A program made the translations under genes and the position numbers. This document shows positions 1-64,000 of a stretch of DNA of 64,000 nucleotides, one piece after another. The DNA is taken from assembly GCA_022508825.1 (NCBI GenBank), contig JAFLUI010000002.1, positions 14,140 to 78,139 on the forward strand, given 5' to 3'. This DNA comes from Oscillospiraceae bacterium. Its GTDB lineage: Bacteria; Bacillota; Clostridia; Oscillospirales; Ruminococcaceae. The notes under the pieces were generated by a model that saw only the letters and a list, made by a program, of their open reading frames with translations, made no database searches and was not told the DNA's origin. Every line of letters begins with the position of its first letter. Within the stretch, counting starts at the first letter, position 1.

Positions 1-975
1 TCCTCAAATATACACAGGGTACAGCAGATAGTGAACAACGCCATCCGCTGCGGAAGAAAGATAGCAGTCTTCGGCAGGAGTATGCTGAATGTCATCACCA
101 CCGCAATGGAGCTGGGATATCTTAAAGTTCCCGACGGTCTTATCATTGACATCGACGCAATGAACCGCTTTCCGCCTGAGAAGATAGTCCTTATCACCAC
201 AGGCAGCCAGGGCGAGCCTATGTCTGCCCTGTCAAGAATGGCGATGAACGAGCACCGCACAGTGACCATCACGCCTATGGACTTTATCATAATCAGCGCT
301 ACGCCTATCCCCGGCAACGAAAAGCTTGTCACAAAGGTAGTAAACGAGCTTATGAGGGCAGGGGCTGAGGTTATATACGAGTCCATGTACGATGTCCATG
401 TGTCTGGACACGCCTGTCAGGAGGAATTAAAGCTTATGCTTTCCCTGACAAAGCCCAGATACTTCATCCCCGTACACGGAGAGTACAAGCATCTGAAAAA
501 GCACGCAGGACTTGCCTACAGTCTTGGATTTGAGCAGGACAGCGTCATAATCGGAAGCATAGGAAACGTCATTGAAACAGACGGTATTGATATGAAGATA
601 ACGGGACAGGTACCTGCAGGACGTGTATTTGTGGACGGTCTTGGCGTTGGCGACGTGGGTTCCATCGTTCTCAGGGACAGGAAGCATCTTTCCGAGGACG
701 GTCTTATCATTGCCGTTGCCACCATAGAAAACGAGAGCGGAGCCATACTTGCAGGACCCGATATCGTTTCGAGAGGCTTTGTGTATGTCCGTGAGTCGGA
801 GGAGCTTATCGTTGCGGCAAGGGAGCTTCTTATGAAGACCCTCCAGGGCTGTCTTGACAAGGATATGCACGACTGGAACACCATCAAGGGCAAAATGAAG
901 GACGAGCTTGGTGATTATATTTATATGAAGACCAAGCGCAGACCCATGATACTGCCTATTATAATGGAGATATAG
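1..975 (+). CDS. rnj: Ribonuclease J, C-terminal part (5' end lies upstream of the window)
   Basis: The frame is open from the window edge. The translation shows RNase J/beta-CASP motifs (DVHVSGHACQEEL, YFIPVHGEYKH) and the C-terminal domain. The ATG at 31 is internal. Confidence 0.85.
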   Translation, partial: SSNIHRVQQIVNNAIRCGRKIAVFGRSMLNVITTAMELGYLKVPDGLIIDIDAMNRFPPEKIVLITTGSQGEPMSALSRMAMNEHRTVTITPMDFIIISATPIPGNEKLVTKVVNELMRAGAEVIYESMYDVHVSGHACQEELKLMLSLTKPRYFIPVHGEYKHLKKHAGLAYSLGFEQDSVIIGSIGNVIETDGIDMKITGQVPAGRVFVDGLGVGDVGSIVLRDRKHLSEDGLIIAVATIENESGAILAGPDIVSRGFVYVRESEELIVAARELLMKTLQGCLDKDMHDWNTIKGKMKDELGDYIYMKTKRRPMILPIIMEI

Positions 976-1008
976 TATAGATAAATCATATAAGAAGGGG
1001 GTATAGAA

Positions 1009-3003
1009 ATGACCGGAAAACGCTGGACGGCTTTCAAGCTGGTGTCACTGCTGCTGGTGGTGGCAGCTCTTGCAAGCGCATTCTCAGTCTATGAGGTGAA
1101 CGAAGTCCGCTTCTGGATGCTGCTTGGCATCACTGCAATGACGGCTCTTGCATTCCTGACGCTTTTTTCCGCGTCACAGAAAAACCTCCACAGGTTCGTG
1201 ACGGAAATGGAGTCCCAGATTAATATTACAGAAAGGGACTCACTGTATAGATTTCCCGCTCCCGCGGTCATCGTTGACGGGGACGGTATCGTTATCTGGT
1301 ACAATATCGCTTTCACCGATCAGGTCTACGGCGGTGACGCCTTCGGACTGCACATCACAAAGATAATAGACATCGACCTGCGGAAGACCATCGAAAACAA
1401 GAATACCACCGTAAATTACGAGACGGGAAACTTCCGTGTATCTGCCTTCACAACGGAAAAGACGGATGCCAATGATGAGATAATCGCAGAGCTGACACTG
1501 CTCTACTTTGACGATATCAGCGACTACATCAGCCTTGCAAACAAGATCAACGATATACGTCCCGCTGTTATCCTTATTTCAGTGGACAATTACGACGATA
1601 TCCTTTCGGGAGAAAAGGAAAGCGAAAAAGCAAATATATCCATCCAGATAGACAAGCTGATGGAGTCCTATTTTGACGAGCACAATGCGCTGCTTAAAAA
1701 GCTTGATAACGACCGTTTCATCGCTGTTGCAGAGGAGCACGACCTTAACGGTATGCTGGCGGATAAGTTCAGGATACTTGAAAAGGTGAGAGGGATAAAC
1801 GTCACCGAAAAAAATCCCGTGACCATCTCAATAGGCGTTGCAATGGACACGGACAGCATAATCGAAAGCGAGCAGACTGCAAAGCAGGCTCTTGAAATGG
1901 CTCAGGGGCGCGGAGGAGACCAGGCAGCCGTCAAAAAGGAAAGCGGATTTGAATTTTTCGGAGGCGTTGCAACGGGTATCGAAAGAAATACCAAGGTCAA
2001 GACACGTTTTGTTGCCACCGCTTTTATGGAGCTTATCAACACCTGTGACAAGGTGATAATAATGGGACACCGCTTCGGCGACCTTGACAGCATAGGCGCA
2101 GGAGCAGGTCTTGTGGGAGCAATACGCCGTTTCAGACCGGGCAAGGAAGTAAGCATGGCGGTAGACCCTGACAGAAATCTTGCAAAGCCCATCATAGAGC
2201 GTCTCAACGAAAATCTTGACGACGAGCCGGAGATATTTATCTCTCCCTCCGAGGCGCTGAGCCGTATCACCGATGATACACTGCTTATCATTGTGGACAC
2301 CAATAACAGGGACATTATCGAAAACACCGAGCTATGCGAAAGAACAAAGCATATCGCCGTCATTGACCATCACCGTCAGACGGTGAACTACATTGACAAT
2401 GCGGTGATCTTCCATCATGAGCCATATGCGTCCTCTGCAAGCGAGATGACTGCAGAGCTGATACAGTATTTTACCGGCATCGACAAGCTGCCAAGCTATT
2501 ATGCGGACGCAATGTTAGCGGGCATTATGCTCGATACAAAGGATTTTGTCATGCGCACGGGAGTGCGTACCTTTGAAGCAGCCGCCTTCCTGAAAAAGCT
2601 GGGAGCGGACATGGTTGCGGTAAAGGGTCTGTTTGCAAATACCTTGGAGTGCGTAAAGCACCGTTCTCAGCTTATATCCTCTACGGAGATATACAACCGC
2701 TGCGGCATTGCTCTTGACGACAGCGGAGACAGCAGCGCAAGAGTCAGTGCGGCTCAGGCGGCGGACGAGATGCTTGACATCGAGGGCGTTGACGCAAGCT
2801 TTGTAATATTCTGTATCCCTGACGGGGGTATAAATATTTCCGCCCGTTCAAGAGGGGCTATGAATGTGCAGATAATCATGGAAAAGCTGGGGGGCGGCGG
2901 TCACCAGACAATGGCGGCGGCTCAGTTCACGGGGATAACCATCCATGAAGCAAAGGCGAAGCTTGTGGGGGCAATTGACGAGCATATCGCGAATATCAGC
3001 TAA
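1009..3003 (+). CDS. gdpP: Cyclic-di-AMP phosphodiesterase GdpP (TM-PAS-degenerate GGDEF-DHH/DHHA1)
   Basis: 664 aa with two N-terminal TM helices, a DHH motif (AVIDHHRQ) and a DHHA1 motif (GGGGHQTMAAAQ). Lies in the conserved gdpP-rplI-dnaB order seen in Firmicutes. Confidence 0.85.
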   Translation: MTGKRWTAFKLVSLLLVVAALASAFSVYEVNEVRFWMLLGITAMTALAFLTLFSASQKNLHRFVTEMESQINITERDSLYRFPAPAVIVDGDGIVIWYNIAFTDQVYGGDAFGLHITKIIDIDLRKTIENKNTTVNYETGNFRVSAFTTEKTDANDEIIAELTLLYFDDISDYISLANKINDIRPAVILISVDNYDDILSGEKESEKANISIQIDKLMESYFDEHNALLKKLDNDRFIAVAEEHDLNGMLADKFRILEKVRGINVTEKNPVTISIGVAMDTDSIIESEQTAKQALEMAQGRGGDQAAVKKESGFEFFGGVATGIERNTKVKTRFVATAFMELINTCDKVIIMGHRFGDLDSIGAGAGLVGAIRRFRPGKEVSMAVDPDRNLAKPIIERLNENLDDEPEIFISPSEALSRITDDTLLIIVDTNNRDIIENTELCERTKHIAVIDHHRQTVNYIDNAVIFHHEPYASSASEMTAELIQYFTGIDKLPSYYADAMLAGIMLDTKDFVMRTGVRTFEAAAFLKKLGADMVAVKGLFANTLECVKHRSQLISSTEIYNRCGIALDDSGDSSARVSAAQAADEMLDIEGVDASFVIFCIPDGGINISARSRGAMNVQIIMEKLGGGGHQTMAAAQFTGITIHEAKAKLVGAIDEHIANIS

Positions 3004-3034
3004 GATATATTGAAATCGAAAGGAATGTTTTAAA

Positions 3035-3481
3035 ATGAAGGTAATTTTTTTACAGGATGTCAAAGGCTCCGGAAAGAAGGGCGACGTTAAGGAGGTAGCA
3101 GACGGCTACGCAAGAAATTTCCTCATAGGCAAGGGACTTGCCGTGGAGGCTAATGCAAAGAATATGTCCGACCTTGCAGGAAAGAAGTCCTCGGAGCAGC
3201 ATAAGGCTGACGTTGCAAAGCAGGAGGCTCTTGATGCGGCTGCAAAGATAAAGGACAAAAAGGTAGTGTGCAGGTCCAAGGCAGGACAGGGCGGAAAGCT
3301 TTTCGGCTCGGTGACTGCAGGCAATATCGCAGATCTTATAGAGCAGCAGCTGGGCGTAAAGGTGGACAAGAAAAAGGTGTCCCTCAGTTCAGAGATAAAG
3401 TCCTTCGGCACATATACTGCGGAGGTAAAATTCCTTGCGGGTATTTCCGAGAAAATAACCGTAGAGGTCACAGAGGAATAA
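3035..3481 (+). CDS. rplI: 50S ribosomal protein L9
   Basis: 148 aa with the N-terminus [30 protein letters not shown] typical of bL9. A GAAAGGA ribosome-binding site lies upstream. Confidence 0.95.
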
Positions 3482-3514
3482 AAGGTACCTATATTTTATC
3501 GGGAGCTGAAATGT

Positions 3515-4864
3515 ATGGACTTTGATCTGAATATAGGGGAGATGCCCCATAACGTTGAAGCGGAGCAGGCTGTTCTGGGCGCGCTGCTCATCGACCCGGA
3601 ACTGATCTCCGTGGCAATGAACTACATAAAGGCTGACAGCTTCTATGTTTCAAAGCACAAGGACCTTTATGCCATCATAGAGAGACTTTTTACATTCGGC
3701 GTGAACGTGGATGTCATCACCGTCATAAACGAGGCGGTAAAGGAAAAGATCTTTGAAAGCTCTGCGGCAGGAAGGGATTATGTTCTTAAAATTGCAGACC
3801 CCCATCTTGTCATTACAAGCAATATAGAAAATTACTGTAAGATCGTCGAGGAAAAATACTATATCCGCCAGCTTATAACAGCTGCGAGGGACATAATCGA
3901 CGCTTCCGCGGGAGGGCAGGAGACTGCCGAGCATCTTCTTGACTATGCGGAGCAGAAGATCTACGATATCCGTCAGGGAAAGGCAGTGGACGGACTTTCA
4001 AAGATCGGTGACGTCCTTGCGGAAGCGTATACCGAGCTTGGACGGAGAGCAGGTCCCGACAAGGAAAAATATATGAGCGCAAGATCGGGCTTTGGCAAGC
4101 TTGATAACATCATTAACGGACTTAACAGATCGGATCTTATTATTTTAGCCGCCCGTCCTGCTATGGGAAAGTCAGCGTTTGCTCTTAATCTGGCGGTGAA
4201 CGTGGCACGTGTCCATACGGACGCCCAGGTGGTCATATTCTCTCTGGAGATGTCCAATGAGCAGAATGTCACCAGAATGCTGTCCTCCGAGAGCTTGGTG
4301 AACAGCAAGCACATTATGGAGGGAAATATTTCACATAAAGAGTGGGAAGAGCTTGCTGATGGCGCAAACAGACTGAACAGCATGAACATCTATCTTGACG
4401 ATACCGCAGGAATAACTGTCCCCCAGATGAAAGCAAAGCTGCGCCGGATGAATAATCTGGGACTGGTCATCATCGACTATCTCCAGCTTATGAATTCAGG
4501 CAGACGGAATGATAACCGTGTAAACGAGGTTTCCGAAATAACCAGACAGTTAAAGCTTATGGCAAAGGAGCTGAACGTTCCCGTTGTAACGCTTTCACAG
4601 CTTTCCCGTTCGGTGGAGTCCAGAACAGACAAGCGTCCTGTTCTTTCCGACCTGCGTGATTCGGGCTCTATCGAGCAGGATGCGGATATTGTTATGTTTC
4701 TCTACCGTGACGAATACTATAACAAGAACACTCAGGATCCTTCCCTTTCGGAATGTATAGTGGCGAAGAACCGTCACGGCAAAACGGGATCGATAGATCT
4801 GCGCTACAACGGTGACTTTCTGCGGTTTTTTGCAGTGGACACAAATGAGCGGAAGGAAGAATAA
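3515..4864 (+). CDS. dnaB: Replicative DNA helicase (DnaB family)
   Basis: 449 aa. Motifs: N-terminal PHNVEAEQAVLGALL, Walker A ARPAMGKSAF, Walker B IIDYLQLM, and SQLSR. Confidence 0.95.
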   Translation: MDFDLNIGEMPHNVEAEQAVLGALLIDPELISVAMNYIKADSFYVSKHKDLYAIIERLFTFGVNVDVITVINEAVKEKIFESSAAGRDYVLKIADPHLVITSNIENYCKIVEEKYYIRQLITAARDIIDASAGGQETAEHLLDYAEQKIYDIRQGKAVDGLSKIGDVLAEAYTELGRRAGPDKEKYMSARSGFGKLDNIINGLNRSDLIILAARPAMGKSAFALNLAVNVARVHTDAQVVIFSLEMSNEQNVTRMLSSESLVNSKHIMEGNISHKEWEELADGANRLNSMNIYLDDTAGITVPQMKAKLRRMNNLGLVIIDYLQLMNSGRRNDNRVNEVSEITRQLKLMAKELNVPVVTLSQLSRSVESRTDKRPVLSDLRDSGSIEQDADIVMFLYRDEYYNKNTQDPSLSECIVAKNRHGKTGSIDLRYNGDFLRFFAVDTNERKEE

Positions 4865-4913
4865 AGGCAGCACTGCACAAGGAGCGGCTGCTGCCTGAAA
4901 ATATTTTTCAGAG

Positions 4914-6236
4914 GTGTATATGCTAAGCAAAGTCAAATCAGCTGTTGAAAGATACGATATGATAAAAAAGGGCGAAGCTGTCTGCTGTGCGCTTTCGGGC
5001 GGGGCGGACAGCGTTGCCCTGCTTATCGCTCTGCAGGAGCTTTCCGCAGAGCTGGGAGCCGGTCTTTCCGCAGTCCATATCAACCATATGCTCCGGGGAG
5101 AGGAAAGCGACCGTGACGAGGAATTCTGCAGGGAGCTTTGCAAAAAAAGAGGTATACCCCTGACTGTTATCCGGAAAAACGCCGCCGCCTTTGCTCACTC
5201 CATGGGACTTTCCGTTGAAACAGGGGCAAGAGAGATGCGGTATCAGATATTTTCGGAGCTGGCGGCGGACAAGATCGCTACCGCCCACAATCTGAACGAC
5301 AACGCAGAGACCCTCATTTTCCGTTTTGCAAGAGGCACGGGACTCCGGGGACTGGCAGGGATACCTCCTGTAAGGGGGAATATTATCCGTCCGCTGCTCT
5401 GGTGCTCACGAGAGGAGATCGAGACCTTTCTGGCAGCAAGAGACCAGTCCTTTGTAACGGACAGCACAAATCTCACCGATGATTATACAAGGAACCGCAT
5501 CCGACATAAGATAATGCCTGAAATGGCTGCTCTCCACGGGGCTTTTCCCGGATGTGTGACAGCTCTGACCGCTTCCTTTGCCGAGGACGAGGATTTTTTG
5601 ACCTCCGAGGCTGAAAAGTACAAGGGAAAGGATCTGCGGGATATCCACCCCGCTTTGCGGAAAAGAGTAATCATATCCTGCCTTAAGGAACATAAACTGG
5701 AAGTAACGGCAGCCCGTGCTGCGGAAATAGATTCGGCTCTCCTTGGAGAAGGAGGAAAAATAGACCTTGGCAGAGGGCTTACAGCTTTTATCAGAAACGG
5801 AAAGATCATCGTCCGCAGGGAAAAAGAGGTCAGGATAAACGAACTGAAAATACTAAGGGACGGAGAGTATCCCTTTTCAAGTGATAGAATTGTGACAGTA
5901 TCGAAAGTAAATTGCGAAAAAATGAACAGTACGGAGATTGTTAATAAAAAATTAACAACTGACACGCTGGATTATGATAAAATAAATGGTGACGTTGTTT
6001 TGAGAAACAGACTCAGAGGCGACAGGATAAAGCCTGCGGGCTCGGCTCATACAAGAGAGCTGAGAAAGCTTCTGCAGGAGCGTCTTCCCTTCGGAGAACG
6101 GCGTGTATGCGCGGTGCTTGCCGACAGGGACGGGGTCATCTGGGCAGAGCACGTTGGCGCTGCAGAGCGTGTGGCTCCGGACGAAAACACCGGTCTTCTG
6201 ATGAAAATAAACGTCACCCAGTCAGATAAAATTTAG
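4914..6236 (+). CDS. tilS: tRNA(Ile)-lysidine synthase
   Basis: PP-loop motif ALSGGADS, 440 aa, in tilS-hpt-ftsH synteny. GTG start at 4914; an alternative ATG lies at 4920. Confidence 0.9.
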   Translation: MYMLSKVKSAVERYDMIKKGEAVCCALSGGADSVALLIALQELSAELGAGLSAVHINHMLRGEESDRDEEFCRELCKKRGIPLTVIRKNAAAFAHSMGLSVETGAREMRYQIFSELAADKIATAHNLNDNAETLIFRFARGTGLRGLAGIPPVRGNIIRPLLWCSREEIETFLAARDQSFVTDSTNLTDDYTRNRIRHKIMPEMAALHGAFPGCVTALTASFAEDEDFLTSEAEKYKGKDLRDIHPALRKRVIISCLKEHKLEVTAARAAEIDSALLGEGGKIDLGRGLTAFIRNGKIIVRREKEVRINELKILRDGEYPFSSDRIVTVSKVNCEKMNSTEIVNKKLTTDTLDYDKINGDVVLRNRLRGDRIKPAGSAHTRELRKLLQERLPFGERRVCAVLADRDGVIWAEHVGAAERVAPDENTGLLMKINVTQSDKI

Positions 6237-6254
6237 TCAGAAAGGGTCCTGTAA

Positions 6255-6800
6255 ATGAATGCTGAAGCGATAAAACAGGATAGTCATATAAAAAAAGTCA
6301 TTCTGTCCGAAGAGGAGATCAGACAGAAGGTCAGTGAGACAGGAAGGCTTATAAGCGAAAAGTATGCAGGAAAGCCGCTTATGCTGGTGAGCATACTGAA
6401 AGGCTCGTTCATATTTCTTGCGGACTTATGCCGCAGTCTCACCATACCCTGTGAGATAGGCTTCATGCGGGTAAGCAGCTATTATGAGGGCACAAGCTCC
6501 TCCGGCGAGATAAACATCATAATGGATCTGGACAGGGATGTGAGCGGATATCACGTTATCATCGCCGAGGATATCATTGACACAGGAAGAACTCTTAACG
6601 ATATCATAGACCGTATGAAGAAAAAGGGGCCGCTGTCGGTGGAGGTCATAACTCTGCTTGACAAGCCTGAAAGACGTCTTGTCCCTTTGAAAGCGGATAT
6701 GTCCTTGTTCGAGATACCCGATCTTTTTGTGGTGGGGTACGGTCTTGACTGCGGGGAGAGATACAGAAATCTCCCCTATATAGCCGAATATTCAGAATAA
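6255..6800 (+). CDS. hpt: Hypoxanthine phosphoribosyltransferase
   Basis: 181 aa with the PRPP-binding motif VIIAEDIIDTGRTL. Confidence 0.9.
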   Translation: MNAEAIKQDSHIKKVILSEEEIRQKVSETGRLISEKYAGKPLMLVSILKGSFIFLADLCRSLTIPCEIGFMRVSSYYEGTSSSGEINIIMDLDRDVSGYHVIIAEDIIDTGRTLNDIIDRMKKKGPLSVEVITLLDKPERRLVPLKADMSLFEIPDLFVVGYGLDCGERYRNLPYIAEYSE

Positions 6801-6967
6801 CTGTCTTCAATTAAATATATCATAATGGGGGCAATACTAATCCCGATTATTAAAATAGACAAAAGCAAGCCACAAAAGCTTGCATTTATGGGTTTTGCGG
6901 CTTGATTTTGTCATATTTTAAAAGAGGGATTTGTATAAAAGCTCTCAACAGAAAGGATTGATAACAA

Positions 6968-9085
6968 GTGGGTTCAAAGAAAAACACGGGTATTGTTGTT
7001 TATGCTCTGGTAATGATAGCAGCTATCGCTCTGGCAGTAGTTCTGCTTAAGCAGGCGACCAAGCCTGAGCCGGAGTACACATATTCGGAGATAATGGAGT
7101 ATTTTGATAATTATCAGGTCTCGGAAATGAATTTCGATCTTGGCACCGGAGAGCTGGAGATCTTTGTTGACGGCAGAAGCACGCCTATCACTTACACAGT
7201 TCCCAATGTTACGGTGTTCCTGAACGAGATACAGACAGGCACGGAGAACTACCGCCGGGAGTATAATGAAAGACATCCGGACGCTCCGTTAAAGCTTGAA
7301 TACTATAAAATACAGGATACATCCTGGCTGTATAATCTGATACCGTCCCTGCTGATAATCGGTCTGATGATCTTTTTCTTCTTCTTTATGATGCGTCAGG
7401 CAGGCGGCGGAAAAATGAACAACTTCGGCAAAGCGAACGTCAAGAACGCCGCCGGAAAAAAGCATACCTTTGACGACGTGGCAGGCGCTGACGAGGAAAA
7501 GGAAGAGCTTGCCGAGATAGTTGACTTCCTGAAAAATCCCAAGAAATACAGCGAAATGGGCGCAAGAATACCCAAGGGCGTTCTGCTGATAGGTCCTCCC
7601 GGTACAGGTAAGACCCTTCTTGCAAAGGCTGTTTCGGGCGAGGCGGGAGTACCTTTCTTCTCCATCTCAGGCTCCGACTTCGTTGAAATGTTCGTCGGCG
7701 TAGGTGCGTCCCGTGTACGTGACCTGTTCGAGACTGCAAAGAAAAACTCTCCTGCTATCGTGTTCATCGACGAGATCGACGCCGTAGGACGCCGCAGAGG
7801 CGCGGGTCTGGGCGGCGGTCACGATGAGCGTGAGCAGACTCTTAACCAGCTCCTTGTTGAGATGGACGGCTTTGAAGGCAACGAGGGTGTTATCGTTATC
7901 GCAGCAACGAACCGCCGTGATATTCTCGACCCTGCGCTGCTTCGTCCCGGACGTTTCGACCGTGAGGTAATGGTGGGCTATCCCGATGTAAAGGGCAGAG
8001 AGGAAATTCTGAAAGTCCATGCAAAGAACAAGCCCCTTGCTCCCGACGTTGACCTGAATGTCATTGCAAAGACCACTCAGTTCTTTACAGGTGCCGATCT
8101 TGAAAACCTCCTTAACGAGGCTGCCCTCCTTGCGGCAAGAGCAAACCGCAAGTCCATTATCGAAAACGATATCGAGGAGGCTACCCTGAAGGTCATTGCA
8201 GGCCCCGAAAAGAAATCCCATATCGTTACCGACCGTGACAAAAAGATCACCGCCTACCACGAGGCGGGTCACGCAGTTGCTGCTTACCATCTGCCTGAGT
8301 GCGAAAAGGTACATCAGGTAACAACTATCCAGAGAGGTCAGGCGGCAGGACTTACAGTGTGCCGTCCCGAGACAGACGACAACCACGTAACAAAAGGCAA
8401 GATGTATCAGGATATCGTTATGACAATGGGCGGACGTGTTGCTGAGTCTCTTGCATTCGAGGACGTATGCACAGGCGCAAGCGGAGATATCCAGCAGGCT
8501 ACCAAGAAGGCAAGAGCAATGGTCACACGCTACGGATTTTCCGACGCGCTGGGTCCCGTTCTTTACGGCGGGGACTCTGACGAGGTATTCCTGGGCAGAG
8601 ACTACGGTCACACTCACCAGTACAGTGAGGAGACTGCAAACCTTATCGACAGCGAGGTAAAGAGGATAATCACCGAAGCTTATGCAGAGTGTGAAAGGAT
8701 TCTTACCGAATACAATGACCAGCTTGTGAAGCTTGCCGAGTACCTTATCGAGCATGAAAAGATCAACGGCGATGACTTTGAAAAGCTTATGAAGAGCGTT
8801 GAAGCCGGAGAGGATATCGCATCCACACTGACTCTGGAGGAGATCGGTGCTGACGAGGCAAACCTGATCGAGGGCATTGAAAAGCATGAAAGCGGATCGG
8901 CTGACGACGAGCCTGACGGGGAGATCACTTCCACACCGGTTCTTGAAGAGATAGGCGCTGAGGAAAAGAAGTCCGAGGATAAGGACGATGACAAGCCAAA
9001 GGATGAAGACAAGGACGAAGACAAATCGGACGGCGGCAAGTCAGACGAAGATAAGTCGGACGAAGATAAATCAGATAATGAATAA
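6968..9085 (+). CDS. ftsH: ATP-dependent zinc metalloprotease FtsH
   Basis: GTG start and two TM helices. AAA Walker A GPPGTGKT, second region of homology, and Zn motif HEAGHA. The C-terminal tail of about 70 aa is acidic low-complexity sequence (DKDEDKSD repeats). Confidence 0.95.
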
Positions 9086-9146
9086 TTTCCCTTCTCAGGG
9101 CGAGGAGATGCAAAACTCCTCGCTCTTTGTTTTTATCGGAGGTACT

Positions 9147-9914
9147 ATGAATTTATTGTTTTTAGGAGACGTTGTGGGAGCCATCGGAACAAATTTCGTT
9201 GCGGATAAGCTGAGGGGGATAAAGCAGCTTTACGGCATTGATATGACGGTCATAAACGGAGAGAACAGTGCTAACGGAAACGGCATCACCCCCCAGTCGG
9301 CAAAGCAGCTCTTTGACTGCGGGGCAGACGTCATCACTACAGGGAACCACTGCTACAGGCGCAGGGAGATATATCCTATGCTGGAGTCGGAGCAGTATCT
9401 TCTGCGTCCCGCAAATTTCCCCGAGGGCAATCCGGGGCACGGGTACTGCATATATGACATGGGAAGCTGTCAGGTGGCGGTCATCAATCTTATGGGCACT
9501 GTCTTTATGGAGGCACTTGACAATCCCTTTGCAGCAATAGACAGCATACTGGAAAAAATAGACACAAAAAATATTATTGTAGACTTCCATGCGGAAGCTA
9601 CCGGCGAAAAGAAAGCAATGGGATTTTATCTTGCGGAAAAGGTGACCGCAGTTTTCGGAACACATACCCACGTCCAGACTGCGGACGAGATGATACTGTC
9701 GGGACACACGGGCTATATCACAGACGCAGGGATGTGCGGTCCCGAGCATTCCGCTCTTGGAGTGAAGGCAGAAATTGCCATCGAGAAACAGCGGTTCCAC
9801 GGTCCCGTGCGCTTCGCCGAGGCGGACACGACCCCCTTTATCAACGGGGTATTTATCGAATTTAATCATAATAATGGTAAATGTGTTAAAATCGAAAGAC
9901 TTATAATTAGATAA
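9147..9914 (+). CDS. ymdB: YmdB-like metallophosphoesterase (TIGR00282-type 2',3'-cyclic-nucleotide phosphodiesterase)
   Basis: Starts MNLLFLGDVVG with GGAGG 5 nt upstream. Motifs GENSANGNGIT, TTGNH, DFHAEATGEK and GTHTHVQTADE. The longer tracked ORF from 8988 overlaps the ftsH 3' end and was rejected. Confidence 0.85.
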   Translation: MNLLFLGDVVGAIGTNFVADKLRGIKQLYGIDMTVINGENSANGNGITPQSAKQLFDCGADVITTGNHCYRRREIYPMLESEQYLLRPANFPEGNPGHGYCIYDMGSCQVAVINLMGTVFMEALDNPFAAIDSILEKIDTKNIIVDFHAEATGEKKAMGFYLAEKVTAVFGTHTHVQTADEMILSGHTGYITDAGMCGPEHSALGVKAEIAIEKQRFHGPVRFAEADTTPFINGVFIEFNHNNGKCVKIERLIIR

Positions 9915-10047
9915 ACCGCTGAATTTATTACAAAGGTATTGCAATATGGCTACAATTAGTGTATACTTAAATAAATGTAATTGGCCTAAAAGTCATTTTT
10001 TCAGATTCTGCAATATACCTAAAAATATGAATTCGGGAGGCGTTTTT

Positions 10048-10308
10048 ATGGAGGTTCTTAAGGTTTCGGCACGTTCATACCCAAATTCAGTGGCGGGCGC
10101 CATTGCAAGCGTAATGCGCGAAAATGGATCTGTTGAAGTTCAGGCAGTAGGCGCCGGAGCGGCAAATCAAGCCATAAAAGCGATCGCTGTCGCCCGTGGT
10201 TATCTTGCTCCTGTAGGTGTGGATCTGATCTGCTATCCTGCTTTTGCCAGTGTTGAGATAGACGGTGAAAACAGGACTGCTATTCGCTTGATCTGCGAGG
10301 GAAGGTAA
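10048..10308 (+). CDS. spoVS: Stage V sporulation protein S
   Basis: 86 aa. MEVLKVSARSYPNSVAGAIASVMRENG...AVGAGAANQAIKAIAVARGYL is colinear with SpoVS. GGGAGG ribosome-binding site. Confidence 0.9.
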   Translation: MEVLKVSARSYPNSVAGAIASVMRENGSVEVQAVGAGAANQAIKAIAVARGYLAPVGVDLICYPAFASVEIDGENRTAIRLICEGR

Positions 10309-10445
10309 TGCTGTTTGACAGGGTATAAGACGACGCTATAGCATAAAGACATAAGGAAAGTAAAGTGAGTTTTTTATGCTGACGGCAAACAGGAGTAAGG
10401 CTTATGGCTTTGCTCCTTTATTTTTGATCTGCAAGGTGATAAATA

Positions 10446-11069
10446 ATGGAGCTTGACTATCTGAAAATCAGAACCGACAGGGGATATATGTACGGCGGAG
10501 ACCAGAGCCTTTTCGGGAAGCTGTCCTCTCACAGCGGCTGCGGCATGATCGCGGTCTGCGACACCATACTTTTTCTGCGCCATGGTGAGGGATATTCTCC
10601 CACGCTTTCGGAGTACACATCATTTGTGGAGGATGTCCGCGACAATGACATTTACCGTCACAGACTGAACCTGATAGGCGTCCCCACGGGACTGATAATA
10701 AAAACACTGAAAAAGTACACAAAAAAAAGCTTCCGCTTTTACGGAAAAGGGAAATTTGACAGGAAGGGTCTGGGACAGCTCATCTCCGATTCAATCCTGC
10801 AGGGGGTGCCTGTAATTGTCCGCATCGGAGAAAACGGGAACAGGCTCCCCTATAAAATAAATTTTCCCGCCTCGGGAAACAAGACCCGGACGGGAAAAAT
10901 AAGATGGCATTATATTACGGTCACAGGACTCACAGACTCAGAGACGGTGCTCTTTTCCTCATGGGGAGGCAGGGGAGAGATGGAGCTCGACCACCTGTAC
11001 AGGTATTTCGGAGTGACCGGGGGAGTGTTTCTTATTGATTCTTTATCCTTGCGGACAGGGCGTCAATAA
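10446..11069 (+). CDS. Hypothetical protein, possibly a papain-like (C39/BtrH-N-like) cysteine peptidase fold
   Basis: 207-aa ORF. Candidate Cys (HSGCGMIAVCD) and His (RWHYITVTG) are arranged as in C39-like peptidases, but this is pattern-level evidence only. The 3' end overlaps the convergent PPK2 gene by 38 nt. Confidence 0.4.
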   Translation: MELDYLKIRTDRGYMYGGDQSLFGKLSSHSGCGMIAVCDTILFLRHGEGYSPTLSEYTSFVEDVRDNDIYRHRLNLIGVPTGLIIKTLKKYTKKSFRFYGKGKFDRKGLGQLISDSILQGVPVIVRIGENGNRLPYKINFPASGNKTRTGKIRWHYITVTGLTDSETVLFSSWGGRGEMELDHLYRYFGVTGGVFLIDSLSLRTGRQ

Positions 11070-12516
11070 TAATGTTCATGACCTTGATTCTGGCGTAGAG
11101 CTTGTCGTTTGCTTCGATGATATTCCAGGGAGCCGCCTTGGTGGAGGTCTTGGCGATCATTTCGTTTACCGCTTCCTCGTACTGATCCCACTTTTCACGG
11201 TTGCGCCAGTCCTCGTCGGTGATCTTCCACTGCTTTTCGGGAGTGTTAAGACGGTCATTGAAACGCTTGAGCTGCTCGTCCTTGTCTATCTGCATCCAGA
11301 ATTTCAGAAGTATGATGCCCTCGTCGGTAAGCTCCGCCTCAAACTCGTTGATCTCATTGTATGCCATTGCACAGCGGTCGGGAGGAGTGAAGCCCTCCAG
11401 CCTTTCCACCATAACTCTGCCGTACCATGAGCGGTCGAAAATGGTGATGTGTCCGCTTTTGGGAAGATGGTTCCAGAACCGCCACAGATAGTGATGGTTA
11501 AGCTCGTGCTTATCGGGAGCGGCAATGGGGACAGCTTCGTAGCCTCTGGGGTCAAGAGCGTAGGAAACTCTTTTTATGGCTCCGCCCTTTCCTGCAGCGT
11601 CCCAGCCCTCAAAAAGAAGGATGACGGATATCTTCTTCTTGTATATTTTTCCGTGGAGCTTGGCAAGCTCCTTTTGTGCTTTTTTGAGCTCATCCACATA
11701 TTTAGTAGGCTGGAGAGCTTTGTTTTCCAGCTTGACATCTGCAAGCTTTTTGCAGGGGGCAAGCTCGAAACGGTGGGAGGTCTCCTCAATAACAGGGGAG
11801 GGGATGCGCTCGGTGTTTACTGCATTGGTGATCTGGCTCACAAGGATGTTGAACACCTGAAACCGGGTGAAGCTGCGGTCGGTGGTGTCTATGATCCGCC
11901 ACGGACAGTGGGGGGTGTTTGTTTTTGTGAGCATATCGTCAAACTGCTTGTAGTATTCGTTATAATTCTTGTGACGCATCTTGTCAAGCTCGGTGACACG
12001 CCACTTTGTAGAGCTGTCCTCCTTAAGCTTGAGGAAGCGCTTTTTCTGCTCCTTCTGGGAGATGTGCAGGAAAAATTTCACGATAAGGTAGCCGTCGTCG
12101 GAAAGCTGGCGCTCAAAGGTGTTGACCGTATGTATTCGGCGTGCATACTCGTCAGCGGAGATGCCGTCCTCCATTTTTGCGATGGCAAGCTCTTGGTACC
12201 AGCTTCTGTCCATTACGGATATGGTGCCGTATTCGGGGATATCCTCCCAGAAACGCTTCATCATGGGATAGCGGCGCTCAGCCTCGTCGGCAGGCATGGT
12301 AGAAAAGACCTTGAAGAAACGGGGATCCAGCATTTTTATCATGTCCTTGATAAGGGTGCCCTTTCCCGAGGCTCCCCAGCCTTCAAGAAGTATAATAACG
12401 GGAAGCTTCTTGTTTCTGATCTGCTGCTGAAGCGCGGAGAGGTTTTTTTCCAGCTCCTTTGTAAGGTCCTTATAGTCGAATGATTTATTTTTATTGGTGA
12501 TGGCGTTTTCCAGCAT
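11032..12516 (-). CDS. Two-domain polyphosphate kinase 2 family protein (polyphosphate:AMP/nucleotide phosphotransferase type)
   Basis: 494 aa with two tandem PPK2 domains, each carrying a Walker A-like motif (EGWGASGKGT and EGWDAAGKGG) and a DRSWY motif. Confidence 0.85.
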   Translation of the reverse strand: MLENAITNKNKSFDYKDLTKELEKNLSALQQQIRNKKLPVIILLEGWGASGKGTLIKDMIKMLDPRFFKVFSTMPADEAERRYPMMKRFWEDIPEYGTISVMDRSWYQELAIAKMEDGISADEYARRIHTVNTFERQLSDDGYLIVKFFLHISQKEQKKRFLKLKEDSSTKWRVTELDKMRHKNYNEYYKQFDDMLTKTNTPHCPWRIIDTTDRSFTRFQVFNILVSQITNAVNTERIPSPVIEETSHRFELAPCKKLADVKLENKALQPTKYVDELKKAQKELAKLHGKIYKKKISVILLFEGWDAAGKGGAIKRVSYALDPRGYEAVPIAAPDKHELNHHYLWRFWNHLPKSGHITIFDRSWYGRVMVERLEGFTPPDRCAMAYNEINEFEAELTDEGIILLKFWMQIDKDEQLKRFNDRLNTPEKQWKITDEDWRNREKWDQYEEAVNEMIAKTSTKAAPWNIIEANDKLYARIKVMNIIIDALSARIKNQ

Positions 12517-12590
12517 AATATGACAGCTCCTTTCACTGCTATGTTATACATATTATACCTAAAATGAAGGATAATGTCAATACATCCTGC

Positions 12591-12619
12591 TTGACATTTA
12601 TACTGAAAAATAATATAAT
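12591..12619 (+). promoter_or_regulatory. SigA-type promoter upstream of mgtE
   Basis: TTGACA (12591-12596), a 17-nt spacer, then TATAAT (12614-12619). Confidence 0.5.
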
Positions 12620-12657
12620 TAAATATATATTACGGGGTGGACAAGGAGGGGTCAAAA

Positions 12658-14091
12658 ATGGAAAATAAAGATCAGGAAAAGCTCGTCCTTTCGGAGGAGA
12701 CTGCAATAGTCAAGCCGGACTACGGACATGAGATAACCGACATTATCAGGGGAAACGACTCACCGAAAACGATGCTTACAAAGCTTGAGGACTATCACGG
12801 AAATGATATCGCTCAGGTCATTGAAGCTCTCACCGCACAGGAGCGGAGCAAATTTTACCGTGTGTGCAGCGCGGAGATGCTGGCGGAGATATTCGAGTAT
12901 ATCGACGAGGACGAAGTGGGCTCCTATCTTAACGAAATGGATATACGCAAAGCCGCCGCAGTAGTGTCCGAGCTTGAAACGGACACCGCCGCAAACGTCC
13001 TGCGGGAGATCGAAAAGGAAAAAAGAGCCCTGATTATCGACGCCATCAAGCCTGAGATACAGAAGGAGATCAGGATGATCGCCTCCTTTGACGACGACGA
13101 GATAGGAAGTAAAATGACCACTAACTGCATCATCATCAGGGAGAACCTCACTATCAAGCAGGCTATGGACGAGCTTGTAAGACAGGCGGAGGAAAACGAC
13201 AATATCTCCACACTTTTTGTTGTGGACGAGAACGAAGAGTTTTACGGGGCTGTCGACCTGAAAGAGCTTATCATCGCAAGAAGTACGGCTTCACTTGACG
13301 ATCTGATAGTGACGTCCTTCCCGTATGTTTATGCAAGCGAGACTATCGACGACTGTATCGAAAAGCTGAAGGACTATTCCGAAAGCTCCATACCCGTCCT
13401 TGACAATACCAATAAGCTGCTGGGCGTTATTACGTCCCAGAGCATTATTGAAGTCGTTGACGACGAGATGGGCGAGGACTACGCAAAGCTGGCGGGTCTT
13501 ACTGCAGAGGAGGATCTGCGGGAGCCTGTGCTGCAAAGCATGAAAAAGCGTCTGCCATGGCTTCTGGTGCTTCTGGGACTTGGCATTATCGTGTCCGGAG
13601 TTGTGGGGGCTTTTGAAAAGGTGGTCTCACAGCTTACTATTATAATGGCGTTCCAGTCCCTGATACTTGACATGGCAGGTAACGTGGGAACACAGTCCCT
13701 TGCGGTTACTATCAGGGTGCTCATGGACGAAAACCTCACCTTTAAGCAAAAGGGACACCTTGTGACAAAGGAAATGAGGGTGGGACTCTGCAACGGACTG
13801 CTTCTCTGTATGATATCATTTATTTTTGTGGGACTGTATATCATGCTGTTCAAGCACAAGCCTCCCATGTTTGCGTTTGCGGTGTCCGCTTGTATAGGAG
13901 TGTCGCTGGTGCTTGCGATGCTTATCTCCAGCGCAGTGGGAACGCTTATTCCTATATTTTTCAAGAGGATAAAGATCGACCCTGCAGTTGCTTCCGGTCC
14001 GCTGATAACTACCATCAACGACCTTGTGGCTGTTGTGACCTACTACGGCATGAGCTGGATACTTCTGCTTAATATCCTGCATCTGGAATAA
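12658..14091 (+). CDS. mgtE: Magnesium transporter MgtE
   Basis: N-domain, tandem CBS region and a C-terminal 5-TM MgtE channel domain. ATG at 12658 is preceded by AAGGAGGGG. Confidence 0.9.
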   Translation: MENKDQEKLVLSEETAIVKPDYGHEITDIIRGNDSPKTMLTKLEDYHGNDIAQVIEALTAQERSKFYRVCSAEMLAEIFEYIDEDEVGSYLNEMDIRKAAAVVSELETDTAANVLREIEKEKRALIIDAIKPEIQKEIRMIASFDDDEIGSKMTTNCIIIRENLTIKQAMDELVRQAEENDNISTLFVVDENEEFYGAVDLKELIIARSTASLDDLIVTSFPYVYASETIDDCIEKLKDYSESSIPVLDNTNKLLGVITSQSIIEVVDDEMGEDYAKLAGLTAEEDLREPVLQSMKKRLPWLLVLLGLGIIVSGVVGAFEKVVSQLTIIMAFQSLILDMAGNVGTQSLAVTIRVLMDENLTFKQKGHLVTKEMRVGLCNGLLLCMISFIFVGLYIMLFKHKPPMFAFAVSACIGVSLVLAMLISSAVGTLIPIFFKRIKIDPAVASGPLITTINDLVAVVTYYGMSWILLLNILHLE

Positions 14092-14115
14092 TATGCAAAT
14101 GAAAGGACAGTCGTT

Positions 14116-14322
14116 ATGAACATTACCGGTGTGTTTGTCATAATCCCGCTTGCGATAATAGGGTGGTTTGCAGTAAGTCTGGAGCTTTTTCACAGATGTC
14201 CCGATGAGGAGACCGACCGCAAGAAAAAGCTTAAAATAATGCTGATAATTTCATCTGTGTTTGTTGGGCTTCTGTTCGGATTCTTTATCCTGCTTTTCTT
14301 TGCGGCAAATATCCGAACCTGA
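14116..14322 (+). CDS. Small two-TM membrane protein, hypothetical
   Basis: 68-aa ORF with two hydrophobic helices, directly downstream of mgtE. No recognised motif. Confidence 0.35.
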   Translation: MNITGVFVIIPLAIIGWFAVSLELFHRCPDEETDRKKKLKIMLIISSVFVGLLFGFFILLFFAANIRT

Positions 14323-14507
14323 TATTTATGCTTTTGAATATAATAAAAAGCTCTCCTGAAATTTTATATCAGAGCGGTTTTGCAATTTGGTCAGTTTTTG
14401 TATTGCTTTTTTAAGAATATTTTGATATAATGATATAAACGAAAGTTTGTGCAAATATAATTGTACACAATGCAAGTCAAAATTTCCCGCAATGAAAGGA
14501 GTATTGT

Positions 14508-16682
14508 ATGAAGCTAAAAAAATTATTTGCTGCAGCAGCAGCGGCGCTGATGCTTTCTGCCGTGGTTTTGACTGCAAATGCTGATATTTTCGAAAACGAC
14601 GAGGGCCTGACAGCTGCATACAGCGATGACGGTATCTCTCCTGTGGCTGACGGGGAGGGTATCCCTATTGATGATGAGCATTTTCCGGATTGGTTTTTTC
14701 AAACGGTGATTAAAGGATCATCTATTGATATTAATGGAGACGGATATCTTTCTCAGGATGAAATAGATGCGGTCTGCAATCCAGATCCAATCAAGCCGTT
14801 GTTTTTAGACAATAATCACATAGAAGACTTAACGGGAATAGAATACTTTACTGATTTGAAATTACTTAGCTGTTCTAATAATCAAATTACAAACCTTGAT
14901 ATAAGCAAACTTACCAATTTAATATATCTTAATTGCAATAAAAATCAGCTTACAAGCCTTGATCTCAGCAACAATACAAATTTTACAACGCTTTTTTGTA
15001 ATGAAAATCAGCTTACAAGTCTTGACCTTAGCGGATGTACACAATTAACAAGTAAAAATTTTTCTGCTAAGGATAACAAATGTGTAATTGCATTGAATGA
15101 ACTGACCGTTGATGCTCTTTGTGAAGAACTGAAAAAATACAATAAAAATTTTGATAAAAACAATATTACCTCATGGGACAGCGGCGTTGAGGGTAATTAC
15201 ATCACAGGGGATACTGTTTCATACACATATTACTGCGGAATAGAAGGCTGTTATCTGGAGGCTGAAATTGAAATAGCTATATCTATTGATGAAACTTTTG
15301 ATGATGAATTGGCAAAAATAATTGGAGATTGTTTAAAAGATGGTGATGGCAATAGCTTGAATGGTTTGGCGGATGATGGCAAATTTTCATCAGAAGAAAT
15401 ATCGCAGGTAAAGCAGATCAGTATCAGCAATGCAGAAAAAGTAGAAAGCTTAGAGGGAATAAAAATTTTTTATAATCTTAAGAATCTTTTATGTAATGAA
15501 AGTCGTATCACAGAACTTGACCTCAGCGGACTTGAAAATTTAGAAGAGGTTACCGTCAAATACAGTTATTCCCCAAATCAGCCCAAAGAAGAACGAGGTG
15601 CCCTCAAAATAATTAATGTGACCGGCTGTCAATCGCTTACTGCAATTTGGGCTAACGGAAATTCGATTAATGAGATCATTGGCTTAGATGATTGTAAAAA
15701 TTTGATTACACTGGATATGGAATACACTGATATTACAAGCATTGATCTCAGCAAATTAGAAAATCTGAGTGATGTCAGATTACACTATACTCCGCTGATA
15801 AGTATTGATATAAGTAAAAATGCAATAACCGATAAAGAGAAATTCGGAGTAGGCTGGCATCTGTCCTCCATGGGTGAAGTAACGGATGGCAGCAGCCTGA
15901 TCGCAAAAATGCGGGCTTATGATGGGAATTTCAGAGTGGAAAAGACATCTAACTGGCAATATGCGACAAAGCTGAATACCGATAAAACTACAAGTACTAC
16001 CAATGGCGATGATTGGACAGATTGGAAAGAAATGAATGCTCTGCTTGGAGATAATGCGGAAAATGCAGGCGGACTGATACGTACATTAGCATTGCAGAAT
16101 TACACAGCGGGTGACATTGAGATACCTGAAGGGTTAGCGATACCTGAAGGCGCTATTCTCGTCAAATATAATTACGACTATGGTGTGACTTATGCAGACG
16201 ATCCTTATCATACTAAATTTATACCGGAAATTATGATTACAATAGCTAAGCCTCCCGAAGTCGGAACTAAGCCAACCGATCCCGAACCTACCGAGCCGGA
16301 GCCCACTGACCCGGAGCCGACTGAGCCGGAGCCCACCGATCCTGACCCGACTGACCCGAAGCCAACCGATCCCGAACCCACCGACCCAAAGCCAACTGAC
16401 CCTGAACCCTCTGAGCCGGAAAGACCCGGTCAGGATAACGAAAATAACAAGCCTGCACCGGAGGCTCCTGTACCTCCAGGAAACGGCTATTATCCCGCTC
16501 CCGGCATTTACATTCCGGCGGGTGTAAGCTCTTCTGAGGGAGAGGACGTTTCCTCAGATGCGGGAATTTACGAAAGCGGCGAGCTGATCGATTCGGTTAC
16601 TCATGTATGGATCGCAATAATTCCTTTTGTGACAGCAGTCATTGGGTCAATTATTAAAAAACGACTCAGATCAAACAAATAA
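14508..16682 (+). CDS. Cell-surface leucine-rich-repeat protein with Pro/Thr/Glu linker and C-terminal membrane anchor
   Basis: Signal peptide MKLKKLFAAAAAALMLSAVVLTANA. One Ca-binding EF-hand/dockerin-like loop (DINGDGYLSQDEIDAV). Repeated LxxLxCxxNQLTSLDLS LRR units in two blocks. PTDPEPTEPE linker, terminal TM helix plus a KKRLRSNK stop-transfer sequence. Confidence 0.75.
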   Translation: MKLKKLFAAAAAALMLSAVVLTANADIFENDEGLTAAYSDDGISPVADGEGIPIDDEHFPDWFFQTVIKGSSIDINGDGYLSQDEIDAVCNPDPIKPLFLDNNHIEDLTGIEYFTDLKLLSCSNNQITNLDISKLTNLIYLNCNKNQLTSLDLSNNTNFTTLFCNENQLTSLDLSGCTQLTSKNFSAKDNKCVIALNELTVDALCEELKKYNKNFDKNNITSWDSGVEGNYITGDTVSYTYYCGIEGCYLEAEIEIAISIDETFDDELAKIIGDCLKDGDGNSLNGLADDGKFSSEEISQVKQISISNAEKVESLEGIKIFYNLKNLLCNESRITELDLSGLENLEEVTVKYSYSPNQPKEERGALKIINVTGCQSLTAIWANGNSINEIIGLDDCKNLITLDMEYTDITSIDLSKLENLSDVRLHYTPLISIDISKNAITDKEKFGVGWHLSSMGEVTDGSSLIAKMRAYDGNFRVEKTSNWQYATKLNTDKTTSTTNGDDWTDWKEMNALLGDNAENAGGLIRTLALQNYTAGDIEIPEGLAIPEGAILVKYNYDYGVTYADDPYHTKFIPEIMITIAKPPEVGTKPTDPEPTEPEPTDPEPTEPEPTDPDPTDPKPTDPEPTDPKPTDPEPSEPERPGQDNENNKPAPEAPVPPGNGYYPAPGIYIPAGVSSSEGEDVSSDAGIYESGELIDSVTHVWIAIIPFVTAVIGSIIKKRLRSNK
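16267..16421 (+). repeat. In-frame tandem 12/24-nt repeats encoding the (K/E)PTDPEPTEPE linker
   Basis: Repeated CCNACNGANCCNGANCC units are visible in the DNA. They lie inside the CDS 14508..16682. Confidence 0.8.
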
Positions 16683-16698
16683 TAACAGAACTGTAACA

Positions 16699-16724
16699 GG
16701 GGATGCTGCATATGCAGCATCCCC
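16699..16724. terminator. Bidirectional hairpin between convergent genes
   Basis: GGGGATGCTGCA-TA-TGCAGCATCCCC, a perfect 12-bp stem, between the stops at 16682 (+) and 16731 (-). Confidence 0.7.
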
Positions 16725-16730
16725 TTATTA

Positions 16731-17756
16731 TCATTTTATACGGTCGCTTCCGTTGTTTTTCCGTTTCTGCTTTTGCATCATCAGCACGATAAGTCCCGCC
16801 GCAAGCACGGCTGTACAGCTTATGGCGATACGCTTGATATTTTCCCCTGCTTTGTCGGATGCCCCGGCGGCTGCGCTTACATCGTCTGCCAGTCCGTTGT
16901 AGAAATTATCATTTCCATTAGCGGCGGGTGAATTGACATTTTCTATATCAGGGGAGAGGCTTACGATGTCATCCTCAGATGCATCAACTGTTATTGTTGT
17001 AAAGGGAGCGTTGTCGTCGGTGATGATCTCAGTCACGAATGCCGGGTCAAGAGATTTTGTAATTTCGGTCATGGAGGGGAAAGCTTCTGTGACCGACGGG
17101 TCATATGCGCTTGTCACTGTTTCCTCAGAGCTGATTATTTCGGCAGATACCCTGCCGTTATGCTCATCGTCAATGCCTTCGGATATCCCGATGCTTACGC
17201 TTTTATAGTCCTGACTGAAATATCGGGGAGGGTCGTCCGGGTCAAGATACACGTTTATTTCGCTGGAGCCTATGTCTGCGCCCGGCTTTACAGTAAACTC
17301 CAGAGTTACTGCGACTCCGCCGCAGTCCATATTCTCTCCGGACACAAAAGCGAACACGCAGACATCCCTTGTTATGTTGTTCCGGTAATCCTTTAAAGCC
17401 TGCTCCGGGACAGGTGTTCCGCTGCTTTTGTCAAAGGGGATATATGTAAAGGGGAGGATGCTTCCGTTATAAAAATTACTGCCGGGGACGGCGTCGGTAA
17501 GCTCCAGATCGCCGGTATCCCAGGATGCGTTCAGGGAGAATGCGCAGGTCGACAGGTCGTCCAGGGACACATCCACATAAAATTTCTCTCCGGGACTGAG
17601 ATCGGTAGCGGCAGAGCCTGTTATTTTTGCTGTGACCGTGACAGAGTTATAGTCATCTGCATATGCTGTAAGTCCGGACGGTATCAGCTGACACAGACAC
17701 ATTGCAGCGGACATTGCCCATGCAGTCAGTCTTTTCTTCATTTGACCTTCCTCCAT
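16731..17756 (-). CDS. Membrane-anchored surface protein with N-terminal cohesin-like domain
   Basis: Signal peptide, then a beta-sandwich-like region (VTVTAKITGSAATDLSPGEKFYVDVSLDDL...FSLNASWDTGDLELTDAVPG) resembling cohesin modules. Has a C-terminal TM helix plus a KQKRKNN sequence. The cohesin call is by pattern only. Confidence 0.5.
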   Translation of the reverse strand: MEEGQMKKRLTAWAMSAAMCLCQLIPSGLTAYADDYNSVTVTAKITGSAATDLSPGEKFYVDVSLDDLSTCAFSLNASWDTGDLELTDAVPGSNFYNGSILPFTYIPFDKSSGTPVPEQALKDYRNNITRDVCVFAFVSGENMDCGGVAVTLEFTVKPGADIGSSEINVYLDPDDPPRYFSQDYKSVSIGISEGIDDEHNGRVSAEIISSEETVTSAYDPSVTEAFPSMTEITKSLDPAFVTEIITDDNAPFTTITVDASEDDIVSLSPDIENVNSPAANGNDNFYNGLADDVSAAAGASDKAGENIKRIAISCTAVLAAGLIVLMMQKQKRKNNGSDRIK

Positions 17757-17993
17757 TGTTCTACAAAATGTATATTTGGTACTTACATTGTACTAAATTA
17801 CGAGAAAAATGTCAATAAATCCGGGACTTAATCAACATTTTGTATATTTTCCCCCGTAAATTTTGGTTATTTTTTGTCGATTTTCTACTCTCAGGATACT
17901 TGACATATGTGAACTGATGTGCTAAAATAACCTTGATTATGTAATTTTGTCCGGAAAAACGGCTTCCGGACAGGTATGGAGGGATATTAAACG

Positions 17994-19841
17994 ATGAAGA
18001 AATTACATATATTTACCTGTGCAGCAATTGTATTGGGGATGGTCTTTTCAATGTCCTCCGCAGTTTATGCTGACGTGAGGTCAGAGGTGCGGACATCTGT
18101 CCGGAAGGATATTACCGATATAGACGGACAGTATCCCCACTGGGACGGCGTTTCTCCAATAGCCCAGTTCAAGTACATTGACGGAAGCTTCTGTCTTGCT
18201 GTGGACGGTACTGACGAAATAACCATAGTAAAGACGTCCGCTGACGGCTCTGTGGTGTCAGACGATATCAAGCTTAAAAAGGCACATCCCGTATTCGGAA
18301 CAGTGGTGTGCGATGCAAGCGGGTATTTTTACGCCGTGACCGGAGAGGTCAATCAGACAAGCGACACAAGCAGGCAGACCGTGTTCATTTCAAAGTATCT
18401 TTCAAGCGGCGGAGATCCGATGATGACGACAGGAAACAACGGAAGCTCCAGCCTCCAGTCTTACCACGGAAGCGACTATAATACAAAGATACCCTTTGAT
18501 TCGGGAGTGTCCGCAGCAATTGCCGACAATGTAATGGCAGTTCATTACGGCAGGGAAATGTACAACGGACATCAGGCAAATTCGGTCTGGATAATAAATA
18601 TAAATACGTTTATGACTATGAAGGATACAGCATGGATAAGCTCTCACTCCTTTGCGCACAGAACGATCCCATTCGGATATAAAAGCTTTCTTTTCCTGAG
18701 CGAAGGAGATGCCAATGAACGTGCGTTTTCCACATATGCTGTAGAGGTAGGCTCTCTTGGCGTACTCAATTACAAAAAGGGATACCCGTTCCACTTCTGG
18801 ATCGAACAGGATGCATCTAAAAACGAAAAATGGGGCGTCATTAATAATAACTTTGCTCATCTGGCGGGTATTGTTTCACTTGGCAACGGTACAGCGGCTC
18901 TGGTGGGAACAGCGGCTCCCTCCCTTACGTCAGCGGCTGAGACCGAAAGGGAACAGCTTTTCGTTCAGATATTTGATCCATATGCTGATCTTTCCAAGGA
19001 GTCTGCTTATGTAACCAAGGGGACGCGTTCCGGACTCAGCGGTCCCAACGGAGACAGGCAGGTGACAAATTACGGTGTGAAATGGCTTGCTGATTATACA
19101 GACGCCACGATTGAAAATCCCCAGGTGGTCGGAACCGATGACGGGAAGATAGTTATCCTGTTTGAGAAGGGTGACAGAAACGGTTGGGTATGGGGCTGGG
19201 CATACAAAAGATACGACGGCTTGTACTACATGATACTGGATTCCTACGGCAATGTAATAAAGCCTGCGGCGCTGTTTTCCAAAACGGCGAGATTAAATCC
19301 CTGCACGATGCCTGTGTATATTGATGGGTCAATATATTGGGCAGGAAATACGATCTCCAACAATAAGGACGTTTATGTCAATGTCCTTAAGCTGACCGAT
19401 GAGGAGGACAATATGCCGGAGGACGACAGCGGCAGCGGAGGCAATACAGATACTGACGGCAGCAAAAATGAAGATGGAAGCGGAGACAGCAGCATTGGAG
19501 ACGGCACAGATGCCGGCGGCAATGAAAACAATGCCCCCGGAAGCTCCGGAGACAGCGGCAGCAGCCCGGACAACACCGGAAATGCCGGCAGTGACAGCAC
19601 AGACAAGAGCGTCGGCAGCAGCGGAACCGGCAGTACAGGCAGAAGCTTCATCAAAGGCGACGCAGACGGCAGCGGCACTGTTGATGCTTTTGATGCTGCG
19701 TTGATCCTTGCTTACATAGGAAAAGAAGAGTATGTGACTATCGATAAGGATGCGGCAGACGTTAACGGCGATGGCATCATCAGCCGCGGAGATGCAGAGC
19801 TTATCCTTCGTTATACGGCAGGAAATACAGGACTGTTCTGA
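17994..19841 (+). CDS. Secreted dockerin-containing protein (unknown N-terminal domain, G/S/D-rich linker, type-I dockerin)
   Basis: Signal peptide. The C-terminus has duplicated Ca-binding dockerin segments, GDADGSGTVDAFDAALILAY and DVNGDGIISRGDAELILRY. Confidence 0.75.
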   Translation: MKKLHIFTCAAIVLGMVFSMSSAVYADVRSEVRTSVRKDITDIDGQYPHWDGVSPIAQFKYIDGSFCLAVDGTDEITIVKTSADGSVVSDDIKLKKAHPVFGTVVCDASGYFYAVTGEVNQTSDTSRQTVFISKYLSSGGDPMMTTGNNGSSSLQSYHGSDYNTKIPFDSGVSAAIADNVMAVHYGREMYNGHQANSVWIININTFMTMKDTAWISSHSFAHRTIPFGYKSFLFLSEGDANERAFSTYAVEVGSLGVLNYKKGYPFHFWIEQDASKNEKWGVINNNFAHLAGIVSLGNGTAALVGTAAPSLTSAAETEREQLFVQIFDPYADLSKESAYVTKGTRSGLSGPNGDRQVTNYGVKWLADYTDATIENPQVVGTDDGKIVILFEKGDRNGWVWGWAYKRYDGLYYMILDSYGNVIKPAALFSKTARLNPCTMPVYIDGSIYWAGNTISNNKDVYVNVLKLTDEEDNMPEDDSGSGGNTDTDGSKNEDGSGDSSIGDGTDAGGNENNAPGSSGDSGSSPDNTGNAGSDSTDKSVGSSGTGSTGRSFIKGDADGSGTVDAFDAALILAYIGKEEYVTIDKDAADVNGDGIISRGDAELILRYTAGNTGLF

Positions 19842-19863
19842 GTAAATTTATAGTATATGAAAG

Positions 19864-19906
19864 ACAAACTGACTTCGTTATTGATGCGGAGTCAGTTTGT
19901 TTATGT
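19864..19906 (+). terminator. Rho-independent terminator after the dockerin gene
   Basis: ACAAACTGACT (19864-19874) pairs with AGTCAGTTTGT (19890-19900), followed by TTAT. Confidence 0.6.
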
Positions 19907-19909
19907 CTG

Positions 19910-20846
19910 TTTCGGCAGATTTTATATTTTTCTAAAAATCTGCGATATTCCGCCTGATGCGAGGGGTACAGGAATCCCTTGCCGGACGTGTGGCGCTCCT
20001 GCATATGTCCCCCTTATCACAGCGAGAAATTACAGGAGCAAAGTGTATACCATTCACCACAGACTTTGACAAGCTCCTTGAAGAAAGCAAAAGCTTCACC
20101 GGAATTACTGTCCCCGAACTGTTTAGCCGTATCTGGACAGGCTCCATGCCGGGAATTGTCAGCGGTCAGTATCCTGACAGAAATATTTACTACTCATCCT
20201 ACCTATCCACTTATGCAGAACGTGATGTGCGGGATATTTCCGCCGCTGTGGATGCGCTGAAATTCAACAGATTTATCACAGCCGTTGCTGCAAGAACGTC
20301 ACAGCTTCTGAATTACAAAGCCCTTGCAGATGATGCAGACATTGATCTGCCGACTGTAAAGGTTTGGTTAAATATTCTTGAAACACTGGGAATAGTTTTT
20401 CTGCTGCACCCGTATTCAAATAATGTATTGAAGCGGACTATAAAGACTCCTAAGCTGTATTTTTATGACACAGGACTGGTCTGCTATCTGACAAAATGGT
20501 CATCCCCTGAGATTGCCGAAAGCGGTGCCATGAACGGAGCGCTTCTTGAAAATTTCGCAGTATCGGAGATCATGAAGAGCTATCAGAATTCCGGACTTGA
20601 ACCGTATCTGTACTTCTACCGTGACCGGGACTCCAAAGAGATCGACGTTATCATAGAAGGAGACGGTATGCTTTGTCCAATTGAGATCAAAAAGACTGCC
20701 ACTCCTGACAAACGTCTTGCCAAAACATTCGATGTCATCAACAGATTACCTCTTAAGCTGGGAACGGGAGCCATTCTCTGCATGGCAGAGAAGTTCAGTG
20801 CGTTTGACAAGGATACTTTGATAGTGCCAATTGGGATGATATGATC
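19910..20846 (+). pseudogene. 5'-truncated copy of the DUF4143-type AAA ATPase gene found at 21494..22723
   Basis: 19955-20846 aligns with 21834-22725, with 15 aa differences over 295 codons in the ORF track. 19910-19943 aligns with 21378-21410. About 423 bp carrying the promoter, start codon and P-loop (21411-21833) is replaced by 11 nt. Confidence 0.85.
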
Positions 20847-20961
20847 CGAGAGTGGCGGCTGCTGAAAATTCAGCAGCCATAGTTATAATTCTTTGACCGT
20901 CATTAACCCGGAAACTCACGCATATACATAGAAAGAAATACCGTGTATTGGAGTGAGCATA

Positions 20962-21105
20962 TTGAAGGTAAAAGCAGGTCAGGATATCGAGGAACGCGCC
21001 GTAGTTCTCGGCCGTTATATTCTCGAGAATAAAGCTACTGTTCGTGCCGCTGCTAAACAGTTCGGAATTTCAAAATCCACGGTGCATATGGTTGTAGTAA
21101 ATTAG
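20962..21105 (+). pseudogene. spoIIID: spoIIID 5' segment (interrupted gene; SpoIIID codons 1-42 end at 21086, then 5 element-derived codons and a stop)
   Basis: TTG start with GGAG 7 nt upstream. Translation (M)KVKAGQDIEERAVVLGRYILENKATVRAAAKQFGISKSTVH matches the SpoIIID HTH region (B. subtilis ...KKTVRVIAKEFGVSKSTVHKD...). The start codon is uncertain. Confidence 0.85.
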
Positions 21106-21108
21106 AAA
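21064..21108. other. attL (host half-site + CA core + element left arm TATGGTTGTAGTAAATTAGAAA)
   Basis: See the mobile element entry. The left arm 21087-21108 is the reverse complement of the right arm 40585-40606, apart from 2 mismatches. Confidence 0.75.
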
Positions 21109-21137
21109 ATGTGGTTTTTGTGGTTATATAAAGATTT

Positions 21138-21190
21138 GCATCACTCATTTCATCGCTCACGCAAAGCGAATTAATGAGTGATGCTTATTT
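21138..21190 (+). terminator. Long nested hairpin plus T-tract just inside the element's left end
   Basis: GCATCACTCATT (21138-49) pairs with AATGAGTGATGC (21173-84). An inner TCGCT/AGCGA stem is present, followed by TTATTTT. It would stop read-through from the spoIIID promoter into the element. Confidence 0.55.
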
Positions 21191-21257
21191 TAGCTTATAT
21201 ACCCTGCTCTTGTTTTCTCCCTCAGAAACAATGATATTTTCTTTATTACTTTGCTTT

Positions 21258-21314
21258 ATCGCCGATTTTTATCAACGATTTTTGTCGCCGATTTTTTATC
21301 GCCGATTTTCTTTT
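21258..21314. repeat. Four tandem 13-14 bp repeats, (A/G)TC(G/A)(C/A)CGATTTTT
   Basis: ATCGCCGATTTTT, ATCAACGATTTTT, GTCGCCGATTTTTT and ATCGCCGATTTTC, read directly from the sequence. Confidence 0.8.
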
Positions 21315-21420
21315 CACTGAGATCAGTGTTATGCGTTCCGTTTTTTGAGCGTTCACCAATATTACCAATCTTATTATTTCGGCAAATTTTATAAATTTCT
21401 AAAAATCTGCCGAAAATCTA

Positions 21421-21449
21421 TTGACAATTTTTAGGATTTAGTTTATACT
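21421..21449 (+). promoter_or_regulatory. SigA-type promoter of the ATPase gene
   Basis: TTGACA (21421-26), a 17-nt spacer, then TATACT (21444-49). Confidence 0.5.
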
Positions 21450-21493
21450 AATATAAAATGAAACATTGGACTTCAGCTATTCGGGGGTGTATT

Positions 21494-22723
21494 ATGAGAT
21501 ATATTGAACGTCATATGGAGGATCGAATACTTGATTTGAGTAAATCATACTCCGCAATACTTCTGACCGGACCTCGTCAAGCAGGAAAGACAACAATGCT
21601 CCGATCCCTTGCAGAAAAAGAAAATATCGGTCGTGAATATGTATCTTTGGACGATCTTACAGAACGTGATATGGCAAAGAACGACCCCAATCTATTTCTG
21701 CAGCTGCACAAGCCGCCGGTACTGATCGATGAAATACAGTACGCCCCGGAGCTGTTCACATATATAAAGATCCACATTGACGAGGAGCATAATCCGGGAG
21801 ACTTCTGGGTGACAGGGTCACAGATTTTTCGTTTGATGCGTGGTGTGCAGGAATCTCTTGCAGGACGTGTGGCGCTTCTGCATATGTCTCCCTTATCACA
21901 GCGAGAAATTACAGGGGCAAAGTGTATACCATTTACCACAGACTTTGACAAGCTTCTGGAAGAAAGCAAAAGCTTTACTGGAATTACTGTACCTGAATTG
22001 TTTCGCCGTATCTGGACAGGCTCTATGCCGGGAATTGTCAGCGGCCAGTATCCCGACAGAAACATTTACTACGCATCTTACCTTTCAACCTATGTAGAAC
22101 GGGATGTGCGGGATATTTCTGCCGCTGTGGATGCACTGAAATTCAACAGATTCATTACAGCTGCCGCTGCAAGAACATCCCAGCTTCTGAATTACAAAGC
22201 CCTTGCAGATGATGCGGACATTGACATGGCAACTGCAAAGGCATGGTTAAATATCCTTGAAACACTGGGAATAGTTTTTCTGCTGCACCCCTATTCAAAT
22301 AATGTATTGAAGCGGACTATAAAGACTCCGAAGCTATATTTTTACGACACAGGACTTGTCTGCTACCTGACAAAATGGTCATCTCCGGAAGTTGCCGAAA
22401 GCGGTGCCATGAACGGAGCACTTCTTGAAAATTTCACAGTATCTGAGATCATGAAAAGCTATCAGAATTCCGGACTTGAACCATATCTGTATTTCTACCG
22501 TGACCGGGACTCCAAAGAGATTGATGTTATCATAGAAGGTGACGGTATGCTTTGTCCCCTTGAGATCAAAAAGACTGCCACTCCGGACAAGCGTCTTGCC
22601 AAAACATTTGATGTCATCAACAAATCACCGCTTAAGTCGGGTACGGGAGCTATTCTTTGCATGGCGGAGAAATTCAGTGCATTTGACAAGGATACTTTGA
22701 TAGTGCCAATTGAGATGATATAG
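21494..22723 (+). CDS. AAA-family ATP-binding protein with C-terminal DUF4143-like domain
   Basis: Walker A LTGPRQAGKTT and Walker B VLIDEIQ. ATG at 21494 with GGGGTG upstream; the tracked ORF starts at 21458. Confidence 0.75.
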   Translation: MRYIERHMEDRILDLSKSYSAILLTGPRQAGKTTMLRSLAEKENIGREYVSLDDLTERDMAKNDPNLFLQLHKPPVLIDEIQYAPELFTYIKIHIDEEHNPGDFWVTGSQIFRLMRGVQESLAGRVALLHMSPLSQREITGAKCIPFTTDFDKLLEESKSFTGITVPELFRRIWTGSMPGIVSGQYPDRNIYYASYLSTYVERDVRDISAAVDALKFNRFITAAAARTSQLLNYKALADDADIDMATAKAWLNILETLGIVFLLHPYSNNVLKRTIKTPKLYFYDTGLVCYLTKWSSPEVAESGAMNGALLENFTVSEIMKSYQNSGLEPYLYFYRDRDSKEIDVIIEGDGMLCPLEIKKTATPDKRLAKTFDVINKSPLKSGTGAILCMAEKFSAFDKDTLIVPIEMI

Positions 22724-22915
22724 TTTAAGGGGCTATTGCATTTTTGGCAACAACCCCAAATTTCAATTCATGAGACATTTTATACGACTCTAAGAGCATA
22801 AAAAACTAATATTCATTTATAATAAGTATTAGTTATAAAAAGAAATGATCTTATGGAACTTAAAAAAGAATAGAACAACTGAAATTTCAAGTTAAACTAT
22901 TGTTTAATAATCCAC

Positions 22916-25900
22916 CTAAAATATACGATGAATAATTTCCAAACTTAGGCAATCTAACTTTGCAAGAATATTTTCTAAATTATCATCTTCTTGTCCGGGT
23001 CTGCATCCATTAGGCCAGTCACCTTCTAACTTAGTCTTGTTTTGTAGCAACTTCTCCACATATAAGTATTTCCATTTTGCAAAATGTAATGCGCTCAAAT
23101 TTTTTGCTAGATCCTCTCTTTTTATTAATTGAATACTGGGTCTATGTTTTACCCAATATCCATCTTGACAGTAATGAACAAAATAGCAAACTAAATGAAT
23201 AGGTGTTACAGCAGCTGCCACAATGCAAATTAGAGCAAAAATTATTCCGAATAAGTCTTTATAATTTTTAAAAATCACCCAAAAAGCAATCGTAATTGCT
23301 ATTGAACAAATCAGTTTGATGAAATTAATTAAAAATACCCTTTGTTTTAGCAATTTAATATAAAGAATAAATTGGTTAAGTAATTTAGTAAAAGATGTAC
23401 ATCCTTTTGATAAATTAATAACTATTTTCTTAAATAAATAATAAAAATCATGCACAAATATTATCAATTGCGCTGCATTAAAGGAAATTACACATAAAAT
23501 AATAGCTAAATATATTACTACAGACCATTCTGGTGCATTCAGCAGTATCCCAAACATAACTATTCCCGGGAAAAAAATACTAGAAATTATAAAAAATATG
23601 TTATCTACATATTTACCTTGCCTATATATATGATGGTGTGTAATAATATAAATAATAAAAATTATTTTTGTCGCATAATTTAAAATATCATCGTAAAAGT
23701 TTACAATATGCAATGGTGTCACAGTTTTTTGAATACTCCAACTTGAATCTATTAACTTGGTCAATAATATAATGGCGCTAACGCCTACTGTAACCATCAT
23801 GGATATATATTTCATAAAAATACACAAATGGACAATTTTTACATACCTAAAACTCTTGGAAATAGATAATGAAAAATGTGTATTTTTGTACCGTTTTAAA
23901 AAAGTGGTCATTTTCATAGTAAAAAAATATGTGGAAAATCTTGTTTCAACACGATTTTCCAATTTATGAATCAACCGACAATTTTGTAATATCAAATCAT
24001 TTAACCAACGGTTTTTTAAACTAAAAATCTTAAGAATTGCATCATGCATATTTTGTTGATCAAATAGAACCATGCTATTAGTAAAAGCAATTAGTATAAC
24101 AAAATCCGTATCATCATTTATACTCTCAATTATCAATTGTTCAAATTCTTTGATAAAATCCGACAAAATATTTTGGCGATTACGAAAGGCTTCTGACATA
24201 AAGTTTAATGTATTCACAAGTTCTATACTGCCTTTATTTAGAATGCTATTCCTATAAGAAATATTATTTTTAATCACATCCCAACAGTATCTAGCAATCT
24301 CATAAGCTTTTGCATCGTTAGTTACCTCACAGTATAAAACAAGTGCATCTCTCATTCCGGAACCATTAATAATGCCATTGTACTCGTCATCTCCAATATC
24401 TTGATGCTGCTCCATAATGCTTTCCACCAAGAAAAATTCTTGAAATCTGCGATGAACAAATGAAACACTTCCATTAATTCCTCCAAACCTACATATTTTT
24501 GCATATTCTAAAATCTTGATGGCTTTCTGCCAGTATTCTTTAAATAATCCATTAGACTGCTGATATAATTCATAAATTGGACATTCCAAACCATACTTGG
24601 GTGATTCCTGAAAAAAGGCAGCAAGTCTTTTGGCTGCTTTATGTACATCTTCTTTTGAGAAGTCTTCACTTTCTATCTTTCCTGCACACTTATTTAAACG
24701 GCCATCAACAAAATTACTATATAAATCCATTTGATTTTTAGGGAAAACTATACCTTTTTCTTTTATAAAATTGATTAATAATGTCAAGTAAAAGGGATTC
24801 CGACATAGTACTACAAGATCTTCTCTTTTTCCAAATAATTCTTTAACAATTTCATCTGCATTGTTCAAATATTTTTCCAGCATTGTTTGAATTTTGATAT
24901 CATTAAATTCTTGTATACGAAGAATAATAGTCGGTCTAATTGCCTCAGAGGGAGCTTTATACAATCTAGATGCTACGACACCACCACTTTGATTATTACC
25001 TGTCATAAACTGAAATAATATCTCAGAAATATGATCAATTAGTTCCTGACAATGCTGTTTACCCATTAAACATGGCATCTCATCAAAAGAATCAAAAATG
25101 AAATACCACCGTCCATCTTCTAGCATACTATCAAAATAACCATTCAAAAATCCATCTGTAAAAAAGTCACCATTTTCATAAAGTTCTTCTTTCACAAATT
25201 CTATCAAATCATTTTTATTCGGTAATTTATTTATGTTCCAATTTTTATTCCATTTTTTTAGGTTTATATAGACAGGAATTTTTTTTGTCTTTTTAGACTC
25301 ATCCAAAAGTTCAAGACATAGTTTTCTCAAAGAGACACTCTTACCTGCGCCTGGATCTCCTAGTACTAAAAAAACATCTGCTCCATGCTTAGTTTTTTTC
25401 AGACATTTTAATAAATCTGAATACTTCTTTTTACGTCTTCCTTTAACATTTACTTCCACCTCTGCTTCAATGGGAGTAAACAAATTTTCGTTCCAATCTG
25501 TTTCTCTATTTAATGTTTCTAACCGTTGCCGAAGTGCATTACAAAATGCCATACTTTTTTCAGAAAAATTTTTTTCACGAAAGATCGGATTTTCATTTCC
25601 TTTATGAATTCCAATAGCTGTTCTATCCTGTCCATAAAATACTAATATGATAATAAAAAATATCCAAAACAGAACAATAAGTGCCGTTTCGTTTCCAATA
25701 TTATTAGGGCTATCAATTCCTATCTTATTACACAAAGAATCAATAATATTATTGTATAACTGACTGACAAATGAAGCAAATTCAGTTTTTGAAAACGCTT
25801 TACATATTCCTGTAAGACAAGGCTCTGCCATAAATAAAATCGTACGCATTCCTTCATTCTCTAAATTTCTCACTAAGAGAAAAGCAGATACAAACAATAT

Positions 25901-26011
25901 GAAACACAAGCTAATAATTTGTGCTTCACTTTCACTAAATACACCAAACGATAACGCTATAGCAATGATCATCGCTATTAGTGCCGCTAACCATATGATA
26001 TTTTTTTTCAT
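22916..26011 (-). CDS. Membrane-embedded NACHT/STAND NTPase (N-terminal TM helices, NACHT, helical region, C-terminal multi-TM domain)
   Basis: Walker A VLGDPGAGKSVS, Walker B WYFIFDSFDEM, and the NACHT-type motif LCRNPFYLTLL. About 3 hydrophobic helices precede the NTPase and at least 6 lie in the last ~330 aa. Very AT-rich. An alternative start lies at 26020. Confidence 0.7.
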   Translation of the reverse strand: MKKNIIWLAALIAMIIAIALSFGVFSESEAQIISLCFILFVSAFLLVRNLENEGMRTILFMAEPCLTGICKAFSKTEFASFVSQLYNNIIDSLCNKIGIDSPNNIGNETALIVLFWIFFIIILVFYGQDRTAIGIHKGNENPIFREKNFSEKSMAFCNALRQRLETLNRETDWNENLFTPIEAEVEVNVKGRRKKKYSDLLKCLKKTKHGADVFLVLGDPGAGKSVSLRKLCLELLDESKKTKKIPVYINLKKWNKNWNINKLPNKNDLIEFVKEELYENGDFFTDGFLNGYFDSMLEDGRWYFIFDSFDEMPCLMGKQHCQELIDHISEILFQFMTGNNQSGGVVASRLYKAPSEAIRPTIILRIQEFNDIKIQTMLEKYLNNADEIVKELFGKREDLVVLCRNPFYLTLLINFIKEKGIVFPKNQMDLYSNFVDGRLNKCAGKIESEDFSKEDVHKAAKRLAAFFQESPKYGLECPIYELYQQSNGLFKEYWQKAIKILEYAKICRFGGINGSVSFVHRRFQEFFLVESIMEQHQDIGDDEYNGIINGSGMRDALVLYCEVTNDAKAYEIARYCWDVIKNNISYRNSILNKGSIELVNTLNFMSEAFRNRQNILSDFIKEFEQLIIESINDDTDFVILIAFTNSMVLFDQQNMHDAILKIFSLKNRWLNDLILQNCRLIHKLENRVETRFSTYFFTMKMTTFLKRYKNTHFSLSISKSFRYVKIVHLCIFMKYISMMVTVGVSAIILLTKLIDSSWSIQKTVTPLHIVNFYDDILNYATKIIFIIYIITHHHIYRQGKYVDNIFFIISSIFFPGIVMFGILLNAPEWSVVIYLAIILCVISFNAAQLIIFVHDFYYLFKKIVINLSKGCTSFTKLLNQFILYIKLLKQRVFLINFIKLICSIAITIAFWVIFKNYKDLFGIIFALICIVAAAVTPIHLVCYFVHYCQDGYWVKHRPSIQLIKREDLAKNLSALHFAKWKYLYVEKLLQNKTKLEGDWPNGCRPGQEDDNLENILAKLDCLSLEIIHRIF

Positions 26012-26068
26012 ATAAACCATCCTATACTTTTAATACATACCTTATTACTCATACGATATGCTACGCTA

Positions 26069-27148
26069 TTATTCCTTTTTTGACTGATTTCTCTCAATAA
26101 CATCCTTTAATTCACTAAGGGTCATTATGTAGTTTTTCTTGTGATGTATCATGCGGTGACAGTTTGAACATAAGCAGATCATATCATTCACCGGATCAAC
26201 ATTTGTTTCTCCATCAAGAGTATGAAGCGGTTTTATATGATGAACTTCTATAAAGTTTTCACCAAGTTCATACATACTCTTAAAGTCGAAACCGCAAGCC
26301 ATACAAGTATACCCATGTGCTTCTATAGCAGCTTTTCTGTTTTGCGGATTTCGTTCATATCTTCTTCCATAATGTTCTATTTTTCGTCCTTCGGTACCGA
26401 TCCTGATTACAGTAGTTTCCAAATCGTCTGAATTCAACAATTCTTTTATTTCAATTTCAGGCTCGGTATCGTCAATATCACCCATCATCCATACAAAAGA
26501 GTGAGCATCTATCAATTCAGCAGAGCGGTCAATGTCAGCCGCCAGCTTTTCCTGCACCCACTTCATAATTTCCAGAAATGTCTGATAGTTTTCCCATGTA
26601 CATTCGGAAAGGCAGTCTGTTTCAAAACCAAGTCTTTTAAATCTTTCCCTGAATTTATCCGGTCTTGCCGGGACGTATTTTGTACAGTCCTTTATAAAGA
26701 ACAAAAAAGAAAGCAATGGAAATTTTTTGCCCCACAGTTCTATAGCTTCACCAAATAAGGCTTCATCTTTACCATCGGAAGTAAAAAGCCTGTACAAAAT
26801 ATCTTCAGATTTATACAGATGATTTGAAAACTTCTTTTCAATATCATATGTAACATCTCGCCAGTTCAAAAGGTTCTGTTGTATACTGTCAACACGCATT
26901 TTCATAACAGAAAGTACTTTCTTAGTTATCTCTCCTGTTCCGACCATATCAGCAGACCATGAGGGAATACCAAGAATACGCTGTGCCTTATCATAAATAT
27001 CACGCTTGTACCATTCCTGATATCTGATATATCCGGAGGAAAATGAAATTTCCATAGTCGGACAATTCCTTTCCGCCTGTTTCTTTAAAACTGCATCATA
27101 AAACTGTAAAAGACATCGTTGAAATCTCTCTTCGTTTGGAATAAACAT
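26069..27148 (-). CDS. HNH endonuclease with unknown ~270-aa N-terminal domain
   Basis: C-terminal GYTCMACGFDF...FIEVHHIKPL...NDMICLCSNCHRMIHH (HNH with CxxC pairs). The gene ends 48 nt upstream of the NACHT gene on the same strand. Confidence 0.75.
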   Translation of the reverse strand: MFIPNEERFQRCLLQFYDAVLKKQAERNCPTMEISFSSGYIRYQEWYKRDIYDKAQRILGIPSWSADMVGTGEITKKVLSVMKMRVDSIQQNLLNWRDVTYDIEKKFSNHLYKSEDILYRLFTSDGKDEALFGEAIELWGKKFPLLSFLFFIKDCTKYVPARPDKFRERFKRLGFETDCLSECTWENYQTFLEIMKWVQEKLAADIDRSAELIDAHSFVWMMGDIDDTEPEIEIKELLNSDDLETTVIRIGTEGRKIEHYGRRYERNPQNRKAAIEAHGYTCMACGFDFKSMYELGENFIEVHHIKPLHTLDGETNVDPVNDMICLCSNCHRMIHHKKNYIMTLSELKDVIERNQSKKE

Positions 27149-27225
27149 TTATACCTCCAATAATTGTTTTGCAAATGTTGCCGCCTTAGCTTCCATTAAA
27201 AGCTAAATCATTGCTGTATAAATCA

Positions 27226-27254
27226 AGTATATCACAAAAACAGCTATTTTTCAA
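27226..27254 (-). promoter_or_regulatory. SigA-type promoter for the HNH-NACHT gene pair
   Basis: On the minus strand: TTGAAA (27254-49), a 17-nt spacer, then TG-n-TATACT (27231-26). Confidence 0.5.
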
Positions 27255-27370
27255 CGCATTTGGACTTTAAATTTTAAACAACATTCCGCAGGCAGTCAAT
27301 GGAGTTTCCCTCCATCGACAGACAGATGGACCACACCTGCCTTTCCTGCGAAAATATGTATATTTCTGAC

Positions 27371-27406
27371 AAAAAATAAACTCTCCTCATGAGATCACGA
27401 GAAGAG
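27371..27406 (-). terminator. Rho-independent terminator after the mob module
   Basis: Minus-strand CUCUUCUC...GAGGAGAG, an 8-bp stem with one G-U pair, followed by UUUAUUUUUU. Confidence 0.55.
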
Positions 27407-27422
27407 CAATACCACAATATGA

Positions 27423-27590
27423 TCACTTAGCCTGTTCAGAGGCTGATTCACTATCCTTATTTTTTTCATACTCCGTGATTGCGTTCCTGAGCTTTTTACA
27501 TCCTACCTCGGTAAAGACCTTCATAAGCATATTATATGTATCTTTTTCCGAGTTGGGGTTGTGAAACCTGAATGTCAGCTTCTGCTGCAT
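27423..27590 (-). CDS. Small hypothetical protein (55 aa)
   Basis: Not in the ORF track because it is under 60 aa. ATG with AAGGAG 8 nt upstream. Translation MQQKLTFRFHNPNSEKDTYNMLMKVFTEVGCKKLRNAITEYEKNKDSESASEQAK. Sits downstream of the relaxase fragment. Confidence 0.45.
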   Translation of the reverse strand: MQQKLTFRFHNPNSEKDTYNMLMKVFTEVGCKKLRNAITEYEKNKDSESASEQAK

Positions 27591-27727
27591 AAGACCAGCT
27601 CCTTTTCTGTTATAAAAAAGCTAAGATTGTCCATTTCATTCTATGCTTTCAGGGATATAATATATGCCTGAAATCAATGCGTATAACATTTATGGACATT
27701 AAAATCCTGTTGTATGTAAGATAAATC

Positions 27728-28171
27728 TTAACTTTGAGAACCAAAAACCTGCTCGCAGATTTCGTGTAATGCTCGTCTTATACCTTCATCGTCTGTAAGC
27801 CTCGAACCGTCAAGAAAGCTTATGGTATTTACCATAAAATGTGTATGAATATTTGGTGTATCCGAATGTACGCAGAACACTACCTGATGCTTGTAAAAAT
27901 AAGAAGCTATGTATGAGGATATCCTAAACATAGCTTCATCTGATATATTAGCGTCCGTTGACAGCGAAATGATGATATGCAGCAGTTGCCTGCCGTCATC
28001 CTTACCAAACAACCTTTTGACGTGCTTCATCATATATATGGCTTCTTCCGGTAAGGCATTATAGCATCCTGTCAATCCATATGTCTTTACCGAACGGCTC
28101 ATATACTCATAGAGCGTTTTTATTGCGTCAGGATTCGTGTACGGTCTGTCTACTAATTTAATATACCACAT
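27728..28171 (-). CDS. Relaxase/mobilization nuclease domain protein, short (147 aa; probably truncated)
   Basis: MobA/VirD2-type pattern: LLHIIISLS..., then the histidine triad region VFCVHSDTPNIHTHFMVNTI. Full relaxases are usually several hundred aa long. Confidence 0.6.
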   Translation of the reverse strand: MWYIKLVDRPYTNPDAIKTLYEYMSRSVKTYGLTGCYNALPEEAIYMMKHVKRLFGKDDGRQLLHIIISLSTDANISDEAMFRISSYIASYFYKHQVVFCVHSDTPNIHTHFMVNTISFLDGSRLTDDEGIRRALHEICEQVFGSQS

Positions 28172-28437
28172 ATATTCATAACTCCTTCCTCAAGTGCTTC
28201 GCAGATCTCAGGGTAATCGTTTCCAGCAATTTCATAAACCTTGTTTACGGCATTGCTCAGAACGGATAGCCTTGCAAAAACCTCCTGTTTCATCTTCAGT
28301 GCATCTGCTGAATCTGACTCCATAAGTCTCTGTCTGATGTAGCTGCTCATACTCATGTTGCATAAATCGGCATCATTTACAACCTGCTCGTACTGCTCAT
28401 CGCTCAGTCTGACATTAATTTTTCTTTCTTTAGACAT
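28153..28437 (-). CDS. MobC-like ribbon-helix-helix relaxosome accessory protein
   Basis: MSKERKINVRLSDEQYEQVVNDADLCNMSMSSYIRQRL is typical of MobC/RHH proteins. Overlaps the relaxase start by 19 nt. Confidence 0.6.
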   Translation of the reverse strand: MSKERKINVRLSDEQYEQVVNDADLCNMSMSSYIRQRLMESDSADALKMKQEVFARLSVLSNAVNKVYEIAGNDYPEICEALEEGVMNICGILN

Positions 28438-28743
28438 GGTAATCATTTCCTCCTTATATAACATTTATATGATTGTATTGATACTCGTACTGTGCACCTA
28501 AAGAACCAAAATTACTCCAAAACACGTAAATCATGCCTGTCATTACAATTGGATATAAATATTATTCTTATTCTCATTACAGTTAGAGTACCTTAGCAAG
28601 GCAAGCTGTTTTTGTATCACAACTTGCTTTACCACTATGTAATTGTGGGAGTAAAAAGTTACATAAGCCCTCCATAGGGCACTTGAGTTGATCTAATATA
28701 TATCAGTGACCATATACTGAGAGATTCTTATATAAAATATTAC

Positions 28744-28772
28744 TTTACATCTCTATGAACTTCTGGTATAAT
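28744..28772 (+). promoter_or_regulatory. SigA-type promoter with extended -10 for the 774-aa gene
   Basis: TTTACA (28744-49), a 17-nt spacer, then TG-n-TATAAT (28767-72). Confidence 0.5.
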
Positions 28773-28904
28773 AGGTATAAAGTTCTATAAAATTATTATC
28801 ATATAATCGCAGCTATATAGCCTATTTTCTTAAGAAAAAACTGATTTTTTTGTAGACATACGCGTTTTTTAGACATACAAAAATTGTCAGATAGGAGCAC
28901 GCCT

Positions 28905-31208
28905 GTGGAATATTATGAAATTTTAAGATGCATACCTGAACCAAGTAAAAAAGATTCTGTACTTGAGCCTCCCAAGATGCCAAATTACTCCAATAAAGAT
29001 TTAGATAAATTTATTGAAAATCCAGCGGCTTTGCGGGGAAAATATGTAAACTTGCGGCAGAAGCTTGTCGACATATATGAGCATTGTTTTCAATATAATG
29101 AGATCATTCTTAACAATCCCAGCGTAAGTATACTAATGCAATTAATACGCATTAAGCTAATTTCTCCACTTTTTCAACTAGATTATAAAGAATTTGGAGA
29201 AATATTAAACGAAAAATTATATGTATCTTTAGAAACCAAAATTGTAAATACCAAATTATGTTACATTTCGTCATACAATAACAATGTTTATTACTTCATA
29301 AATAACAATATATTGACTTCACGTTCTTTAAGTAAGAATGAAGTTTTAAAAAACATTTCCAAAACTGAACACATACTGGCTTTTGAAAAAGCCTATAACA
29401 TCTTTTGTAAATTTTTGGAAGCGTTTACTAGAGATGATGAGAGTAAGACAATGAAATATTTTATGTATTTTATTGCAAATTATAAAGTTGACAAAAAACA
29501 ACCAACTCCAGATTCTATTTGGGGTTATTTACCAGACCCGTATTTTGCCTTTGGAATCAGTGAAAAAATTACATTTATCCCCAGCACAAATCATCAAGCC
29601 AACTACATTTTAATTGATAAAGAGTCGAAAATATTATTTAATCATGATATGTATTCAGTTGGCAGCTGCTTTTTTAACAATTTTTTGCAATTAAAAATTA
29701 AGGAGAAAGATAAAAAAGCTTTCAACAATATGCTGATTTTGATTTCCAAAATAGTGGGGAAACGATGCAAAAACTTTTCAAAACCATCTTATACAATACA
29801 TTATGATATCTATGATTTAAACAACTATACATACAAATTACAATTTGAAAATTCAACAGTTGATATAACAATAAATGATAGGACATTTGTACCAGATAAT
29901 CTTACTGAACACCAACACTGGAACCCATTTCGTCCAATTGGAATTCTAAATAGCAAAATATTGCAGACAGTAACTGATAATTATAACCCCGAGACGTTAT
30001 ACCAATATTTACATTCTATGGCTTTTGATGCTTTAGATCCCCATCAAATCGATAATATTTCTAAAATGCTGACTATGACATTAATGACATCACATGACGA
30101 GCACAAGGTGGTTATAGTAACTTGTAATTCTAATAATATCTCAGACATTAAAAAATTTTTCACAGGCATAATATGCTCCGAAGAGGCACATAATCTGTCT
30201 GTAATTGATATGAATATTGATATCAAGGAAATAACTCATAAAGACTTTAAAAATAATCTTTGTCAACTTAGCTGCACCAATACAAGAGCTATATTTTTTG
30301 ATCATTTTGATGATAAATTAACAAAGGGTACACTAACTAATTTAATACAGGCACAAAAAGATACACATATGCAGATTATGGTCTTTCAAACCTCAAGAGA
30401 TGTCAGCTATATATCAAATGACAATTTTATACATATAAATTTATCTGACTGGAAAAAGAGGGAAGATATACATGAACTTGATAATTACAACGCACTATGG
30501 GGAAGGCTTTACCTTTCCTTGTATGGACTTCATTTGATTTTCAAAGAAAAAAAGGATAAGTATCGATTCCCACTTGCAGGTGAAAATCTTATAATTGAAG
30601 ATAGTGTCTCAATCATAGTAAGAGACGAAATAGTTGCAAATATAGCTAATGAGTTTATTGAAAAATGTTTTATAGACATTGATGAAGCCAAAAAGCGAAA
30701 AAAAGAACGGCGCAAAGAAATTGCCAAAATAAAAAAAGAAAATCCAGGTGCATCAAATGATACTATTGAGCGCTTAATTAACAAAACACCTTTATTTTCA
30801 ACATATGATGAAGATTTTAAAGTGTATGCAGATACATATTTAGACACACAATGTCCCAAAAGCGTTGTTTCAGCACATACAATTACAAATAAAGACATAA
30901 AAAAATATATAATGAAAAATTATAAAAAAACTTTCAAGCATACACAGATAAACGCAATGTACACTGGTCACGATAACAAAGCTATGGGCTTCCAATATCT
31001 AAGTTTAAAAGAACCGTGGGAAATCACGGAGAAGCAGCTGATGGAAACTAATATAAACAAGACTCCAGATATTGATGAACAAATACAGACAAAACTAAAA
31101 AATTTGATTGAGGTATTGCCTAAAACCATTGATTTCAGTAAGTTGATAGCTACTCCACCTCCAAGTATTCGTATAAAAAGAACACCTGCATCCTCTGATG
31201 AAAATTAA
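28905..31208 (+). CDS. Large hypothetical protein, no recognisable motif (orphan)
   Basis: Long uninterrupted, very AT-rich ORF. The tracked start is TTG at 28884. The in-frame GTG at 28905 has AGGAG 7 nt upstream and is preferred. No P-loop or catalytic motif seen. Confidence 0.6.
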   Translation: MEYYEILRCIPEPSKKDSVLEPPKMPNYSNKDLDKFIENPAALRGKYVNLRQKLVDIYEHCFQYNEIILNNPSVSILMQLIRIKLISPLFQLDYKEFGEILNEKLYVSLETKIVNTKLCYISSYNNNVYYFINNNILTSRSLSKNEVLKNISKTEHILAFEKAYNIFCKFLEAFTRDDESKTMKYFMYFIANYKVDKKQPTPDSIWGYLPDPYFAFGISEKITFIPSTNHQANYILIDKESKILFNHDMYSVGSCFFNNFLQLKIKEKDKKAFNNMLILISKIVGKRCKNFSKPSYTIHYDIYDLNNYTYKLQFENSTVDITINDRTFVPDNLTEHQHWNPFRPIGILNSKILQTVTDNYNPETLYQYLHSMAFDALDPHQIDNISKMLTMTLMTSHDEHKVVIVTCNSNNISDIKKFFTGIICSEEAHNLSVIDMNIDIKEITHKDFKNNLCQLSCTNTRAIFFDHFDDKLTKGTLTNLIQAQKDTHMQIMVFQTSRDVSYISNDNFIHINLSDWKKREDIHELDNYNALWGRLYLSLYGLHLIFKEKKDKYRFPLAGENLIIEDSVSIIVRDEIVANIANEFIEKCFIDIDEAKKRKKERRKEIAKIKKENPGASNDTIERLINKTPLFSTYDEDFKVYADTYLDTQCPKSVVSAHTITNKDIKKYIMKNYKKTFKHTQINAMYTGHDNKAMGFQYLSLKEPWEITEKQLMETNINKTPDIDEQIQTKLKNLIEVLPKTIDFSKLIATPPPSIRIKRTPASSDEN

Positions 31209-31247
31209 TAACATATATTAATGATGTTTTCGTTCAGAAGTACTAAG

Positions 31248-31288
31248 ATCATATCCGCCGCAAAATAAGTGACGGATATGATTTTACT
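31248..31288. terminator. Hairpin between convergent genes
   Basis: ATCATATCCG (31248-57) pairs with CGGATATGAT (31273-82), followed by TTTACTTT. Confidence 0.5.
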
Positions 31289-31846
31289 TTATTTGCCAGC
31301 CTTAACCCTCCTATAAAACGCACTTTTACTCATGCCTACCCTGTGCATAAAATCAGTGGCAGTAATTTCCTTAGCAATCCACTTGTCATACAGGACATTC
31401 CATAGCTGCTCGTTCACGGCAGTTGGCTTTCTGCCCTTGTACTTACCGTTTGCCTTTGCCACTGCTATACCCTCTTTCTGGCGATCCAGAATGTAGCCAC
31501 GTTCAAGCTCGGCAACTGCGGCAAATACTGTCAGCATAAACTTTCCAGCAGGAGTAGTGGTGTCAATGCTTTCCTTTTTGCTTACGAACTCCACTCCCTT
31601 TGCTGTGAAAATGTCAACAAGCTCCAACAGATCACGGGTGTTGCGGGCAAATCTGGAAATGGACTCAACGATAACCGTGTCTCCGGAACGAACAAAGCCC
31701 AGCATTGCTTTAAGCTGAGGACGTTCCTTTGACTTTCCGGACATCTTGTCAATGTATATCTTTTCCACTCCAAGCTGTTCCATGATGACCTCCTGTCTTG
31801 CGGTATTCTGTTCCTCTGTGGAAACCCGTATATATCCGACTTTCAT
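31289..31846 (-). CDS. Small serine recombinase (resolvase/invertase family)
   Basis: 185 aa. N-terminal MKVGYIRVSTEEQNTARQ contains the catalytic Ser. C-terminal HTH. Confidence 0.9.
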   Translation of the reverse strand: MKVGYIRVSTEEQNTARQEVIMEQLGVEKIYIDKMSGKSKERPQLKAMLGFVRSGDTVIVESISRFARNTRDLLELVDIFTAKGVEFVSKKESIDTTTPAGKFMLTVFAAVAELERGYILDRQKEGIAVAKANGKYKGRKPTAVNEQLWNVLYDKWIAKEITATDFMHRVGMSKSAFYRRVKAGK

Positions 31847-31896
31847 AAAAAATCACTCTCCCATTAGACTATACCTTAACGGCACACTAAAAATTG

Positions 31897-31970
31897 ATAA
31901 AAAACTGTCCCGATAGAGTTGAAATCCGAATTACGGCACGTTCTGTAATTCACTCCAATCCTATCGGGAC
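31897..31970 (-). terminator. Long nested hairpin plus U-tract after the amidoligase/GATase operon
   Basis: GTCCCGATAG (31907-16) pairs with CTATCGGGAC (31961-70). Inner GAATTAC/GTAATTC stem. The minus-strand transcript continues AGUUUUUUAUC. Confidence 0.6.
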
Positions 31971-31975
31971 ATTTG

Positions 31976-32902
31976 TCAGTACATTTCCATCATTTTAAGC
32001 TCTGCAATGCTGTCCCTCATTAAACCCGGCTTGTAGAACATTTCTTCGATCTCCAACTCGTCATAGCCGTAATCCACCAGCATAATTACATCTTCTTCCG
32101 GTATACCAAAATATCCGGCATACTCTATCAACGTATCCATAGTACCGTCATAGTAAGGACTTCTATGGAAAAAGCCGTATCCTCCATACCAATCAGGGAA
32201 ATCAAACTGCTGCACTTCTATCACTCCGCTTGGGTCGATCCTCAGGATGTCACCGCAGGACACGTTCACCTTGCTATAATTTGTCAATCCCAGCTTCTTT
32301 ACAACTCTGCTAAGAATTTCGTCAGTGCTTGCATACATATAAAAGCCATTGAACTTGTAAAGTGCCATAGGATTGTCGCCTTTCACTATGTACAGATTGT
32401 TATGACCGTCAAGTATGGTATAACAGAAAGAACCCTCGGTTTTCTCTGCCATCTTTCTGATGGAATCAAAACCGAGGGTATTTTCTTTCTCTATAAGCTG
32501 TACGGCAACGTAGCTGTCCGTCTGGATATGTGTATGCGGTAGCTTTTCCTCATTGCGCAGCATGATGTCATTATGCAGGACACCATTATGCGCAAGGGCA
32601 AATTTCAGCTTGTCGACCTGTCCCGGAAATGGATGATTGTTGTAGTTGAACTTCTCGCTGCCCTGAGTAGTCATTCGGGTATGTCCCATTATTACCCTTG
32701 CATCATCAGGTATCTTATACCACATTTTATGAGCTGCAACGGGTCTTTTATAGATATGCATACCTGAGCAGGTATTGAAAGCTATCCCTGTTGCATCAAT
32801 GCCACGGGCTTCACATTCCTTTGAGAGTACACCGATAATTCTGTTTTTGCTCCGGGTCGAAAAGATATTGCCGTAGTCGATCAATCCAAATAAACAGCAC
32901 AT
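31976..32902 (-). CDS. Class II (Ntn-type) glutamine amidotransferase domain protein
   Basis: Starts MCCLFGL, giving Cys directly after Met as in Ntn amidotransferases. The ATG lies 1 nt after the amidoligase stop, and GAGGAGG sits within the upstream gene's end. Confidence 0.65.
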   Translation of the reverse strand: MCCLFGLIDYGNIFSTRSKNRIIGVLSKECEARGIDATGIAFNTCSGMHIYKRPVAAHKMWYKIPDDARVIMGHTRMTTQGSEKFNYNNHPFPGQVDKLKFALAHNGVLHNDIMLRNEEKLPHTHIQTDSYVAVQLIEKENTLGFDSIRKMAEKTEGSFCYTILDGHNNLYIVKGDNPMALYKFNGFYMYASTDEILSRVVKKLGLTNYSKVNVSCGDILRIDPSGVIEVQQFDFPDWYGGYGFFHRSPYYDGTMDTLIEYAGYFGIPEEDVIMLVDYGYDELEIEEMFYKPGLMRDSIAELKMMEMY

Positions 32903-32903
32903 A

Positions 32904-34010
32904 TTAATATTCCTCCTCACACTCTACCGGTTCGTTTACGTAAAGTCTGCGTTCTTTCAGATAGGTAATAAGCTCCGGTTCCTCAACGCCTGAAACAAAG
33001 TCGCACCAATTCATCAGGGTCATTTCTTCATCCGTCATCCGTGCGGATATATCACATATCCGGTTTACAAGCTGCAGGGCTGCAACAAAGGTATTGTATT
33101 TGAGAGTACCACGGAAAATACGGAACTCTATAGTTTGACTGTTTGTAAGATTAACGCAGGTATAACGTCCGGAATAGTTTTTCTTTGCATTATCAAAGGT
33201 AGCTTTGGGATTTTCCTTGATACCGTATCTTGCCGCCCATCGTGAAAGCTGACTTTCGGTGCGTCTTGAAAATTTAAGAAGCTCCTGCCAGAAACGTTCC
33301 ACAAAGAACAGCACCCTTGAAATGCACGCTTCCTGTTCCTCATGGGTATCGCCAAAGGATGAACGGTTAACATGGATATGCAGTCCGCAGGTTTTTGTTT
33401 TGTGGGAACGATAGCCAAGAGAGGCTGCCTTTCTCATAACATCAGCCCACGGCATTTTGTTAAGATGGTAATCAAGGGACATTGGATGGGTAACGATCTC
33501 CATTCCATCGTTAAGGCTGCTGTCACGCTTTATGTATATACGTCTTGTACTGTCGGCATTAGCAATGTCGATAATCTTTTCCGCATTTGAAGCATACTGG
33601 CCACCTCCGTCAATTTCAAGCTCCACACCAAAATACCGGCTGCTGCTGCCATAAAAGATCGGATCCGGTTTAAAGCTGTAGTCGTGGATATATTCGCCTG
33701 AATCGTGCCTACAATAACAGTTATGGCAATATGGATTATCAGGCTCATCATCCAGATAATAAGCGTCTTCAGCATGAATTGTTCTTCCGCAGTCCTCGCA
33801 GTCTGTATAGTATCGGGTATAGCATCTGTCACAAAGAATGTGATTGCTGTCTCCGGCAACATCGTCAGCCCATATCCTGTCGCCGCAATGACTGCAAATT
33901 ACAGTCTCATCGTCATAACATTCCTGACAGATCTCCTCTCCGTCAAAAGTTTCCATGTCATCAAGGCTGCAGGTGTATCCGCAATGGCTGCATATAAAAG
34001 TATCACTCAT
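32904..34010 (-). CDS. Amidoligase-family (glutamine-synthetase-like) enzyme with N-terminal multi-CxxC zinc-ribbon region
   Basis: At least five CxxC pairs in the first ~110 aa. Then YFGVELEIDGGG, DSSLNDGMEIVTHP and TCGLHIHVN, as in the Amidoligase_2 family. ATG at 34010 with AGGAGG upstream. Confidence 0.65.
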   Translation of the reverse strand: MSDTFICSHCGYTCSLDDMETFDGEEICQECYDDETVICSHCGDRIWADDVAGDSNHILCDRCYTRYYTDCEDCGRTIHAEDAYYLDDEPDNPYCHNCYCRHDSGEYIHDYSFKPDPIFYGSSSRYFGVELEIDGGGQYASNAEKIIDIANADSTRRIYIKRDSSLNDGMEIVTHPMSLDYHLNKMPWADVMRKAASLGYRSHKTKTCGLHIHVNRSSFGDTHEEQEACISRVLFFVERFWQELLKFSRRTESQLSRWAARYGIKENPKATFDNAKKNYSGRYTCVNLTNSQTIEFRIFRGTLKYNTFVAALQLVNRICDISARMTDEEMTLMNWCDFVSGVEEPELITYLKERRLYVNEPVECEEEY

Positions 34011-34462
34011 TTTTGATCTCCTCCTAAAATAAAGAATGGGCAAGTCCCAAAAGACTTGCCCGAAGCATTTGATATTTGTTTTCTGACTACATTACCTCCT
34101 ATAAAAAATAAGCCGCAGCATAAGCTACGACTTATTTTCGCTTCCGAGAATGACGTCAATTACTGCACACAGAATTGTGGCAATAGTAATGACCGCCATA
34201 TCTACGATTTTTGTTGCCATTTTCTCGGATATTGTGTTACCCGAAAACACGTCTGTAAAAAGATTTTATGAATGTCTCCAGTATGCTCTTGATCGTCCTC
34301 AACAGATTTTTCATCATATAGATATCCTCCTTTAATTTGATGAAGCTATGCTTCTCATGGATATAATATATGATTGAAAAATGAGGGTTTACATGGTATA
34401 GAAACAATATGATATATCACAGTTTACAATCATATATGTATAAATAGAAAAATGTAATTTGT

Positions 34463-34996
34463 TTATTTATTCTTCTTAAATTGCTTTTTAAACTCTGATT
34501 TTAGCATATTTACTCCCTTAGAAGAAGTTAGCTCTGAATCGTTTAACTTACCCATTTTTATTTGTTTACAAACTTCTATGAAAGCCTTACCCATAGCTAG
34601 AGTAATCACGCCCGCAGTTCCCCCTGAAATCATACCACCGACAACTGAACCAATTCCTGGAACAAATTTAAAAACATTCGACACAATAGTTTTTCCTATT
34701 ACTGTTGTCCCGCCAACTCCCAAAGCTGCTATAGCAAGAGTTTTAAGTCCATCTTTTTTTACATCAATTTTGAATATTCCTGCTATCGTAGCCATAAGTG
34801 CAACTTGTTCACCAATAAGTAACGGGGCATCTGCAAATGGGATCGGAACAGCGCCTGTGGCAGCCGTTGCTGCAACTGCCGCTGCGACAGCATTATCTGC
34901 TTTTTCAAGCATTTTCTTGATTTCCAGATATTTAAGTTCATCAATAAAGTCATCATCGACTCCCTCATTTTTTAAATTCTCATACTCGTTTGACAT
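34463..34996 (-). CDS. DUF697-like glycine-zipper membrane protein (gene D of the 4-gene operon)
   Basis: 177 aa. Hydrophobic Gly/Ala-rich helices (GAVPIPFADAPLLIGEQVALMATIAGIF and VPGIGSVVGGMISGGTAGVITLAMG). AGGAGG ribosome-binding site. Starts 18 nt after gene C. Confidence 0.6.
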   Translation of the reverse strand: MSNEYENLKNEGVDDDFIDELKYLEIKKMLEKADNAVAAAVAATAATGAVPIPFADAPLLIGEQVALMATIAGIFKIDVKKDGLKTLAIAALGVGGTTVIGKTIVSNVFKFVPGIGSVVGGMISGGTAGVITLAMGKAFIEVCKQIKMGKLNDSELTSSKGVNMLKSEFKKQFKKNK

Positions 34997-35014
34997 AGTT
35001 AATTCCTCCTAAAT

Positions 35015-36457
35015 TTACATTGTAAAATAATTATAAATATCTTCTTGACTTCTTAAAATCCTGCTGCTGTCTACTCCTACCAATTCAGCAAGCTTAATTG
35101 AACCATCAAAAGCAATATTGATGTCAATATCGAAAGCTAAATCTACAGCTGATTTGAATTCCTTGAATTTTTCCATAAGAAATTCGACCAGTTTTCTATA
35201 TTCATCATCAAGCTGTGCATTTAGCTTATCAATAGCAATATTATGCTCCTGAATGCATTGTTGTTCTTTCTCTAAACAGCATTCTTTTGCAATGCCATAC
35301 ATAAACATACCGGCAGCATTACCGATCATTGCACCAAGAACAGGAATAGGTATAGCTACCTGACCTAAAACAGAAGCTATTGCACTTATTGACACATCAA
35401 GGCAAACTGTTTCGGAATTAATAATAAATTCCTCATTATCAATATTTCCCTTTCTTAATTCATTTGCCTGAGAGACAACACCAAAGGCAGCCGTAACAAG
35501 TGCGGAAGCAACATTAGCGGGTGTGGCAGTAAAATTAGTAAGCGCATATACACTTGCTCCTCTTATACCACCTTTTGCTGTATCTATTCCAGTAGTTAAA
35601 CCAATCTCCTTCCAATCCTCAGCAGTAAATTCATTAAGTTTTTTTCCGGATTTTAATTTTTCCCTAACTGCCAGACAGAACGATACACTTCCCTCTAAAG
35701 CTGCACTTATAACAGTAGCTTTAGCTCCTTCTTTTAGTGTCGGTTTAGATGCTTCATATGCTTTATCACGCTGATTTTGATCCTCTTTCTTTATATTTGA
35801 TTCTTCTTTGGAAATTGTTTCTGATACTTTTCCTTTCTGCACCTCATCATATTTTGCAATGGATGAATTAAGATTTTTAGATATACTAAGTCCGGTATCA
35901 TTTTCAAATTGTTTTACTTTGTTTAATAAACTCCAATCCTCTTTACTTAATAATGATGGACTTTCATTAGCAAGTTTTATGACTCTGCTAATCTCTTCAT
36001 ATTGATCTTTCGGAATATCATAAGCACCGCCATCATTTATAAAATCCGGATATTTGAGTAAATGCTTTTTTATATGATTTAATGTATTTTCAGCGCCATT
36101 AATGAATTTCGATTGAATTGGCTGACCGTTTTTCAAATAATCTTCAGGTGCTGTTCTGCCAACCCCATCAAAAGTATATTCACTGGCTAATCCTTTAATT
36201 AAATTTCTTGCATTTGAAATATTTACCTGAATATGCTCTGCAATTTCTCCATGCTTTGTATCTGGATTTCCGAGAATATGACTTGGGTCACCTACAAACC
36301 GCTTTAGTTCGTCAAGTTCTTCAAGAGCTTCTAACAGATTTATATCCTGCTGTGTTAGCTTTTCTATCAATCTATCAAGCCTTAATTGATTCAAATGGTC
36401 TATCCAAGCTGCAGATGCTTGTTCTTGGGTACTTTTAAGTATTTTCTTACTATCCAT
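35015..36457 (-). CDS. Hypothetical protein: soluble N-terminal ~230 aa plus C-terminal hydrophobic helices (gene C)
   Basis: 480 aa. The C-terminal half carries helices such as VSISAIASVLGQVAIPIPVLGAMIGNAAGMFMYGIA, which share the (A/V)PIP motif with gene D. Starts 14 nt after gene B. Confidence 0.6.
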   Translation of the reverse strand: MDSKKILKSTQEQASAAWIDHLNQLRLDRLIEKLTQQDINLLEALEELDELKRFVGDPSHILGNPDTKHGEIAEHIQVNISNARNLIKGLASEYTFDGVGRTAPEDYLKNGQPIQSKFINGAENTLNHIKKHLLKYPDFINDGGAYDIPKDQYEEISRVIKLANESPSLLSKEDWSLLNKVKQFENDTGLSISKNLNSSIAKYDEVQKGKVSETISKEESNIKKEDQNQRDKAYEASKPTLKEGAKATVISAALEGSVSFCLAVREKLKSGKKLNEFTAEDWKEIGLTTGIDTAKGGIRGASVYALTNFTATPANVASALVTAAFGVVSQANELRKGNIDNEEFIINSETVCLDVSISAIASVLGQVAIPIPVLGAMIGNAAGMFMYGIAKECCLEKEQQCIQEHNIAIDKLNAQLDDEYRKLVEFLMEKFKEFKSAVDLAFDIDINIAFDGSIKLAELVGVDSSRILRSQEDIYNYFTM

Positions 36458-36471
36458 TACATCTCACACCC

Positions 36472-37314
36472 TTATTCAACTGTTTTGTTGATTAGTTCAG
36501 CCAATGATAGTGTATTATTTACTAACGTACCAAGCTGTATCTGAACATCTCCGCTCAATTTGATGAAATCTGAATTTTTATACTCAGAAAGATCGTTATG
36601 TTGTACGCTCAGTTTGTCATGAAGTACTTCTGTTTCATCGATCAAATTATGTACTTTCTCATTGCAATTAACAACAGAGGCTCTATACTTTGCAATTTTT
36701 TTCGCTTCCTCTACCGCCTCGTCAGCAATTTTGCTGTTCTTAGCTGAAAGTGAAATCAAAGATACACCAGTCCCTGCGGCAGCAATACCCCATCCAATTG
36801 GTCCTGCTAACGCAAGTAATGCCTGTCCTGCTGCTATACCACCTCCACCTGCTGTTAAAGCGCCTCCACCAAGCCATGCTAACGCCGCCTTAGTAGCTGC
36901 TGCTCCAGACAGGGTACTTATTGCTGTTCCAGTCGAGGCTGTTCCAAAGGTAGTAGCAATGCTCATGGCAACAGTAGGAGCCATCCCTGCAAAAGCACCA
37001 CCTGCACCTATTGCAGACATAACACCTACACCAGATTTTACATTACTTTCCATAGCTTCTTTAGCATATGATTCTGTTTCCTTAAACTTATCTCTCTCCA
37101 TGTAAATACGCTGGATTTTCTGTTCAAAATCTTTCGGCGTATTGGCAATACTATTAATTAATTCACCAACTTTTTCAATACAAATAACAGCTGATACCCG
37201 TTCACGATATAAAGTATCACAGCTTGTCATCATTGTTTGATATGCACTGTCATATTTATCCACCTCTTTTTTATGAATAGCGAGTGCATCCTTTTTTAAA
37301 GACGAGTTAAACAT
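36472..37314 (-). CDS. Coiled-coil protein with central Gly/Ala-rich glycine-zipper membrane region (gene B; paralog of gene A)
   Basis: The central ~95 aa read GVGVMSAIGAGGAFAGM...LAWLGGGALTAGGGGIAAGQALLALAGPIGWGIAAAGTGV. The helical N- and C-terminal arms are homologous to 37401..38288. ATG at 37314 has GGAGGA upstream; the tracked start is 37329. Confidence 0.6.
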   Translation of the reverse strand: MFNSSLKKDALAIHKKEVDKYDSAYQTMMTSCDTLYRERVSAVICIEKVGELINSIANTPKDFEQKIQRIYMERDKFKETESYAKEAMESNVKSGVGVMSAIGAGGAFAGMAPTVAMSIATTFGTASTGTAISTLSGAAATKAALAWLGGGALTAGGGGIAAGQALLALAGPIGWGIAAAGTGVSLISLSAKNSKIADEAVEEAKKIAKYRASVVNCNEKVHNLIDETEVLHDKLSVQHNDLSEYKNSDFIKLSGDVQIQLGTLVNNTLSLAELINKTVE

Positions 37315-37400
37315 ATCCTTATCCTCCATTTTTTATTTACATCATTAGATGACATTTATAATAAATATCAGCATCAATGCTATTTGTAAATATGAGACAT

Positions 37401-38288
37401 TTATTTAATCTCTTCGTTAATAAGCTTTGCTAATTCCAACGTTTCGTTAGCCAAGCTACAAATAGAATTTTGCTCATATTCATCCAATTCGGAAAAATTA
37501 ACATTTCTGAATTCATATCTCGCATTATAAAAATCTTTAATAAAAGAATAGTACCATATTGTCTTTTTACTTAAATTTCTTATATTGCTGATACATTTTT
37601 CTATAGATGTTTTGTACTTTTCTAAACATTCCGATGCTCTGAATGACATCTTATCATTCCACCATGTAGAATAAAATCTCCCAAAATAAGCACGATTAGA
37701 TACCGATTTTTGTGCTCTGAGTGTAATGGAACCACCCAAAGCAAATAATGCGTAATTTTTTCCTAATTTTAAGTCAATTAAATTATCATTACTATGAAAT
37801 TCTGAATTAATTACGTTGCCGCCAAACCATACTGACATAAATGATGAAAACGGTCTCCGAGGCAGGGCCTTTCGTTTTGCAAGTCGCTCGAGTCGTGATG
37901 GTCTGTCTAAGTTTAATTTGATAAATTTTTCCGCTTTTTCTGTTAAACCTGTTCCAAAAGTGGTTATAAAACATATATAAGTTTCAAAATCAGGCGACCA
38001 GAAAGGTTGATTATAAAACAATAAAAAAAGTTCCTCATCTATTTCACTTTTAGCATATTCTTCCTTTCCACTAAAAAAATCTACTTGCTCAATGATTGAG
38101 TGTACCATATTTTCAAGATCATATGGTTTATTGGTGATGCTGTTGATCAATCCACAAATTTCTTCTATGCATTGTACAGATTTGATCCTGTATAGGTATA
38201 AGGAATCACAATATGCCATCATTGTATCATAAGCTCGATTATAGTTGCTTACACTATTATTGAATTTTTTATAACCAAAGATATTCAC
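37401..38288 (-). CDS. Hypothetical protein, paralog of gene B lacking the glycine-zipper core (gene A)
   Basis: GTG start with AGGAGG 5 nt upstream. The N-terminal arm (YNRAYDTMMAYCDSLY...CIEEICGLINSITNKP) and the C-terminal arm (...LANETLELAKLINEEIK) align with gene B. Confidence 0.6.
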   Translation of the reverse strand: MNIFGYKKFNNSVSNYNRAYDTMMAYCDSLYLYRIKSVQCIEEICGLINSITNKPYDLENMVHSIIEQVDFFSGKEEYAKSEIDEELFLLFYNQPFWSPDFETYICFITTFGTGLTEKAEKFIKLNLDRPSRLERLAKRKALPRRPFSSFMSVWFGGNVINSEFHSNDNLIDLKLGKNYALFALGGSITLRAQKSVSNRAYFGRFYSTWWNDKMSFRASECLEKYKTSIEKCISNIRNLSKKTIWYYSFIKDFYNARYEFRNVNFSELDEYEQNSICSLANETLELAKLINEEIK

Positions 38289-38442
38289 TATTGCCTCCTG
38301 TAATAGTCTTCCATATTCTGTTCAATTATTACAGCATATCGACTGCTTAATTAGGGCTTTATCAAAGTATACCATATTACAATAGACAATATATGTCATT
38401 CTCAAAAAATTCATATATTATAATTCAGAAACTTATGACATA

Positions 38443-38471
38443 ATTATACACTATTAGCGTAAATATGTCAA
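38443..38471 (-). promoter_or_regulatory. SigA-type promoter of the 4-gene operon
   Basis: On the minus strand: TTGACA (38471-66), a 17-nt spacer, then TATAAT (38448-43). An 8-bp inverted repeat TATGTCAT/ATGACATA (38391-98 and 38434-41) lies just downstream. Confidence 0.5.
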
Positions 38472-38556
38472 GAACTAAATGCCGTTAGCTACAAATTTAT
38501 ATGAAAAGCAAGAGTATTCTTTATTCTATCAGCGTATGATAAAATTACACTAAGAG

Positions 38557-38910
38557 GTGATAGTTTTGAAAAACAGCTTAAATGTAGAGATAGGAAGCAG
38601 GGTACGCCAACAGCGTAAGCTTATAGGATACACCAGAGAACAATTTGCAGAAGCCCTTGATATATCAGAACGTTTCGCAGCTGATATTGAGCTTGGAAAC
38701 AGAGGTATGTCATTTTCAACACTGATACGGCTTTGCAATCTGCTTTCAGTATCATCCGACTATATTCTTATGGGAAAAGAACCAGAAGCCGAGCGTGACC
38801 ATTCTGCAATAGATAAACTTCTTTCCTCCATCGATGACAAATACATCCCTTACACCGAGGACTTGCTGAAAATACTGGTTAAGATCATCAACACCTCCGA
38901 AAAGAAGTAA
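38557..38910 (+). CDS. XRE-family helix-turn-helix transcriptional regulator
   Basis: IGSRVRQQRKLIGYTREQFAEALDISERFAADIELGNRGMSFSTLIRLCNLL is a classic Cro/C1 HTH. The start may be TTG at 38566. Confidence 0.85.
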   Translation: MIVLKNSLNVEIGSRVRQQRKLIGYTREQFAEALDISERFAADIELGNRGMSFSTLIRLCNLLSVSSDYILMGKEPEAERDHSAIDKLLSSIDDKYIPYTEDLLKILVKIINTSEKK

Positions 38911-39025
38911 TGCGCCCTACTAAAAAAGGCAAAGCGATTCCAAGTAAAAGCCGCCCGAAACAGTGTTTCGGGCATTTTTCCTTGTAATACGCTTTGCCTT
39001 TGCTAAAATTATTCTAAAATATCTC

Positions 39026-39054
39026 TTGACAATCTCTAAATTCTATGTAATAAT
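39026..39054 (+). promoter_or_regulatory. Putative SigA-like promoter of the large serine recombinase gene
   Basis: TTGACA (39026-31), then an A/T-rich -10-like TAATAAT 16-18 nt downstream. A nested hairpin terminator at 38925-39003 precedes it. Confidence 0.35.
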
Positions 39055-39084
39055 AAGCAGTAACAGAAATAACGGAGGTAATAT

Positions 39085-40734
39085 ATGAATATTGCAGCAT
39101 ACTGTCGTGTTTCCACCGACAAAGAAGACCAGCTCAACAGTCTTGAAGCTCAGAAGAACTTTTTTACGGAATATACTCAGAACAACGGTCACAACCTTGT
39201 CCGTTTATATGCCGACGAGGGTATCTCCGGAACGAAAATAAAGAACCGCACTGAATTCCTGCGGCTTATGCGGGATGCTAAAAAAGGTCTGTTTGAGATG
39301 GTAGTGGTTAAGGACATCTCCCGTTTTGCCAGAAACACCGTTGACTTCCTCCAGAGTATCCGCCAACTGAAAGCCCTGAATATTGAGACGGTTTTCCTTA
39401 CTGCCAATCAGACAGTCCTTGGAAACTCCGAATTTGTCCTTACGATTTTTGGAGCCCTTGCACAAGAGGAGTCCGCAAACACCTCCAAGCGTATAAAGTT
39501 CGGAAAAAAGATCAACGCCGAAAAGGGACGTGTCCCTAACTTTGTTTTCGGATACGATAAGACCATAGGGGACTATTTCAACCTTACCATCAACGATACT
39601 GAGGCTGCTATTATCCGGGAGATCTTCGATATGTACATCAATGAAGAAATGGGAGCGTCCCGAATTGCCACCACTTTGAATAACCGCGGCATAAAAACAA
39701 AGCGTGGCTACAACTGGACCCAGAATGCCATTGCCCGAATACTTACCAACAGACTTTACATAGGTCAGATTATCAACGGCAAGGAGGAGGTTCAGGACTT
39801 TCTTACAAGCAAGCGTCAGAAGCGGGATGAATCTGACTGGCTAATTATGGAGCGTCCGGAGCTTCAAATAGTTGATACAGATGTTTTTGAGCGTGCTCAG
39901 ACTATTATGGAGAAGCGCAAAAACTCTTTTATCAACAATCATGAACGAAACAGCAGCAGACATCTTTTCAGCACCCTTATCAAGTGCAAAGAGTGCGGAT
40001 ACTCTTTCCGTAGGACAAGCTATAAGGGCAGAAGCCGTTGGGTATGCAGCGTCCGGAACACTCGCGGAACAGACTCCTGTCCCAATGCTGTTGTTATTGA
40101 GGAGGATGTTCTGATAAGTGAGATACAGACCTATTTCGCTGAAATAATAAAGAATAAGAACACCATGATAAAGAATATTAAAGCAGAGTTTGAGCGGGTC
40201 TACAAAAACAGGGACGACAACGAAAGCTATAATGCCGAGCTTACCGAGCGCAGGGACACCCTTGAAAAGAAGCGTCAGAGGTACATGGATATGTACGTTG
40301 ACGAGCTTATAAGCCGTGAAGAGCTTAACGAGAATGTAAAAGGCATTGCCTCTGAGCTTGAAAAGATAAAAAACGAGCTCACCATTACCGAATACAATCT
40401 CAGCCGGGGTGATGTTCTTGAAAAAGTCCTTGCTCAGACCTTCTCCGGAATAGAAAATACCGCTGATGTCTCCTCCATGATTAATGCTCAGCTTAAGCAG
40501 ATCATTAATCGTATAGAGGTAGACAAGGACGGTCACATCGATATTTTCCTTAATCTTTTCGGCGAGATCGGTATTGATGAGTCGTTTCTAATTTGCGACA
40601 ACCATACACAAAGATATAACCGAGAAGCTCCCCGTAGTATGTCCGCAGATGTATCCGGCAGTAAAAGAGGTGCTGGAGATCAACAAGCAGGAGCGGCACA
40701 TACGGGGCGGAATGGCTACAAAACACAAGTATGA
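39085..40734 (+). CDS. Large serine recombinase (resolvase catalytic domain, recombinase domain, zinc ribbon, coiled coil)
   Basis: MNIAAYCRVSTDKEDQLNSLEAQ contains the catalytic Ser. Zn-ribbon cysteines CKECGYSF...WVCS. 549 aa with a GGAGG ribosome-binding site. The ORF crosses attR, so its last 41 codons are encoded by host spoIIID DNA in another frame. Confidence 0.9.
   Translation: MNIAAYCRVSTDKEDQLNSLEAQKNFFTEYTQNNGHNLVRLYADEGISGTKIKNRTEFLRLMRDAKKGLFEMVVVKDISRFARNTVDFLQSIRQLKALNIETVFLTANQTVLGNSEFVLTIFGALAQEESANTSKRIKFGKKINAEKGRVPNFVFGYDKTIGDYFNLTINDTEAAIIREIFDMYINEEMGASRIATTLNNRGIKTKRGYNWTQNAIARILTNRLYIGQIINGKEEVQDFLTSKRQKRDESDWLIMERPELQIVDTDVFERAQTIMEKRKNSFINNHERNSSRHLFSTLIKCKECGYSFRRTSYKGRSRWVCSVRNTRGTDSCPNAVVIEEDVLISEIQTYFAEIIKNKNTMIKNIKAEFERVYKNRDDNESYNAELTERRDTLEKKRQRYMDMYVDELISREELNENVKGIASELEKIKNELTITEYNLSRGDVLEKVLAQTFSGIENTADVSSMINAQLKQIINRIEVDKDGHIDIFLNLFGEIGIDESFLICDNHTQRYNREAPRSMSADVSGSKRGAGDQQAGAAHTGRNGYKTQV
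40585..40630. other. attR (element right arm TTTCTAATTTGCGACAACCATA + CA core + host half-site)
   Basis: See attL. The CA core is at 40607-40608. Confidence 0.75.
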
Positions 40735-40765
40735 GGAAAAATCGCGCAATGCGATCGACGGATAA
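40609..40765 (+). pseudogene. spoIIID: spoIIID 3' segment (codons 43-93 plus stop; no start codon of its own)
   Basis: The frame translates (H)KDITEKLPVVCPQMYPAVKEVLEINKQERHIRGGMATKHKYEEKSRNAIDG*, colinear with B. subtilis SpoIIID HKDLTERLPEINP...VRHLRGGEATKLKYK. Confidence 0.85.
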
Positions 40766-40790
40766 AATTCAGGCAGGTAAGTATATGGGA

Positions 40791-40833
40791 AAGCTCCGTG
40801 AGTCTTTGGACGGCTCACGGAGCTTTTGTATTT
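40791..40833 (+). terminator. Rho-independent terminator after spoIIID
   Basis: AAGCTCCGTGAG (40791-802) pairs with CTCACGGAGCTT (40814-825), followed by TTGTATTT. Confidence 0.7.
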
Positions 40834-40909
40834 GCATTGACAAACCATGCCGCTAAGATATATAATATTTATAGCAATATTAAGTAAATTAAGGAGCCTT
40901 TTTACATGG
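40795..40909 (+). repeat. Copy A of a ~115-bp duplicated hairpin/promoter/leader cassette
   Basis: Near-identical to 41450-41564. Contains TTGACA (40837-42), an 18-nt spacer, TATAAT (40861-66), an AGGAG site and an ATG. Confidence 0.8.
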
Positions 40910-41016
40910 GAACAAATGATAAAAAATCACGTATGCCTCAGATCGGAGAAGCAGTATTTTGCGTTGCGTATATCTGCATGATAAGTATGGGACTGGGACT
41001 TATAGGAAAGATGTAA
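40906..41016 (+). CDS. Small hydrophobic peptide (36 aa), hypothetical
   Basis: MGTNDKKSRMPQIGEAVFCVAYICMISMGLGLIGKM. AAGGAG lies 9 nt upstream, inside cassette copy A. It is unclear whether this is truly coding. Confidence 0.3.
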   Translation: MGTNDKKSRMPQIGEAVFCVAYICMISMGLGLIGKM

Positions 41017-41033
41017 AAGCAGCAGGGTGCAGA

Positions 41034-41426
41034 ATGGAGAATCAAATGATAAAGCTTTTTGATGTATATGTTGATATAACCGACACTATCGGTGTAAAAG
41101 GGAAGCTGCACAATATATGTATGCTTTCCTTTACAGGAGAAGCCAAAGGCAGATATTTTAACGGAAGGGTCATCGGTACGGGTGTTGATACCCAGAATAT
41201 ATCTAAGGATGGACGTATGCTGCTTTCTGCAAGATATATGCTTGAGGGAAAGGACATTGACGGAAATGAATGCCGCTGCTTTATAGAAAACAACGGCAGC
41301 TTTGACGGTGGGTTTACCCCTGAGCTCGTAACGGACAGTCCGGCACTTTCGGAATTTGAAGGTGTCGGGCTTAAAGCTGAAATAGAAACTAAGGAAAACG
41401 GGGTAATTGTTTCAATTTTCGGATAA
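41034..41426 (+). CDS. DUF3237-like small beta-barrel protein
   Basis: About 130 aa. The pattern LFDVYVDIT...GEAKGRYFNGRVIGTGVDTQ...ARYMLEG resembles the DUF3237 family. The start is 41034 or 41046. Confidence 0.5.
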   Translation: MENQMIKLFDVYVDITDTIGVKGKLHNICMLSFTGEAKGRYFNGRVIGTGVDTQNISKDGRMLLSARYMLEGKDIDGNECRCFIENNGSFDGGFTPELVTDSPALSEFEGVGLKAEIETKENGVIVSIFG

Positions 41427-41449
41427 GGGATCAGGCATATGAGAAAGAT

Positions 41450-41564
41450 CCGCGGATGTCCTTGGACGTCTCACGGCTCTTTTGTGTATGCATTGACAAA
41501 CCATGCTGCTAAGATATATAATATTTATAACAATATTAAGTAAGTTAGGAGCTTTTTGTACATG
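41450..41564 (+). repeat. Copy B of the duplicated hairpin/promoter/leader cassette
   Basis: TTGACA (41493-98), an 18-nt spacer, TATAAT (41517-22), an AGGAG site, then the ATG (41562) of the esterase gene. Confidence 0.8.
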
Positions 41565-42215
41565 GAAAAAAAGCGCTTCATATACAAAAGCGGCGAATCA
41601 GACGCTTTGCTGATACAAGCTGTGGACGAACACGAGCTTGAGACCCTTGACCGTGAAGTCGGGCTCATAAAGGAGCTTACAGATACCCCCTTTACCCTTG
41701 CCGCCTTTCTGATAGAGGACTGGAACAGAGAGCTGTCTCCCTGGGAGGCTCCCGCTGTTTTCGGAAAGGAGGATTTCGGCTCAGGAGCGGCGGAAACGCT
41801 GTCCTTCATCACCGGTTCGCTGCTGCCGGAACTGAATGGGACAGGGGACAAGCGCTGTTATATCGGAGGATATTCTCTTGCGGGACTGTTTGCGTTGTGG
41901 GCAGCATACCGGACAGACTTATTCAGAGGGACAGCTGCGGTGTCGCCGTCTGTGTGGTTCCCGGGATGGGACAGCTTTATGGAGTCGGAGACTATACTGT
42001 CGCCCGAAGTGTATCTGAGCCTTGGAAATAAGGAAGAAAAAACAAAAAATAAAGTCATGGCGTCCGTAGGAAATAACATACGCCGTCAGTATGAGCTGCT
42101 CTGCAGTGCGGATACGGTAACAAGATGCGAGCTGGAATGGAATCCGGGCAGTCACTTTGCAGATCCTGAACGGCGGACAGCAAAGGGCTTTGCATGGCTT
42201 CTGAACGGTCAATAG
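41562..42215 (+). CDS. Alpha/beta hydrolase (esterase family)
   Basis: Nucleophile elbow GGYSLAG, about 217 aa. Resembles putative esterases of the enterochelin-esterase/esterase D type. Confidence 0.65.
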   Translation: MEKKRFIYKSGESDALLIQAVDEHELETLDREVGLIKELTDTPFTLAAFLIEDWNRELSPWEAPAVFGKEDFGSGAAETLSFITGSLLPELNGTGDKRCYIGGYSLAGLFALWAAYRTDLFRGTAAVSPSVWFPGWDSFMESETILSPEVYLSLGNKEEKTKNKVMASVGNNIRRQYELLCSADTVTRCELEWNPGSHFADPERRTAKGFAWLLNGQ

Positions 42216-42258
42216 TACATTAGCCAATGAAATTTTTAAATAAGGGGACTGATTTTTT

Positions 42259-43812
42259 ATGAGAAATACTTTAAGACAGCCAGAATGGCTGGATAACGCC
42301 GTATTTTATGAGATATATCCCCAGTCCTTTATGGATTCGGACGGGGACGGCATAGGTGATTTCAAAGGCATCATAAGTAAGCTTGACTATATAAATGAGC
42401 TTGGCTGCAATGCCATCTGGCTCAATCCCTGCTTCAAGTCACCCTTTGGCGACGCAGGATACGACGTGGAGGATTATTTCACCGCCGCTGAAAGGTACGG
42501 TACAAATCAGGACTTATACGATCTCTTTGATGAGGTACATAAAAGAGGGATGCACTGTATCCTTGACCTTGTTCCGGGACATACCGCTGTCACGCATCCA
42601 TGGTTCAGGGAGTCCATGAAGGCGGAAAAGAATGAGTATACCCACCGTTACATATGGACGGATTCCATCTGGGAAAACACCGCTCCCCTTGAATGTATCA
42701 GAGGCATCTCGGACAGGGACGGCTCTGCGGCGGTGAATTTCTTTTCTCATCAGCCTGCCCTGAATTACGGATATTTCCGTCCCGAAAAGCCATGGCAGCA
42801 TCCTATGGATTCAAAGGACGCCCTTGCCACTGCAGGCGCCGTAAAGGAGGTCATGCGCTTCTGGCTCAAAGCAGGCTGCGACGGCTTCCGCGTGGATATG
42901 GCAGGCTCCCTTGTGAAAAACGACAACGAAGCCTCCGACGGCAATGTAGCTCTGTGGCAGAGATTCCGTGAATTTCTGGATGACGAATTTCCGGACGCAG
43001 CAATGATCTCCGAGTGGGGAGAGCCGGACAAGTCCCTCCGGGGCGGCTTCCACATGGATTTCCTCCTGCATTTCGGACCCTCCCATTACAACGACCTGTT
43101 CAGATGCGAAGAGCCCTATTTCTCGTCCCGGGGCAAGGGAGATATAGAGTCATTCCTGAAAAAATACACAGAGAACTATGAAAAGACAAACGGCAGGGGA
43201 CTTATCTGCATCCCCTCGGGAAATCACGATATGGACAGAATGAGAAGGCATCTTGACCCGGAGGAAATGAAGCTCGCATTTGCATTTCTGCTTACCGTGC
43301 CGGGAGCCCCGTTTATTTATTACGGGGACGAGATAGGTATGCGCTATGTGGAGAATGTTGTCTCGGTGGAGGGCGGATACGGCAGGACAGGCTCCCGTTC
43401 TCCTATGCAGTGGGACGGCAGCGCAAATGCAGGATTTTCATCGGCGGCTCCCGATAAGCTTTATGTCCCCATAGACCCCTCTCCCGACCGTCCCGCTGTC
43501 AGCGCTGAAATGGACGATGAAAACTCCCTCAGAAGCGAGATAAAGCGTCTGATAGCTTTCAGACAGGCTCACCCTGCGCTCAGGAGCAGGGGAGGGATAC
43601 GGTTTGTCACCGTTAAAGGCTATCCGCTGGTCTATGAGCGTTCATGGGAAAGCGAAAAGCTTCTGGTAATTGTCAATCCGTCCGATAAGGCGGCAGACTT
43701 TGAATATGCTGCAAAGCTCGGAAAGACACTGTATAAATATGGGGGAGATATTTCACAAAATGGAGATACTGTGACCGTTTCAGGGGGGACATTTGCGGTA
43801 ATGGAGGTGTAA
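42259..43812 (+). CDS. GH13 alpha-glucosidase / oligo-1,6-glucosidase-like glycoside hydrolase
   Basis: GH13 conserved regions DLVPGH, GFRVDMAG, ISEWGE and SGNHDMDR. N-terminal YEIYPQSFMDSDGDGIGD. No signal peptide. Confidence 0.85.
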   Translation: MRNTLRQPEWLDNAVFYEIYPQSFMDSDGDGIGDFKGIISKLDYINELGCNAIWLNPCFKSPFGDAGYDVEDYFTAAERYGTNQDLYDLFDEVHKRGMHCILDLVPGHTAVTHPWFRESMKAEKNEYTHRYIWTDSIWENTAPLECIRGISDRDGSAAVNFFSHQPALNYGYFRPEKPWQHPMDSKDALATAGAVKEVMRFWLKAGCDGFRVDMAGSLVKNDNEASDGNVALWQRFREFLDDEFPDAAMISEWGEPDKSLRGGFHMDFLLHFGPSHYNDLFRCEEPYFSSRGKGDIESFLKKYTENYEKTNGRGLICIPSGNHDMDRMRRHLDPEEMKLAFAFLLTVPGAPFIYYGDEIGMRYVENVVSVEGGYGRTGSRSPMQWDGSANAGFSSAAPDKLYVPIDPSPDRPAVSAEMDDENSLRSEIKRLIAFRQAHPALRSRGGIRFVTVKGYPLVYERSWESEKLLVIVNPSDKAADFEYAAKLGKTLYKYGGDISQNGDTVTVSGGTFAVMEV

Positions 43813-43813
43813 A

Positions 43814-45175
43814 ATGGGAAATCACGATATGTCCCAATATGAAAAAATGACGAAGACCCCCATGCTTCCGCTTCTGATACGGCTGTCCATACCGACCATC
43901 ATAAGTATGCTCATAACCAATGTTTACAATCTGGTGGATACAGCATTTGTGGGACAGCTTGGCAACAGCGCCAGCGGAGCTGTGGGAGTGGTGTTCGGAT
44001 TTATGTCTATAATCCAGGCAGTGGGGTTTATGTTCGGTCAGGGCTCCGGCAGCATCATATCCAGAGCATTAGGCAATCAGGATACAGATAATGCAAGCAC
44101 AACAGCCTCCACAGGATTTTTCGGCGTTTTGTTTTTCGGAGCAGTCATTTCGGTCTGCGGATTTTTGTTTTTAGACCCCCTTGTAAAATTTCTCGGAAGC
44201 ACAGACACCATCGCTCCCTATGCCAAGACCTATATATCCTATATCCTCGCGGCAGCGCCTTTTATGACAGCAACCTTTTTTCTGAATAATGTCCTCCGTT
44301 ACGAGGGCAAGGCAATGCTTGGCATGATAGGCATGATGATAGGCGCAGTGCTGAATATCGGCGGGGACGCCCTTTTCATGTTCGGTCTTGATATGGGGAT
44401 AGCAGGGGCAGGTTTGTCAACAGCACTCAGTCAGACCATAGGCTTCATGATACTTCTCAGTATGTTTTTCAGGGGGAAAACACAAAGCAAAATTTCCATC
44501 CGGAATGCGTCTTTTTCAATTTTTCTGGTACTGAATATCATGGCGACGGGATTTCCCAGCCTTTTGCGTCAGGGATTGAACAGCATTACCACCATGCTTT
44601 TGAACAGTCAGTCCTCAGTATACGGAGACGAAGCGGTAGCGGCAATGAGCATCGTGTCAAGGATAGCATTTTTCATGACCTCGGTGGCGCTTGGCATAGG
44701 ACAGGGATTTCAGCCCATCAGCGGATTCAACTACGGCGCAAAAAAATATACCCGTCTGAGACAGGCATACCGTCTTACCTTTATTCTTTCGGAAGGAGTT
44801 ATGATATTAGCAGCAGCTTTTGTTCTGATATATTCAAATGACCTGATAGGGATATTCCGTGATGATGAAACTGTAATAGAGATCGGGACACGGGCATTGC
44901 AGCTCCAGTGCATCGCTATGGTCTTTTTACCTTTGGGAATGGTGACGGAAATGCTGTTCCAGAGCACAGGCAAACGGTTCGGAGCCGCTGTTCTTTCCTC
45001 CCTGAGAAACGGATTGTTTTTTATCCCCGCACTGCTTATCCTGCCGGGGCTCAGGGGTCTGTACGGGATACAGGAGGCTCAGCCTGCAGCTTTTCTGCTT
45101 GCGTTCATACCTGCCTTATTCTTTATGCTGTCCTTTTTCAGGAAGCTGCCGAAGGATGAAGAAAGCGGCGGATAG
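43814..45175 (+). CDS. MATE family efflux transporter
   Basis: 453 aa with about 12 TM helices. The N-terminal pattern LLIRLSIPTIISMLITNVYNLVDTAFVG is typical of MATE/NorM proteins. Confidence 0.85.
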   Translation: MGNHDMSQYEKMTKTPMLPLLIRLSIPTIISMLITNVYNLVDTAFVGQLGNSASGAVGVVFGFMSIIQAVGFMFGQGSGSIISRALGNQDTDNASTTASTGFFGVLFFGAVISVCGFLFLDPLVKFLGSTDTIAPYAKTYISYILAAAPFMTATFFLNNVLRYEGKAMLGMIGMMIGAVLNIGGDALFMFGLDMGIAGAGLSTALSQTIGFMILLSMFFRGKTQSKISIRNASFSIFLVLNIMATGFPSLLRQGLNSITTMLLNSQSSVYGDEAVAAMSIVSRIAFFMTSVALGIGQGFQPISGFNYGAKKYTRLRQAYRLTFILSEGVMILAAAFVLIYSNDLIGIFRDDETVIEIGTRALQLQCIAMVFLPLGMVTEMLFQSTGKRFGAAVLSSLRNGLFFIPALLILPGLRGLYGIQEAQPAAFLLAFIPALFFMLSFFRKLPKDEESGG

Positions 45176-45201
45176 CTGATATATTTTTTTGTGGAAAAAT
45201 C

Positions 45202-45230
45202 TTGACATAATTATTAAAAAATGATATAAT
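45202..45230 (+). promoter_or_regulatory. SigA-type promoter upstream of the cotH-like gene
   Basis: TTGACA (45202-07), a 17-nt spacer, then TG-n-TATAAT (45225-30). Confidence 0.5.
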
Positions 45231-45288
45231 GTCTGTACAAATGAAAATCACAGCTTAGTTGTCAAAAAATGGTTTGGAGGAATTTTTT

Positions 45289-46767
45289 ATGAAAAAGTTT
45301 TTGTCCCTGCTGCTGGCGGCAGCTATGTCCACTGTATTATTAGGTGCGGAAATGACAGTAACTGCGGCGACTATACAGCCTGCAAAGGCTGAACAGGTGG
45401 TAAACAAGACCCCTGCAACATACAAAACATTAGGGGTAAGCAAGTCTGATAAGAATGCATTCAAGACAAAGGTCTCCAAGGACGTCAAGCTTCCGATAAT
45501 CAATATCACTACGAAAAATAATAAGACGGCTGTAACTTCACGCGAAAAATACGTTTCCTGTGTGGTAGATGTGTTCAACTGTGCGAAGTCACAGACCATC
45601 AGTGAGGCATCTGCAGGAGTAAAGGTGCGCGGAAATTCAAGCGCTTATAACGGCGAGGTGAAAGAGATACTCAGCAATCCTGTGCCATACAGGATCAAGT
45701 TTGATTCAAAGACAAATATGCTGGGGCTGAACAACGGCGCAAAATGCAAAAGCTGGGTACTTCTGAAATCCGACTGGGATCTGATAAGAAACGATATAGC
45801 CCTCCGTTTCGGCAGAGCTATAATAGGCGATAACGCTTTCTGCAGCGATGCTCAGTTCGTGCATCTGTATGTAAACGACAAATTCCAGGGTATATATCTG
45901 CTTTGCGAGCAGTCCCAGGTAAATAAAAACAGGGTGAACATCACCGAGCCCAAGAAGGGATATAAAGGCACTGATATCGGCTACTACCTTGCTATCGACA
46001 ATTACGCTACAGAAAAAAATGAAAATTATGTTACTGTTGACTACGGCAAATACAAGGTAAAGGATATAAGGGGTACATCAAGAGCATTTGTGCCTGCGGA
46101 GTATTCGATAAAAAGTGATGTGTACTCGCAGGAGCAGGCAGATTTCATCGAAAAATATATAAACAATCTGTTTGAAATAGTATATAAGGCGTGTGAAAAG
46201 GGAGAGTATCTTACCTTTGACAAGAATTATGACCTTGTAAAAAGCAAGTATAAAAACGCCAAGGATACCATAAGCGCAGTTATGGACGTGCAGTCGGTAG
46301 TGGATATGTACCTGCTGTATGAGATCGTACATGACTATGACTGCGGTGAGGGAAGCTTCTATATGTGCATCGACTTTGCAAAGGACAGCAAGTGTCCCAA
46401 GCTGCAGTTTACATCGCCCTGGGATTTCAACTGGGCATACTATGACAGCACAAACAGATACTGGGCAGCAGCATTCAGCGAGAAAAGCTTTGTGCAGGAA
46501 TACGGCGACCGTTCAAATCCCTGGTTCATCGTGCTGATGAAGCAGGACTGGTTTGCAGATATGGCAAAGCAGAAGTGGACAAAGCTGTACAATGCGGGTG
46601 CTATTCAGGGATGTATTGACGAAGAGGTCGCTATCCTTGAGGAGTACAAGAAGGATCTGAACAAGACCGATGCAAACGCAACAGACTGCTCATATTATCT
46701 GCTTGAATGGATAAACGACAGAATCAAATGGATGAATAAGACATTTGTTACAAAGAAAAAAGGCTAA
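45289..46767 (+). CDS. cotH: CotH kinase family protein (secreted/lipid-anchored form)
   Basis: Signal peptide MKKFLSLLLAAAMS. CotH-like motifs VKVRGNSS and FVHLYVNDKFQGIYLLCEQ. Confidence 0.7.
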   Translation: MKKFLSLLLAAAMSTVLLGAEMTVTAATIQPAKAEQVVNKTPATYKTLGVSKSDKNAFKTKVSKDVKLPIINITTKNNKTAVTSREKYVSCVVDVFNCAKSQTISEASAGVKVRGNSSAYNGEVKEILSNPVPYRIKFDSKTNMLGLNNGAKCKSWVLLKSDWDLIRNDIALRFGRAIIGDNAFCSDAQFVHLYVNDKFQGIYLLCEQSQVNKNRVNITEPKKGYKGTDIGYYLAIDNYATEKNENYVTVDYGKYKVKDIRGTSRAFVPAEYSIKSDVYSQEQADFIEKYINNLFEIVYKACEKGEYLTFDKNYDLVKSKYKNAKDTISAVMDVQSVVDMYLLYEIVHDYDCGEGSFYMCIDFAKDSKCPKLQFTSPWDFNWAYYDSTNRYWAAAFSEKSFVQEYGDRSNPWFIVLMKQDWFADMAKQKWTKLYNAGAIQGCIDEEVAILEEYKKDLNKTDANATDCSYYLLEWINDRIKWMNKTFVTKKKG

Positions 46768-46810
46768 AAAATATCCGTGGGTGTCTTTGCAGACGCTCAC
46801 GGATTTTTTA
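46766..46810. terminator. Bidirectional hairpin terminator
   Basis: AAAAAATATCCGTGGGTGTCT...AGACGCTCACGGATTTTTT between convergent genes. Confidence 0.65.
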
Positions 46811-46821
46811 GTTAATGGATA

Positions 46822-48768
46822 TTACTTTAGCTCTTTCAGCGTATAGGTGATCTTTTTTGTACCCCCCGCCTGTTCTCCGCTCTGGACCATCTGTCCTGTT
46901 TTCTTGTCGTACCAGTAAAGTCCTTTCCAAGCCCATGAGAACACGGTAAGCACAAAGCTTATTTTTACGCAGTCACAGGAGACGCCGTTTACGGTGACTG
47001 TTTCCTCCCCCTCTTTCTTTGCGGCAAATTCACCAAGACCCATTGCTCCCCGGTTGTCTCCCGTGCCTATTGAATAGAACACGATCTCCTTTTCGGAGGA
47101 TGCGATAAACGCAGGCATTGCCATGTCCATCATCTGGTACCAGAGTCCGTCGCTGATCTTGAAGGTCTTGTCCTGAGCCTTGCCTTTAAAGGTACCCGTC
47201 ATGTGGATATAGCCGTCCTGCTTTTCGGCGGTGATATCCGTATTGTCCGAGGGTCTGCTGTAATGCCATTTCATTGCCGACAGGCTGGAGTCCACGGTGT
47301 ACTCATCCCTTGCCCACTCAGAACCGTCCCGGTATGTTATCCGGACTATCTGCTGCTTGTCTGCGTAGTCGGAGACGATGACCTCCTGCTCCTCCTTGCC
47401 GTCCGTCCTTTCGTATCTCATTGCCGATACTCCCTCGGGATAGGTGTAGGCGGGGATGTCGTAGGACTGGATAACATTCTGTGAAAATACCAGCTTTCCT
47501 TTCAGGAACACCTTGTCGATGAACTGCATATTTGCAATATTTTTTGCAGGATCCTCATCAAGCAGGATAAGGTCGGCTTCCATTCCGCTGCGCACAAGAC
47601 CCTTTCTGTACGAAATGCCCAGATGCTCGGCTCCGTTCTTTGTGGCAAGGACTATCGCTTCCATGGGAGTGAGACCCGCTTCTACATAATAGGCAAGCTC
47701 CCTGTGCTCAACGTCTCCGCCCATCATCTCAAACATATTGTCAGTGCCCATTGCGATTGGTATGCCTGCGTCGTACAGTATTTTCAGATTATGCAGACTG
47801 TTTGGAAGTCTGGTGGGCTCCTTTTCATAGGTCATTGCATTGACGGTGGGGACGAAACGGGCTCCGCTGTCCTTCCACAGCTTTATGATCGGGTCGTCCG
47901 GGTCAAGCTTTGTATCAAGGACGCCGTGCTCAATGCCGTAGATACCTGCTTCAAGAAGCTCCTGCACGTCCTCCTTGTAAAAAACATGGGCGGTGGTCTT
48001 AAGACCCTTTTCCCTGCCCTCGCTGATGATCTGCTGCATAAGTGACTTGTCCAGCCTGTTGATATGGAGCTTTTCATCGAAATACCAGTAGTCTCCGCCC
48101 TGATAGGTGAATTTCAGGAAATCGGAGCCTGCCTGCTTCAGCCTGTCGATACCTTCGCTGACCTGCTCGGGAGTGGCGACCTCTATCGCCATCTCCCTGC
48201 GTATCCATGGATTGTCCTTTCCCAGAGTGTTCGCCGGGTGTCCGTCCGGAGCGGTGAAGTTGGGTCCTGTCACAAGAAGCTCGGGACCGGTTATCTTACC
48301 CTTCCTTATCTCGTCTCTCAGCTTATAGATAAAATGCTCGGGAGCGCAGAGATCCTTTACGGTGGTGATGCCGTATGGCAGTATCCTTTCTTTGAAGATA
48401 CCCGGCATGGTGCCGTACAGAAAAGCATCGCTGTCCTTGTCGCTGCGGTTGTTCAGTCCCTGAATGTGGACGTGGCAGTCTATCAGTCCCGGCATGAGCG
48501 TTTTGTCAGTTCCGTCAATGATCTGAGCTGTCTTTGTGTCAAGCTCGCCTTGAGATATCTCCTTTATAATGCCGTCCTTTACATACACATTCTGACGGAA
48601 CAGCTCGGTGCCGTCTCCCACGATGATATGTACGTCTTTGATGATATACTCGTTTTTATTCTTTCTTTTGGGTCTTACAAGATACTTTACAAGAAAAAAG
48701 CCCCCCACCGCTGCGCCGATCATCATCTGTATCCATCCGTGGAGCGGTATCCCTAAAAATGTCGGCAT
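46822..48768 (-). CDS. Membrane-anchored amidohydrolase-family protein with extra C-terminal domain
   Basis: N-terminal TM helix and the metal-binding motif GLIDCHVHIQG. 648 aa. The C-terminal ~220 aa are unassigned. Confidence 0.7.
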   Translation of the reverse strand: MPTFLGIPLHGWIQMMIGAAVGGFFLVKYLVRPKRKNKNEYIIKDVHIIVGDGTELFRQNVYVKDGIIKEISQGELDTKTAQIIDGTDKTLMPGLIDCHVHIQGLNNRSDKDSDAFLYGTMPGIFKERILPYGITTVKDLCAPEHFIYKLRDEIRKGKITGPELLVTGPNFTAPDGHPANTLGKDNPWIRREMAIEVATPEQVSEGIDRLKQAGSDFLKFTYQGGDYWYFDEKLHINRLDKSLMQQIISEGREKGLKTTAHVFYKEDVQELLEAGIYGIEHGVLDTKLDPDDPIIKLWKDSGARFVPTVNAMTYEKEPTRLPNSLHNLKILYDAGIPIAMGTDNMFEMMGGDVEHRELAYYVEAGLTPMEAIVLATKNGAEHLGISYRKGLVRSGMEADLILLDEDPAKNIANMQFIDKVFLKGKLVFSQNVIQSYDIPAYTYPEGVSAMRYERTDGKEEQEVIVSDYADKQQIVRITYRDGSEWARDEYTVDSSLSAMKWHYSRPSDNTDITAEKQDGYIHMTGTFKGKAQDKTFKISDGLWYQMMDMAMPAFIASSEKEIVFYSIGTGDNRGAMGLGEFAAKKEGEETVTVNGVSCDCVKISFVLTVFSWAWKGLYWYDKKTGQMVQSGEQAGGTKKITYTLKELK

Positions 48769-48770
48769 AA

Positions 48771-48983
48771 TTATTCCCCCTTGCTGCTGCCGAATATCTT
48801 ACTGAAATATTCGTTGAACGTATTCTTGGGCGGGATCGCCATACCGCGCTTCACATCGGCAAGTATTATCAGGTTATCGCCGGGTTCAATGCCGAAAACC
48901 TCTCTTGCTTCCTTGGGTATTACGATCTGTCCTTTTGTCCCTACGGTGACTGTCCATGCATATTTGCCTCCCGGTTTTTTCAT
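48771..48983 (-). CDS. AbrB/MazE/SpoVT-family DNA-binding protein
   Basis: SpoVT-AbrB swapped-hairpin motif TVGTKGQIVIPKEAREVFGIEPGDNL. Its stop abuts the start of the amidohydrolase gene. Confidence 0.7.
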   Translation of the reverse strand: MKKPGGKYAWTVTVGTKGQIVIPKEAREVFGIEPGDNLIILADVKRGMAIPPKNTFNEYFSKIFGSSKGE

Positions 48984-49100
48984 AAACACTCTCCTTTTAC
49001 AAATCATACTTTTCATACTTATTATACATTGCTGACAGGATATTGTCAATACTTTATTTCTTTTTTACGTGACAATTATATTAAAATCATGGGGAAACTG

Positions 49101-49129
49101 TTGCAAAATATTGCGTATTATGGTATAAT
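49101..49129 (+). promoter_or_regulatory. SigA-type promoter of the hybrid kinase gene
   Basis: TTGCAA (49101-06), a 17-nt spacer, then TG-n-TATAAT (49124-29). Confidence 0.5.
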
Positions 49130-49163
49130 TGTATAATAATACTGTGATCTGGCGGAGGGGAAT

Positions 49164-52100
49164 ATGAAAAGATTCAAGCTAAGTACAAAGGCTTCTCATA
49201 TATTTGTTGCTATAGTAACGGTCGGTCTGATCGCTATTATGCTGCTGAATATATCTCTTATGTATAAGGTCGCTTCGGTGCAGACAGAAGAGATCGGAAG
49301 AATGAGGATACAGAATATTTCTGCAGGTCTGCAGAAATCCCTGACCCGCGCAGAAAACACCATCGAAAGAGTTTCCAAAGAGCTTGATGAAATGCTAGCA
49401 GACGGCGCTGATGAAGAGGAGGTACGTGAGTTCCTGTCCAACCAGCGCAGGCGTGAAAATGTTATCGCAGGCGGCATATGCATAAATGTATTCTGCGTTG
49501 TGGAAGGCAATGTGCTGATATCGGATATGGAAACTCCGGAGGACTATGTTCTTCAGGACAGAATGTGGTACCGTTATTTTCTTGCCAATCAGGACAAGGA
49601 TATATACATATCTCCTACATATAAGGACGCGTTTACAGACAGTATGTGCTTCTCTGTAGTAACTCTTCTTTCAGACGGCAGGACTATACTCGTGGTGGAC
49701 TACAGCGTGGCAGAGATACAGTCATATATAGATGCAATGAAAAGCGATGGATACGGAGATGCCATCATCGTCGATGAAAACGAAACTATAGTAGGCTATA
49801 CCGATCCTGAAATGATAGGTCAGAAGCTTGCTTCCAGTCTGCCTCAGTACAGGGACGTATTTCTCAGAGCCCTGGCTATGGACGGGGAAAGCTCGTCTAT
49901 GGAGACGGAGATAGGCGGCATGGACAATACCATCTTCTGCAGCCGCACGGAAAACGGCTGGTATATGATGTGCAGCGTCAGCAATTGGTCCCTTTACAGA
50001 GACATCTATGTGCAGCTCCTGTGGAATTTCGGATTATCTTTGCTTCTCGTGCTTGCGGTGGCACTTATCAGTATACTGAGTATCCAGCATAGAAAGCGTG
50101 CGGAAGCGGATTCCCATGCGGTAGGAAAATATTTTTCCGTTGTCAAGGAAAGTCTGGACAAGCTCAGACACCGCCTGAAAGAAACGGCAGGGGAAAATGC
50201 TTCGGAAAATACAGACAGCATACGGGATATCGATTCCGAACTGCTGAACATCATAAAAAGTCTGCAGGATATCCAGAAGCCGCAGAAAACCGTAAAAAAA
50301 GAAACAAAGATAAGCAAAAGGATCAGCAGCAGGGGCGTGCTTATCACCGAGGAGACCCAGCGTGTATATCGGGTGGTCATAACCCTGATATTTGTTGCTA
50401 CAATGATAATCGCCATATCCGTCAGCACATTCATGACTACAAGCGAAAGCCATGCCAAGATGGAAGGTGAGCTTAACAGCTATAACCACAGGATAGGAAA
50501 CTGGGTGCTGGAGCAGCAGAGCATACTGGATATGTTTGAAAATGTTATTGCTGCAAAGCCTGATCTTCTTGACGATTATGACAAAATGGTAAAATTCCTG
50601 GACGACATCACAAGAGGGTATCCTAAAATTTCTGCCACATATATCGCTAATCCCGATTTTCCCCACGGTCACCCCATGGTGATGAACAACGGCTGGGTTC
50701 CCGAGCCTGACTATGTGGAGGAGGAAAGACCCTGGTATATAGGCGCGCTGACAGCTGACAGCTTCAACCTCACCGAGCCCTATTACGACGCCAGAACGGG
50801 AGAATACTGCATAACCTTTTCAAAGGTGGTGCAGTCGGACGCAGGAGATTTTTACGGTGTGTTTGCCATCGACTTCTACATGGACGTGCTGTATGATATC
50901 CTTGGCGAAAGCTATTCGGAAAGCGGATATGCATTCCTGGTGGACAAAAACGGCATCATTATAGACCATCCTAATCCCGAATATCATTTTTCGGACAATG
51001 CGGATGAAATGGTCAATATCCACGACCTTGTCTATGATAAGCTGTACAGCCAGTCGGGAACGGTGATCCTTAAGGATTACGACGGACGGTATAAGGTGTG
51101 CGCTTCCATAGACGAGACCGCTTCAGGCTTCAGACTTTTTGTGGTCAAGGACTGGTGGCGCATCTACGGAAATGTTTTTGAGTATGTGCTCCTTTACACG
51201 ATAATTTTCGGAGTCTGCATAACAGCTGTAAATACTGTTATCCACAGAATGACAGAGTGGCAGCGCTATGCAAACAAAAGCCTCAAGGAGGCTGCCGAGT
51301 CTGCCATAAAGGCTGAGCAGGTAAAATCCATGTTCCTTTCAAATATGTCACACGAGATCAGGACGCCTATCAATGCTGTTCTCGGTATGAACGAAATGAT
51401 ACTGAGGGAATGTCGGGACGAAAAGCTTCTCGGATATGCGGAAAATATCAGGACATCGGGAAAAACTCTCCTTTTCCTTATAAACGATATCCTTGATATG
51501 CAGAAGATAGAGTCGGGAAAGATGAATATTGTGCCGGTGGAATATGAGACGGCTTCTCTTGTCACCGATCTGTGGAACATGACATATATCCGGGCAAAGG
51601 AAAAGAATCTGGCGGTCAGGTTCATTCTTGACGAGAATATGCCCTCTGTCCTTTTCGGCGACGATGTAAGGATAAAGCAGATAGCAGTCAATCTTCTGAC
51701 AAATGCCGTGAAGTACACTCCCGAGGGCAGTGTTGAAATGCATATGTCCTCCTTAAAAACAGAGGACGGGGACTTCATAATGAAGATCGCCGTGCAGGAT
51801 ACGGGTCTTGGTATCAAGGAAGAGGATATGGAAAATCTGTTCAAGAGCTTCCAGCGACTTGACGAGGAGAAAAACCGCAACATTGAGGGTGCAGGTCTGG
51901 GAATGAGCATCACCATGTCGCTGCTTAAGCTTATGGACGGCGATATGAAGGTGGAAAGCGAGTACAGGAAGGGCTCCACATTTACAGTGACTATCCCTCA
52001 GAAGGTGGTAAATGACGAGCCTACAGGGGATTTTGAAAGCGTAAAGAACAGGCATATAAAGCATCAGGAAAATGCAGGAAAGATATTTGAAGCTCCTAAG

Positions 52101-53201
52101 GCGAATGTATTGGTGGTAGATGACAACGCTATGAATCTGGAGGTGTTCAAGGCGCTTCTGGGCCGCACAAAGGTGAATGTGGATACGGCAGATTCGGGAA
52201 AGAAATGTCTGGAGCTTATCAAAAAGCAGAATTACCATATTATTTTCATGGATCATATGATGCCTGAAATGGACGGCATCGAGACCCTTCATGAGATAAA
52301 GAAGCTCCATGGCTGGCCAAATGCGGATACTCCTGTCGTTGCTCTGACGGCGAATGCTATCTCGGGAGTACGGGAAATGTATATTAAGGAGGGCTTTAAC
52401 GACTACCTCACCAAGCCCATAGACGGCGAGCTGCTTGAACAGATGGTTGTAAAGTATCTGCCCGAGGAGCTGGTGACATATGCGGACAGTCAGAAGCAGG
52501 AGAGCGGTCAGGCGGAAAAGGAACAGCCGCCGCAGTCTGTTTCGGAAGAAGCTCCGGAGCACGAAACATATCTTGAATACGGCATATCCGTAAAGCAGGG
52601 ACTGGGTTATTCTGCAGGAGATATGGAGCTTTATCTTGACCTTGTGGGTATGTTTGTAAAGGACAGGGATAAGCGTCAGAAGCTTGAACAGTATCTTGCA
52701 GACGTAAACATGAAGGATTATTCCACTATAGTCCACGCTCTTAAGGGAAATGCAAAGACCCTTGGAGCATCGGGACTTTCGGAGATAGCCTTTGAGCACG
52801 AAAAAGCCTCCAAGGACGGCGACGCAGAGTTCGTAAAGGCTCACTGGGATGAGCTGCTTGACAGCTGGAACAAAGTCCGGGAGGGCTTGGCAAAAATGTA
52901 TCTTGATCTCAGGGGAGAGGATCTTTCCGAGTATAACAGTCCTGCAGACAGCGGAGATGCGGAAGGGTCAGAGGGTGCAGAGGAAGCGTCAGATAGTACA
53001 TTTGCCGTAACACAGAAAGAGCTTTCAAAAGTCGCTGACCTGATAGATGATTTTGAAAGCATAAAAGCTGCCGAACAGCTAAAAATATGGCTTGAAAAGC
53101 CTTTGGAGCAGGAAATGCATGACCGCATAGAAAAGGCGCTCACTGCGCTTAAGGAAGTGAGTGAGGACGAGGCGATGAAGATCCTGAGAGGGGGAAAATA
53201 A
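49164..53201 (+). CDS. Hybrid sensor histidine kinase/response regulator (two TM-flanked Cache-like sensor regions, HisKA, HATPase, REC, HPt)
   Basis: H-box SHEIRTPIN, N/G boxes in the HATPase domain, REC domain VLVVDDNAMN...DHMMPEMDG, and an HPt domain with HALKGNAKTLGA. Confidence 0.9.
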   Translation: MKRFKLSTKASHIFVAIVTVGLIAIMLLNISLMYKVASVQTEEIGRMRIQNISAGLQKSLTRAENTIERVSKELDEMLADGADEEEVREFLSNQRRRENVIAGGICINVFCVVEGNVLISDMETPEDYVLQDRMWYRYFLANQDKDIYISPTYKDAFTDSMCFSVVTLLSDGRTILVVDYSVAEIQSYIDAMKSDGYGDAIIVDENETIVGYTDPEMIGQKLASSLPQYRDVFLRALAMDGESSSMETEIGGMDNTIFCSRTENGWYMMCSVSNWSLYRDIYVQLLWNFGLSLLLVLAVALISILSIQHRKRAEADSHAVGKYFSVVKESLDKLRHRLKETAGENASENTDSIRDIDSELLNIIKSLQDIQKPQKTVKKETKISKRISSRGVLITEETQRVYRVVITLIFVATMIIAISVSTFMTTSESHAKMEGELNSYNHRIGNWVLEQQSILDMFENVIAAKPDLLDDYDKMVKFLDDITRGYPKISATYIANPDFPHGHPMVMNNGWVPEPDYVEEERPWYIGALTADSFNLTEPYYDARTGEYCITFSKVVQSDAGDFYGVFAIDFYMDVLYDILGESYSESGYAFLVDKNGIIIDHPNPEYHFSDNADEMVNIHDLVYDKLYSQSGTVILKDYDGRYKVCASIDETASGFRLFVVKDWWRIYGNVFEYVLLYTIIFGVCITAVNTVIHRMTEWQRYANKSLKEAAESAIKAEQVKSMFLSNMSHEIRTPINAVLGMNEMILRECRDEKLLGYAENIRTSGKTLLFLINDILDMQKIESGKMNIVPVEYETASLVTDLWNMTYIRAKEKNLAVRFILDENMPSVLFGDDVRIKQIAVNLLTNAVKYTPEGSVEMHMSSLKTEDGDFIMKIAVQDTGLGIKEEDMENLFKSFQRLDEEKNRNIEGAGLGMSITMSLLKLMDGDMKVESEYRKGSTFTVTIPQKVVNDEPTGDFESVKNRHIKHQENAGKIFEAPKANVLVVDDNAMNLEVFKALLGRTKVNVDTADSGKKCLELIKKQNYHIIFMDHMMPEMDGIETLHEIKKLHGWPNADTPVVALTANAISGVREMYIKEGFNDYLTKPIDGELLEQMVVKYLPEELVTYADSQKQESGQAEKEQPPQSVSEEAPEHETYLEYGISVKQGLGYSAGDMELYLDLVGMFVKDRDKRQKLEQYLADVNMKDYSTIVHALKGNAKTLGASGLSEIAFEHEKASKDGDAEFVKAHWDELLDSWNKVREGLAKMYLDLRGEDLSEYNSPADSGDAEGSEGAEEASDSTFAVTQKELSKVADLIDDFESIKAAEQLKIWLEKPLEQEMHDRIEKALTALKEVSEDEAMKILRGGK

Positions 53202-53202
53202 A

Positions 53203-55020
53203 GTGCATACAGAATTTTTAATGGGCAATGAAGCCATTGCAATGGGAGCCATTGCCGCAGGTGTGAGAGTTGTCTCGGGATACCCGGGAACGCCCTCCAC
53301 CGAGGTTCTGGAGACTGCCGCGAAGCAGAATAAAGGGGAGCTCTATGTAGAGTGGTCGGTAAATGAAAAAGCCGCTCTGGAGCTTGCCGCAGGAGCTGCC
53401 TATGCAGGCGCAAGAAGCATGGTCACCATGAAGCAGGTGGGACTGAACGTTGCTTCCGACCCTCTCATGAGCCTTGCCTATGTGGGCGTCAAGGGAGGCA
53501 TGGTCATAATGGCGGCAGACGACCCGGGACCCATCTCCTCTCAGACCGAGCAGGACACCCGTCATTTTGCTTCATTTTCCAAGCTGCCATGCTTTGACCC
53601 TTCCTCTGTTCAGGAGGCATACGACATGATACAGGACGCCTTTGACTATTCCGAAAAATATAAAACCCCCGTCATTTTCAGACCCACTACCCGTGTGTGT
53701 CACGGATATGCGTCCATAAATGTCCGGGAGACAGAGGAATATCATAAATGTGAGCCTGAGGGCTTTATGAAGGACTCCTCAAAATGGGTCATCTTCCCAA
53801 GACTTTCCTATCAGAATCATATAGCCATTGAAAAGAGAAACGCAGAACTCTCCGATGTGTTTTCGGATTACGACAAGAACCGCATATATCCCTCCGGCGA
53901 CCCCTCCTGCAAAAAAGGAGTTGTCTCTCAGGGCATAAGCTTTTCCTATGTGACTGAGGAGCTTAAGGGGAAGGACGCTCCAAGACTTATGAAGGTCTCC
54001 ACGCCGTTTCCCTTTCCCGAAAGGCTTGCAGTGGAATTTTTATCGGGACTGGACGAGGTGCTGTGCATAGAGGAGCTTGACCCGGTTATCGAGCGTGAGC
54101 TGACCTATGTCTGCGGGAAATATCATCTCCCCGCTGTTATACGGGGCAAGATGACGGGAGATATGCCCTCCGCAGGAGAAAATACCAGAGACGGCATAGC
54201 AGAAGCTCTTGCTGCTTTTATGGGTTGGGAGCGTCACGGAAGCGTGTCTCTGCCAGAGTCTCCGCCGCTTCCTGTGCGTCCGCCGGTGCTTTGCGCGGGG
54301 TGTCCGCACCGGGCGTCCTTCTATGCAGTCAAGGCAGCGATGAACGGCAAAAAGACCATTTTCTGCGGGGATATCGGCTGCTACACTCTGGGAAATGCAA
54401 TGCCTCTTGACATGGTAGACACCTGTCTTTGCATGGGTGCGGGAGTCAACATTGCACAGGGAGTGGGAAAGATTGAGCCGGACACCGTCTGCTTTGCTTT
54501 TGTGGGGGACTCCACATTTTTCGCTTCCGCAATTACGGGAGTGGTAAATGCAGTCTACAATCAGGCGAATATGACTCTTGTAGTCCTTGACAACTCCACA
54601 ACCGCCATGACGGGACACCAGCCCCATCCCGGCACAGGTCAGACCATGATGGGAGAGATCGTTCAGAAAATATCAATAGAGCAGATATTGAAGGGCATCG
54701 GCGTGACAGCAGTGGAAACAGTTGACCCTCTTGATCTGGCAGGCTCTGTCGCCTGTGTGAAAAGAATCTCCGCTCTGGAGGGCGTCAAGGCTATTATTTT
54801 CAAGTCCCCCTGTGTGGGTGTATCGAAAAACACCTCCCCTGCAAAGAATGTGGACAGGGAGATATGCATAAACTGCAAAAAATGCATGACCTACCTTGGA
54901 TGTCCCGCTATAACGATGCAGAGCGGTCAGGTCACTATTGACGGCGGTATGTGTACAGGATGCGGTCTGTGCGAGCAGGTCTGTCCTGTAGAAGCAATAG
55001 GAGGGGATGACCATGAATAA
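53203..55020 (+). CDS. iorA: Indolepyruvate:ferredoxin oxidoreductase alpha subunit
   Basis: TPP-enzyme N-terminus LMGNEAIAMGAIAAGVRVVSGYPGTPSTE. Two C-terminal 4Fe-4S motifs, CINCKKCMTYLGCP and CTGCGLCEQVCP. GTG start 1 nt after the kinase stop. Confidence 0.85.
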   Translation: MHTEFLMGNEAIAMGAIAAGVRVVSGYPGTPSTEVLETAAKQNKGELYVEWSVNEKAALELAAGAAYAGARSMVTMKQVGLNVASDPLMSLAYVGVKGGMVIMAADDPGPISSQTEQDTRHFASFSKLPCFDPSSVQEAYDMIQDAFDYSEKYKTPVIFRPTTRVCHGYASINVRETEEYHKCEPEGFMKDSSKWVIFPRLSYQNHIAIEKRNAELSDVFSDYDKNRIYPSGDPSCKKGVVSQGISFSYVTEELKGKDAPRLMKVSTPFPFPERLAVEFLSGLDEVLCIEELDPVIERELTYVCGKYHLPAVIRGKMTGDMPSAGENTRDGIAEALAAFMGWERHGSVSLPESPPLPVRPPVLCAGCPHRASFYAVKAAMNGKKTIFCGDIGCYTLGNAMPLDMVDTCLCMGAGVNIAQGVGKIEPDTVCFAFVGDSTFFASAITGVVNAVYNQANMTLVVLDNSTTAMTGHQPHPGTGQTMMGEIVQKISIEQILKGIGVTAVETVDPLDLAGSVACVKRISALEGVKAIIFKSPCVGVSKNTSPAKNVDREICINCKKCMTYLGCPAITMQSGQVTIDGGMCTGCGLCEQVCPVEAIGGDDHE

Positions 55021-55606
55021 GAACATCCTGCTTTGCGGCGTTGGAGGTCAGGGCACTGTGCTGGCGTCCAAGCTCCTTGCTGCGGCGGCAATGGAAAAGA
55101 ATATCCCTGTCATGAGCGCCGAGACCATCGGCATGGCTCAGAAGGGAGGCAGTGTTTTCAGTCATCTGCGCATGGGGGACGACATTCAGACTCCCATGCT
55201 GGCGAAAGGCTCCGCTGACCTTATCATAGGCTTCGAGCCTGCGGAGGCTGTCCGGATGCTGCCATATCTTGCAGAGGGCGGCAGCGTGGTGGTAAATAAA
55301 TGTCCCGTCATTCCAGTGTCCTCGGTATTGAGCCGCTCCTCCTATGACGGCTCTGAAATGACAGAATATCTTAAGCAGAATGTAAAGAAGCTTACCATAG
55401 TGGACGGCTCCGCCGCCTGCAGTGAGGTGGGCTCACCCAAAGCACTGAATATGGTACTGCTTGGTGCGGCTCTTGAAAGCGGTGTGATTCCCTTTACAGC
55501 GGAGGAGATAAAAAGCGTCATGCAGAAACGGGTAAAGCCACAGTTTTATGAAATAAACTGCCGTGCGCTGGACTACGGGGCACGGTCAGGAAAGGACGGT
55601 ACTTAA
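55007..55606 (+). CDS. iorB: Indolepyruvate oxidoreductase beta subunit
   Basis: 199 aa. N-terminal ILLCGVGGQGTVLASKLL is typical of the gamma/IorB-type subunit. Overlaps the iorA end. Confidence 0.85.
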   Translation: MTMNKNILLCGVGGQGTVLASKLLAAAAMEKNIPVMSAETIGMAQKGGSVFSHLRMGDDIQTPMLAKGSADLIIGFEPAEAVRMLPYLAEGGSVVVNKCPVIPVSSVLSRSSYDGSEMTEYLKQNVKKLTIVDGSAACSEVGSPKALNMVLLGAALESGVIPFTAEEIKSVMQKRVKPQFYEINCRALDYGARSGKDGT

Positions 55607-55607
55607 A

Positions 55608-56843
55608 ATGAAGATATCAGCAGAACAGATAGGGCTGGTGAACAGCAGGATAGCCGCACTGACAGCATCGGACAGCTTTTACGGAAAGAAGCTGAAGGCG
55701 GCAGGGATATCGGAAATAAAGACTTCGGAGGATTTTGAAAAGCTCCCGTTTTCCGAAAAGAACGACCTGCGGGACGCCTATCCTCTGGGACTTATGACAG
55801 CTCCCGAAAATGAGATAGTACGTATACATTCATCCTCGGGAACTACAGGACTTCCCGTCATAATCCCATATACTGCAAAGGACGTGGACGACTGGGCGAT
55901 AATGTTCAGCCGCTGCTACGAGACGGCAGGCATCACAAACATGGACAGGATACAGATAACTCCCGCATACGGTCTGTGGACAGCGGGCATCGGCTTCCAG
56001 AACGGTGCGGAAAAGCTGGGGTCGATGGTCATTCCCATGGGACCGGGCAACACCGACAAGCAGATACAGATGATGATAGACCTGCAAAGCACGGTGCTGT
56101 GCTCTACATCCTCCTATGCACTGCTTCTGGCGGAGGAGATCGAAAAACGTGGCATACGGGATAAAATAAAGCTGAAAAAGGGAGTTTTCGGCTCGGAGCG
56201 CTGGGGAGATAAAATGCGTGAGACCATTGCGGAAAAGCTGGGAATCGAGCTTTATGATATCTACGGTCTGACGGAAATTTACGGTCCCGGCATCGGCATA
56301 AATTGTCCCGGTGAGCGTGGTATGCACTACTGGGACGACTTCCTCTATCTGGAGATAATCGACCCTGCCACGGGAAAAAATGTCCCAGACGGCGAGGTGG
56401 GAGAGATAGTCATCACCACTCTTGTAAAGGAGGGTGCTCCCCTTATCAGATACAGGACCCACGACCTGTCAAGAATCATCCCGGAGCCCTGTCCCTGCGG
56501 AAGCAAATACCCCCGCATCGACACCATCATCGGACGTTCGGACGATATGATGAAGATCAAGGGCGTAAACGTATTTCCCGCACAGATCGAGGAGGTGCTT
56601 AAAACCTTCCCCGAGATATCAAGTGAGTATCAGATACGCATTTCCCATCTGGACGGCAAGGATACAATGCGCATCTATGTGGAGACCAACGGCAGCGTGG
56701 ATTTCGCAGACCTGAGCAGACGCATCGCAGACAAGATCAAGAGTAAAATAGGCTTTACGCCTCTTGTAAAGCCTGTGGAGATAGGCGTTCTGCCAAGAAG
56801 CGAAAAGAAGACAAAGCGTATCATTGACGAACGGTACGACTGA
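55608..56843 (+). CDS. paaK: Phenylacetate-CoA ligase (aryl-acetate CoA ligase)
   Basis: AMP-binding motif HSSSGTTGLPV. About 411 aa in iorAB-paaK synteny. ATG at 55608 directly after the iorB stop. Confidence 0.85.
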   Translation: MKISAEQIGLVNSRIAALTASDSFYGKKLKAAGISEIKTSEDFEKLPFSEKNDLRDAYPLGLMTAPENEIVRIHSSSGTTGLPVIIPYTAKDVDDWAIMFSRCYETAGITNMDRIQITPAYGLWTAGIGFQNGAEKLGSMVIPMGPGNTDKQIQMMIDLQSTVLCSTSSYALLLAEEIEKRGIRDKIKLKKGVFGSERWGDKMRETIAEKLGIELYDIYGLTEIYGPGIGINCPGERGMHYWDDFLYLEIIDPATGKNVPDGEVGEIVITTLVKEGAPLIRYRTHDLSRIIPEPCPCGSKYPRIDTIIGRSDDMMKIKGVNVFPAQIEEVLKTFPEISSEYQIRISHLDGKDTMRIYVETNGSVDFADLSRRIADKIKSKIGFTPLVKPVEIGVLPRSEKKTKRIIDERYD

Positions 56844-56845
56844 TG

Positions 56846-56890
56846 AAAAAATCCGTGGAGTGTCTTTTTGGACATTCCCACGGATTTTTT
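56846..56890. terminator. Bidirectional hairpin terminator
   Basis: AAAAAATCCGTGG (56846-58) pairs with CCACGGATTTTTT (56878-90) between convergent genes. Confidence 0.7.
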
Positions 56891-56902
56891 ATTTGCTTAT
56901 AC

Positions 56903-58081
56903 TCATAGACTTGCTTTTGCAGCTATCTTGTATATTTCGGCGACATCATCGGAGGAAAGACTTACAAAGCCCCCTCTTTTGCCGTCCCCTATGCCAAGCT
57001 TTTTCACAAGTACGGGGATGTCCTCTTCCTTTGCGCCAAGCTCCTCAAAGTTGATTGGCATACCGATGCCGTGGAGGAAGCGCCTGAAGCAGCGGATACC
57101 CTCTAAAGCGGTAGACTCCGGGTCTTCAAAATTCATCTGACAGCCGAAAACTCTGGTAGCCATCTGACAGAAGCGCATAACATCATGCTTGTAGACAAAC
57201 TCCATCCATGAGGGCATTATAACCGCAAGACCCGCTCCGTGAGCGCAGTCGTAAAGTGCGGACAGCTCATGCTCGATGCCGTGGCTGTTCCAGTCCTGAC
57301 TTCTGCCCACTCCAACAAGACCGTTATGTGCAACCATGCCCGCCCACATTATGTTGGCTCTGGCTTCATAGTTGTTTGGGTCTGCTATGACTCTGGGGGT
57401 CTCCTTTACCATGGTTATAAGGACAGCCTCGCAGAGACGGTCTGTTATTTCAACCTCTTTTGTATTGGTAAAATATCTTTCAAAGACGTGAGCCATGATA
57501 TCCGTTGCACCGCAGGCGGTCTGATATGCAGGCAGTGTCTGGGTAAGCTCAGGGTCAAGCACCGAGAATTTCGCCCTCAGCACGTCCGAGCCGGTGCCTC
57601 TCTTTATCAGACCATCCTCCTTAGTGATGACCGAATCTCCCGAGCCCTCGCTTCCTGCCGCTGCGATAGTGAGGACTACGCCTATAGGCAGAGCCTCTTC
57701 AACGTGCTTTCCGCTGTAGAAGTCCCAGAAATCCCCCTCGTAAGGCACTCCTGCGGCAATAGCCTTTGCAGAGTCGATGACAGAGCCTCCGCCTACTGCA
57801 AGGATAAAATCTACATTTTCTTTGCGGCACAGTTCAATGCCCTTATACACAAGAGTGTCACGGGGATTGGGCTGTACCCCTCCAAGCTCCGTGAAGCTTA
57901 TACCGCTGTCTGTCAGGGACTTTTTTACCCTGTCAAGAAGTCCCGACTTTACAGCAGAGCCTCCGCCGTAGTGGATGAGCACCTTGCCCTTGCTGTACTT
58001 TTTCACATACTCTCCGCACTCTGATTCCCTGCCCTTGCCGAATACAAACTCGGTGGGGCTGTAAAAATTAAAATTATCCAT
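56903..58081 (-). CDS. Iron-containing (group III) alcohol dehydrogenase, butanol dehydrogenase/YqhD-like
   Basis: 392 aa with GGGSVIDSAKAIA and the conserved His cluster HGIEHELSALYDCAHGAGLA. Confidence 0.85.
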   Translation of the reverse strand: MDNFNFYSPTEFVFGKGRESECGEYVKKYSKGKVLIHYGGGSAVKSGLLDRVKKSLTDSGISFTELGGVQPNPRDTLVYKGIELCRKENVDFILAVGGGSVIDSAKAIAAGVPYEGDFWDFYSGKHVEEALPIGVVLTIAAAGSEGSGDSVITKEDGLIKRGTGSDVLRAKFSVLDPELTQTLPAYQTACGATDIMAHVFERYFTNTKEVEITDRLCEAVLITMVKETPRVIADPNNYEARANIMWAGMVAHNGLVGVGRSQDWNSHGIEHELSALYDCAHGAGLAVIMPSWMEFVYKHDVMRFCQMATRVFGCQMNFEDPESTALEGIRCFRRFLHGIGMPINFEELGAKEEDIPVLVKKLGIGDGKRGGFVSLSSDDVAEIYKIAAKASL

Positions 58082-58160
58082 GTATTGACCTCCTGCTGTT
58101 TTATTTTAATGCCATTATATCATATAAGAAAATATTATTCAATATATTTTGGATAAACTC

Positions 58161-58189
58161 TTGATTTTTTGGTCTGACCGGTGTATAAT
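58161..58189 (+). promoter_or_regulatory. SigA-type promoter of the larB leader
   Basis: TTGATT (58161-66), a 17-nt spacer, then TATAAT (58184-89). Confidence 0.45.
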
Positions 58190-58282
58190 AATACAGGCGG
58201 CATGAAGCCGTCATTTAAGACGCAGAAGCGTCCCAAAAGATCGGGCTTTATACAATCGGATAAATTTAAATAGTATGCTTTG

Positions 58283-58326
58283 AAAGCACACATATCTCCA
58301 GAAGGGGATAGGTGTGCTTTTTTGAA
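58283..58326 (+). terminator. Intrinsic terminator inside the larB 5' leader (attenuator or candidate riboswitch expression platform)
   Basis: AAAGCACACATATCTCC-AGAA-GGGGATAGGTGTGCTTT followed by TTTT. It ends about 15 nt before the larB start and is on the same strand as larB. Confidence 0.6.
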
Positions 58327-58340
58327 TGCGAGGTAAAGAT

Positions 58341-59093
58341 ATGAATACTGATATAAGAAAACTGCTGGAGGGGGTCAGTGACGGAAGCGTCTCTGTGGAG
58401 GACGCTCTCCTGAAGCTTAAGACCAAGCCCTTTGAGGACATAGGATACGCAAAGGTGGATATGCACCGCAAGCTCCGTCAGGGAGCGGCAGAGGTGATAT
58501 ACGGAGCAGGAAAGACCCCGGAGCATATCATCGGGATAGTGGACACCATGCTTAAAAACGGACAGGACACCATCCTTATCACCCGTCTTTCTGAGGAAGC
58601 CGCCGCCATCGTTGAGGTCACACACCCCATGACTTATTACAAGGATGCCCGCTGCGGCATAGTGGGACGCATACCCGACCCTGACGGCATAGGAAAGATA
58701 GTGGTTGCAACCGGGGGGACAAGCGATATCCCCGTTGCTGAGGAGGCGGCGCTGACAGCGTCCGTCCTTGGCAATGAGGTGGTTCGTCTCTACGATGTGG
58801 GAGTTGCGGGTCTCCACCGCACACTTGCACATCTGGAGGACATCATGGGCGCTTCGGTCATAATCGCCATTGCGGGAATGGAGGGGGCTCTTGCAAGCGT
58901 GATAGGCGGTCTTGCGGACTGTCCCGTTATTGCAGTCCCTACAAGCGTGGGGTACGGAGCGTCCTTTAACGGACTGTCCGCGCTTTTGTCCATGCTCAAT
59001 TCCTGCGCAAGCGGCGTGTCGGTGGTGAACATCGACAACGGCTTCGGGGCAGGCTATATCGCAAGCATGATAAATCACGTCAAAGGAAACTAA
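58341..59093 (+). CDS. larB: Nickel-pincer cofactor biosynthesis protein LarB (PurE-like carboxylase/hydrolase)
   Basis: About 250 aa. PurE-like core VVATGGTSDIPVAEEA...AGMEGALASVIGG with the LarB-type N-terminal extension. Confidence 0.75.
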   Translation: MNTDIRKLLEGVSDGSVSVEDALLKLKTKPFEDIGYAKVDMHRKLRQGAAEVIYGAGKTPEHIIGIVDTMLKNGQDTILITRLSEEAAAIVEVTHPMTYYKDARCGIVGRIPDPDGIGKIVVATGGTSDIPVAEEAALTASVLGNEVVRLYDVGVAGLHRTLAHLEDIMGASVIIAIAGMEGALASVIGGLADCPVIAVPTSVGYGASFNGLSALLSMLNSCASGVSVVNIDNGFGAGYIASMINHVKGN

Positions 59094-59095
59094 GA

Positions 59096-60685
59096 ATGGA
59101 TATCAGAAAAATACTATCTTTGCTTCTGGCGGCTCTCCTGCTTCTGACGGTGCCCTCCTGCGGGGGAAAAAGTTATCCCCGTGACAGGGACAGCATTGTT
59201 ATCGCCATAGGCTCGGAGCCTGAAACTCTTGACCCCGTCAAGGGCTGGGGACACGGGAACTATCCCATAGTCCAGAGCACTCTTGTAAGATACACCGCAG
59301 GTCTTGACTTTGAAAACGACCTTGCCATAGACTACACCTTGTCAGATGACGGTCTGGTGTGGACATTTACTCTCCGTGACGATGCTTATTTCACCGACGG
59401 GGAAAGGGTCACTGCCGCCGATGTGGCTTTCACTCTGGAAACAGCAAAGTCAGCCCATGGCTCCGTTGACCTGACCTACATGGAAAAATCCGTCCCCATT
59501 GACGACAGGACGGTAGAGGTCACACTGTCAGGACCCACCTCCATTTTTCTTAACACCCTTGCATCGGTGGGCATAGTTCCGGAACACGCTTACAGTGAAG
59601 ACTATGGTATCAGTCCCATTGGTTCGGGACCCTACAAGCTTGCAGAATGGAGACCACAGGAGCAGCTTGTCTTTACCGCCAACGAAAATTATTACGGGGG
59701 GGCTCCCTCTATAAAAACCGTTACGGTGGTGTTTATGTCCGAGGACGCAGCTCTTGCCGCTGTCCGTGCGGGACAGGTGGACGTGGCTTACTCCTCCGCT
59801 TCTCTTGGAAAGACAGATGTGGACGGTTACCATATTGAAGCTATACCATCGGCAGACAATCGCGGATTTACCATGCCTGTCCTTCCCGATAAAGGGGAGA
59901 CCGCCGAAAACGGCGCACCTGTCGGAAACAATGTGACCTGCAATATAGAGATACGCCAGGCGGTCGCCTATGGTGTAGACCGTCAGCAGATAGCGGATAC
60001 TGTCCTGAACGGATTCGGACGTCCTGCATATTCCGAAAATGACGGTATGCCATGGAACAACCCCGAGGTGGTGATCGAAACTGACAGGGAGTATGCAAAA
60101 AAGCTTCTTGCCGATGCGGGATGGTCTGACACTGACGGCGACGGTATCCTTGAAAGGGACGGCATCAAAGCGGAATTTAACTGCATATATCCTGCCGGGG
60201 ACTCTGTGCGTCAGGCTGTGGCAATGGCTGCTGCAGAGCAGGTAAAGGATATCGGCATAAAAATAAATGTGGAGGGTACAAGCTGGGACGAAATCTCAAG
60301 ACGGATGTTCTCTGACGCTGTCATGATGGGATGGGGCTCTGCAAATCCAAATGAGACTTACTATCTGTACCGCTCTGAGGGGGCTCTCCTTGACGATTTT
60401 TACAACCCGGAGGGCTACATGAGCGAAGTGACGGACACTTATCTTGACGCTGCCATGAAGGCTCTCACGGAGTCGGAAGCAAATGAATACTGGAAAAAGG
60501 TACAATGGGACGGCACTACAGGCACTGCCATGAAAGGGGAGTGTCCATGGGTGTGGATAGTGAACCTTGACCATGTTACATATGTGCGGGACGGGCTTTC
60601 CATCGGAGAGCAGCCCATACACGGTCATGGACACGGTCTGCCGCTGATACAGAATCTTCAGGACTGGTTTTGGGAGGAATCATGA
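59096..60685 (+). CDS. ABC transporter substrate-binding lipoprotein, family 5 (nickel/peptide type)
   Basis: Lipobox LLTVPSCGG, 529 aa, SBP_bac_5-like pattern. Confidence 0.8.
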   Translation: MDIRKILSLLLAALLLLTVPSCGGKSYPRDRDSIVIAIGSEPETLDPVKGWGHGNYPIVQSTLVRYTAGLDFENDLAIDYTLSDDGLVWTFTLRDDAYFTDGERVTAADVAFTLETAKSAHGSVDLTYMEKSVPIDDRTVEVTLSGPTSIFLNTLASVGIVPEHAYSEDYGISPIGSGPYKLAEWRPQEQLVFTANENYYGGAPSIKTVTVVFMSEDAALAAVRAGQVDVAYSSASLGKTDVDGYHIEAIPSADNRGFTMPVLPDKGETAENGAPVGNNVTCNIEIRQAVAYGVDRQQIADTVLNGFGRPAYSENDGMPWNNPEVVIETDREYAKKLLADAGWSDTDGDGILERDGIKAEFNCIYPAGDSVRQAVAMAAAEQVKDIGIKINVEGTSWDEISRRMFSDAVMMGWGSANPNETYYLYRSEGALLDDFYNPEGYMSEVTDTYLDAAMKALTESEANEYWKKVQWDGTTGTAMKGECPWVWIVNLDHVTYVRDGLSIGEQPIHGHGHGLPLIQNLQDWFWEES

Positions 60686-61677
60686 AAGGAACAGTAAGCC
60701 GTCTTATACGGATATTTTTTTCATACGGTGTCAGGCTTGTTTCCCTGCTGCTGGCGGTGACGGTCGTTACCTTTGCGCTGGTCAGCCTTTCACCTGTTGA
60801 CCCTGTGCAGCAGTATATCCTTGGACTTGGTGCCGCCGTTTCTCCCGAGCAGAGGGCGGAGATAGAGGACTACTGGGGTGTGAATGAGCCTCCCGCAGAA
60901 CGGTATCTTGGCTGGCTCTCACAGGTGCTGCATGGCAATTTAGGGGAGTCCTCCCTTTACCGCAGACCTGTGGCGGATATCATCGGAGAGCGGTTCCGGG
61001 GCTCTTTGGCACTGATGCTCTGCGCATGGGTGCTGTCAGGAGTGACAGGATTTGTTCTTGGCTGCGTTATGGGGATGTACAAAGACAGGCTTCCTGACAG
61101 GATACTTAAAAAGGTCTGCTACATTATCAGCTCCCTCCCAACATTCTGGCTGGGACTGGTTTTCCTGCTGGTGTTTTCGGTGCAGCTGGGCTGGTTCCCC
61201 ATCGGTTTTTCCGCTCCCATCGGTGTCCTTGACAGTGATGTTACCGTCGGACAGCGGATATACCATCTGCTGCTGCCTGCGTTTACACTGAGCCTGATGT
61301 CCTTTGCAAATATCGCACTGCACACCCGTCAGAAGCTGTCGGACGTGCTTGGCAGTGAGTATGTGCTTTTTGCAAGGGCAAGGGGAGAGGGCGAATGGAC
61401 TATCCTTTGCCGTCACGGACTGCGGAATATCCTTATACCTGCGCTGACGCTGCAGTTTGCATCTTTTGCGGAGCTGTTCGGAGGATCGGTCATTGCGGAG
61501 AATGTGTTCAGCTATCCGGGGCTTGGAAGCGCGGCTGCGGCGGCGGGACTTAATTCGGACGTCCCACTGCTTCTTGGGGTGACCCTGTTTTCCGCTCTTT
61601 TTGTTGGAGTGGGCAATATGATCGCAAACCTGCTTTACGGAGTCATTGACCCTCATATAAGGGAGGGAGAACGATGA
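60682..61677 (+). CDS. ABC transporter permease (NikB/DppB/OppB type)
   Basis: 6-TM BPD-type permease with an EAA-like loop. The ATG overlaps the SBP stop (ATGA), and GGAGG lies upstream. Confidence 0.85.
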   Translation: MKGTVSRLIRIFFSYGVRLVSLLLAVTVVTFALVSLSPVDPVQQYILGLGAAVSPEQRAEIEDYWGVNEPPAERYLGWLSQVLHGNLGESSLYRRPVADIIGERFRGSLALMLCAWVLSGVTGFVLGCVMGMYKDRLPDRILKKVCYIISSLPTFWLGLVFLLVFSVQLGWFPIGFSAPIGVLDSDVTVGQRIYHLLLPAFTLSLMSFANIALHTRQKLSDVLGSEYVLFARARGEGEWTILCRHGLRNILIPALTLQFASFAELFGGSVIAENVFSYPGLGSAAAAAGLNSDVPLLLGVTLFSALFVGVGNMIANLLYGVIDPHIREGER

Positions 61678-62498
61678 AGAAGCTGAACCAACGTCAAAAA
61701 ACAGTTATCCTCACCGTCATAATGGCGGTGCTGCTGACGGCGATATATGTCTGCGGAGCACTTATCCCCGATGAGGCTGTAAACGGAAGCTTCCTTGATG
61801 CGGGGCAGTCACCGTCCTTTGCCCACCCATTCGGAACGGATACTCTGGGACGGGATCTGCTGCTTAGGACTGTCAAGGGACTGTCTGTCAGCATGACGGT
61901 AGGGCTTGCGGCATCTGTAATAAGCGGGGTCATTGCAGTGCTGACGGGAGCCGCTGCTGCTTCCGGGTCAAGGCTTGCGGACTCCTTTATAGGCTGGCTC
62001 ATTGACCTTGTAATGAGCGTACCTCATACTATTCTTGTCATGCTTATCTCCTTTGCAATGGGACGGGAACTTAAGGGGCTGCTTATCGGCATCGCCGCAA
62101 CACACTGGTGCAGTCTTGCCCGTGTTATAAGGGGAGAGGTGCTGCAGCTCCGTGACAGACATTATATAGCGGTGTCCCGGAAGCTTGGAAGGTCGTCTGC
62201 ATGGATACTTGCACATCATCTGCTGCCCCATCTGACGCCCCAGTTTTTAGTGGGACTGATACTGATGTTCCCCCACGCCGTACTTCATGAAGCCACGGTG
62301 TCCTTTTTAGGCTTCGGACTGTCCCCCGAACAGCCTGCCATCGGCATCATCCTTTCGGAAAGTATGCGGTACCTGACTGCAGGGATGTGGTGGTCTGCAG
62401 TGCTTCCGGGACTTACCCTTGTGCTTATCGTCCTGCTTATCGACAAGCTGGGGGACTGCCTGAAAATGATTATCGACCCATACACAGTCCAGGAATAG
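61674..62498 (+). CDS. ABC transporter permease (NikC/DppC/OppC type)
   Basis: N-terminal HPFGTDTLGRDLL motif typical of DppC/NikC. Overlaps the upstream gene by 4 nt. Confidence 0.85.
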   Translation: MKKLNQRQKTVILTVIMAVLLTAIYVCGALIPDEAVNGSFLDAGQSPSFAHPFGTDTLGRDLLLRTVKGLSVSMTVGLAASVISGVIAVLTGAAAASGSRLADSFIGWLIDLVMSVPHTILVMLISFAMGRELKGLLIGIAATHWCSLARVIRGEVLQLRDRHYIAVSRKLGRSSAWILAHHLLPHLTPQFLVGLILMFPHAVLHEATVSFLGFGLSPEQPAIGIILSESMRYLTAGMWWSAVLPGLTLVLIVLLIDKLGDCLKMIIDPYTVQE

Positions 62499-62508
62499 GA
62501 GGGAGACT

Positions 62509-63294
62509 ATGGAACAGACTTTGCTTGAAATACATGACCTGTCCGTCTCATTCCGTATGTATGACAGGGGATTTGAACAGACAGACCTGCAGGTGATCGC
62601 CGGTCTGTCCCTGACGGTGTATCCCGGGGAGATAGTCGCTGTTGCAGGTTCCTCGGGAGCGGGGAAAAGTCTGCTTGCTTCTGCCATTCTTGGAATACTC
62701 CCATCAAATGCCGCAGTAAAGGGTCAGCTTCTTTATAAGGGTCGGGAGCTGACACCCGCATTGCAAAAACAGCTCCGGGGGACAGAGATCGCTCTTGTGC
62801 CCCAGTCGGTAGAATTTCTTGACCCGCTGATGAAGGTGGGTGCGCAGGCGGAGGGACACAGCAGAACAGCAGGATCGGCAGATAAACGAAGAGAGCTTTT
62901 CAGACGCTTCGGACTTCCCGATGGAACAGAGAAAATGTATCCATTTCAGCTTTCGGGGGGCATGGCAAGACGTGTGCTGGTGTCCGCCGCTCTTATGACA
63001 GACGCAGAGCTTATTATTGCAGACGAGCCTACACCGGGCATGAGCCTTGACCAGGCGTTGGAGGCTCTTAAAATGTTCCGTGAGCTGGCAGACGAGGGAA
63101 AAGCGGTCATTCTCATAACCCATGACATCGACCTTGCTGCATCATTTGCTGACAGGGTGGCTGTTTTTTATGAGGGGACAACTGTGGAAACGGTCTCTGC
63201 GTCCGATTTTAAAGCAGGCACTTTAAGCCACCCATATTCAAAAGCATTATGGAGGGCTCTGCCCCAGAACGGCTTTGAGTATGAAAGAAAGTGA
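62509..63294 (+). CDS. ABC transporter ATP-binding protein (NikD/DppD type)
   Basis: Walker A GSSGAGKS, signature LSGGMARR, Walker B IIADEPT. Confidence 0.85.
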   Translation: MEQTLLEIHDLSVSFRMYDRGFEQTDLQVIAGLSLTVYPGEIVAVAGSSGAGKSLLASAILGILPSNAAVKGQLLYKGRELTPALQKQLRGTEIALVPQSVEFLDPLMKVGAQAEGHSRTAGSADKRRELFRRFGLPDGTEKMYPFQLSGGMARRVLVSAALMTDAELIIADEPTPGMSLDQALEALKMFRELADEGKAVILITHDIDLAASFADRVAVFYEGTTVETVSASDFKAGTLSHPYSKALWRALPQNGFEYERK

Positions 63295-63303
63295 GGTGCT
63301 TTC

Positions 63304-63906
63304 ATGGCTCTTGAAGCGAGGAATGTCTATTTCAGATATAATAAAAAGTCCCCATGGATACTTGAGGACTGCTCACTTAAAATTGAACGGGGGGAGCGTC
63401 TTGCGGTGCTTGCTCCCAGCGGCTATGGCAAGACCACTCTTGCGATGCTGTTATCGGGCTATCTTGCGCCTGTCAGGGGAGAGATACTGCTTGACGGCAA
63501 GCCGCTGCCAAAAAAGGGGGTCTGTCCCGTCCAGCTTATCTATCAGCATCCCGAAAAGGCGGTGGATCCCCGATGGCGAATGAAGCGCGTCCTTGAAGAA
63601 AGCGGGGGACTCAAAGAAGATATGCTCCCCGCTTTCGGGATAGAGCGGGCATGGCTTGAACGGTTTCCCAGAGAGCTTTCCGGCGGTGAGCTTCAAAGAT
63701 TCTGCGCTGCCAGAGCGCTTATGAGCGGGGCGGACTATCTTATCTGTGATGAGATCAGCACCATGCTGGACGCTGTCACTCAGGCGCAGATATGGAGCGT
63801 CATTTCAGAGGAAGCAGAAAGACGGAATATGGGGCTTATTGCAGTGACCCATAACAGGCATCTGGCGGAGAGGGTGGCGGAAAGAATAGTTGATCTGTCG
63901 GAATAA
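63304..63906 (+). CDS. ABC transporter ATP-binding protein (NikE/DppF type)
   Basis: Walker A APSGYGKTT, signature LSGGELQR, Walker B LICDEIS. Confidence 0.85.
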   Translation: MALEARNVYFRYNKKSPWILEDCSLKIERGERLAVLAPSGYGKTTLAMLLSGYLAPVRGEILLDGKPLPKKGVCPVQLIYQHPEKAVDPRWRMKRVLEESGGLKEDMLPAFGIERAWLERFPRELSGGELQRFCAARALMSGADYLICDEISTMLDAVTQAQIWSVISEEAERRNMGLIAVTHNRHLAERVAERIVDLSE

Positions 63907-64000
63907 TAACCTTTTTTGTGCCGGGAGAAGCCACGGCTTGCCTGACTCATATCATTATTTCAATAGAAAAAACATTTTCATCTTTTAATTCTGTACTGAC

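Follow-up and report, generated by a model that had tools for sequence, protein, structure and literature searches.

The window studied here, a stretch of 64 kb from a 110-kb source contig, comes from the metagenome-assembled genome (MAG) of an uncultured gut Oscillospiraceae bacterium. Its chromosomal spoIIID gene is broken between the second and third bases of codon 42, the His of ...SKSTVH/KD..., in the recognition-helix region. Has the gene been lost to an insertion, or is it put together again when it is needed? A large serine recombinase (LSR) placed a 19.5-kb integrative element of a spoIIID-targeting family at this codon, and we consider it probable that excision in the mother cell restores spoIIID.

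The two halves of spoIIID and their junctions

The features in and around the break are as follows.

19910..20842, + strand, truncated second PDC-S01 gene copy, directly upstream of the spoIIID promoter
20900..20928, + strand, candidate sigma-E-type promoter of spoIIID, ATT-N16-CATATACA, within TCATTA...CATATACA
20962..21086, + strand, spoIIID 5′ half, 41 codons and 2 nt, helix-turn-helix part
21085..21086, + strand, attL crossover core CA
21087..40606, intervening element, 19,522 bp including one core copy
21087..21108, + strand, left-end attP arm, TATGGTTGTAGTAAATTAGAAA
21131..21191, + strand, hairpin just inside attL, 27-nt arms and then a T-rich tail
40585..40606, + strand, right-end attP arm, TTTCTAATTTGCGACAACCATA, within the 3′ end of the recombinase ORF
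40607..40608, + strand, attR crossover core CA
40609..40765, + strand, spoIIID 3′ half, 1 nt, 51 codons and stop
~40812-40824, terminator-like hairpin 3′ of the spoIIID 3′ half

The 5′ half starts at TTG 20962 (an alternative is GTG 20953) and, unjoined, reads ...AAAKQFGISKSTVH and then MVVVN before a stop at 21103-21105, a truncated product of 47-50 aa. The 3′ half, which lacks a start codon, reads KDITEKLP...NAIDG to its stop. Joined at CA (21085-21086 / 40607-40608) they give 125 + 157 = 282 nt, exactly the 93 codons and stop that a first-pass annotation of this DNA had put together from two halves. That annotation had also held the product to be colinear with SpoIIID; in a profile search, the joined protein matches the Pfam SpoIIID model (PF12116; E = 2.4e-37, profile positions 4-81 of 82) and clears the NCBIfam equivalog TIGR02844 (115.6 bits, cut-off 111.5). 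No second spoIIID-like sequence occurs within the 64-kb window, the part of the MAG that this search took in.

The proposed crossover at CA is borne out as well: this dinucleotide is the sole sequence common to both junctions (GGTG-CA-TATGG at attL, CCATA-CA-CAAAG at attR), and its position is identical across 25 related loci. The left arm matches the reverse complement of the right arm at 20 of 22 positions, making a 46-bp, near-palindromic attP-type site around the core, an arrangement typical of an LSR attP. Arms homologous to the left one are present at attL of three related loci (L015, L025 and L028). Uninterrupted alleles from two other metagenomes (L029 and L030) tile across the join exactly, with no base gained or lost in L029, and the predicted attB and attP junctions agree with these natural alleles and with the att consensus of the whole family. 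Base composition also sets the insert apart, at 36% GC against 47-49% in the flanks.

Transcripts of the 5′ half may end at the hairpin inside attL, which did not pass the terminator scan. The truncated PDC-S01 copy is 91% identical in nucleotides and 95% in amino acids to 21377-21410 plus 21823-22721, and the two copies form 890-bp direct repeats on either side of attL and the spoIIID 5′ half, which would both be lost if the repeats recombined.

The recombinase and the content of the element

Within the element the following genes and signals were found.

21458..22723, + strand, AAA_14/DUF4143 ATPase, PADLOC candidate defence system PDC-S01 (E = 2.6e-109)
22916-26020, - strand, cargo, NACHT/STAND NTPase, 1034 aa
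26069-27148, - strand, cargo, HNH endonuclease, 359 aa
27423..27590, - strand, conserved 55-aa backbone ORF
27728..28464, - strand, mobilisation-type backbone, a short MobA/VirD2-like relaxase domain protein (147 aa) and a NikA-like protein (103 aa)
31289..34043, - strand, backbone operon, amidoligase, class-II glutamine amidotransferase and a 185-aa DNA-invertase-like small serine recombinase
34463..38288, - strand, cargo, DUF697 protein, PDC-M09B, PDC-M09A and an M09A-like protein (candidate defence system)
38557..38910, + strand, HTH_3 (Xre/cI-type) regulator, with a terminator after it at 38953-38973
39026..39054, + strand, sigma-70-like LSR promoter, TTGACA, 17 nt, TG-n-AATAAT
39085..40734, + strand, LSR gene with Resolvase, Recombinase and Zn_ribbon_recom domains

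The first reading had an LSR gene abutting the junction. A large serine recombinase is indeed there, with its N-terminal serine motif (YCRVSTD) intact, but its ORF passes through attR: the element encodes residues 1-508, and the spoIIID 3′ half, read in a different frame, supplies the final 41 codons (40609-40731) and the stop. The host His-Lys codons CAT-AAA provide the TAA stop of the LSR in 21 of 24 related loci; the ORF here is 41 codons longer because its host uses CAC for this His. The predicted product after excision has 522 aa, ending ...DNHTYGCSKLENVVFVVI. The nearest relatives of solved structure are transposon- and phage-type LSRs, including SprA of SPbeta. The XisF model scored 118.6 bits against an equivalog cut-off of 375, and XisF family membership was ruled out. 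The LSR promoter was called by consensus match (11 of 12 positions, plus the extended -10 TG), and the promoter scan gave no convincing sigma-E or sigma-K promoter for this gene.

A prophage identity was rejected, since the element has no PHROG matches to phage structural, packaging or lysis genes and has strong PADLOC candidate-system matches (E = 1e-178 and 5e-100 for PDC-M09). Judged by its genes, it is an island for defence and mobilisation, to which gin in gerE is a nearer match than skin. It can be compared with locus L035, in a closely related host, where the LSR is >90% identical and the element is inserted in the opposite orientation, which points to independent integration events. 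There the 31289..34043 block is kept at 88% nucleotide identity, the short relaxase-like and NikA-like forms recur (148 and 94 aa) and one homologue of the 55-aa ORF is present; the slot of 34463..38288 holds a different gene, of SLFN/AlbA_2 type. The element has a conserved backbone (LSR, small recombinase, amidoligase/amidotransferase, NikA-like and relaxase-like proteins, 55-aa ORF) with exchangeable cargo slots between, and these slots carry candidate anti-phage systems (PDC-S01, NACHT, HNH and PDC-M09).

No recombination directionality factor (RDF) was recognised among the element genes. The 55-aa ORF is a weak candidate: homologues with 57-67% identity lie <3 kb from the LSR in five further loci (L005, L007, L008, L009 and L010), every homologue has a CATA-type -10 box upstream, and the ORF has no match in Pfam, NCBIfam or PHROGs.

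Excision or a dead end

Among 27 LSR relatives (41-81% identity, gut Clostridia genomes), 25 adjoin the 3′ half of a spoIIID gene split at this very codon; the first-pass annotation had suggested looking for such further insertions and for uninterrupted alleles. The 25 carriers are different species-level genomes from independent assemblies, and by sequence the element belongs to an LSR family of gut Clostridia that targets one spoIIID codon and is present in at least 25 other species. Three relatives, with elements of 3.7-3.8 kb, show both ends, and no small gene is common to these three minimal forms.

To integrate, the LSR recombined the 46-bp attP with attB in spoIIID at the CA core. On the proposed mechanism, the element would be carried along in the germline, its position in spoIIID being cost-free during growth. 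During sporulation, once sigma-E is active and before SpoIIID has to act, it would leave the chromosome of the terminally differentiated mother cell by precise excision: LSR-catalysed attL x attR recombination would restore the 93-codon spoIIID; the restored SpoIIID would drive the later mother-cell programme, and the integrated copy would stay in the forespore. Mother-cell excision is the most likely course by analogy with skin, SPbeta and gin. Since the LSR promoter is sigma-70-like, timing is probably set by a second, sporulation-controlled factor, an RDF.

The element might instead stay where it is in an asporogenous or oligosporogenous host, spoIIID serving as a conserved, growth-neutral landing site. 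Sporulation has been lost in many gut Clostridia, the LSR of this host carries an aberrant tail, the relaxase-like gene is a short form, and a related locus with a frameshifted LSR and intact gene halves (L028) shows that immobilised copies can exist. Besides the lack of a recognised RDF, the excision junction is absent from every collection searched: a 15-billion-protein collection contains neither an exact copy of the joined SpoIIID nor the LSR predicted for the excised form, and an attP-pattern scan gave only chance matches in metagenome contigs and none in viral contigs.

What makes this dead end unlikely is the state of the gene. The 3′ halves are open in 25 of 25 related loci and retain ERHIRGG-ATK-KY, with a mutual identity of about 50-100% across the carrier hosts, and none of the 25 split alleles has a stop or frameshift. 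The window's spoIIID is 98% identical in amino acids to the intact L029, and about 92% in nucleotides on both flanks; the joined gene differs from it by 14 synonymous changes and one non-synonymous change (dN/dS = 0.017, a low value that could just reflect a recent insertion). At the sole replacement the window agrees with the intact L030 and L031, L029 being the odd one. The candidate sigma-E-type promoter, the RBS and the TTG start are conserved. The promoter block is kept in the window, L029, L030 and partly L035, similarity being much weaker further upstream, and its architecture matches that of the mapped C. difficile spoIIID promoter, ATA-N16-CATATATA (PMC3789822). Intact halves, conserved expression signals and low dN/dS are signs of a split gene still in use. 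The opposite-orientation copy in a sister lineage further argues for recent mobility, and Ruminiclostridium cellulolyticum H10, with the same split, is a recorded spore former.

Less likely again is a switch without an RDF, in which the LSR alone excises and integrates, as TnpX and CcrAB do, and low-frequency flipping in vegetative cells gives heterogeneous sporulation capacity. It would suit the constitutive look of the LSR promoter, the minimal elements without a common accessory gene and the two orientations in related hosts. The LSR's affinities also lean this way: among catalytic domains of solved structure the nearest belongs to a conjugative-transposon recombinase, TnpX matched too, and the best NCBIfam similarities, each below its cut-off, are to CcrB, CcrC and XisF. 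Against it, excision in the germline loses the element unless it re-integrates, the empty-site and circle sequences of this strain were not found in the collections, and every characterised LSR element of a sporulation gene relies either on an RDF or on a recombinase promoter specific to sporulation (PMC5025042, PMC5595907). A chimeric contig joining the spoIIID chromosome to an unrelated low-GC element is highly improbable. In its favour are the origin of the contig in a MEGAHIT metagenome assembly, the abrupt fall in GC at the insert and the repeated gene next to the junction. Against it, both junctions fall on the same dinucleotide of one codon with the frame restored, the insert ends form the inverted repeat, and the same junction sequences recur in 25 assemblies made independently, one of them the genome record of Huintestinicola butyrica strain Sanger_06 (L017), which is not labelled MAG.

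Comparison with known systems

The skin-like architecture noticed in the first pass, an LSR at the junction of a split sporulation gene, holds; the suggestion that spoIIID was an undescribed target does not. A split spoIIID was already noted, catalogued once in 2022, when Galperin et al. listed a skin-like element in R. cellulolyticum H10 (bioRxiv 10.1101/2022.02.25.481979), with fragments of 126 nt (5′) and 144 nt (3′), a 64.7-kb element and recombinase Ccel_3111 in their Table S3. H10 (Ccel_3110/Ccel_3179) shares with our case a 5′ fragment that measures 126 nt when counted through the His codon, a serine recombinase of about 510 aa next to one of the junctions, and a host under the broad label Oscillospiraceae sensu NCBI. 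The H10 element is far longer than the 19.5 kb here, and its recombinase adjoins the 5′ half on the opposite strand, ending ~107 nt from the junction, whereas ours is beside the 3′ half, with an ORF that continues through the junction. The H10 split was catalogued, from a host listed as a spore former, rather than studied experimentally.

In the fdxN element of Anabaena heterocysts, developmental excision by the serine recombinase XisF restores a gene in a terminally differentiated cell, as proposed here, in a different phylum and developmental programme. SPbeta in spsM pairs a constitutively expressed LSR, SprA, with an RDF, SprB, that has a mother-cell promoter (PMC4191935). The sigma-70-like promoter and the structural kinship to SprA recall it; SPbeta is an active phage, and spsM is a late structural gene, not a regulator.

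In its content the element resembles gin in gerE of Bacillus cereus ATCC 10987 (GirC and GirX), likewise a non-prophage intervening element in a small helix-turn-helix mother-cell transcription-factor gene. Both have cargo of a defence type, in gin a restriction-modification system, and more than a single gene for a serine recombinase (PMC5595907). They differ in that gerE acts late, under sigma-K, and spoIIID early, under sigma-E; that gin recombines within a 9-bp shared sequence and the core here is 2 bp; and that excision and an accessory factor have been demonstrated for gin, whereas excision here is proposed from sequence.

With skin in sigK (SpoIVCA in B. subtilis, CD1231 in C. difficile) it shares LSR mediation, a mother-cell regulatory gene as target and an ORF that excision restores; skin is prophage-derived and this element is not. 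Excision of skin in B. subtilis depends on SpoIIID via spoIVCA. In C. difficile, the constitutive recombinase CD1231 is paired with a small sigma-E-dependent RDF, CD1234, through which excision likewise depends on SpoIIID (PMC5025042). Where spoIIID itself is split, SpoIIID-dependent control is impossible, so sigma-E alone, or a factor that acts before it, would have to exert the control; the C. difficile scheme of a constitutive recombinase with a sigma-E-dependent RDF is, by analogy, the model we favour for this element.

The split spoIIID gene

The first-pass annotation claimed that spoIIID is split by an inserted element, and this is upheld. The parts are:

spoIIID 5′ half: start TTG at 20962 (or GTG at 20953); ends ...ATVRAAAKQFGISKSTVH, then MVVVN and a stop at 21103-21105
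Element: 21087-40606
Large serine recombinase (LSR) gene: 39085-40734 (+)
spoIIID 3′ half: 40609-40765; encodes KDITEKLPVVCPQMYPAVKEVLEINKQERHIRGGMATKHKYEEKSRNAIDG*, without a start codon of its own, 19.5 kb downstream of the 5′ half

Joining the halves at CA (21085-21086 and 40607-40608) gives 282 nt, or 93 codons plus a stop. The joined ORF matches the SpoIIID domain PF12116 at 127.3 bits (E = 2.4e-37, profile positions 4-81 of 82), and the profile check proposed by the annotation also came out in its favor with the NCBIfam equivalog TIGR02844 (115.6 bits against a cut-off of 111.5). In tblastn searches neither half aligned past its own part of the joined protein. No further spoIIID-like sequence was found within the 64-kb window, the portion of a 110-kb metagenome contig (ENA ERZ27293326) that the search for a second spoIIID covered. 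The flanks are ordinary chromosome, with RNase J, GdpP, ribosomal protein L9, DnaB, TilS, Hpt, FtsH and YmdB upstream and amylase, MatE, CotH and others downstream; GC content is 36% inside the insert versus 47-49% outside.

Uninterrupted alleles, which the annotation proposed to seek in relatives, do exist. A protein search returned full-length SpoIIID proteins up to 98% identical to the joined ORF. The best match is the intact allele carried by L029, a sibling-sample contig of 579 bp whose DNA is ~92% identical to both window flanks and crosses the predicted join directly, with no bases gained or lost. Judged from these alignments, the join is real and not a chance agreement of frames.

The gene also shows signs of use. 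Both halves are open, and the upstream box, ribosome binding site and TTG start are conserved with intact alleles. The conserved upstream ATT-N16-CATATACA is similar to the spoIIID promoter mapped in C. difficile, ATA-N16-CATATATA (PMC3789822), and is a candidate sigma-E-type promoter. Between the window and L029, spoIIID has 14 synonymous differences and one replacement (dN/dS = 0.017); at the single replacement site the window agrees with two other intact alleles (L030 and L031), leaving L029 as the odd one. Disrupted spoIIID 3′ halves were found at none of 25 related loci. The same split occurs in Ruminiclostridium cellulolyticum H10, a catalogued spore former (Galperin et al. 2022, bioRxiv 10.1101/2022.02.25.481979). 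Three points speak against continued use: the searched collections gave no excision junction, no directionality factor for excision was recognized, and the LSR tail is abnormal in this host. The insert interrupts a mother-cell sporulation gene, and its precise excision would restore the ORF, as in other sporulation gene-intervening elements.

Several other features lie close to the gene. Upstream, at 14508-19841, lie genes for a 724-aa leucine-rich-repeat protein and a 615-aa protein with a dockerin, suggesting that the host has a surface scaffold system, cellulosome-type or other. Just 5′ of the spoIIID promoter, 19910-20842 is a truncated second copy of the first gene of the element, PDC-S01 (AAA_14/DUF4143 ATPase), that matches 21377-21410 and 21823-22721 (91% nucleotide and 95% amino acid identity) and is without a 412-bp stretch bearing the promoter and N-terminus; L029 has no similarity to this copy at the equivalent position. 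The PDC-S01 direct repeats bracket the spoIIID 5′ half and attL, so that homologous recombination between them would delete both. Two intergenic regions 3′ of spoIIID share a 115-nt direct repeat, 84% identical (40802-40916 and 41458-41572), each copy with a strong sigma-70-like box; L029 matches both copies.

Attachment sites and the recombinase

The attachment sites are:

attL (junction with the spoIIID 5′ half): GGTG-CA-TATGGTTGTAGTAAATTAGAAA
attR (junction with the spoIIID 3′ half): TTTCTAATTTGCGACAACCATA-CA-CAAAGAT
attP (circle site, reconstructed): TTTCTAATTTGCGACAACCATA-CA-TATGGTTGTAGTAAATTAGAAA, a 46-bp near-palindrome with a 2-bp core
attB (rejoined spoIIID site), predicted junction: ...AAATCCACGGTGCACAAAGATATAACC...
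attP, predicted junction: ...GCGACAACCATACATATGGTTGTAGTAAA...

Identity of attL with attR is limited to the CA. The two ends of the element form an inverted repeat in which 20 of 22 positions agree, and it is because of this match that attP is a near-palindrome. Read from sequence, such a 46-bp attP with a 2-bp CA core is characteristic of large serine recombinases.

The element's own site-specific recombinase adjoins the attachment site, and its gene (39085-40734) overlaps attR. The domains PF00239 (Resolvase), PF07508 (Recombinase) and PF13408 (Zn-ribbon) each exceed their cut-offs, and an N-terminal serine motif, AAYCRVSTD, occupies residues 4-12. Among recombinases of solved structure, the closest relatives of the LSR are a recombinase domain from a C. 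difficile conjugative transposon, SPbeta SprA, TnpX and TP901-1 integrase. Downstream of a terminator, 30 nt before the LSR start, is a sigma-70-like promoter whose -10 is extended. The first-pass annotation had the architecture right, with a recombinase at the junction, but its description of the gene as abutting was anatomically incomplete: it missed that the ORF runs through attR.

Among related loci of the same orientation, LSR genes end ...CAT ACA TAA in 21 of 24, their TAA being built from the host His-Lys codons CAT-AAA. The window host has the synonymous His codon CAC, which forms no stop, and the LSR ORF therefore continues for 41 codons in another frame of the spoIIID 3′ half, giving a 549-aa read-through form; this tail is abnormal. 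The predicted product after excision, of 522 aa, instead ends ...DNHTYGCSKLENVVFVVI. The LSR C-terminus therefore differs with the integration state; in the family norm the integrated gene ends ...DNHT*, against a longer predicted tail on the circle.

Related elements, backbone and cargo

A scan for the LSR family, taking one genome per species, gave 27 loci with 41-81% identity, mostly from gut or rumen Oscillospiraceae and Ruminococcaceae; other labels were Acetatifactor, Christensenellaceae, Eubacteriaceae and Huintestinicola butyrica Sanger_06, the only record not labelled as a MAG. The same-codon insertions that the annotation proposed to look for elsewhere were found: at 25 of the 27 loci the spoIIID 3′ half begins at the same His codon, directly at the recombinase. 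The data thus show that an LSR-type event placed the element at the CA core in codon 42, and that a whole family has this specificity. Two candidates (L023 and L024, LSR 46-48% identical) were ruled out as spoIIID elements, being located elsewhere, with no interrupted gene recognized. The more the recombinases diverge, the more the host SpoIIID proteins do as well (Spearman 0.62, from 231 non-independent pairs), which suggests long association, or transfer mainly between relatives.

Three loci show both ends of the element; these elements are just 3.7-3.8 kb, and their cargoes differ, with no common accessory gene. Orientation also varies. At L025, a minimal element, the recombinase is on the other strand. 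At L035, a close relative of the window element, the whole element is reversed relative to spoIIID, in a host whose spoIIID 5′ half equals that of the window in protein and is 93% identical to it in DNA. Such reversal is the expected result of a flipped core dinucleotide and implies independent integration events. The DNA invertase of the element was rejected as its cause, since the backbone is fully colinear and the entire element is inverted rather than an internal segment.

Some single loci deserve separate mention. L006 (JAMPIC010000003.1), a 114-kb contig with a split spoIIID and an LSR-family gene, is labelled as a Prevotella sp. MAG, probably because it was binned or labelled wrongly. 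Of the LSRs associated with spoIIID, the most distant (41%) is that of L027 (~4560-4590), where the element side reads ...QSTV before HKD; because this resembles host sequence, the crossover is not placeable without the other end. At L028 (3001-4450) a frameshift splits the LSR into 151-aa and 361-aa ORFs, both spoIIID halves being intact, so that this is either an immobilized element or an assembly error. The 3.7-kb element of an Acetatifactor MAG (L015, 850-4535) has, by ORF translations alone, a NERD-like gene, a nucleotidyltransferase/HEPN pair and then the LSR, which ends 16 nt short of the junction. All L015 genes are codirectional with spoIIID, and read-through from the spoIIID promoter could therefore raise recombinase expression in the mother cell. 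P0128, a 51-aa protein from a 1853-bp ENA contig (examined at the protein level), has a SpoIIID 5′ half identical to that of the window and then ...STVQTDIYKMEIV; this suggests a different element arm at the same CA, so that the site may serve several element types in the same host group.

Comparison with L035, whose LSR is >90% identical to that of the window, separates backbone from cargo.

Backbone blocks of the element (each with 88-90% nucleotide identity to L035)
27284-28632: orf55 (a 55-aa ORF), short relaxase-like and NikA-like genes
31300-34393: invertase-like, amidotransferase and amidoligase genes
38839-40606: LSR

Gene content between these blocks differs between the two elements. 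Strong PADLOC matches are to three components of candidate defense systems, PDC-S01 at E = 2.6e-109, PDC-M09A at 5e-100 and PDC-M09B at 1e-178, and the window element also encodes a NACHT/STAND NTPase and an HNH endonuclease. The NikA-like protein and a 147-aa MobA/VirD2-domain protein are conserved in L035. No T4SS or coupling-protein domains were found among the element's domain matches, and the 147-aa relaxase may, at that length, be too short to function.

PHROGs matches are to HNH endonuclease, invertase, integrase, amidotransferase/amidoligase and HTH regulator families, and two families of unknown function also match the amidotransferase and amidoligase. Origin as a prophage or defective prophage was considered and rejected: phage structural, packaging and lysis families are absent from the PHROGs matches of the element, and the relatives of its LSR in IMG/VR reach just 38-40% identity and lie away from spoIIID.

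Two short repeats were noted within the element. A ~27-nt box, CATATATTATATCCnTGArAGCATAG, occurs at 27647-27675 and 34353-34381 (-), 5′ of orf55 and of the amidoligase operon; L035 shares it with the window element in conserved form, and its first copy sits inside a TTTCAGG...CCTGAAA palindrome. The box may act as an operator or as a promoter of the mother-cell type (ATA-N17/18-CATAG..T). Tandem 13-nt units with CGATTTTT lie just inside attL (21257-21294), with a further copy in the element interior (34199-34223).

Possible control of excision and known intervening elements

Exact look-up found neither the joined SpoIIID (with either of two possible starts) nor the predicted excised-form LSR in the protein collection. 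A degenerate attP pattern had no matches in viral contigs and 23 in metagenome contigs, none near an LSR or spoIIID; these 23 were rejected as excision products and put down to chance, most lying in one recurrent unrelated sequence context.

No recombination directionality factor (RDF) was recognized, and the minimal elements L015, L025 and L028 have no small gene in common. A weak candidate is orf55 (27423-27590, -), which has no match in Pfam, NCBIfam or PHROGs; its homologues occur near the LSR in six related loci only, and CATA-type -10 boxes lie upstream of it. When the sporulation-promoter pattern was loosened, it caught the spoIIID promoter, the region 5′ of orf55 and several further matches that are likely due to chance. 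Instead of serving as an RDF, orf55 may belong to the mobilization module, and it is absent from many relatives.

In the scheme that we consider most likely, the LSR would be expressed constitutively, by analogy with C. difficile skin (PMC5025042) and with SPbeta, the second model for such an LSR/RDF pair (PMC4191935). A small sporulation-controlled factor would turn the LSR towards excision in the mother cell, and the element would be retained in the forespore.

SpoIIID shifts the mother-cell program from the sigma-E phase to the sigma-K phase, and in B. subtilis it is needed for skin excision through spoIVCA expression. Excision of C. difficile skin likewise depends on SpoIIID (PMC5025042), and a C. 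difficile spoIIID mutant has heat-resistant spores down ~3,000-fold (PMC3789822). Such SpoIIID-dependent control is unusable when spoIIID itself is split, so the trigger must be sigma-E alone or earlier.

One joint reading, which we offer tentatively and regard as rather doubtful in its entirety, is that a large, old LSR family of gut Clostridia has specialized on one spoIIID codon as a germline-safe harbor for exchangeable defense islands, its recombinase usually borrowing a host His-Lys stop; this much is partly shown. Sigma-E without SpoIIID would then trigger excision, as an obligatory checkpoint or timer before the SpoIIID/sigma-K phase, and the integration-dependent LSR C-terminus would add to directionality.

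The early-checkpoint idea is testable in the cultured carriers H10 and Huintestinicola butyrica. Genome-based sporulation predictions would call many uncultured gut Oscillospiraceae spoIIID-less, or call the gene a pseudogene; it is probably restorable. The family also provides natural LSR/attB/attP trios that all share a single conserved target, and it shows defense islands carried within a developmental gene.

Intervening elements are established in sigK, spsM, spoVFB, spoVR and gerE (PMC4191935, PMC5595907), and a yabG element has also been reported. The annotation took spoIIID for a new target, which was wrong: Galperin et al. 2022 already name the split spoIIID of H10 in one sentence and tabulate its coordinates. 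Our search of the openly accessible literature found no other report of a split spoIIID, and no prior description of the breadth of the family, its non-phage defense cargo, its two orientations or the host-supplied recombinase stop. The element shares with those of the skin, SPbeta, vfbin, vrin and gin type the interruption of a mother-cell sporulation gene and the presence of its own recombinase at the attachment site. Both characterized skin elements need SpoIIID for excision; with spoIIID itself split, the DNA-rearrangement checkpoint comes one tier sooner in the cascade and another trigger is needed.

Follow-up and report, generated by a model that had tools for sequence, protein, structure and literature searches.

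How a sporulation gene came to lie in two pieces 19.5 kb apart, and whether it can be made whole again, is the question raised by the stretch of Oscillospiraceae DNA analysed here (64,000 nucleotides, hereafter the window). The gene is spoIIID, a sigma-E mother-cell gene in B. subtilis, and between its halves stands an island whose right end carries the gene for a large serine recombinase (LSR). Positions 21064-21108 and 40585-40631 are very probably the attL and attR of this 19.5-kb island, put into the His-44 codon of spoIIID by its own LSR, with excision rejoining both the host gene and the recombinase gene. The att sites are in themselves ordinary for an LSR, and serine-integrase att architecture of this kind is textbook (PMC3783163). 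New are the target gene spoIIID, the wide use of that target and a recombinase tail encoded across attP.

The spoIIID 5' fragment (20962..21086, + strand; PF12116, by tblastn) comprises codons 1-41 and the CA of the His codon, with a TTG start at 20962 and an in-frame GTG at 20953, and the 3' fragment (40607..40765, + strand) begins with the CA of the His codon and ends at a TAA stop. In the window, tblastn detected a single 5' fragment (residues 1-42) and a single 3' fragment (residues 39-93). Joined at CA, the flanks read ...ACG GTG CAC AAA GAT... (T V H K D), in agreement with the original prediction that attB would restore the codons GTG CAC AAA GAT (V H K D). The rebuilt 93-aa protein matches the Pfam SpoIIID family (PF12116, E=2.4e-37) and shares 99% identity with P0121, a SpoIIID without interruption. 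Furthermore, the gene of P0121 shows the site naturally unoccupied in a relative (L040), which is 92% identical to the window over 448 nt, colinear across the junction, and reads ..ACCGTA-CA-TAAAGAT.. at that point; spoIIID is intact also in L041-43. The island is inserted in a coding sequence whose frame is restored by in-silico excision, as is characteristic of a gene-intervening element. Between the window and L040 the spoIIID codons differ by 15 synonymous and 4 non-synonymous changes, an excess that could reflect selection on the split gene, but the insertion is possibly recent, which leaves present use unproven.

The left arm, P' (TATGGTTGTAGTAAATTAGAAA, 21087-21108, + strand, as read from the sequence), and the right arm, P (TTTCTAATTTGCGACAACCATA, 40585-40606, + strand, codons F L I C D N H T), are complementary at 20 of 22 positions by our own count, and a repeat finder lists the pair as inverted repeat I19 (22 nt, 91% complementary), so that the arm match claimed beforehand is reproduced. 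A match this good would arise by chance with a probability of about 1e-10 to 5e-10: for 20 or more matches in 22, at the one place dictated by the gene junction and with no search freedom, the value is 1.2e-10 for equal bases and 4.8e-10 for the element's composition. The symmetry ends abruptly at 22 nt, and widening to 44 nt gains just one match. Both arms abut CA, as had also been stated, at 21085-86 (5' of the left arm) and at 40607-08 (3' of the right arm), and this CA is the sole sequence common to the two junctions (attL ..ACGGTG-CA-TATGG.., attR ..CCATA-CA-CAAAG..). The dyad axis falls between the C and the A of the core, coinciding with the 2-nt identity. In attL (21064..21108, + strand) a B half-site (spoIIID codons ..FGISKSTV) is followed by the core at 21085-86 and the P' arm at 21087-21108, while attR (40585..40631, + strand) consists of the P arm at 40585-40606, the core at 40607-08 and a B' half-site (spoIIID codons H K D I T E K).

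The attP reconstructed from these parts is P(22)-CA-P'(22), a 46-bp dyad, and attB is ..ACGGTG-CA-CAAAGAT..; the attP of the window element is a reconstruction and was not met as such in any collection searched. The predicted joint of the circle would read ..GACAACCATA-CA-TATGGTTGT.. (..CCATA-CA-TATGG..), and an exact-pattern scan for attP (TTTGCGACANCCATANNTATGGNTGTNGNAAA) gave 0 matches in the viral_contigs and 0 in the metagenome_contigs of JGI. Dyad half-sites of 40-50 bp and a 2-bp non-palindromic crossover as the sole required identity, which define the att sites of LSRs, were both found here. As in the attachment sites of A118/LI, Bxb1 and phiC31, all four half-sites have inner positions in common, which here, counted from the core, are A at +2 and G at +5. 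In attB of serine integrases the zinc-ribbon motif sits 5 bp nearer the centre than in attP (PMC3783163); in the window the motif in the B arm scored best (7/10) at a 5-bp inward shift, tied with a shift of -2, and the B' arm showed no peak at the 5-bp shift. Alternative crossovers at AT, AC or a second CA at 40609-10 were rejected, each of which would break the spoIIID frame or delete codons.

The inserted element, delimited by composition and domain searches, extends over 21087..40606 (19,520 bp) plus one CA, and its GC content is 36% against 47-49% in the flanks, stepping at both ends. The original prediction that the boundaries are exact to the nucleotide is upheld by six independent lines that concur: the 2-nt identity, the dyad axis, the restored spoIIID frame, the empty site in L040, the GC step at both ends and a conserved 14-codon continuation of the LSR gene.

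The ORF of the integrated-form LSR (39085..40734, + strand, 549 aa) corresponds to NCBI MCH5192432.1, from an Oscillospiraceae MAG. Its domains are Resolvase (PF00239, residues 3-149, E=6e-32), Recombinase (PF07508) and Zn_ribbon_recom (PF13408), and the serine nucleophile S10 in a YCRVST motif as well as Cys301, 304, 321 and 332 are invariant in 26 homologues. An AlphaFold model built on the 26-homologue alignment (mean pLDDT 66.5) resolved the catalytic domain, the recombinase domain and the zinc ribbon, with long coiled-coil helices (340-457) between the zinc-ribbon strands and short C-terminal strands, whereas residues 505-549 were unstructured (pLDDT about 26). The protein thus contains the resolvase-type catalytic domain and the recombinase and zinc-ribbon domains with embedded coiled coil by which LSRs are recognised. 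The nearest named families are CcrB, CcrC and XisF, each scoring under its curated cut-off, and among structures 3g13 and the SPbeta integrase come closest; the TnpX N-terminal domain 2mhc also matched. With the full LSR domain set in 39085..40734, and with CA carried by the relatives, the sites appear to be what had been proposed, namely the substrate of a large serine recombinase. A small resolvase (31289-31846) was rejected as the responsible enzyme, being internal, without a site at the ends and part of a conserved backbone.

The conserved LSR ends at codon ACA 40606-40608 (..FLICDNHT), and residues 509-549 are out-of-frame spoIIID 3' sequence, a 41-residue junk extension that could impair the integrated form. 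Just upstream of the recombinase lies an XRE-type HTH regulator (HTH_3; 38557..38910, + strand), followed by a terminator-like hairpin at about 38950-38980 and a promoter-like TTGACA-17-AATAAT at 39026-39054, both read by eye from the sequence and unscored; the LSR promoter looks vegetative.

When the ends of the island are joined in silico through CA, the LSR gene does not stop at the crossover: 39085..40608 continues as ..DNHT-YGCSKLENVVFVVI*, giving 522 aa, and does so in frame only after excision; the original prediction had left unremarked that attP lies within the recombinase gene. These last 14 codons plus TAA (YGCSKLENVVFVVI*) occupy 21087..21131 (+ strand), of which the first 22 nt are the P' arm and 21129-21131 the stop. 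Directly after that stop comes a strong hairpin followed by TTATTTT (21138..21191, + strand; dG -28.7 kcal/mol, z -7.4), left uncalled by a simple terminator scan owing to its long loop; it is terminator-like and would halt transcription of the LSR gene in the circle or, in the integrated state, transcription running on from spoIIID. Exactly 14 codons and then a stop were found in 27 of 39 distinct metagenome attL sequences and in 12 of 14 readable near-family P'-type sites, with the consensus Y-G-x-x-x-[IL]-E-R-[FL]-[IVM]-W-x-[IV]-x. In the tail beyond the 22-nt arm the entropy by codon position is 1.22/0.75/1.53, and right after the tail stop it jumps to a flat value of about 1.85 bits at all positions; the tail Arg is preserved via both CGN and AGR codons. 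Conservation of the tail as a peptide across lineages supports the junction to the nucleotide and to the frame.

In the integrated state the tail codons belong to no ORF of at least 35 aa, and on the simplest reading they would be translated only from the circular form. A search for the excised-form C-terminus, which scored just 3 candidates, returned no tail-bearing recombinase protein, and a single-sequence AlphaFold prediction of the 522-aa form was unusable (pLDDT 37). Viral contigs of 40% identity (L050-52) carry a 13/22 dyad with CA within an uninterrupted recombinase frame, and their tail reads ..KKERFKVVFQV..; in a BLAST of the L050 C-terminus against the window tail the alignment stopped short of the tail. 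A literature search found no paper describing an LSR with attP inside its own reading frame. The P' arm is also read in two frames, as the end of SpoIIID-N when integrated and as recombinase tail when circular, and a TAG at 21103-21105, conserved in the arm (AAATTAGAAA), stops the truncated SpoIIID ORF (20953..21105) of the integrated state.

Homologues of the window LSR number in the thousands, and their similarity to it stops at about residue 508, which is the crossover. The common 508-aa forms end ..DNHT*, since the host His-Lys CAT AAA reads ACA TAA in the LSR frame, and longer homologues end in out-of-frame spoIIID sequence like the window LSR. A scan with the arm pattern, covering one genome per species and with the core excluded from the pattern, recovered from MAGs of gut Clostridia about 9 sites each of attL and attR, every one with CA, and the attL layout was found also in about 45 metagenome loci. 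Loci reached via the protein alone (61-92% identity) show the P-CA-B' layout at the same spoIIID codon. CA in fact stands at every spoIIID junction of the relatives whose core the search pattern left free. The third codon positions of the P arm are conserved at 7/7 against 20/44 just upstream (L002, L044), which indicates that the arm is constrained as DNA besides as codons. No left end was found within 10 kb for L001, L002, L044, L046, L174 and L177, whose elements are longer.

More distant members show how far the symmetry extends. A complete 7.3-kb relative (L165) has CA at both ends and arms matching at 13/22, and a phage contig (L053; LSR 38% identical) contains an intact attP, GTTCCATTTAGTGAGTACGGTA-CA-TAAAGATGTAACTAAATGGAAC, of 22+2+22 nt with arms matching at 16/22. 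The claim of a near-perfect attP palindrome therefore holds for the sub-lineage of the window (20/22) but fails as a family rule. The rule for the family is an inner TAnGG..GT and an outer ..AGAAC/A around CA, and near-perfect symmetry is a sub-lineage trait. The attP of L053 lies at 3977-4022, 8 nt past the LSR stop and with phage genes on either side, and its central roughly 20 bp copy the spoIIID target around the same CA. Phages too, besides non-phage islands, appear to use the spoIIID His codon. Five further arm-pattern matches (L008, L012, L031, L033 and L036) were rejected as att sites, being chance matches in leucine-rich-repeat surface-protein genes; the pattern matches such genes because TATGGNTGTAGTAAATTAGAAA encodes YGCSKLE, a common repeat motif.

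Some relatives are inserted the other way round. In L001 (LSR 92% identical), L039, L044 and L045 the junction is P-TG-rc(B), and the LSR end adjoins the spoIIID 5' fragment on the opposite strand, so that the core remains CA when read along spoIIID and becomes TG when read along the element; the flip, seen at the one junction recovered per element, may have arisen by a change of core or by in-situ inversion. TG in inverted elements is expected if the arms are interchangeable and the central dinucleotide alone sets the direction. Polarity of serine integrases is attributed to the central dinucleotide alone in that part of PMC3783163 which cites Ghosh 2003 and Smith 2004. In the present family, orientation by the dinucleotide is seen in the natural comparison of the inverted elements only. 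In an unbiased metagenome sample the mark of inversion, a recombinase gene abutting the arm, was found at 0 of 66 judgeable sites, a sample that includes intact spoIIID genes of the HMDV type, so that the true junctions are fewer than 66. The 10 kb upstream of the recombinase in L044 are all polysaccharide-synthesis genes.

Based on these findings, a mechanism can be proposed. By analogy with the known LSR mechanism, strand exchange at CA would involve a 2-nt staggered cut and subunit rotation, and the orientation of insertion would be set by the CA core and not by the arms. The circular form would produce a 522-aa LSR with the conserved 14-residue tail, the tail, its stop and the hairpin being encoded at the left end of the island. 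In the integrated form the tail is swapped for host-derived sequence, here 41 junk residues and in most relatives an immediate stop. Excision at CA would restore both spoIIID and the full recombinase gene, presumably with the help of a directionality factor, which LSRs need for attL x attR though not for attP x attB. As with skin, SPbeta and gin, excision may take place in the sporulating mother cell, and the tail may matter for the integrase job or its control while the element is circular.

The timing of excision is where the cargo of the island comes in. The candidate defence genes are PDC-S01 (AAA_14/DUF4143; a PADLOC candidate), a NACHT NTPase of 1034 aa, an HNH nuclease and PDC-M09A/B; the mobilisation genes are a relaxase-domain gene and a NikA-like gene; and the remainder includes the small resolvase, a GATase and amidoligase pair, the XRE regulator and the LSR at the right end. 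The relaxase domain is of MobA/VirD2 type (147 aa), and the relaxase and NikA-like genes are conserved in L001, L002 and L177. Pfam and PHROGs revealed no phage structural, packaging or lysis genes in the element; phage-type matches were limited to the HNH nuclease, the regulator and a weak partition-like match. As judged from its gene content, the element is an integrative, probably mobilisable, island of candidate defence genes. A backbone of small resolvase, GATase_6 and Amidoligase_2, together with the relaxase-domain and NikA-like genes, recurs in L001, L177 and the window (31289-34043), and the elements that bear it vary in their other cargo, which may be a reverse transcriptase, Schlafen/AlbA, dynamin-like genes or NACHT.

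With such genes on board, the island might excise for horizontal transfer only, as an integrative mobilisable element for which spoIIID is a conserved, dispensable landing site and no developmental switch. The relaxase-domain and NikA-like genes, the XRE regulator beside the recombinase and the vegetative-type promoter read from the sequence all fit such an element, and conserved genes are reported to be a frequent target of LSRs (Durrant et al. 2022, PMC10083194). Against this, the family is widespread in lineages that retain intact spoIIID halves, and excision in the mother cell is common to every characterised element that splits a sporulation gene of that cell (PMC4191935, PMC5595907), though neither consideration is decisive. 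Excision for transfer alone is accordingly a serious contender, though somewhat improbable on balance, and it bears on the timing of excision, not on the att sites.

A bleaker alternative is that the att sites are read correctly and yet the island is a fixed relic which no longer excises, so that spoIIID is permanently broken and the lineage non-sporulating. Such a relic would be in keeping with the 41-aa junk tail of the integrated-form LSR, with the failure to detect attP or a circular form in the scans of viral and metagenome contigs, and with degenerate relatives such as L035 (a truncated spoIIID 5' part and a TA core) and the decayed inner copies of arrays. However, dead elements show decay and the window element shows none: its arms, CA cores, LSR frame, tail frame with stop and hairpin, and both spoIIID halves are all intact, which makes a relic unlikely. 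The reading of the arms as terminal inverted repeats of a DDE-type transposon with CA as a 2-bp target-site duplication can be dismissed as exceedingly improbable, for although 22-bp inverted ends with a direct 2-bp repeat also mark cut-and-paste transposons, the element has no transposase domain, one arm lies inside the LSR 3' end and accompanies the LSR in each relative, a single codon of a single gene is the invariable insertion point in many taxa, and the 14-codon frame continuity over the joint fits only a circular attP.

Under the preferred reading, that of attL and attR of an LSR island in spoIIID, the position of attP inside the LSR gene invites a further and more tentative proposal, which is rather unlikely as it stands. 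The gene may act as a state sensor, in which circular DNA alone would encode the full-length LSR with its tail and the integrated copy a tail-less or junk-tailed enzyme; the tail could bias the enzyme toward integration or mark it for turnover. The sensor would be at work in a very widespread family of islands with defence cargo and of phages, all directed at one spoIIID codon, and the islands would gate the whole of the late mother-cell programme by excising. If true, directionality or dosage would be partly hard-wired in DNA topology, besides a separate directionality factor. The conserved tail across attP offers in any case a simple way to study how the integrated and free states of an element might be sensed by its LSR.

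Several known systems share parts of this arrangement. In mycobacteriophages with integration-dependent immunity, the att site lies in the repressor gene and integration changes the protein. Tn4451 with TnpX and Tn5397 with TndX are clostridial LSR transposons with multiple targets and a GA core, in which circularisation builds a promoter. The window island resembles them as a non-phage, probably mobilisable, LSR element with a predicted circular intermediate and a 2-bp joint, in which circularisation would alter recombinase expression; it differs in being specific for one codon, in its CA core and in that circularisation would complete a coding sequence. The archaeal SSV-type 'suicidal' tyrosine integrases (PMC8371274), the nearest analogue found for an attP within the integrase frame, likewise have the att site inside a gene of the element, with integration changing the protein, but theirs is a tyrosine recombinase of which the split removes much of the enzyme, whereas the window LSR loses a 14-residue tail and keeps all its domains. 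Compared with A118/LI, Bxb1 and phiC31, the attP is similar in length (about 46-50 bp), in its imperfect dyad and in its non-palindromic, polarity-setting dinucleotide (PMC3783163), and is distinguished by unusually high arm symmetry (20/22) and by a 5-bp motif shift that is only partly visible.

The closest functional parallels are found among split sporulation genes. As with skin and SpoIVCA in sigK (B. subtilis, C. difficile) and SPbeta SprA-SprB in spsM, an LSR element splits a mother-cell sporulation gene, has its recombinase at one end, and rebuilds the frame by precise attL x attR excision (PMC4191935, PMC5025042, PMC5499854), which in the window is seen in silico. Unlike these, the window island targets spoIIID, is non-prophage-like, has attP in the LSR frame and is without a known directionality factor. 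Since SpoIIID of B. subtilis helps activate spoIVCA (PMC6957869), the window element would act one level further up the regulatory cascade of sporulation. The gin element (GirC/GirX, gerE, B. cereus; PMC5595907) is especially similar, being a non-phage element in the gene of a small HTH sporulation regulator, with more than one serine recombinase and defence-type cargo, and differs in its shared sequence (9 bp in gin against 2 nt here), its recombinase lineage and its target gene. A literature search found no paper naming spoIIID as a split gene. If the island can be excised, spoIIID, whose product acts above sigK in the mother-cell cascade, would be a further entry among the few sporulation genes split by excisable elements. 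Such insertions seem to be frequent among uncultured Oscillospiraceae of the gut and in other Clostridia, so that many 'broken' spoIIID calls in MAGs may represent switchable genes rather than lost ones. The exact 46-bp attP, the roughly 40-bp attB and their natural variants (the TG-core set) are potential genome-engineering tools from an uncharacterised LSR clade.

Some further features of these loci and of the window stand beside the main reading. A set of 120 metagenome matches to 'spoIIID 5' + CATATGG' was rejected as 120 junctions, as 71 of them are intact ..STVHMDV.. genes. These 71 loci among L054-L173 (e.g. L054, L070) are spoIIID orthologues reading CAT ATG GAT GTC GC, and their B' half-site TATGGATGTCGC agrees at 11/12 with the inner 12 nt of the P arm (reverse complement TATGGTTGTCGC) and at 9/12 with the inner 12 nt of the window P' arm (TATGGTTGTAGT). 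Possibly this type of spoIIID was the original target of the family; alternatively, attL may be a mimic of attB.

Units of [spoIIID 5' fragment - CA - P' arm - cargo] were also observed in head-to-tail arrays, 3.5-8 kb apart and with no recombinase between them, at L029+L013 (SVNU01000079.1), L026+L015 (CALATN010000205.1), L038+L030 (CALATN010000061.1), L071 and L106. They are unexplained by attP x attL or attP x attR, which would yield P-CA-P' joints. The inner 'type C' sites had been taken for bare 27-nt B arms, which was rejected when tblastn showed whole but decayed spoIIID 5' fragments; those of the inner array units are at 60-69% aa identity, one with an AA core.

Directly left of the spoIIID promoter, window positions 19910-20842 hold a decayed copy of the left-end gene of the element (21458-22723), with 90.8% identity over 888 nt, without the AAA_14 part and with a 34-nt upstream match. 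The copy could have been left behind by an earlier element or by the process that formed the arrays. In L040, the closest relative with an empty site, homology to the window is lost left of about 20897. Outside the element, a second low-GC patch (37% against about 48%) occupies window positions 14001-16000, around a 724-aa ORF (14508..16682).

Follow-up and report, generated by a model that had tools for sequence, protein, structure and literature searches.

Two adjacent genes on a mobilizable island

The window analysed here, a 64,000-nt stretch of an Oscillospiraceae genome, contains two co-oriented minus-strand ORFs that lie 48 nt apart in the ORF list and encode an HNH protein (gene 1) and a NACHT protein (gene 2; Table 1). 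Both genes are present at the sizes originally predicted (359 and ~1030 aa), with the expected motifs, TM segments and AT-rich composition. The real start of gene 2 is probably the ATG at 26011, since the NCBI model of a protein identical to its product has 1031 aa rather than the 1034 aa of the ORF; AGGA lies 8 nt upstream of this ATG, and a start there gives a gap of 57 nt between the genes. GC content is 27–37% at 23–31 kb versus 45–53% in the outer flanks of the window, confirming the AT-rich block. An integrated mobilizable island carries both genes as cargo and encodes a relaxase fragment, NikA, a resolvase and a large serine recombinase, in agreement with the horizontal acquisition proposed earlier. 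The island also holds the PADLOC candidates PDC-M09A/B (E 5e-100 and 1e-178) and PDC-S01; gene 2 sits between other defence candidates, and the likely defence context suggested originally was judged right.

Transcription of the pair from one promoter had been predicted. No terminator-like site was found between genes 1 and 2, so a single transcription unit is plausible. The promoter itself fared less well: the site preceding gene 1 matches the consensus at 10/12 positions, and matches of this kind were no commoner than in shuffled sequence (31 versus 32.5 expected). A second promoter-like site falls within the 3′ end of gene 1, and a terminator-like hairpin lies between gene 1 and a small ORF and the mob region upstream.

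Table 1 Features of the two-gene locus (window positions; residues are those of the encoded protein)
Feature	Residues	Position	Strand	Description
Terminator-like site		27380-27407	-	Hairpin + T-run
Promoter-like site upstream of gene 1		27226-27254	-	TTGAAA-17-TATACT, with TG; consensus match only
Gene 1, HNH protein		26069-27148	-	359 aa; ORF + GGAGG ribosome-binding site
N-domain	1-240	26429-27148	-	All-alpha, about 240 aa; predicted DNA or modified-base reader
HNH nuclease domain	about 257-348	26105-26380	-	CxxC...CxxC zinc ligands + catalytic His
Second promoter-like site		26068-26097	-	Just upstream of NACHT gene; consensus match only
Gene 2, NACHT protein		22916-26020	-	1034 aa ORF; probable start 26011 (1031 aa)
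N-terminal TM bundle	5-130	25631-26008	-	3 strong hydrophobic helices + 1 weak; hydropathy
NACHT module	about 150-540	24401-25573	-	Invariant columns, Foldseek, Pfam
Cytoplasmic helical region	541-720	23861-24400	-	All-helical, pLDDT 82-96, moderately conserved
C-terminal TM bundle	722-958	23147-23857	-	About 6 helices, outer-side loops <=25 aa
NCH3 domain	960-1028	22937-23143	-	PF22729; predicted cytoplasmic

Gene 1, a predicted modification-dependent endonuclease

The gene 1 protein (AF2 model pLDDT 90.8) is identical to NCBI 'HNH endonuclease [Oscillospiraceae bacterium]' (P0121) and carries the motifs HHIKPL and CSNCHRMIHH. Pfam HNH (PF01844) matches residues 282–337 above its cutoff (30.7 versus 21.4 bits, E 3.5e-7), and C282, C285, H304, C327 and N329 are invariant. 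Its closest solved structure is Escherichia coli McrA (6ghc, E 1.9e-16), followed by TagI (6ghs) and then ScoMcrA (5zmm), and PADLOC mREase_IV matches the C-terminal part of the protein (E 9e-9). The N-domain, originally described as unknown, is without a family model: no Pfam or NCBIfam model matches it, and the Foldseek comparison proposed as a check returned no significant match for this domain in PDB or BFVD. It has 618 cluster representatives at E ≤ 1e-3, with conserved residues including K48 and a DAHSFxW motif. Among 104 proteins, the N-domain is fused to HNH_2 (38), NOV_C (31), HNH (22), HNH_5 (10), AAA_5 of the McrB type (3; for example, P0269) and SRA (2), and P0247 combines SRA, N-domain and HNH in one protein. 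Solely by the logic of these domain architectures, we infer that the N-domain reads a feature of foreign DNA, likely a modified base.

Relatives of gene 1 adjoin genes for GmrSD, SRA, DUF3427-helicase, McrBC, AbiH, ThsB and type I and III R-M systems, and some HNH-family loci have non-defence surroundings (L170 and L173). The domain build and the GmrSD, McrBC, SRA and R-M neighbours follow the same plan as modification-dependent (Type IV) restriction enzymes. Type IV-like enzymes of this kind require no methyltransferase, and none of the island ORFs scanned contained a methyltransferase domain. Gene 1 shares with McrA, TagI and ScoMcrA a C-terminal McrA-type HNH domain, an N-terminal non-catalytic domain, the lack of a methyltransferase partner and a location in defence islands; its N-domain, however, is unrelated in sequence or by Foldseek to their readers, including SRA, EVE/PUA and the sulfur-binding domain. 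Gene 1 is accordingly named here as a predicted stand-alone, McrA-like, modification-dependent (Type IV-like) restriction endonuclease, in which the N-domain would recognise the foreign-DNA feature and the HNH domain would then cleave the recognised DNA.

Gene 2, a membrane NACHT protein of the NACHT+NCH3 family

The original description of gene 2 as an NTPase of the NACHT type with TM helices on both sides was borne out by motifs, fold and hydropathy. Its product contains GDPGAGKS, FIFDSFDEM and LCRNPFYLTLL; Pfam NACHT (PF05729) matches residues 216–387 at 25.4 bits, just below the 26.7 cutoff, and the AlphaFold2 model (pLDDT 77) matches NOD2, NLRP3 and NLRC4 by Foldseek (E 5e-9 to 1e-7). The NACHT module comprises Walker A (221–228), Walker B DSFDE (310–314), S351-R352 and a winged-helix motif, FVHRRFQEFF (521–530); Walker A, DSFDE, the winged-helix His and the NCH3 features are intact and conserved. 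The N-terminal TM helices predicted, about three, were recovered as three clear hydropathy segments (8–26, 35–53 and 112–130), with a weak fourth at about 58–79 that is seen family-wide, and the AF2 model places helices at 5–26, 30–51, 58–75, 80–100 and 110–130. Nearly all homologues have 2–4 such segments, and the bundle occupies the usual effector position of bacterial NACHT proteins. Residues 541–720 may form a sensor or HD2-like region. The C-terminal TM bundle is likewise present, although hydropathy counts 5–6 segments (between 734 and 944) where at least six had been predicted. It is found in nearly all full-length homologues, is modelled poorly (pLDDT 38–69) and shows the lowest conservation in the protein (top-residue frequency 0.17–0.25 versus 0.6–0.73 in the NACHT module). 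The NCH3 match is strong (E 9.8e-14, 51 bits versus a cutoff of 27; pLDDT about 90), with L991 and W1002 invariant, and the Lys/Arg counts of the loops agree with a topology of 4+6 TM helices that leaves NACHT and NCH3 inside the cell.

We found 189 homologues, and 85 related loci carry the same layout of ~4 TM, NACHT module, helical region, ~6 TM and NCH3; the TM-NACHT-TM-NCH3 arrangement is conserved over many bacterial phyla and one archaeon. Membrane integration of the NTPase had been thought unusual, but it is an architecture conserved in a catalogued family, clade 8 'NACHT+NCH3' (Table S1 of Kibby et al., doi 10.1101/2022.07.19.500537). Like gene 2, clade 8 proteins have about 1000 aa, a NACHT module at about 180–550 with hydrophobic regions on either side, NCH3 at the extreme C terminus and a single-gene operon. 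Gene 2 aligns with the printed 399 aa of bNACHT13 of Klebsiella quasipneumoniae at 30% identity (BLASTP, E 4e-31), reaching the pre-NACHT region, and clade 8 entries in that table share organism and length with loci related to gene 2 from Duganella callida (L062, 1017 aa) and Acidobacteriaceae KBS 89 (L045, 997 aa). Homology and architecture, not a tree, place gene 2 in clade 8; it differs in no architectural respect and is a Clostridia (Oscillospiraceae) member on a mobilizable island. bNACHT13 is the sole clade 8 protein tested, against T2–T7, lambda-vir, M13, MS2 and Q-beta in E. coli, and its 'Phage Defense' cell is empty in Table S2 (Kibby et al.).

As originally supposed, the pair is not a named system: neither protein matches one in PADLOC. 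Avs/AVAST and other bNACHT proteins (for example, bNACHT01 and bNACHT25) resemble gene 2 in being STAND/NACHT switches on a single large polypeptide, with a shared expected logic of sensor input leading to oligomerization and N-terminal output; in gene 2, by contrast, TM bundles replace both the enzymatic effector and the TPR, LRR or other repeat sensor. PADLOC Avs or NLR models did not match gene 2, and the NCBIfam EruA score was 21 bits (cutoff 1000). A functional analogy comes from Tmn (YobI family) and KAP/PifA, single-gene membrane-integrated P-loop NTPases that join sensing to membrane-directed output but are members of other NTPase families; the two TM helices of Tmn lie within its P-loop domain, whereas the TM bundles of gene 2 flank the NACHT module, and no Tmn or KAP profile matched gene 2 in Pfam or PADLOC. 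Tmn recognises a phage protein, leading to Mg2+ export and plasmolysis; Tmn and PifA are among the membrane P-loop NTPases that protect against phage, and pore-forming membrane proteins occur among bacterial STAND effectors (PMC13001434).

In the favoured reading, gene 2 would be a self-contained, membrane-resident NLR-like switch with its NACHT module and NCH3 facing the cytoplasm, a ~4-TM bundle before the module and a ~6-TM bundle inserted between the two. A trigger would free it from an ADP-locked state, NACHT modules would oligomerize as in other STAND/NLR proteins, and the clustered TM bundles may perturb the membrane (leak, ion flux or depolarization) and so stop infection.

Linkage of the two genes and rival explanations

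The original prediction joined the genes into one module and named their co-occurrence in other genomes as a test. The census covered 85 gene 2-family loci (NACHT profile), 72 of them with 1.5 kb or more of sequence upstream, and 91 HNH-profile loci, including 16 with full-length relatives. No HNH-profile match lay near a NACHT-family gene within up to 6 kb (0/85), and no NACHT-family match was found at the HNH-profile loci (0/91); in the window itself, the positive control, both profiles match. The nearest relatives of each gene (51–61% identity) are without the other: the HNH neighbour is absent at the closest NACHT relatives (P0003, P0005, P0008 and P0009), and the NACHT neighbour at the closest HNH relatives (P0122 and P0125) and at P0129, P0131, P0135 and P0147. 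The identical pair is recorded on a single contig, and bNACHT13 is given as a one-gene operon (Kibby et al.). Since the genes are not neighbours in any other locus sampled, they are most likely two separate single-gene defence candidates; the neighbourhood conservation sought for the pair is absent, and a two-gene system is not supported.

We thus consider it probable that an McrA-like Type IV enzyme and a membrane NLR-like NACHT+NCH3 switch lie independently side by side. A genuine, recently assembled two-gene system, in which infection sensed by the membrane NACHT protein would lead it to activate or recruit the separate HNH nuclease as effector, would fit the shared orientation, the 48–57-nt gap free of terminator-like sites, the promoter-like site and terminator preceding the pair, the lack of a recognisable enzymatic effector in the NACHT family and the fused HNH_2 or REase effectors of other NACHT clades (Kibby et al., Table S1). 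It is nevertheless very improbable given the census and the single contig, the complete reader-plus-nuclease build of gene 1, typical of autonomous Type IV enzymes, the promoter-like site directly upstream of the NACHT gene and the solitary state of the NACHT family everywhere. Gene 2 is a member of a widespread family without a conserved partner gene: neighbour clustering gave recurrent families at three loci at most, and the most frequent flanking domain, PIN, occurs in only 3/138 flanking ORFs.

Independence of the genes leaves the function of each to be weighed. The gene 2 family could be non-immune, a nucleotide-gated membrane signalling or homeostasis factor carried on the island by chance. 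This reading, which we regard as unlikely, is consistent with the absence of recorded defence by bNACHT13, with the many family loci that adjoin housekeeping genes (for example, CTP synthase, MurJ and EPSP synthase) and with TM bundles in which Pfam detects no effector or toxin domain; the family also had no match in the plasmid or phage collections searched, which makes its link to defence weaker than that of typical island genes. Against it, the distribution is patchy, with a single ORF per locus, in lineages scattered over many phyla and with unrelated neighbours each time, some relatives adjoin AriAB, DRT-type reverse transcriptases, PIN or HepT toxins, and the window copy lies among defence candidates in a mobile island. 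The TM regions diverge fast, and NACHT proteins from several other clades have shown antiphage activity in experiments (Kibby et al.). The functions given here to both genes are predictions from sequence, and the defence role, trigger and membrane-effector step of gene 2 are putative. For gene 1, a selfish or homing HNH endonuclease, or an island-maintenance nuclease, is very improbable. Homing endonucleases often have HNH domains, gene 1 is carried by a mobile element with mob genes next to it, and there are weak profile matches to IscB and group II intron maturase HNH domains; yet gene 1 is free-standing, with no intron, intein or host-gene insertion seen and no intron RNA found by Rfam, its relatives cluster with GmrSD, McrBC and R-M genes, its N-domain has recombined with SRA, McrB-type AAA_5 and NOV_C, and its top matches are McrA, TagI and ScoMcrA rather than homing enzymes.

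Genomic linkage of the HNH and NACHT genes

The original prediction treated the HNH nuclease gene and the NACHT gene as one two-gene system, a reading that depends on the pair recurring in other genomes. Profiles of the two families were used in a six-frame search of every fetched locus, with the window as positive control, in which both match. The NACHT profile matched in 85 loci and the HNH profile in 91, and the two never co-occurred (0/85 and 0/91 loci), so the proposed system is not supported. Sequence 5' of the NACHT gene spanned at least 1.5 kb in 72/85 loci and at least 3 kb in 61/85. The nearest relatives of the NACHT protein (P0003 at 58%, P0005 at 57%, P0008 at 61% over 70% of the query, and P0009 at 49%) all have unrelated neighbours. 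The nearest relatives of the HNH protein adjoin Type I R-M and ThsB-TIR (P0122, locus L004), AbiH and McrBC (P0125, L005), Type III R-M (P0125, L006), GmrSD, a DUF3427-helicase, NUDIX and SRA (P0131, L168), or SNF2 and GmrSD (P0129, L172); P0135 and P0147 (L170 and L173) have non-defence neighbours. A Paracoccus plasmid copy of the N-terminal domain (N-domain) of the HNH protein lies at the end of a type I R-M operon. The identical HNH and NACHT pair is on record in a single contig. The best reading is that the two neighbouring genes are independent pieces of cargo on a mobilizable island laden with defence genes, and since the two-gene reading fails, the pair carries no significance as a new two-gene system.

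The gene layout itself was predicted correctly: two minus-strand ORFs of 359 and 1,034 aa, in the same orientation and separated by 48 nt. The more likely start of the NACHT gene is the ATG at 26011, because P0001 ('MAG: Oscillospiraceae bacterium'), the database entry with 100% identity to the protein, has 1,031 aa and an AGGA lies 8 nt 5' of this ATG. The HNH gene has the ribosome-binding site GGAGG. The predicted single transcription unit is possible, as no terminator-like site lies between the genes; promoter-like matches are not enriched over shuffled sequence (31 observed vs 32.5), and a second one directly precedes the NACHT gene.

A membrane-embedded NACHT family

Pfam places NCH3 (PF22729) at residues 960-1028 of the NACHT protein (51 bits) and NACHT (PF05729) at residues 216-387, with a score of 25.4 bits that is marginally under the gathering cutoff of 26.7; the precomputed Pfam list of the identical protein P0001 does include PF05729. 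Motif conservation was read from a 35-sequence alignment. The Walker A motif conforms to GxxGxGK[ST] (GDPGAGKS, 221-228), with G221, P223, G224, G226, K227 and S228 invariant, as are Walker B (D310-S-F-D-E314), S351-R352 and the winged-helix motif F521-x-H523-R-R-F-x-E-x-F530 (FVHRRFQEFF here) with its histidine H523. Walker B fits the D[GAS]hDE signature that sets NACHT apart from other STAND clades (Kibby et al., doi 10.1101/2022.07.19.500537). The AlphaFold2 model (mean pLDDT 77, pTM 0.73) is of good confidence at residues 200-740 and in NCH3, and of poor confidence in the C-terminal membrane region; Foldseek recovers an NBD-HD1-WHD fold across ~600 columns, with matches to NOD2 (5irm), NLRP3 and NLRC4 at E values between 5e-9 (NOD2) and 1e-7.

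Hydropathy of this protein gives TM segments at 8-26, 35-53 and 112-130 in the N-terminal part and at 734-757, 808-826, 838-856, 895-913 and 923-941 in the C-terminal part. Family-averaged hydropathy adds weak segments at ~58-79 and 775-793, and loop Lys/Arg counts are compatible with a 4 + 6 TM topology. On this simple hydropathy, rather than a dedicated predictor, the cytoplasmic parts would be the N-terminus, NACHT module and NCH3, and the outer loops would have ≤25 aa. Conservation is lowest in the TM regions (top-residue frequency 0.17-0.31 vs 0.6-0.73 in the NACHT module), a fast divergence that could reflect relaxed constraint or an arms race.

A word-indexed search returned 189 relatives, most of ~1,000 aa with PF05729 and PF22729, and scanning a single genome of each species gave 80 NACHT-family loci in Firmicutes, Bacteroidota, Acidobacteriota, Cyanobacteria, Nitrospirota, several Pseudomonadota classes and one archaeon. 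Nearly all full-length copies have the same layout, in which 2-4 hydrophobic segments precede Walker A (near residue 220) and 4-6 more at ~730-950 precede a C-terminal domain. 'NACHT+NCH3' proteins are NACHT clade 8 in Table S1 of Kibby et al., and the C-terminal NCH3 on a ~1,000-aa NACHT protein found here is the layout of the clade-8 rows. Two entries of that table, Duganella callida WP_135201481.1 and Acidobacteriaceae bacterium KBS 89 WP_020712890.1, agree in organism and length with our loci L062 and L045, and the annotation of an entry from Vibrio parahaemolyticus reads NACHT+DUF2070+NCH3. The NACHT protein shares 30% identity (E 4e-31) with the 399 printed residues of bNACHT13, the tested clade-8 member, for which the 'Phage Defense' column of Table S2 has no entry (Kibby et al.). 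By homology and architecture, the NACHT protein adds a new member to a catalogued, functionally uncharacterised NACHT clade. Given the conserved layout of the relatives and the clade-8 listing, the membrane-embedded arrangement originally called unusual is therefore the norm in a known family. A literature search beyond Kibby et al. brought up no other papers that deal with bNACHT13 or NCH3, and the TM-NACHT-TM-NCH3 architecture is not described in Kaur et al. 2020 (PMC7159879).

No named system was found for either protein with PADLOC or NCBIfam profiles, and the PADLOC run agrees with the original prediction on this point. Against Avs and the NLR-like systems of PADLOC, the NACHT protein has no profile match, and PADLOC gives only mad8 at E 0.004. 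In Tmn and KAP membrane NTPases the TM helices lie within a YobI or KAP P-loop domain or immediately follow it, whereas the NTPase here is a NACHT module without a match to either (PADLOC and Pfam, E ≤ 0.1). Neither clustering of three genes on each side across the 80 loci nor Pfam and PADLOC searches of 138 flanking ORFs found a recurrent partner of the NACHT gene, and tblastn found no match to the family in plasmid and phage collections. At locus L003 (P0009), an MNT/HepT-type toxin-antitoxin pair (9154-9775 of that locus) lies directly 3' of the NACHT-family gene, and a GTPase-like gene and a zinc-ribbon gene lie 5' of it; these defence-like surroundings are not common to the other loci.

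The NACHT protein most likely acts as a self-contained membrane NLR-like switch. The N-terminal TM bundle occupies the effector position of bacterial NACHT proteins, and the helical region, C-terminal TM bundle and NCH3 occupy sensor positions (Kibby et al.). Trigger-dependent NACHT oligomerisation would then cluster the TM bundles and perturb the membrane. We infer this output by analogy to bacterial STAND proteins, some of which have pore-forming effectors, and to Tmn and PifA, which are membrane P-loop NTPases (PMC13001434). A defence role is weakened by the blank record of bNACHT13, by the many relatives beside housekeeping genes and by the absence of the family from the plasmid and phage collections. 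The family is large, spans many phyla and is catalogued but functionally uncharacterised, and its one tested member showed no defence; knowing the trigger and output of the family would reveal whether bacteria possess membrane NLRs whose action runs through their own TM helices.

The HNH protein and its N-domain

The HNH domain is of McrA type (PF01844), and its best solved relatives are, in order, Escherichia coli McrA (6ghc, E 1.9e-16), TagI (6ghs) and ScoMcrA (5zmm). The zinc cysteines and catalytic histidine of an HNH (beta-beta-alpha-Me) nuclease are intact, and C282, C285, H304, C327 and N329 are invariant. The model of the whole protein (pLDDT 90.8) shows the first ~240 residues as a confident all-alpha domain, for which Pfam, NCBIfam and PADLOC have no model. 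No significant match to the high-confidence model turned up in Foldseek searches of PDB and BFVD (best E 0.22 and 0.97). HhH-GPD glycosylases (MutY, OGG1 and EndoIII) recur in the PDB list and were rejected as fold relatives, with TM scores of 0.2-0.34 that are too weak.

The N-domain is widespread. A phmmer search of 1.84 billion cluster representatives with residues 1-240 as query returned 618 matches at E ≤ 1e-3 (>600 clusters at 50% identity), of which 489 reach E ≤ 1e-10. Among 104 of the matched proteins, it is joined to HNH_2 (38), NOV_C/DUF3883 (31), HNH (22), HNH_5 (10), McrB-type AAA_5 (3) or SRA (2), as expected of a shuffled targeting domain. Examples are P0247 (SRA, N-domain and HNH) and P0269 (N-domain and a McrB-like GTPase; NCBIfam McrB E 6e-37). 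The domain also stands alone in proteins of ~230-280 aa (about 277 aa at loci L093, L102 and L106; 231-238 aa in P0159 and P0242). A 403-aa ORF at locus L099 carries what appears to be a partial tandem duplication of the N-domain (profile positions 3-238, then 38-150).

A non-catalytic module shuffled among nuclease and NTPase partners is the signature of reader domains in modification-dependent enzymes of the McrA, McrBC, SRA and EVE types. Because it is shuffled among such partners, the N-domain is a putative reader of a modification-dependent restriction enzyme. No cognate methyltransferase domain was found among ORFs of ≥100 aa at 27.7-38.3 kb and 12.6-22.7 kb. The protein thus resembles McrA-like Type IV enzymes in its intact HNH, its separate shuffled targeting domain and the lack of a detected methyltransferase, and from its sequence is best read as a McrA-like enzyme with a widespread, unmodelled putative reader domain. 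It would act as an autonomous Type IV-like endonuclease, in which the N-domain recognises foreign DNA, most plausibly through a base modification, and the HNH domain then cuts the recognised DNA.

A bolder joint reading of the two proteins, which we consider rather unlikely, makes the clade-8 TM-NACHT-TM-NCH3 protein a complete membrane-resident pore-forming NLR with an in-membrane sensor, and the 240-aa N-domain a new class of modified-DNA reader. An activated NACHT ring would bring the 4-helix bundles of the N-termini together to form a pore or channel, as a bacterial counterpart of the plant resistosome, and the fast-evolving C-terminal 6-TM bundle would sense phage entry or lysis proteins within the membrane.

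The N-domain occupies the place of the reader in McrA-like, McrB-like and NOV_C-type enzymes; should it prove to recognise a specific base modification, it would widen the set of modification-dependent nucleases available as epigenetic tools. Both families are reasonable experimental targets.

The island and its cargo

The AT-rich block was confirmed, with a GC content of 27-37% over 23-31 kb vs 45-53% in the outer flanks, and the low-GC island that contains both genes extends over ~18 kb (roughly 22.8-40.8 kb). The island is an integrated mobilizable element with several defence-type cargo genes. A Clostridia host is indicated by the dockerin and LRR proteins in the vicinity and by the names of database entries.

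Features of the island and its edges in window coordinates.
Feature	Position	Strand	Remarks
DUF4143/AAA_14 ATPase (PDC-S01), full copy	21458-22723	+	PADLOC candidate system, E 3e-109; just outside island
NACHT gene	22916-26020	-	1,034 aa
Promoter-like site	26097-26068	-	directly 5' of NACHT gene
HNH gene	26069-27148	-	359 aa
Promoter-like site	27254-27226	-	5' of HNH gene
Terminator-like hairpin	27407-27380	-	5' of HNH gene
55-codon ORF	27424-27590	-	after relaxase ORF; ends just before terminator-like hairpin
Relaxase fragment (147 aa) and NikA	27728-28464	-	mobility genes
774-aa ORF, very AT-rich, TTG start	28884-31208	+	no Pfam or PADLOC match; divergent from NikA/relaxase genes
Resolvase	31289-31846		mobility gene
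Amidoligase (PF12224) and glutamine amidotransferase genes	31976-34043	-	cargo pair; overlap by a few bases
DUF697 protein	34463-34996		near amidoligase/glutamine amidotransferase pair
PDC-M09 B	35015-36457	-	PADLOC candidate system, E 1e-178; no Pfam match
PDC-M09 A	36472-37329	-	PADLOC E 5e-100; no Pfam match
Partial PDC-M09A-like paralogue, third ORF	37401-38288	-	E 2e-19; no Pfam match
HTH regulator	38557-38910		mobility gene
Large serine recombinase	39085-40734		mobility gene

The relaxase ORF comprises the nuclease domain only and overlaps NikA; because of this and its length of 147 aa, the mobilization capacity of the island may have been lost. A direct-repeat search for the island boundaries gave no clear att sites, and Rfam and tRNA scans of the window returned nothing. 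A 115-nt direct repeat of 84% identity (40802-40916 and 41458-41572) lies just past the large serine recombinase gene and may be related to the right end of the island; a left-end counterpart was not found. Next to the island, a second, 5'-deleted DUF4143 copy without the AAA_14 part stands in tandem with the full one (19957-20844, plus strand). The two copies share 89-91% DNA identity, and a 34-nt element lies 5' of both, at 19910-19943 and 21377-21410.
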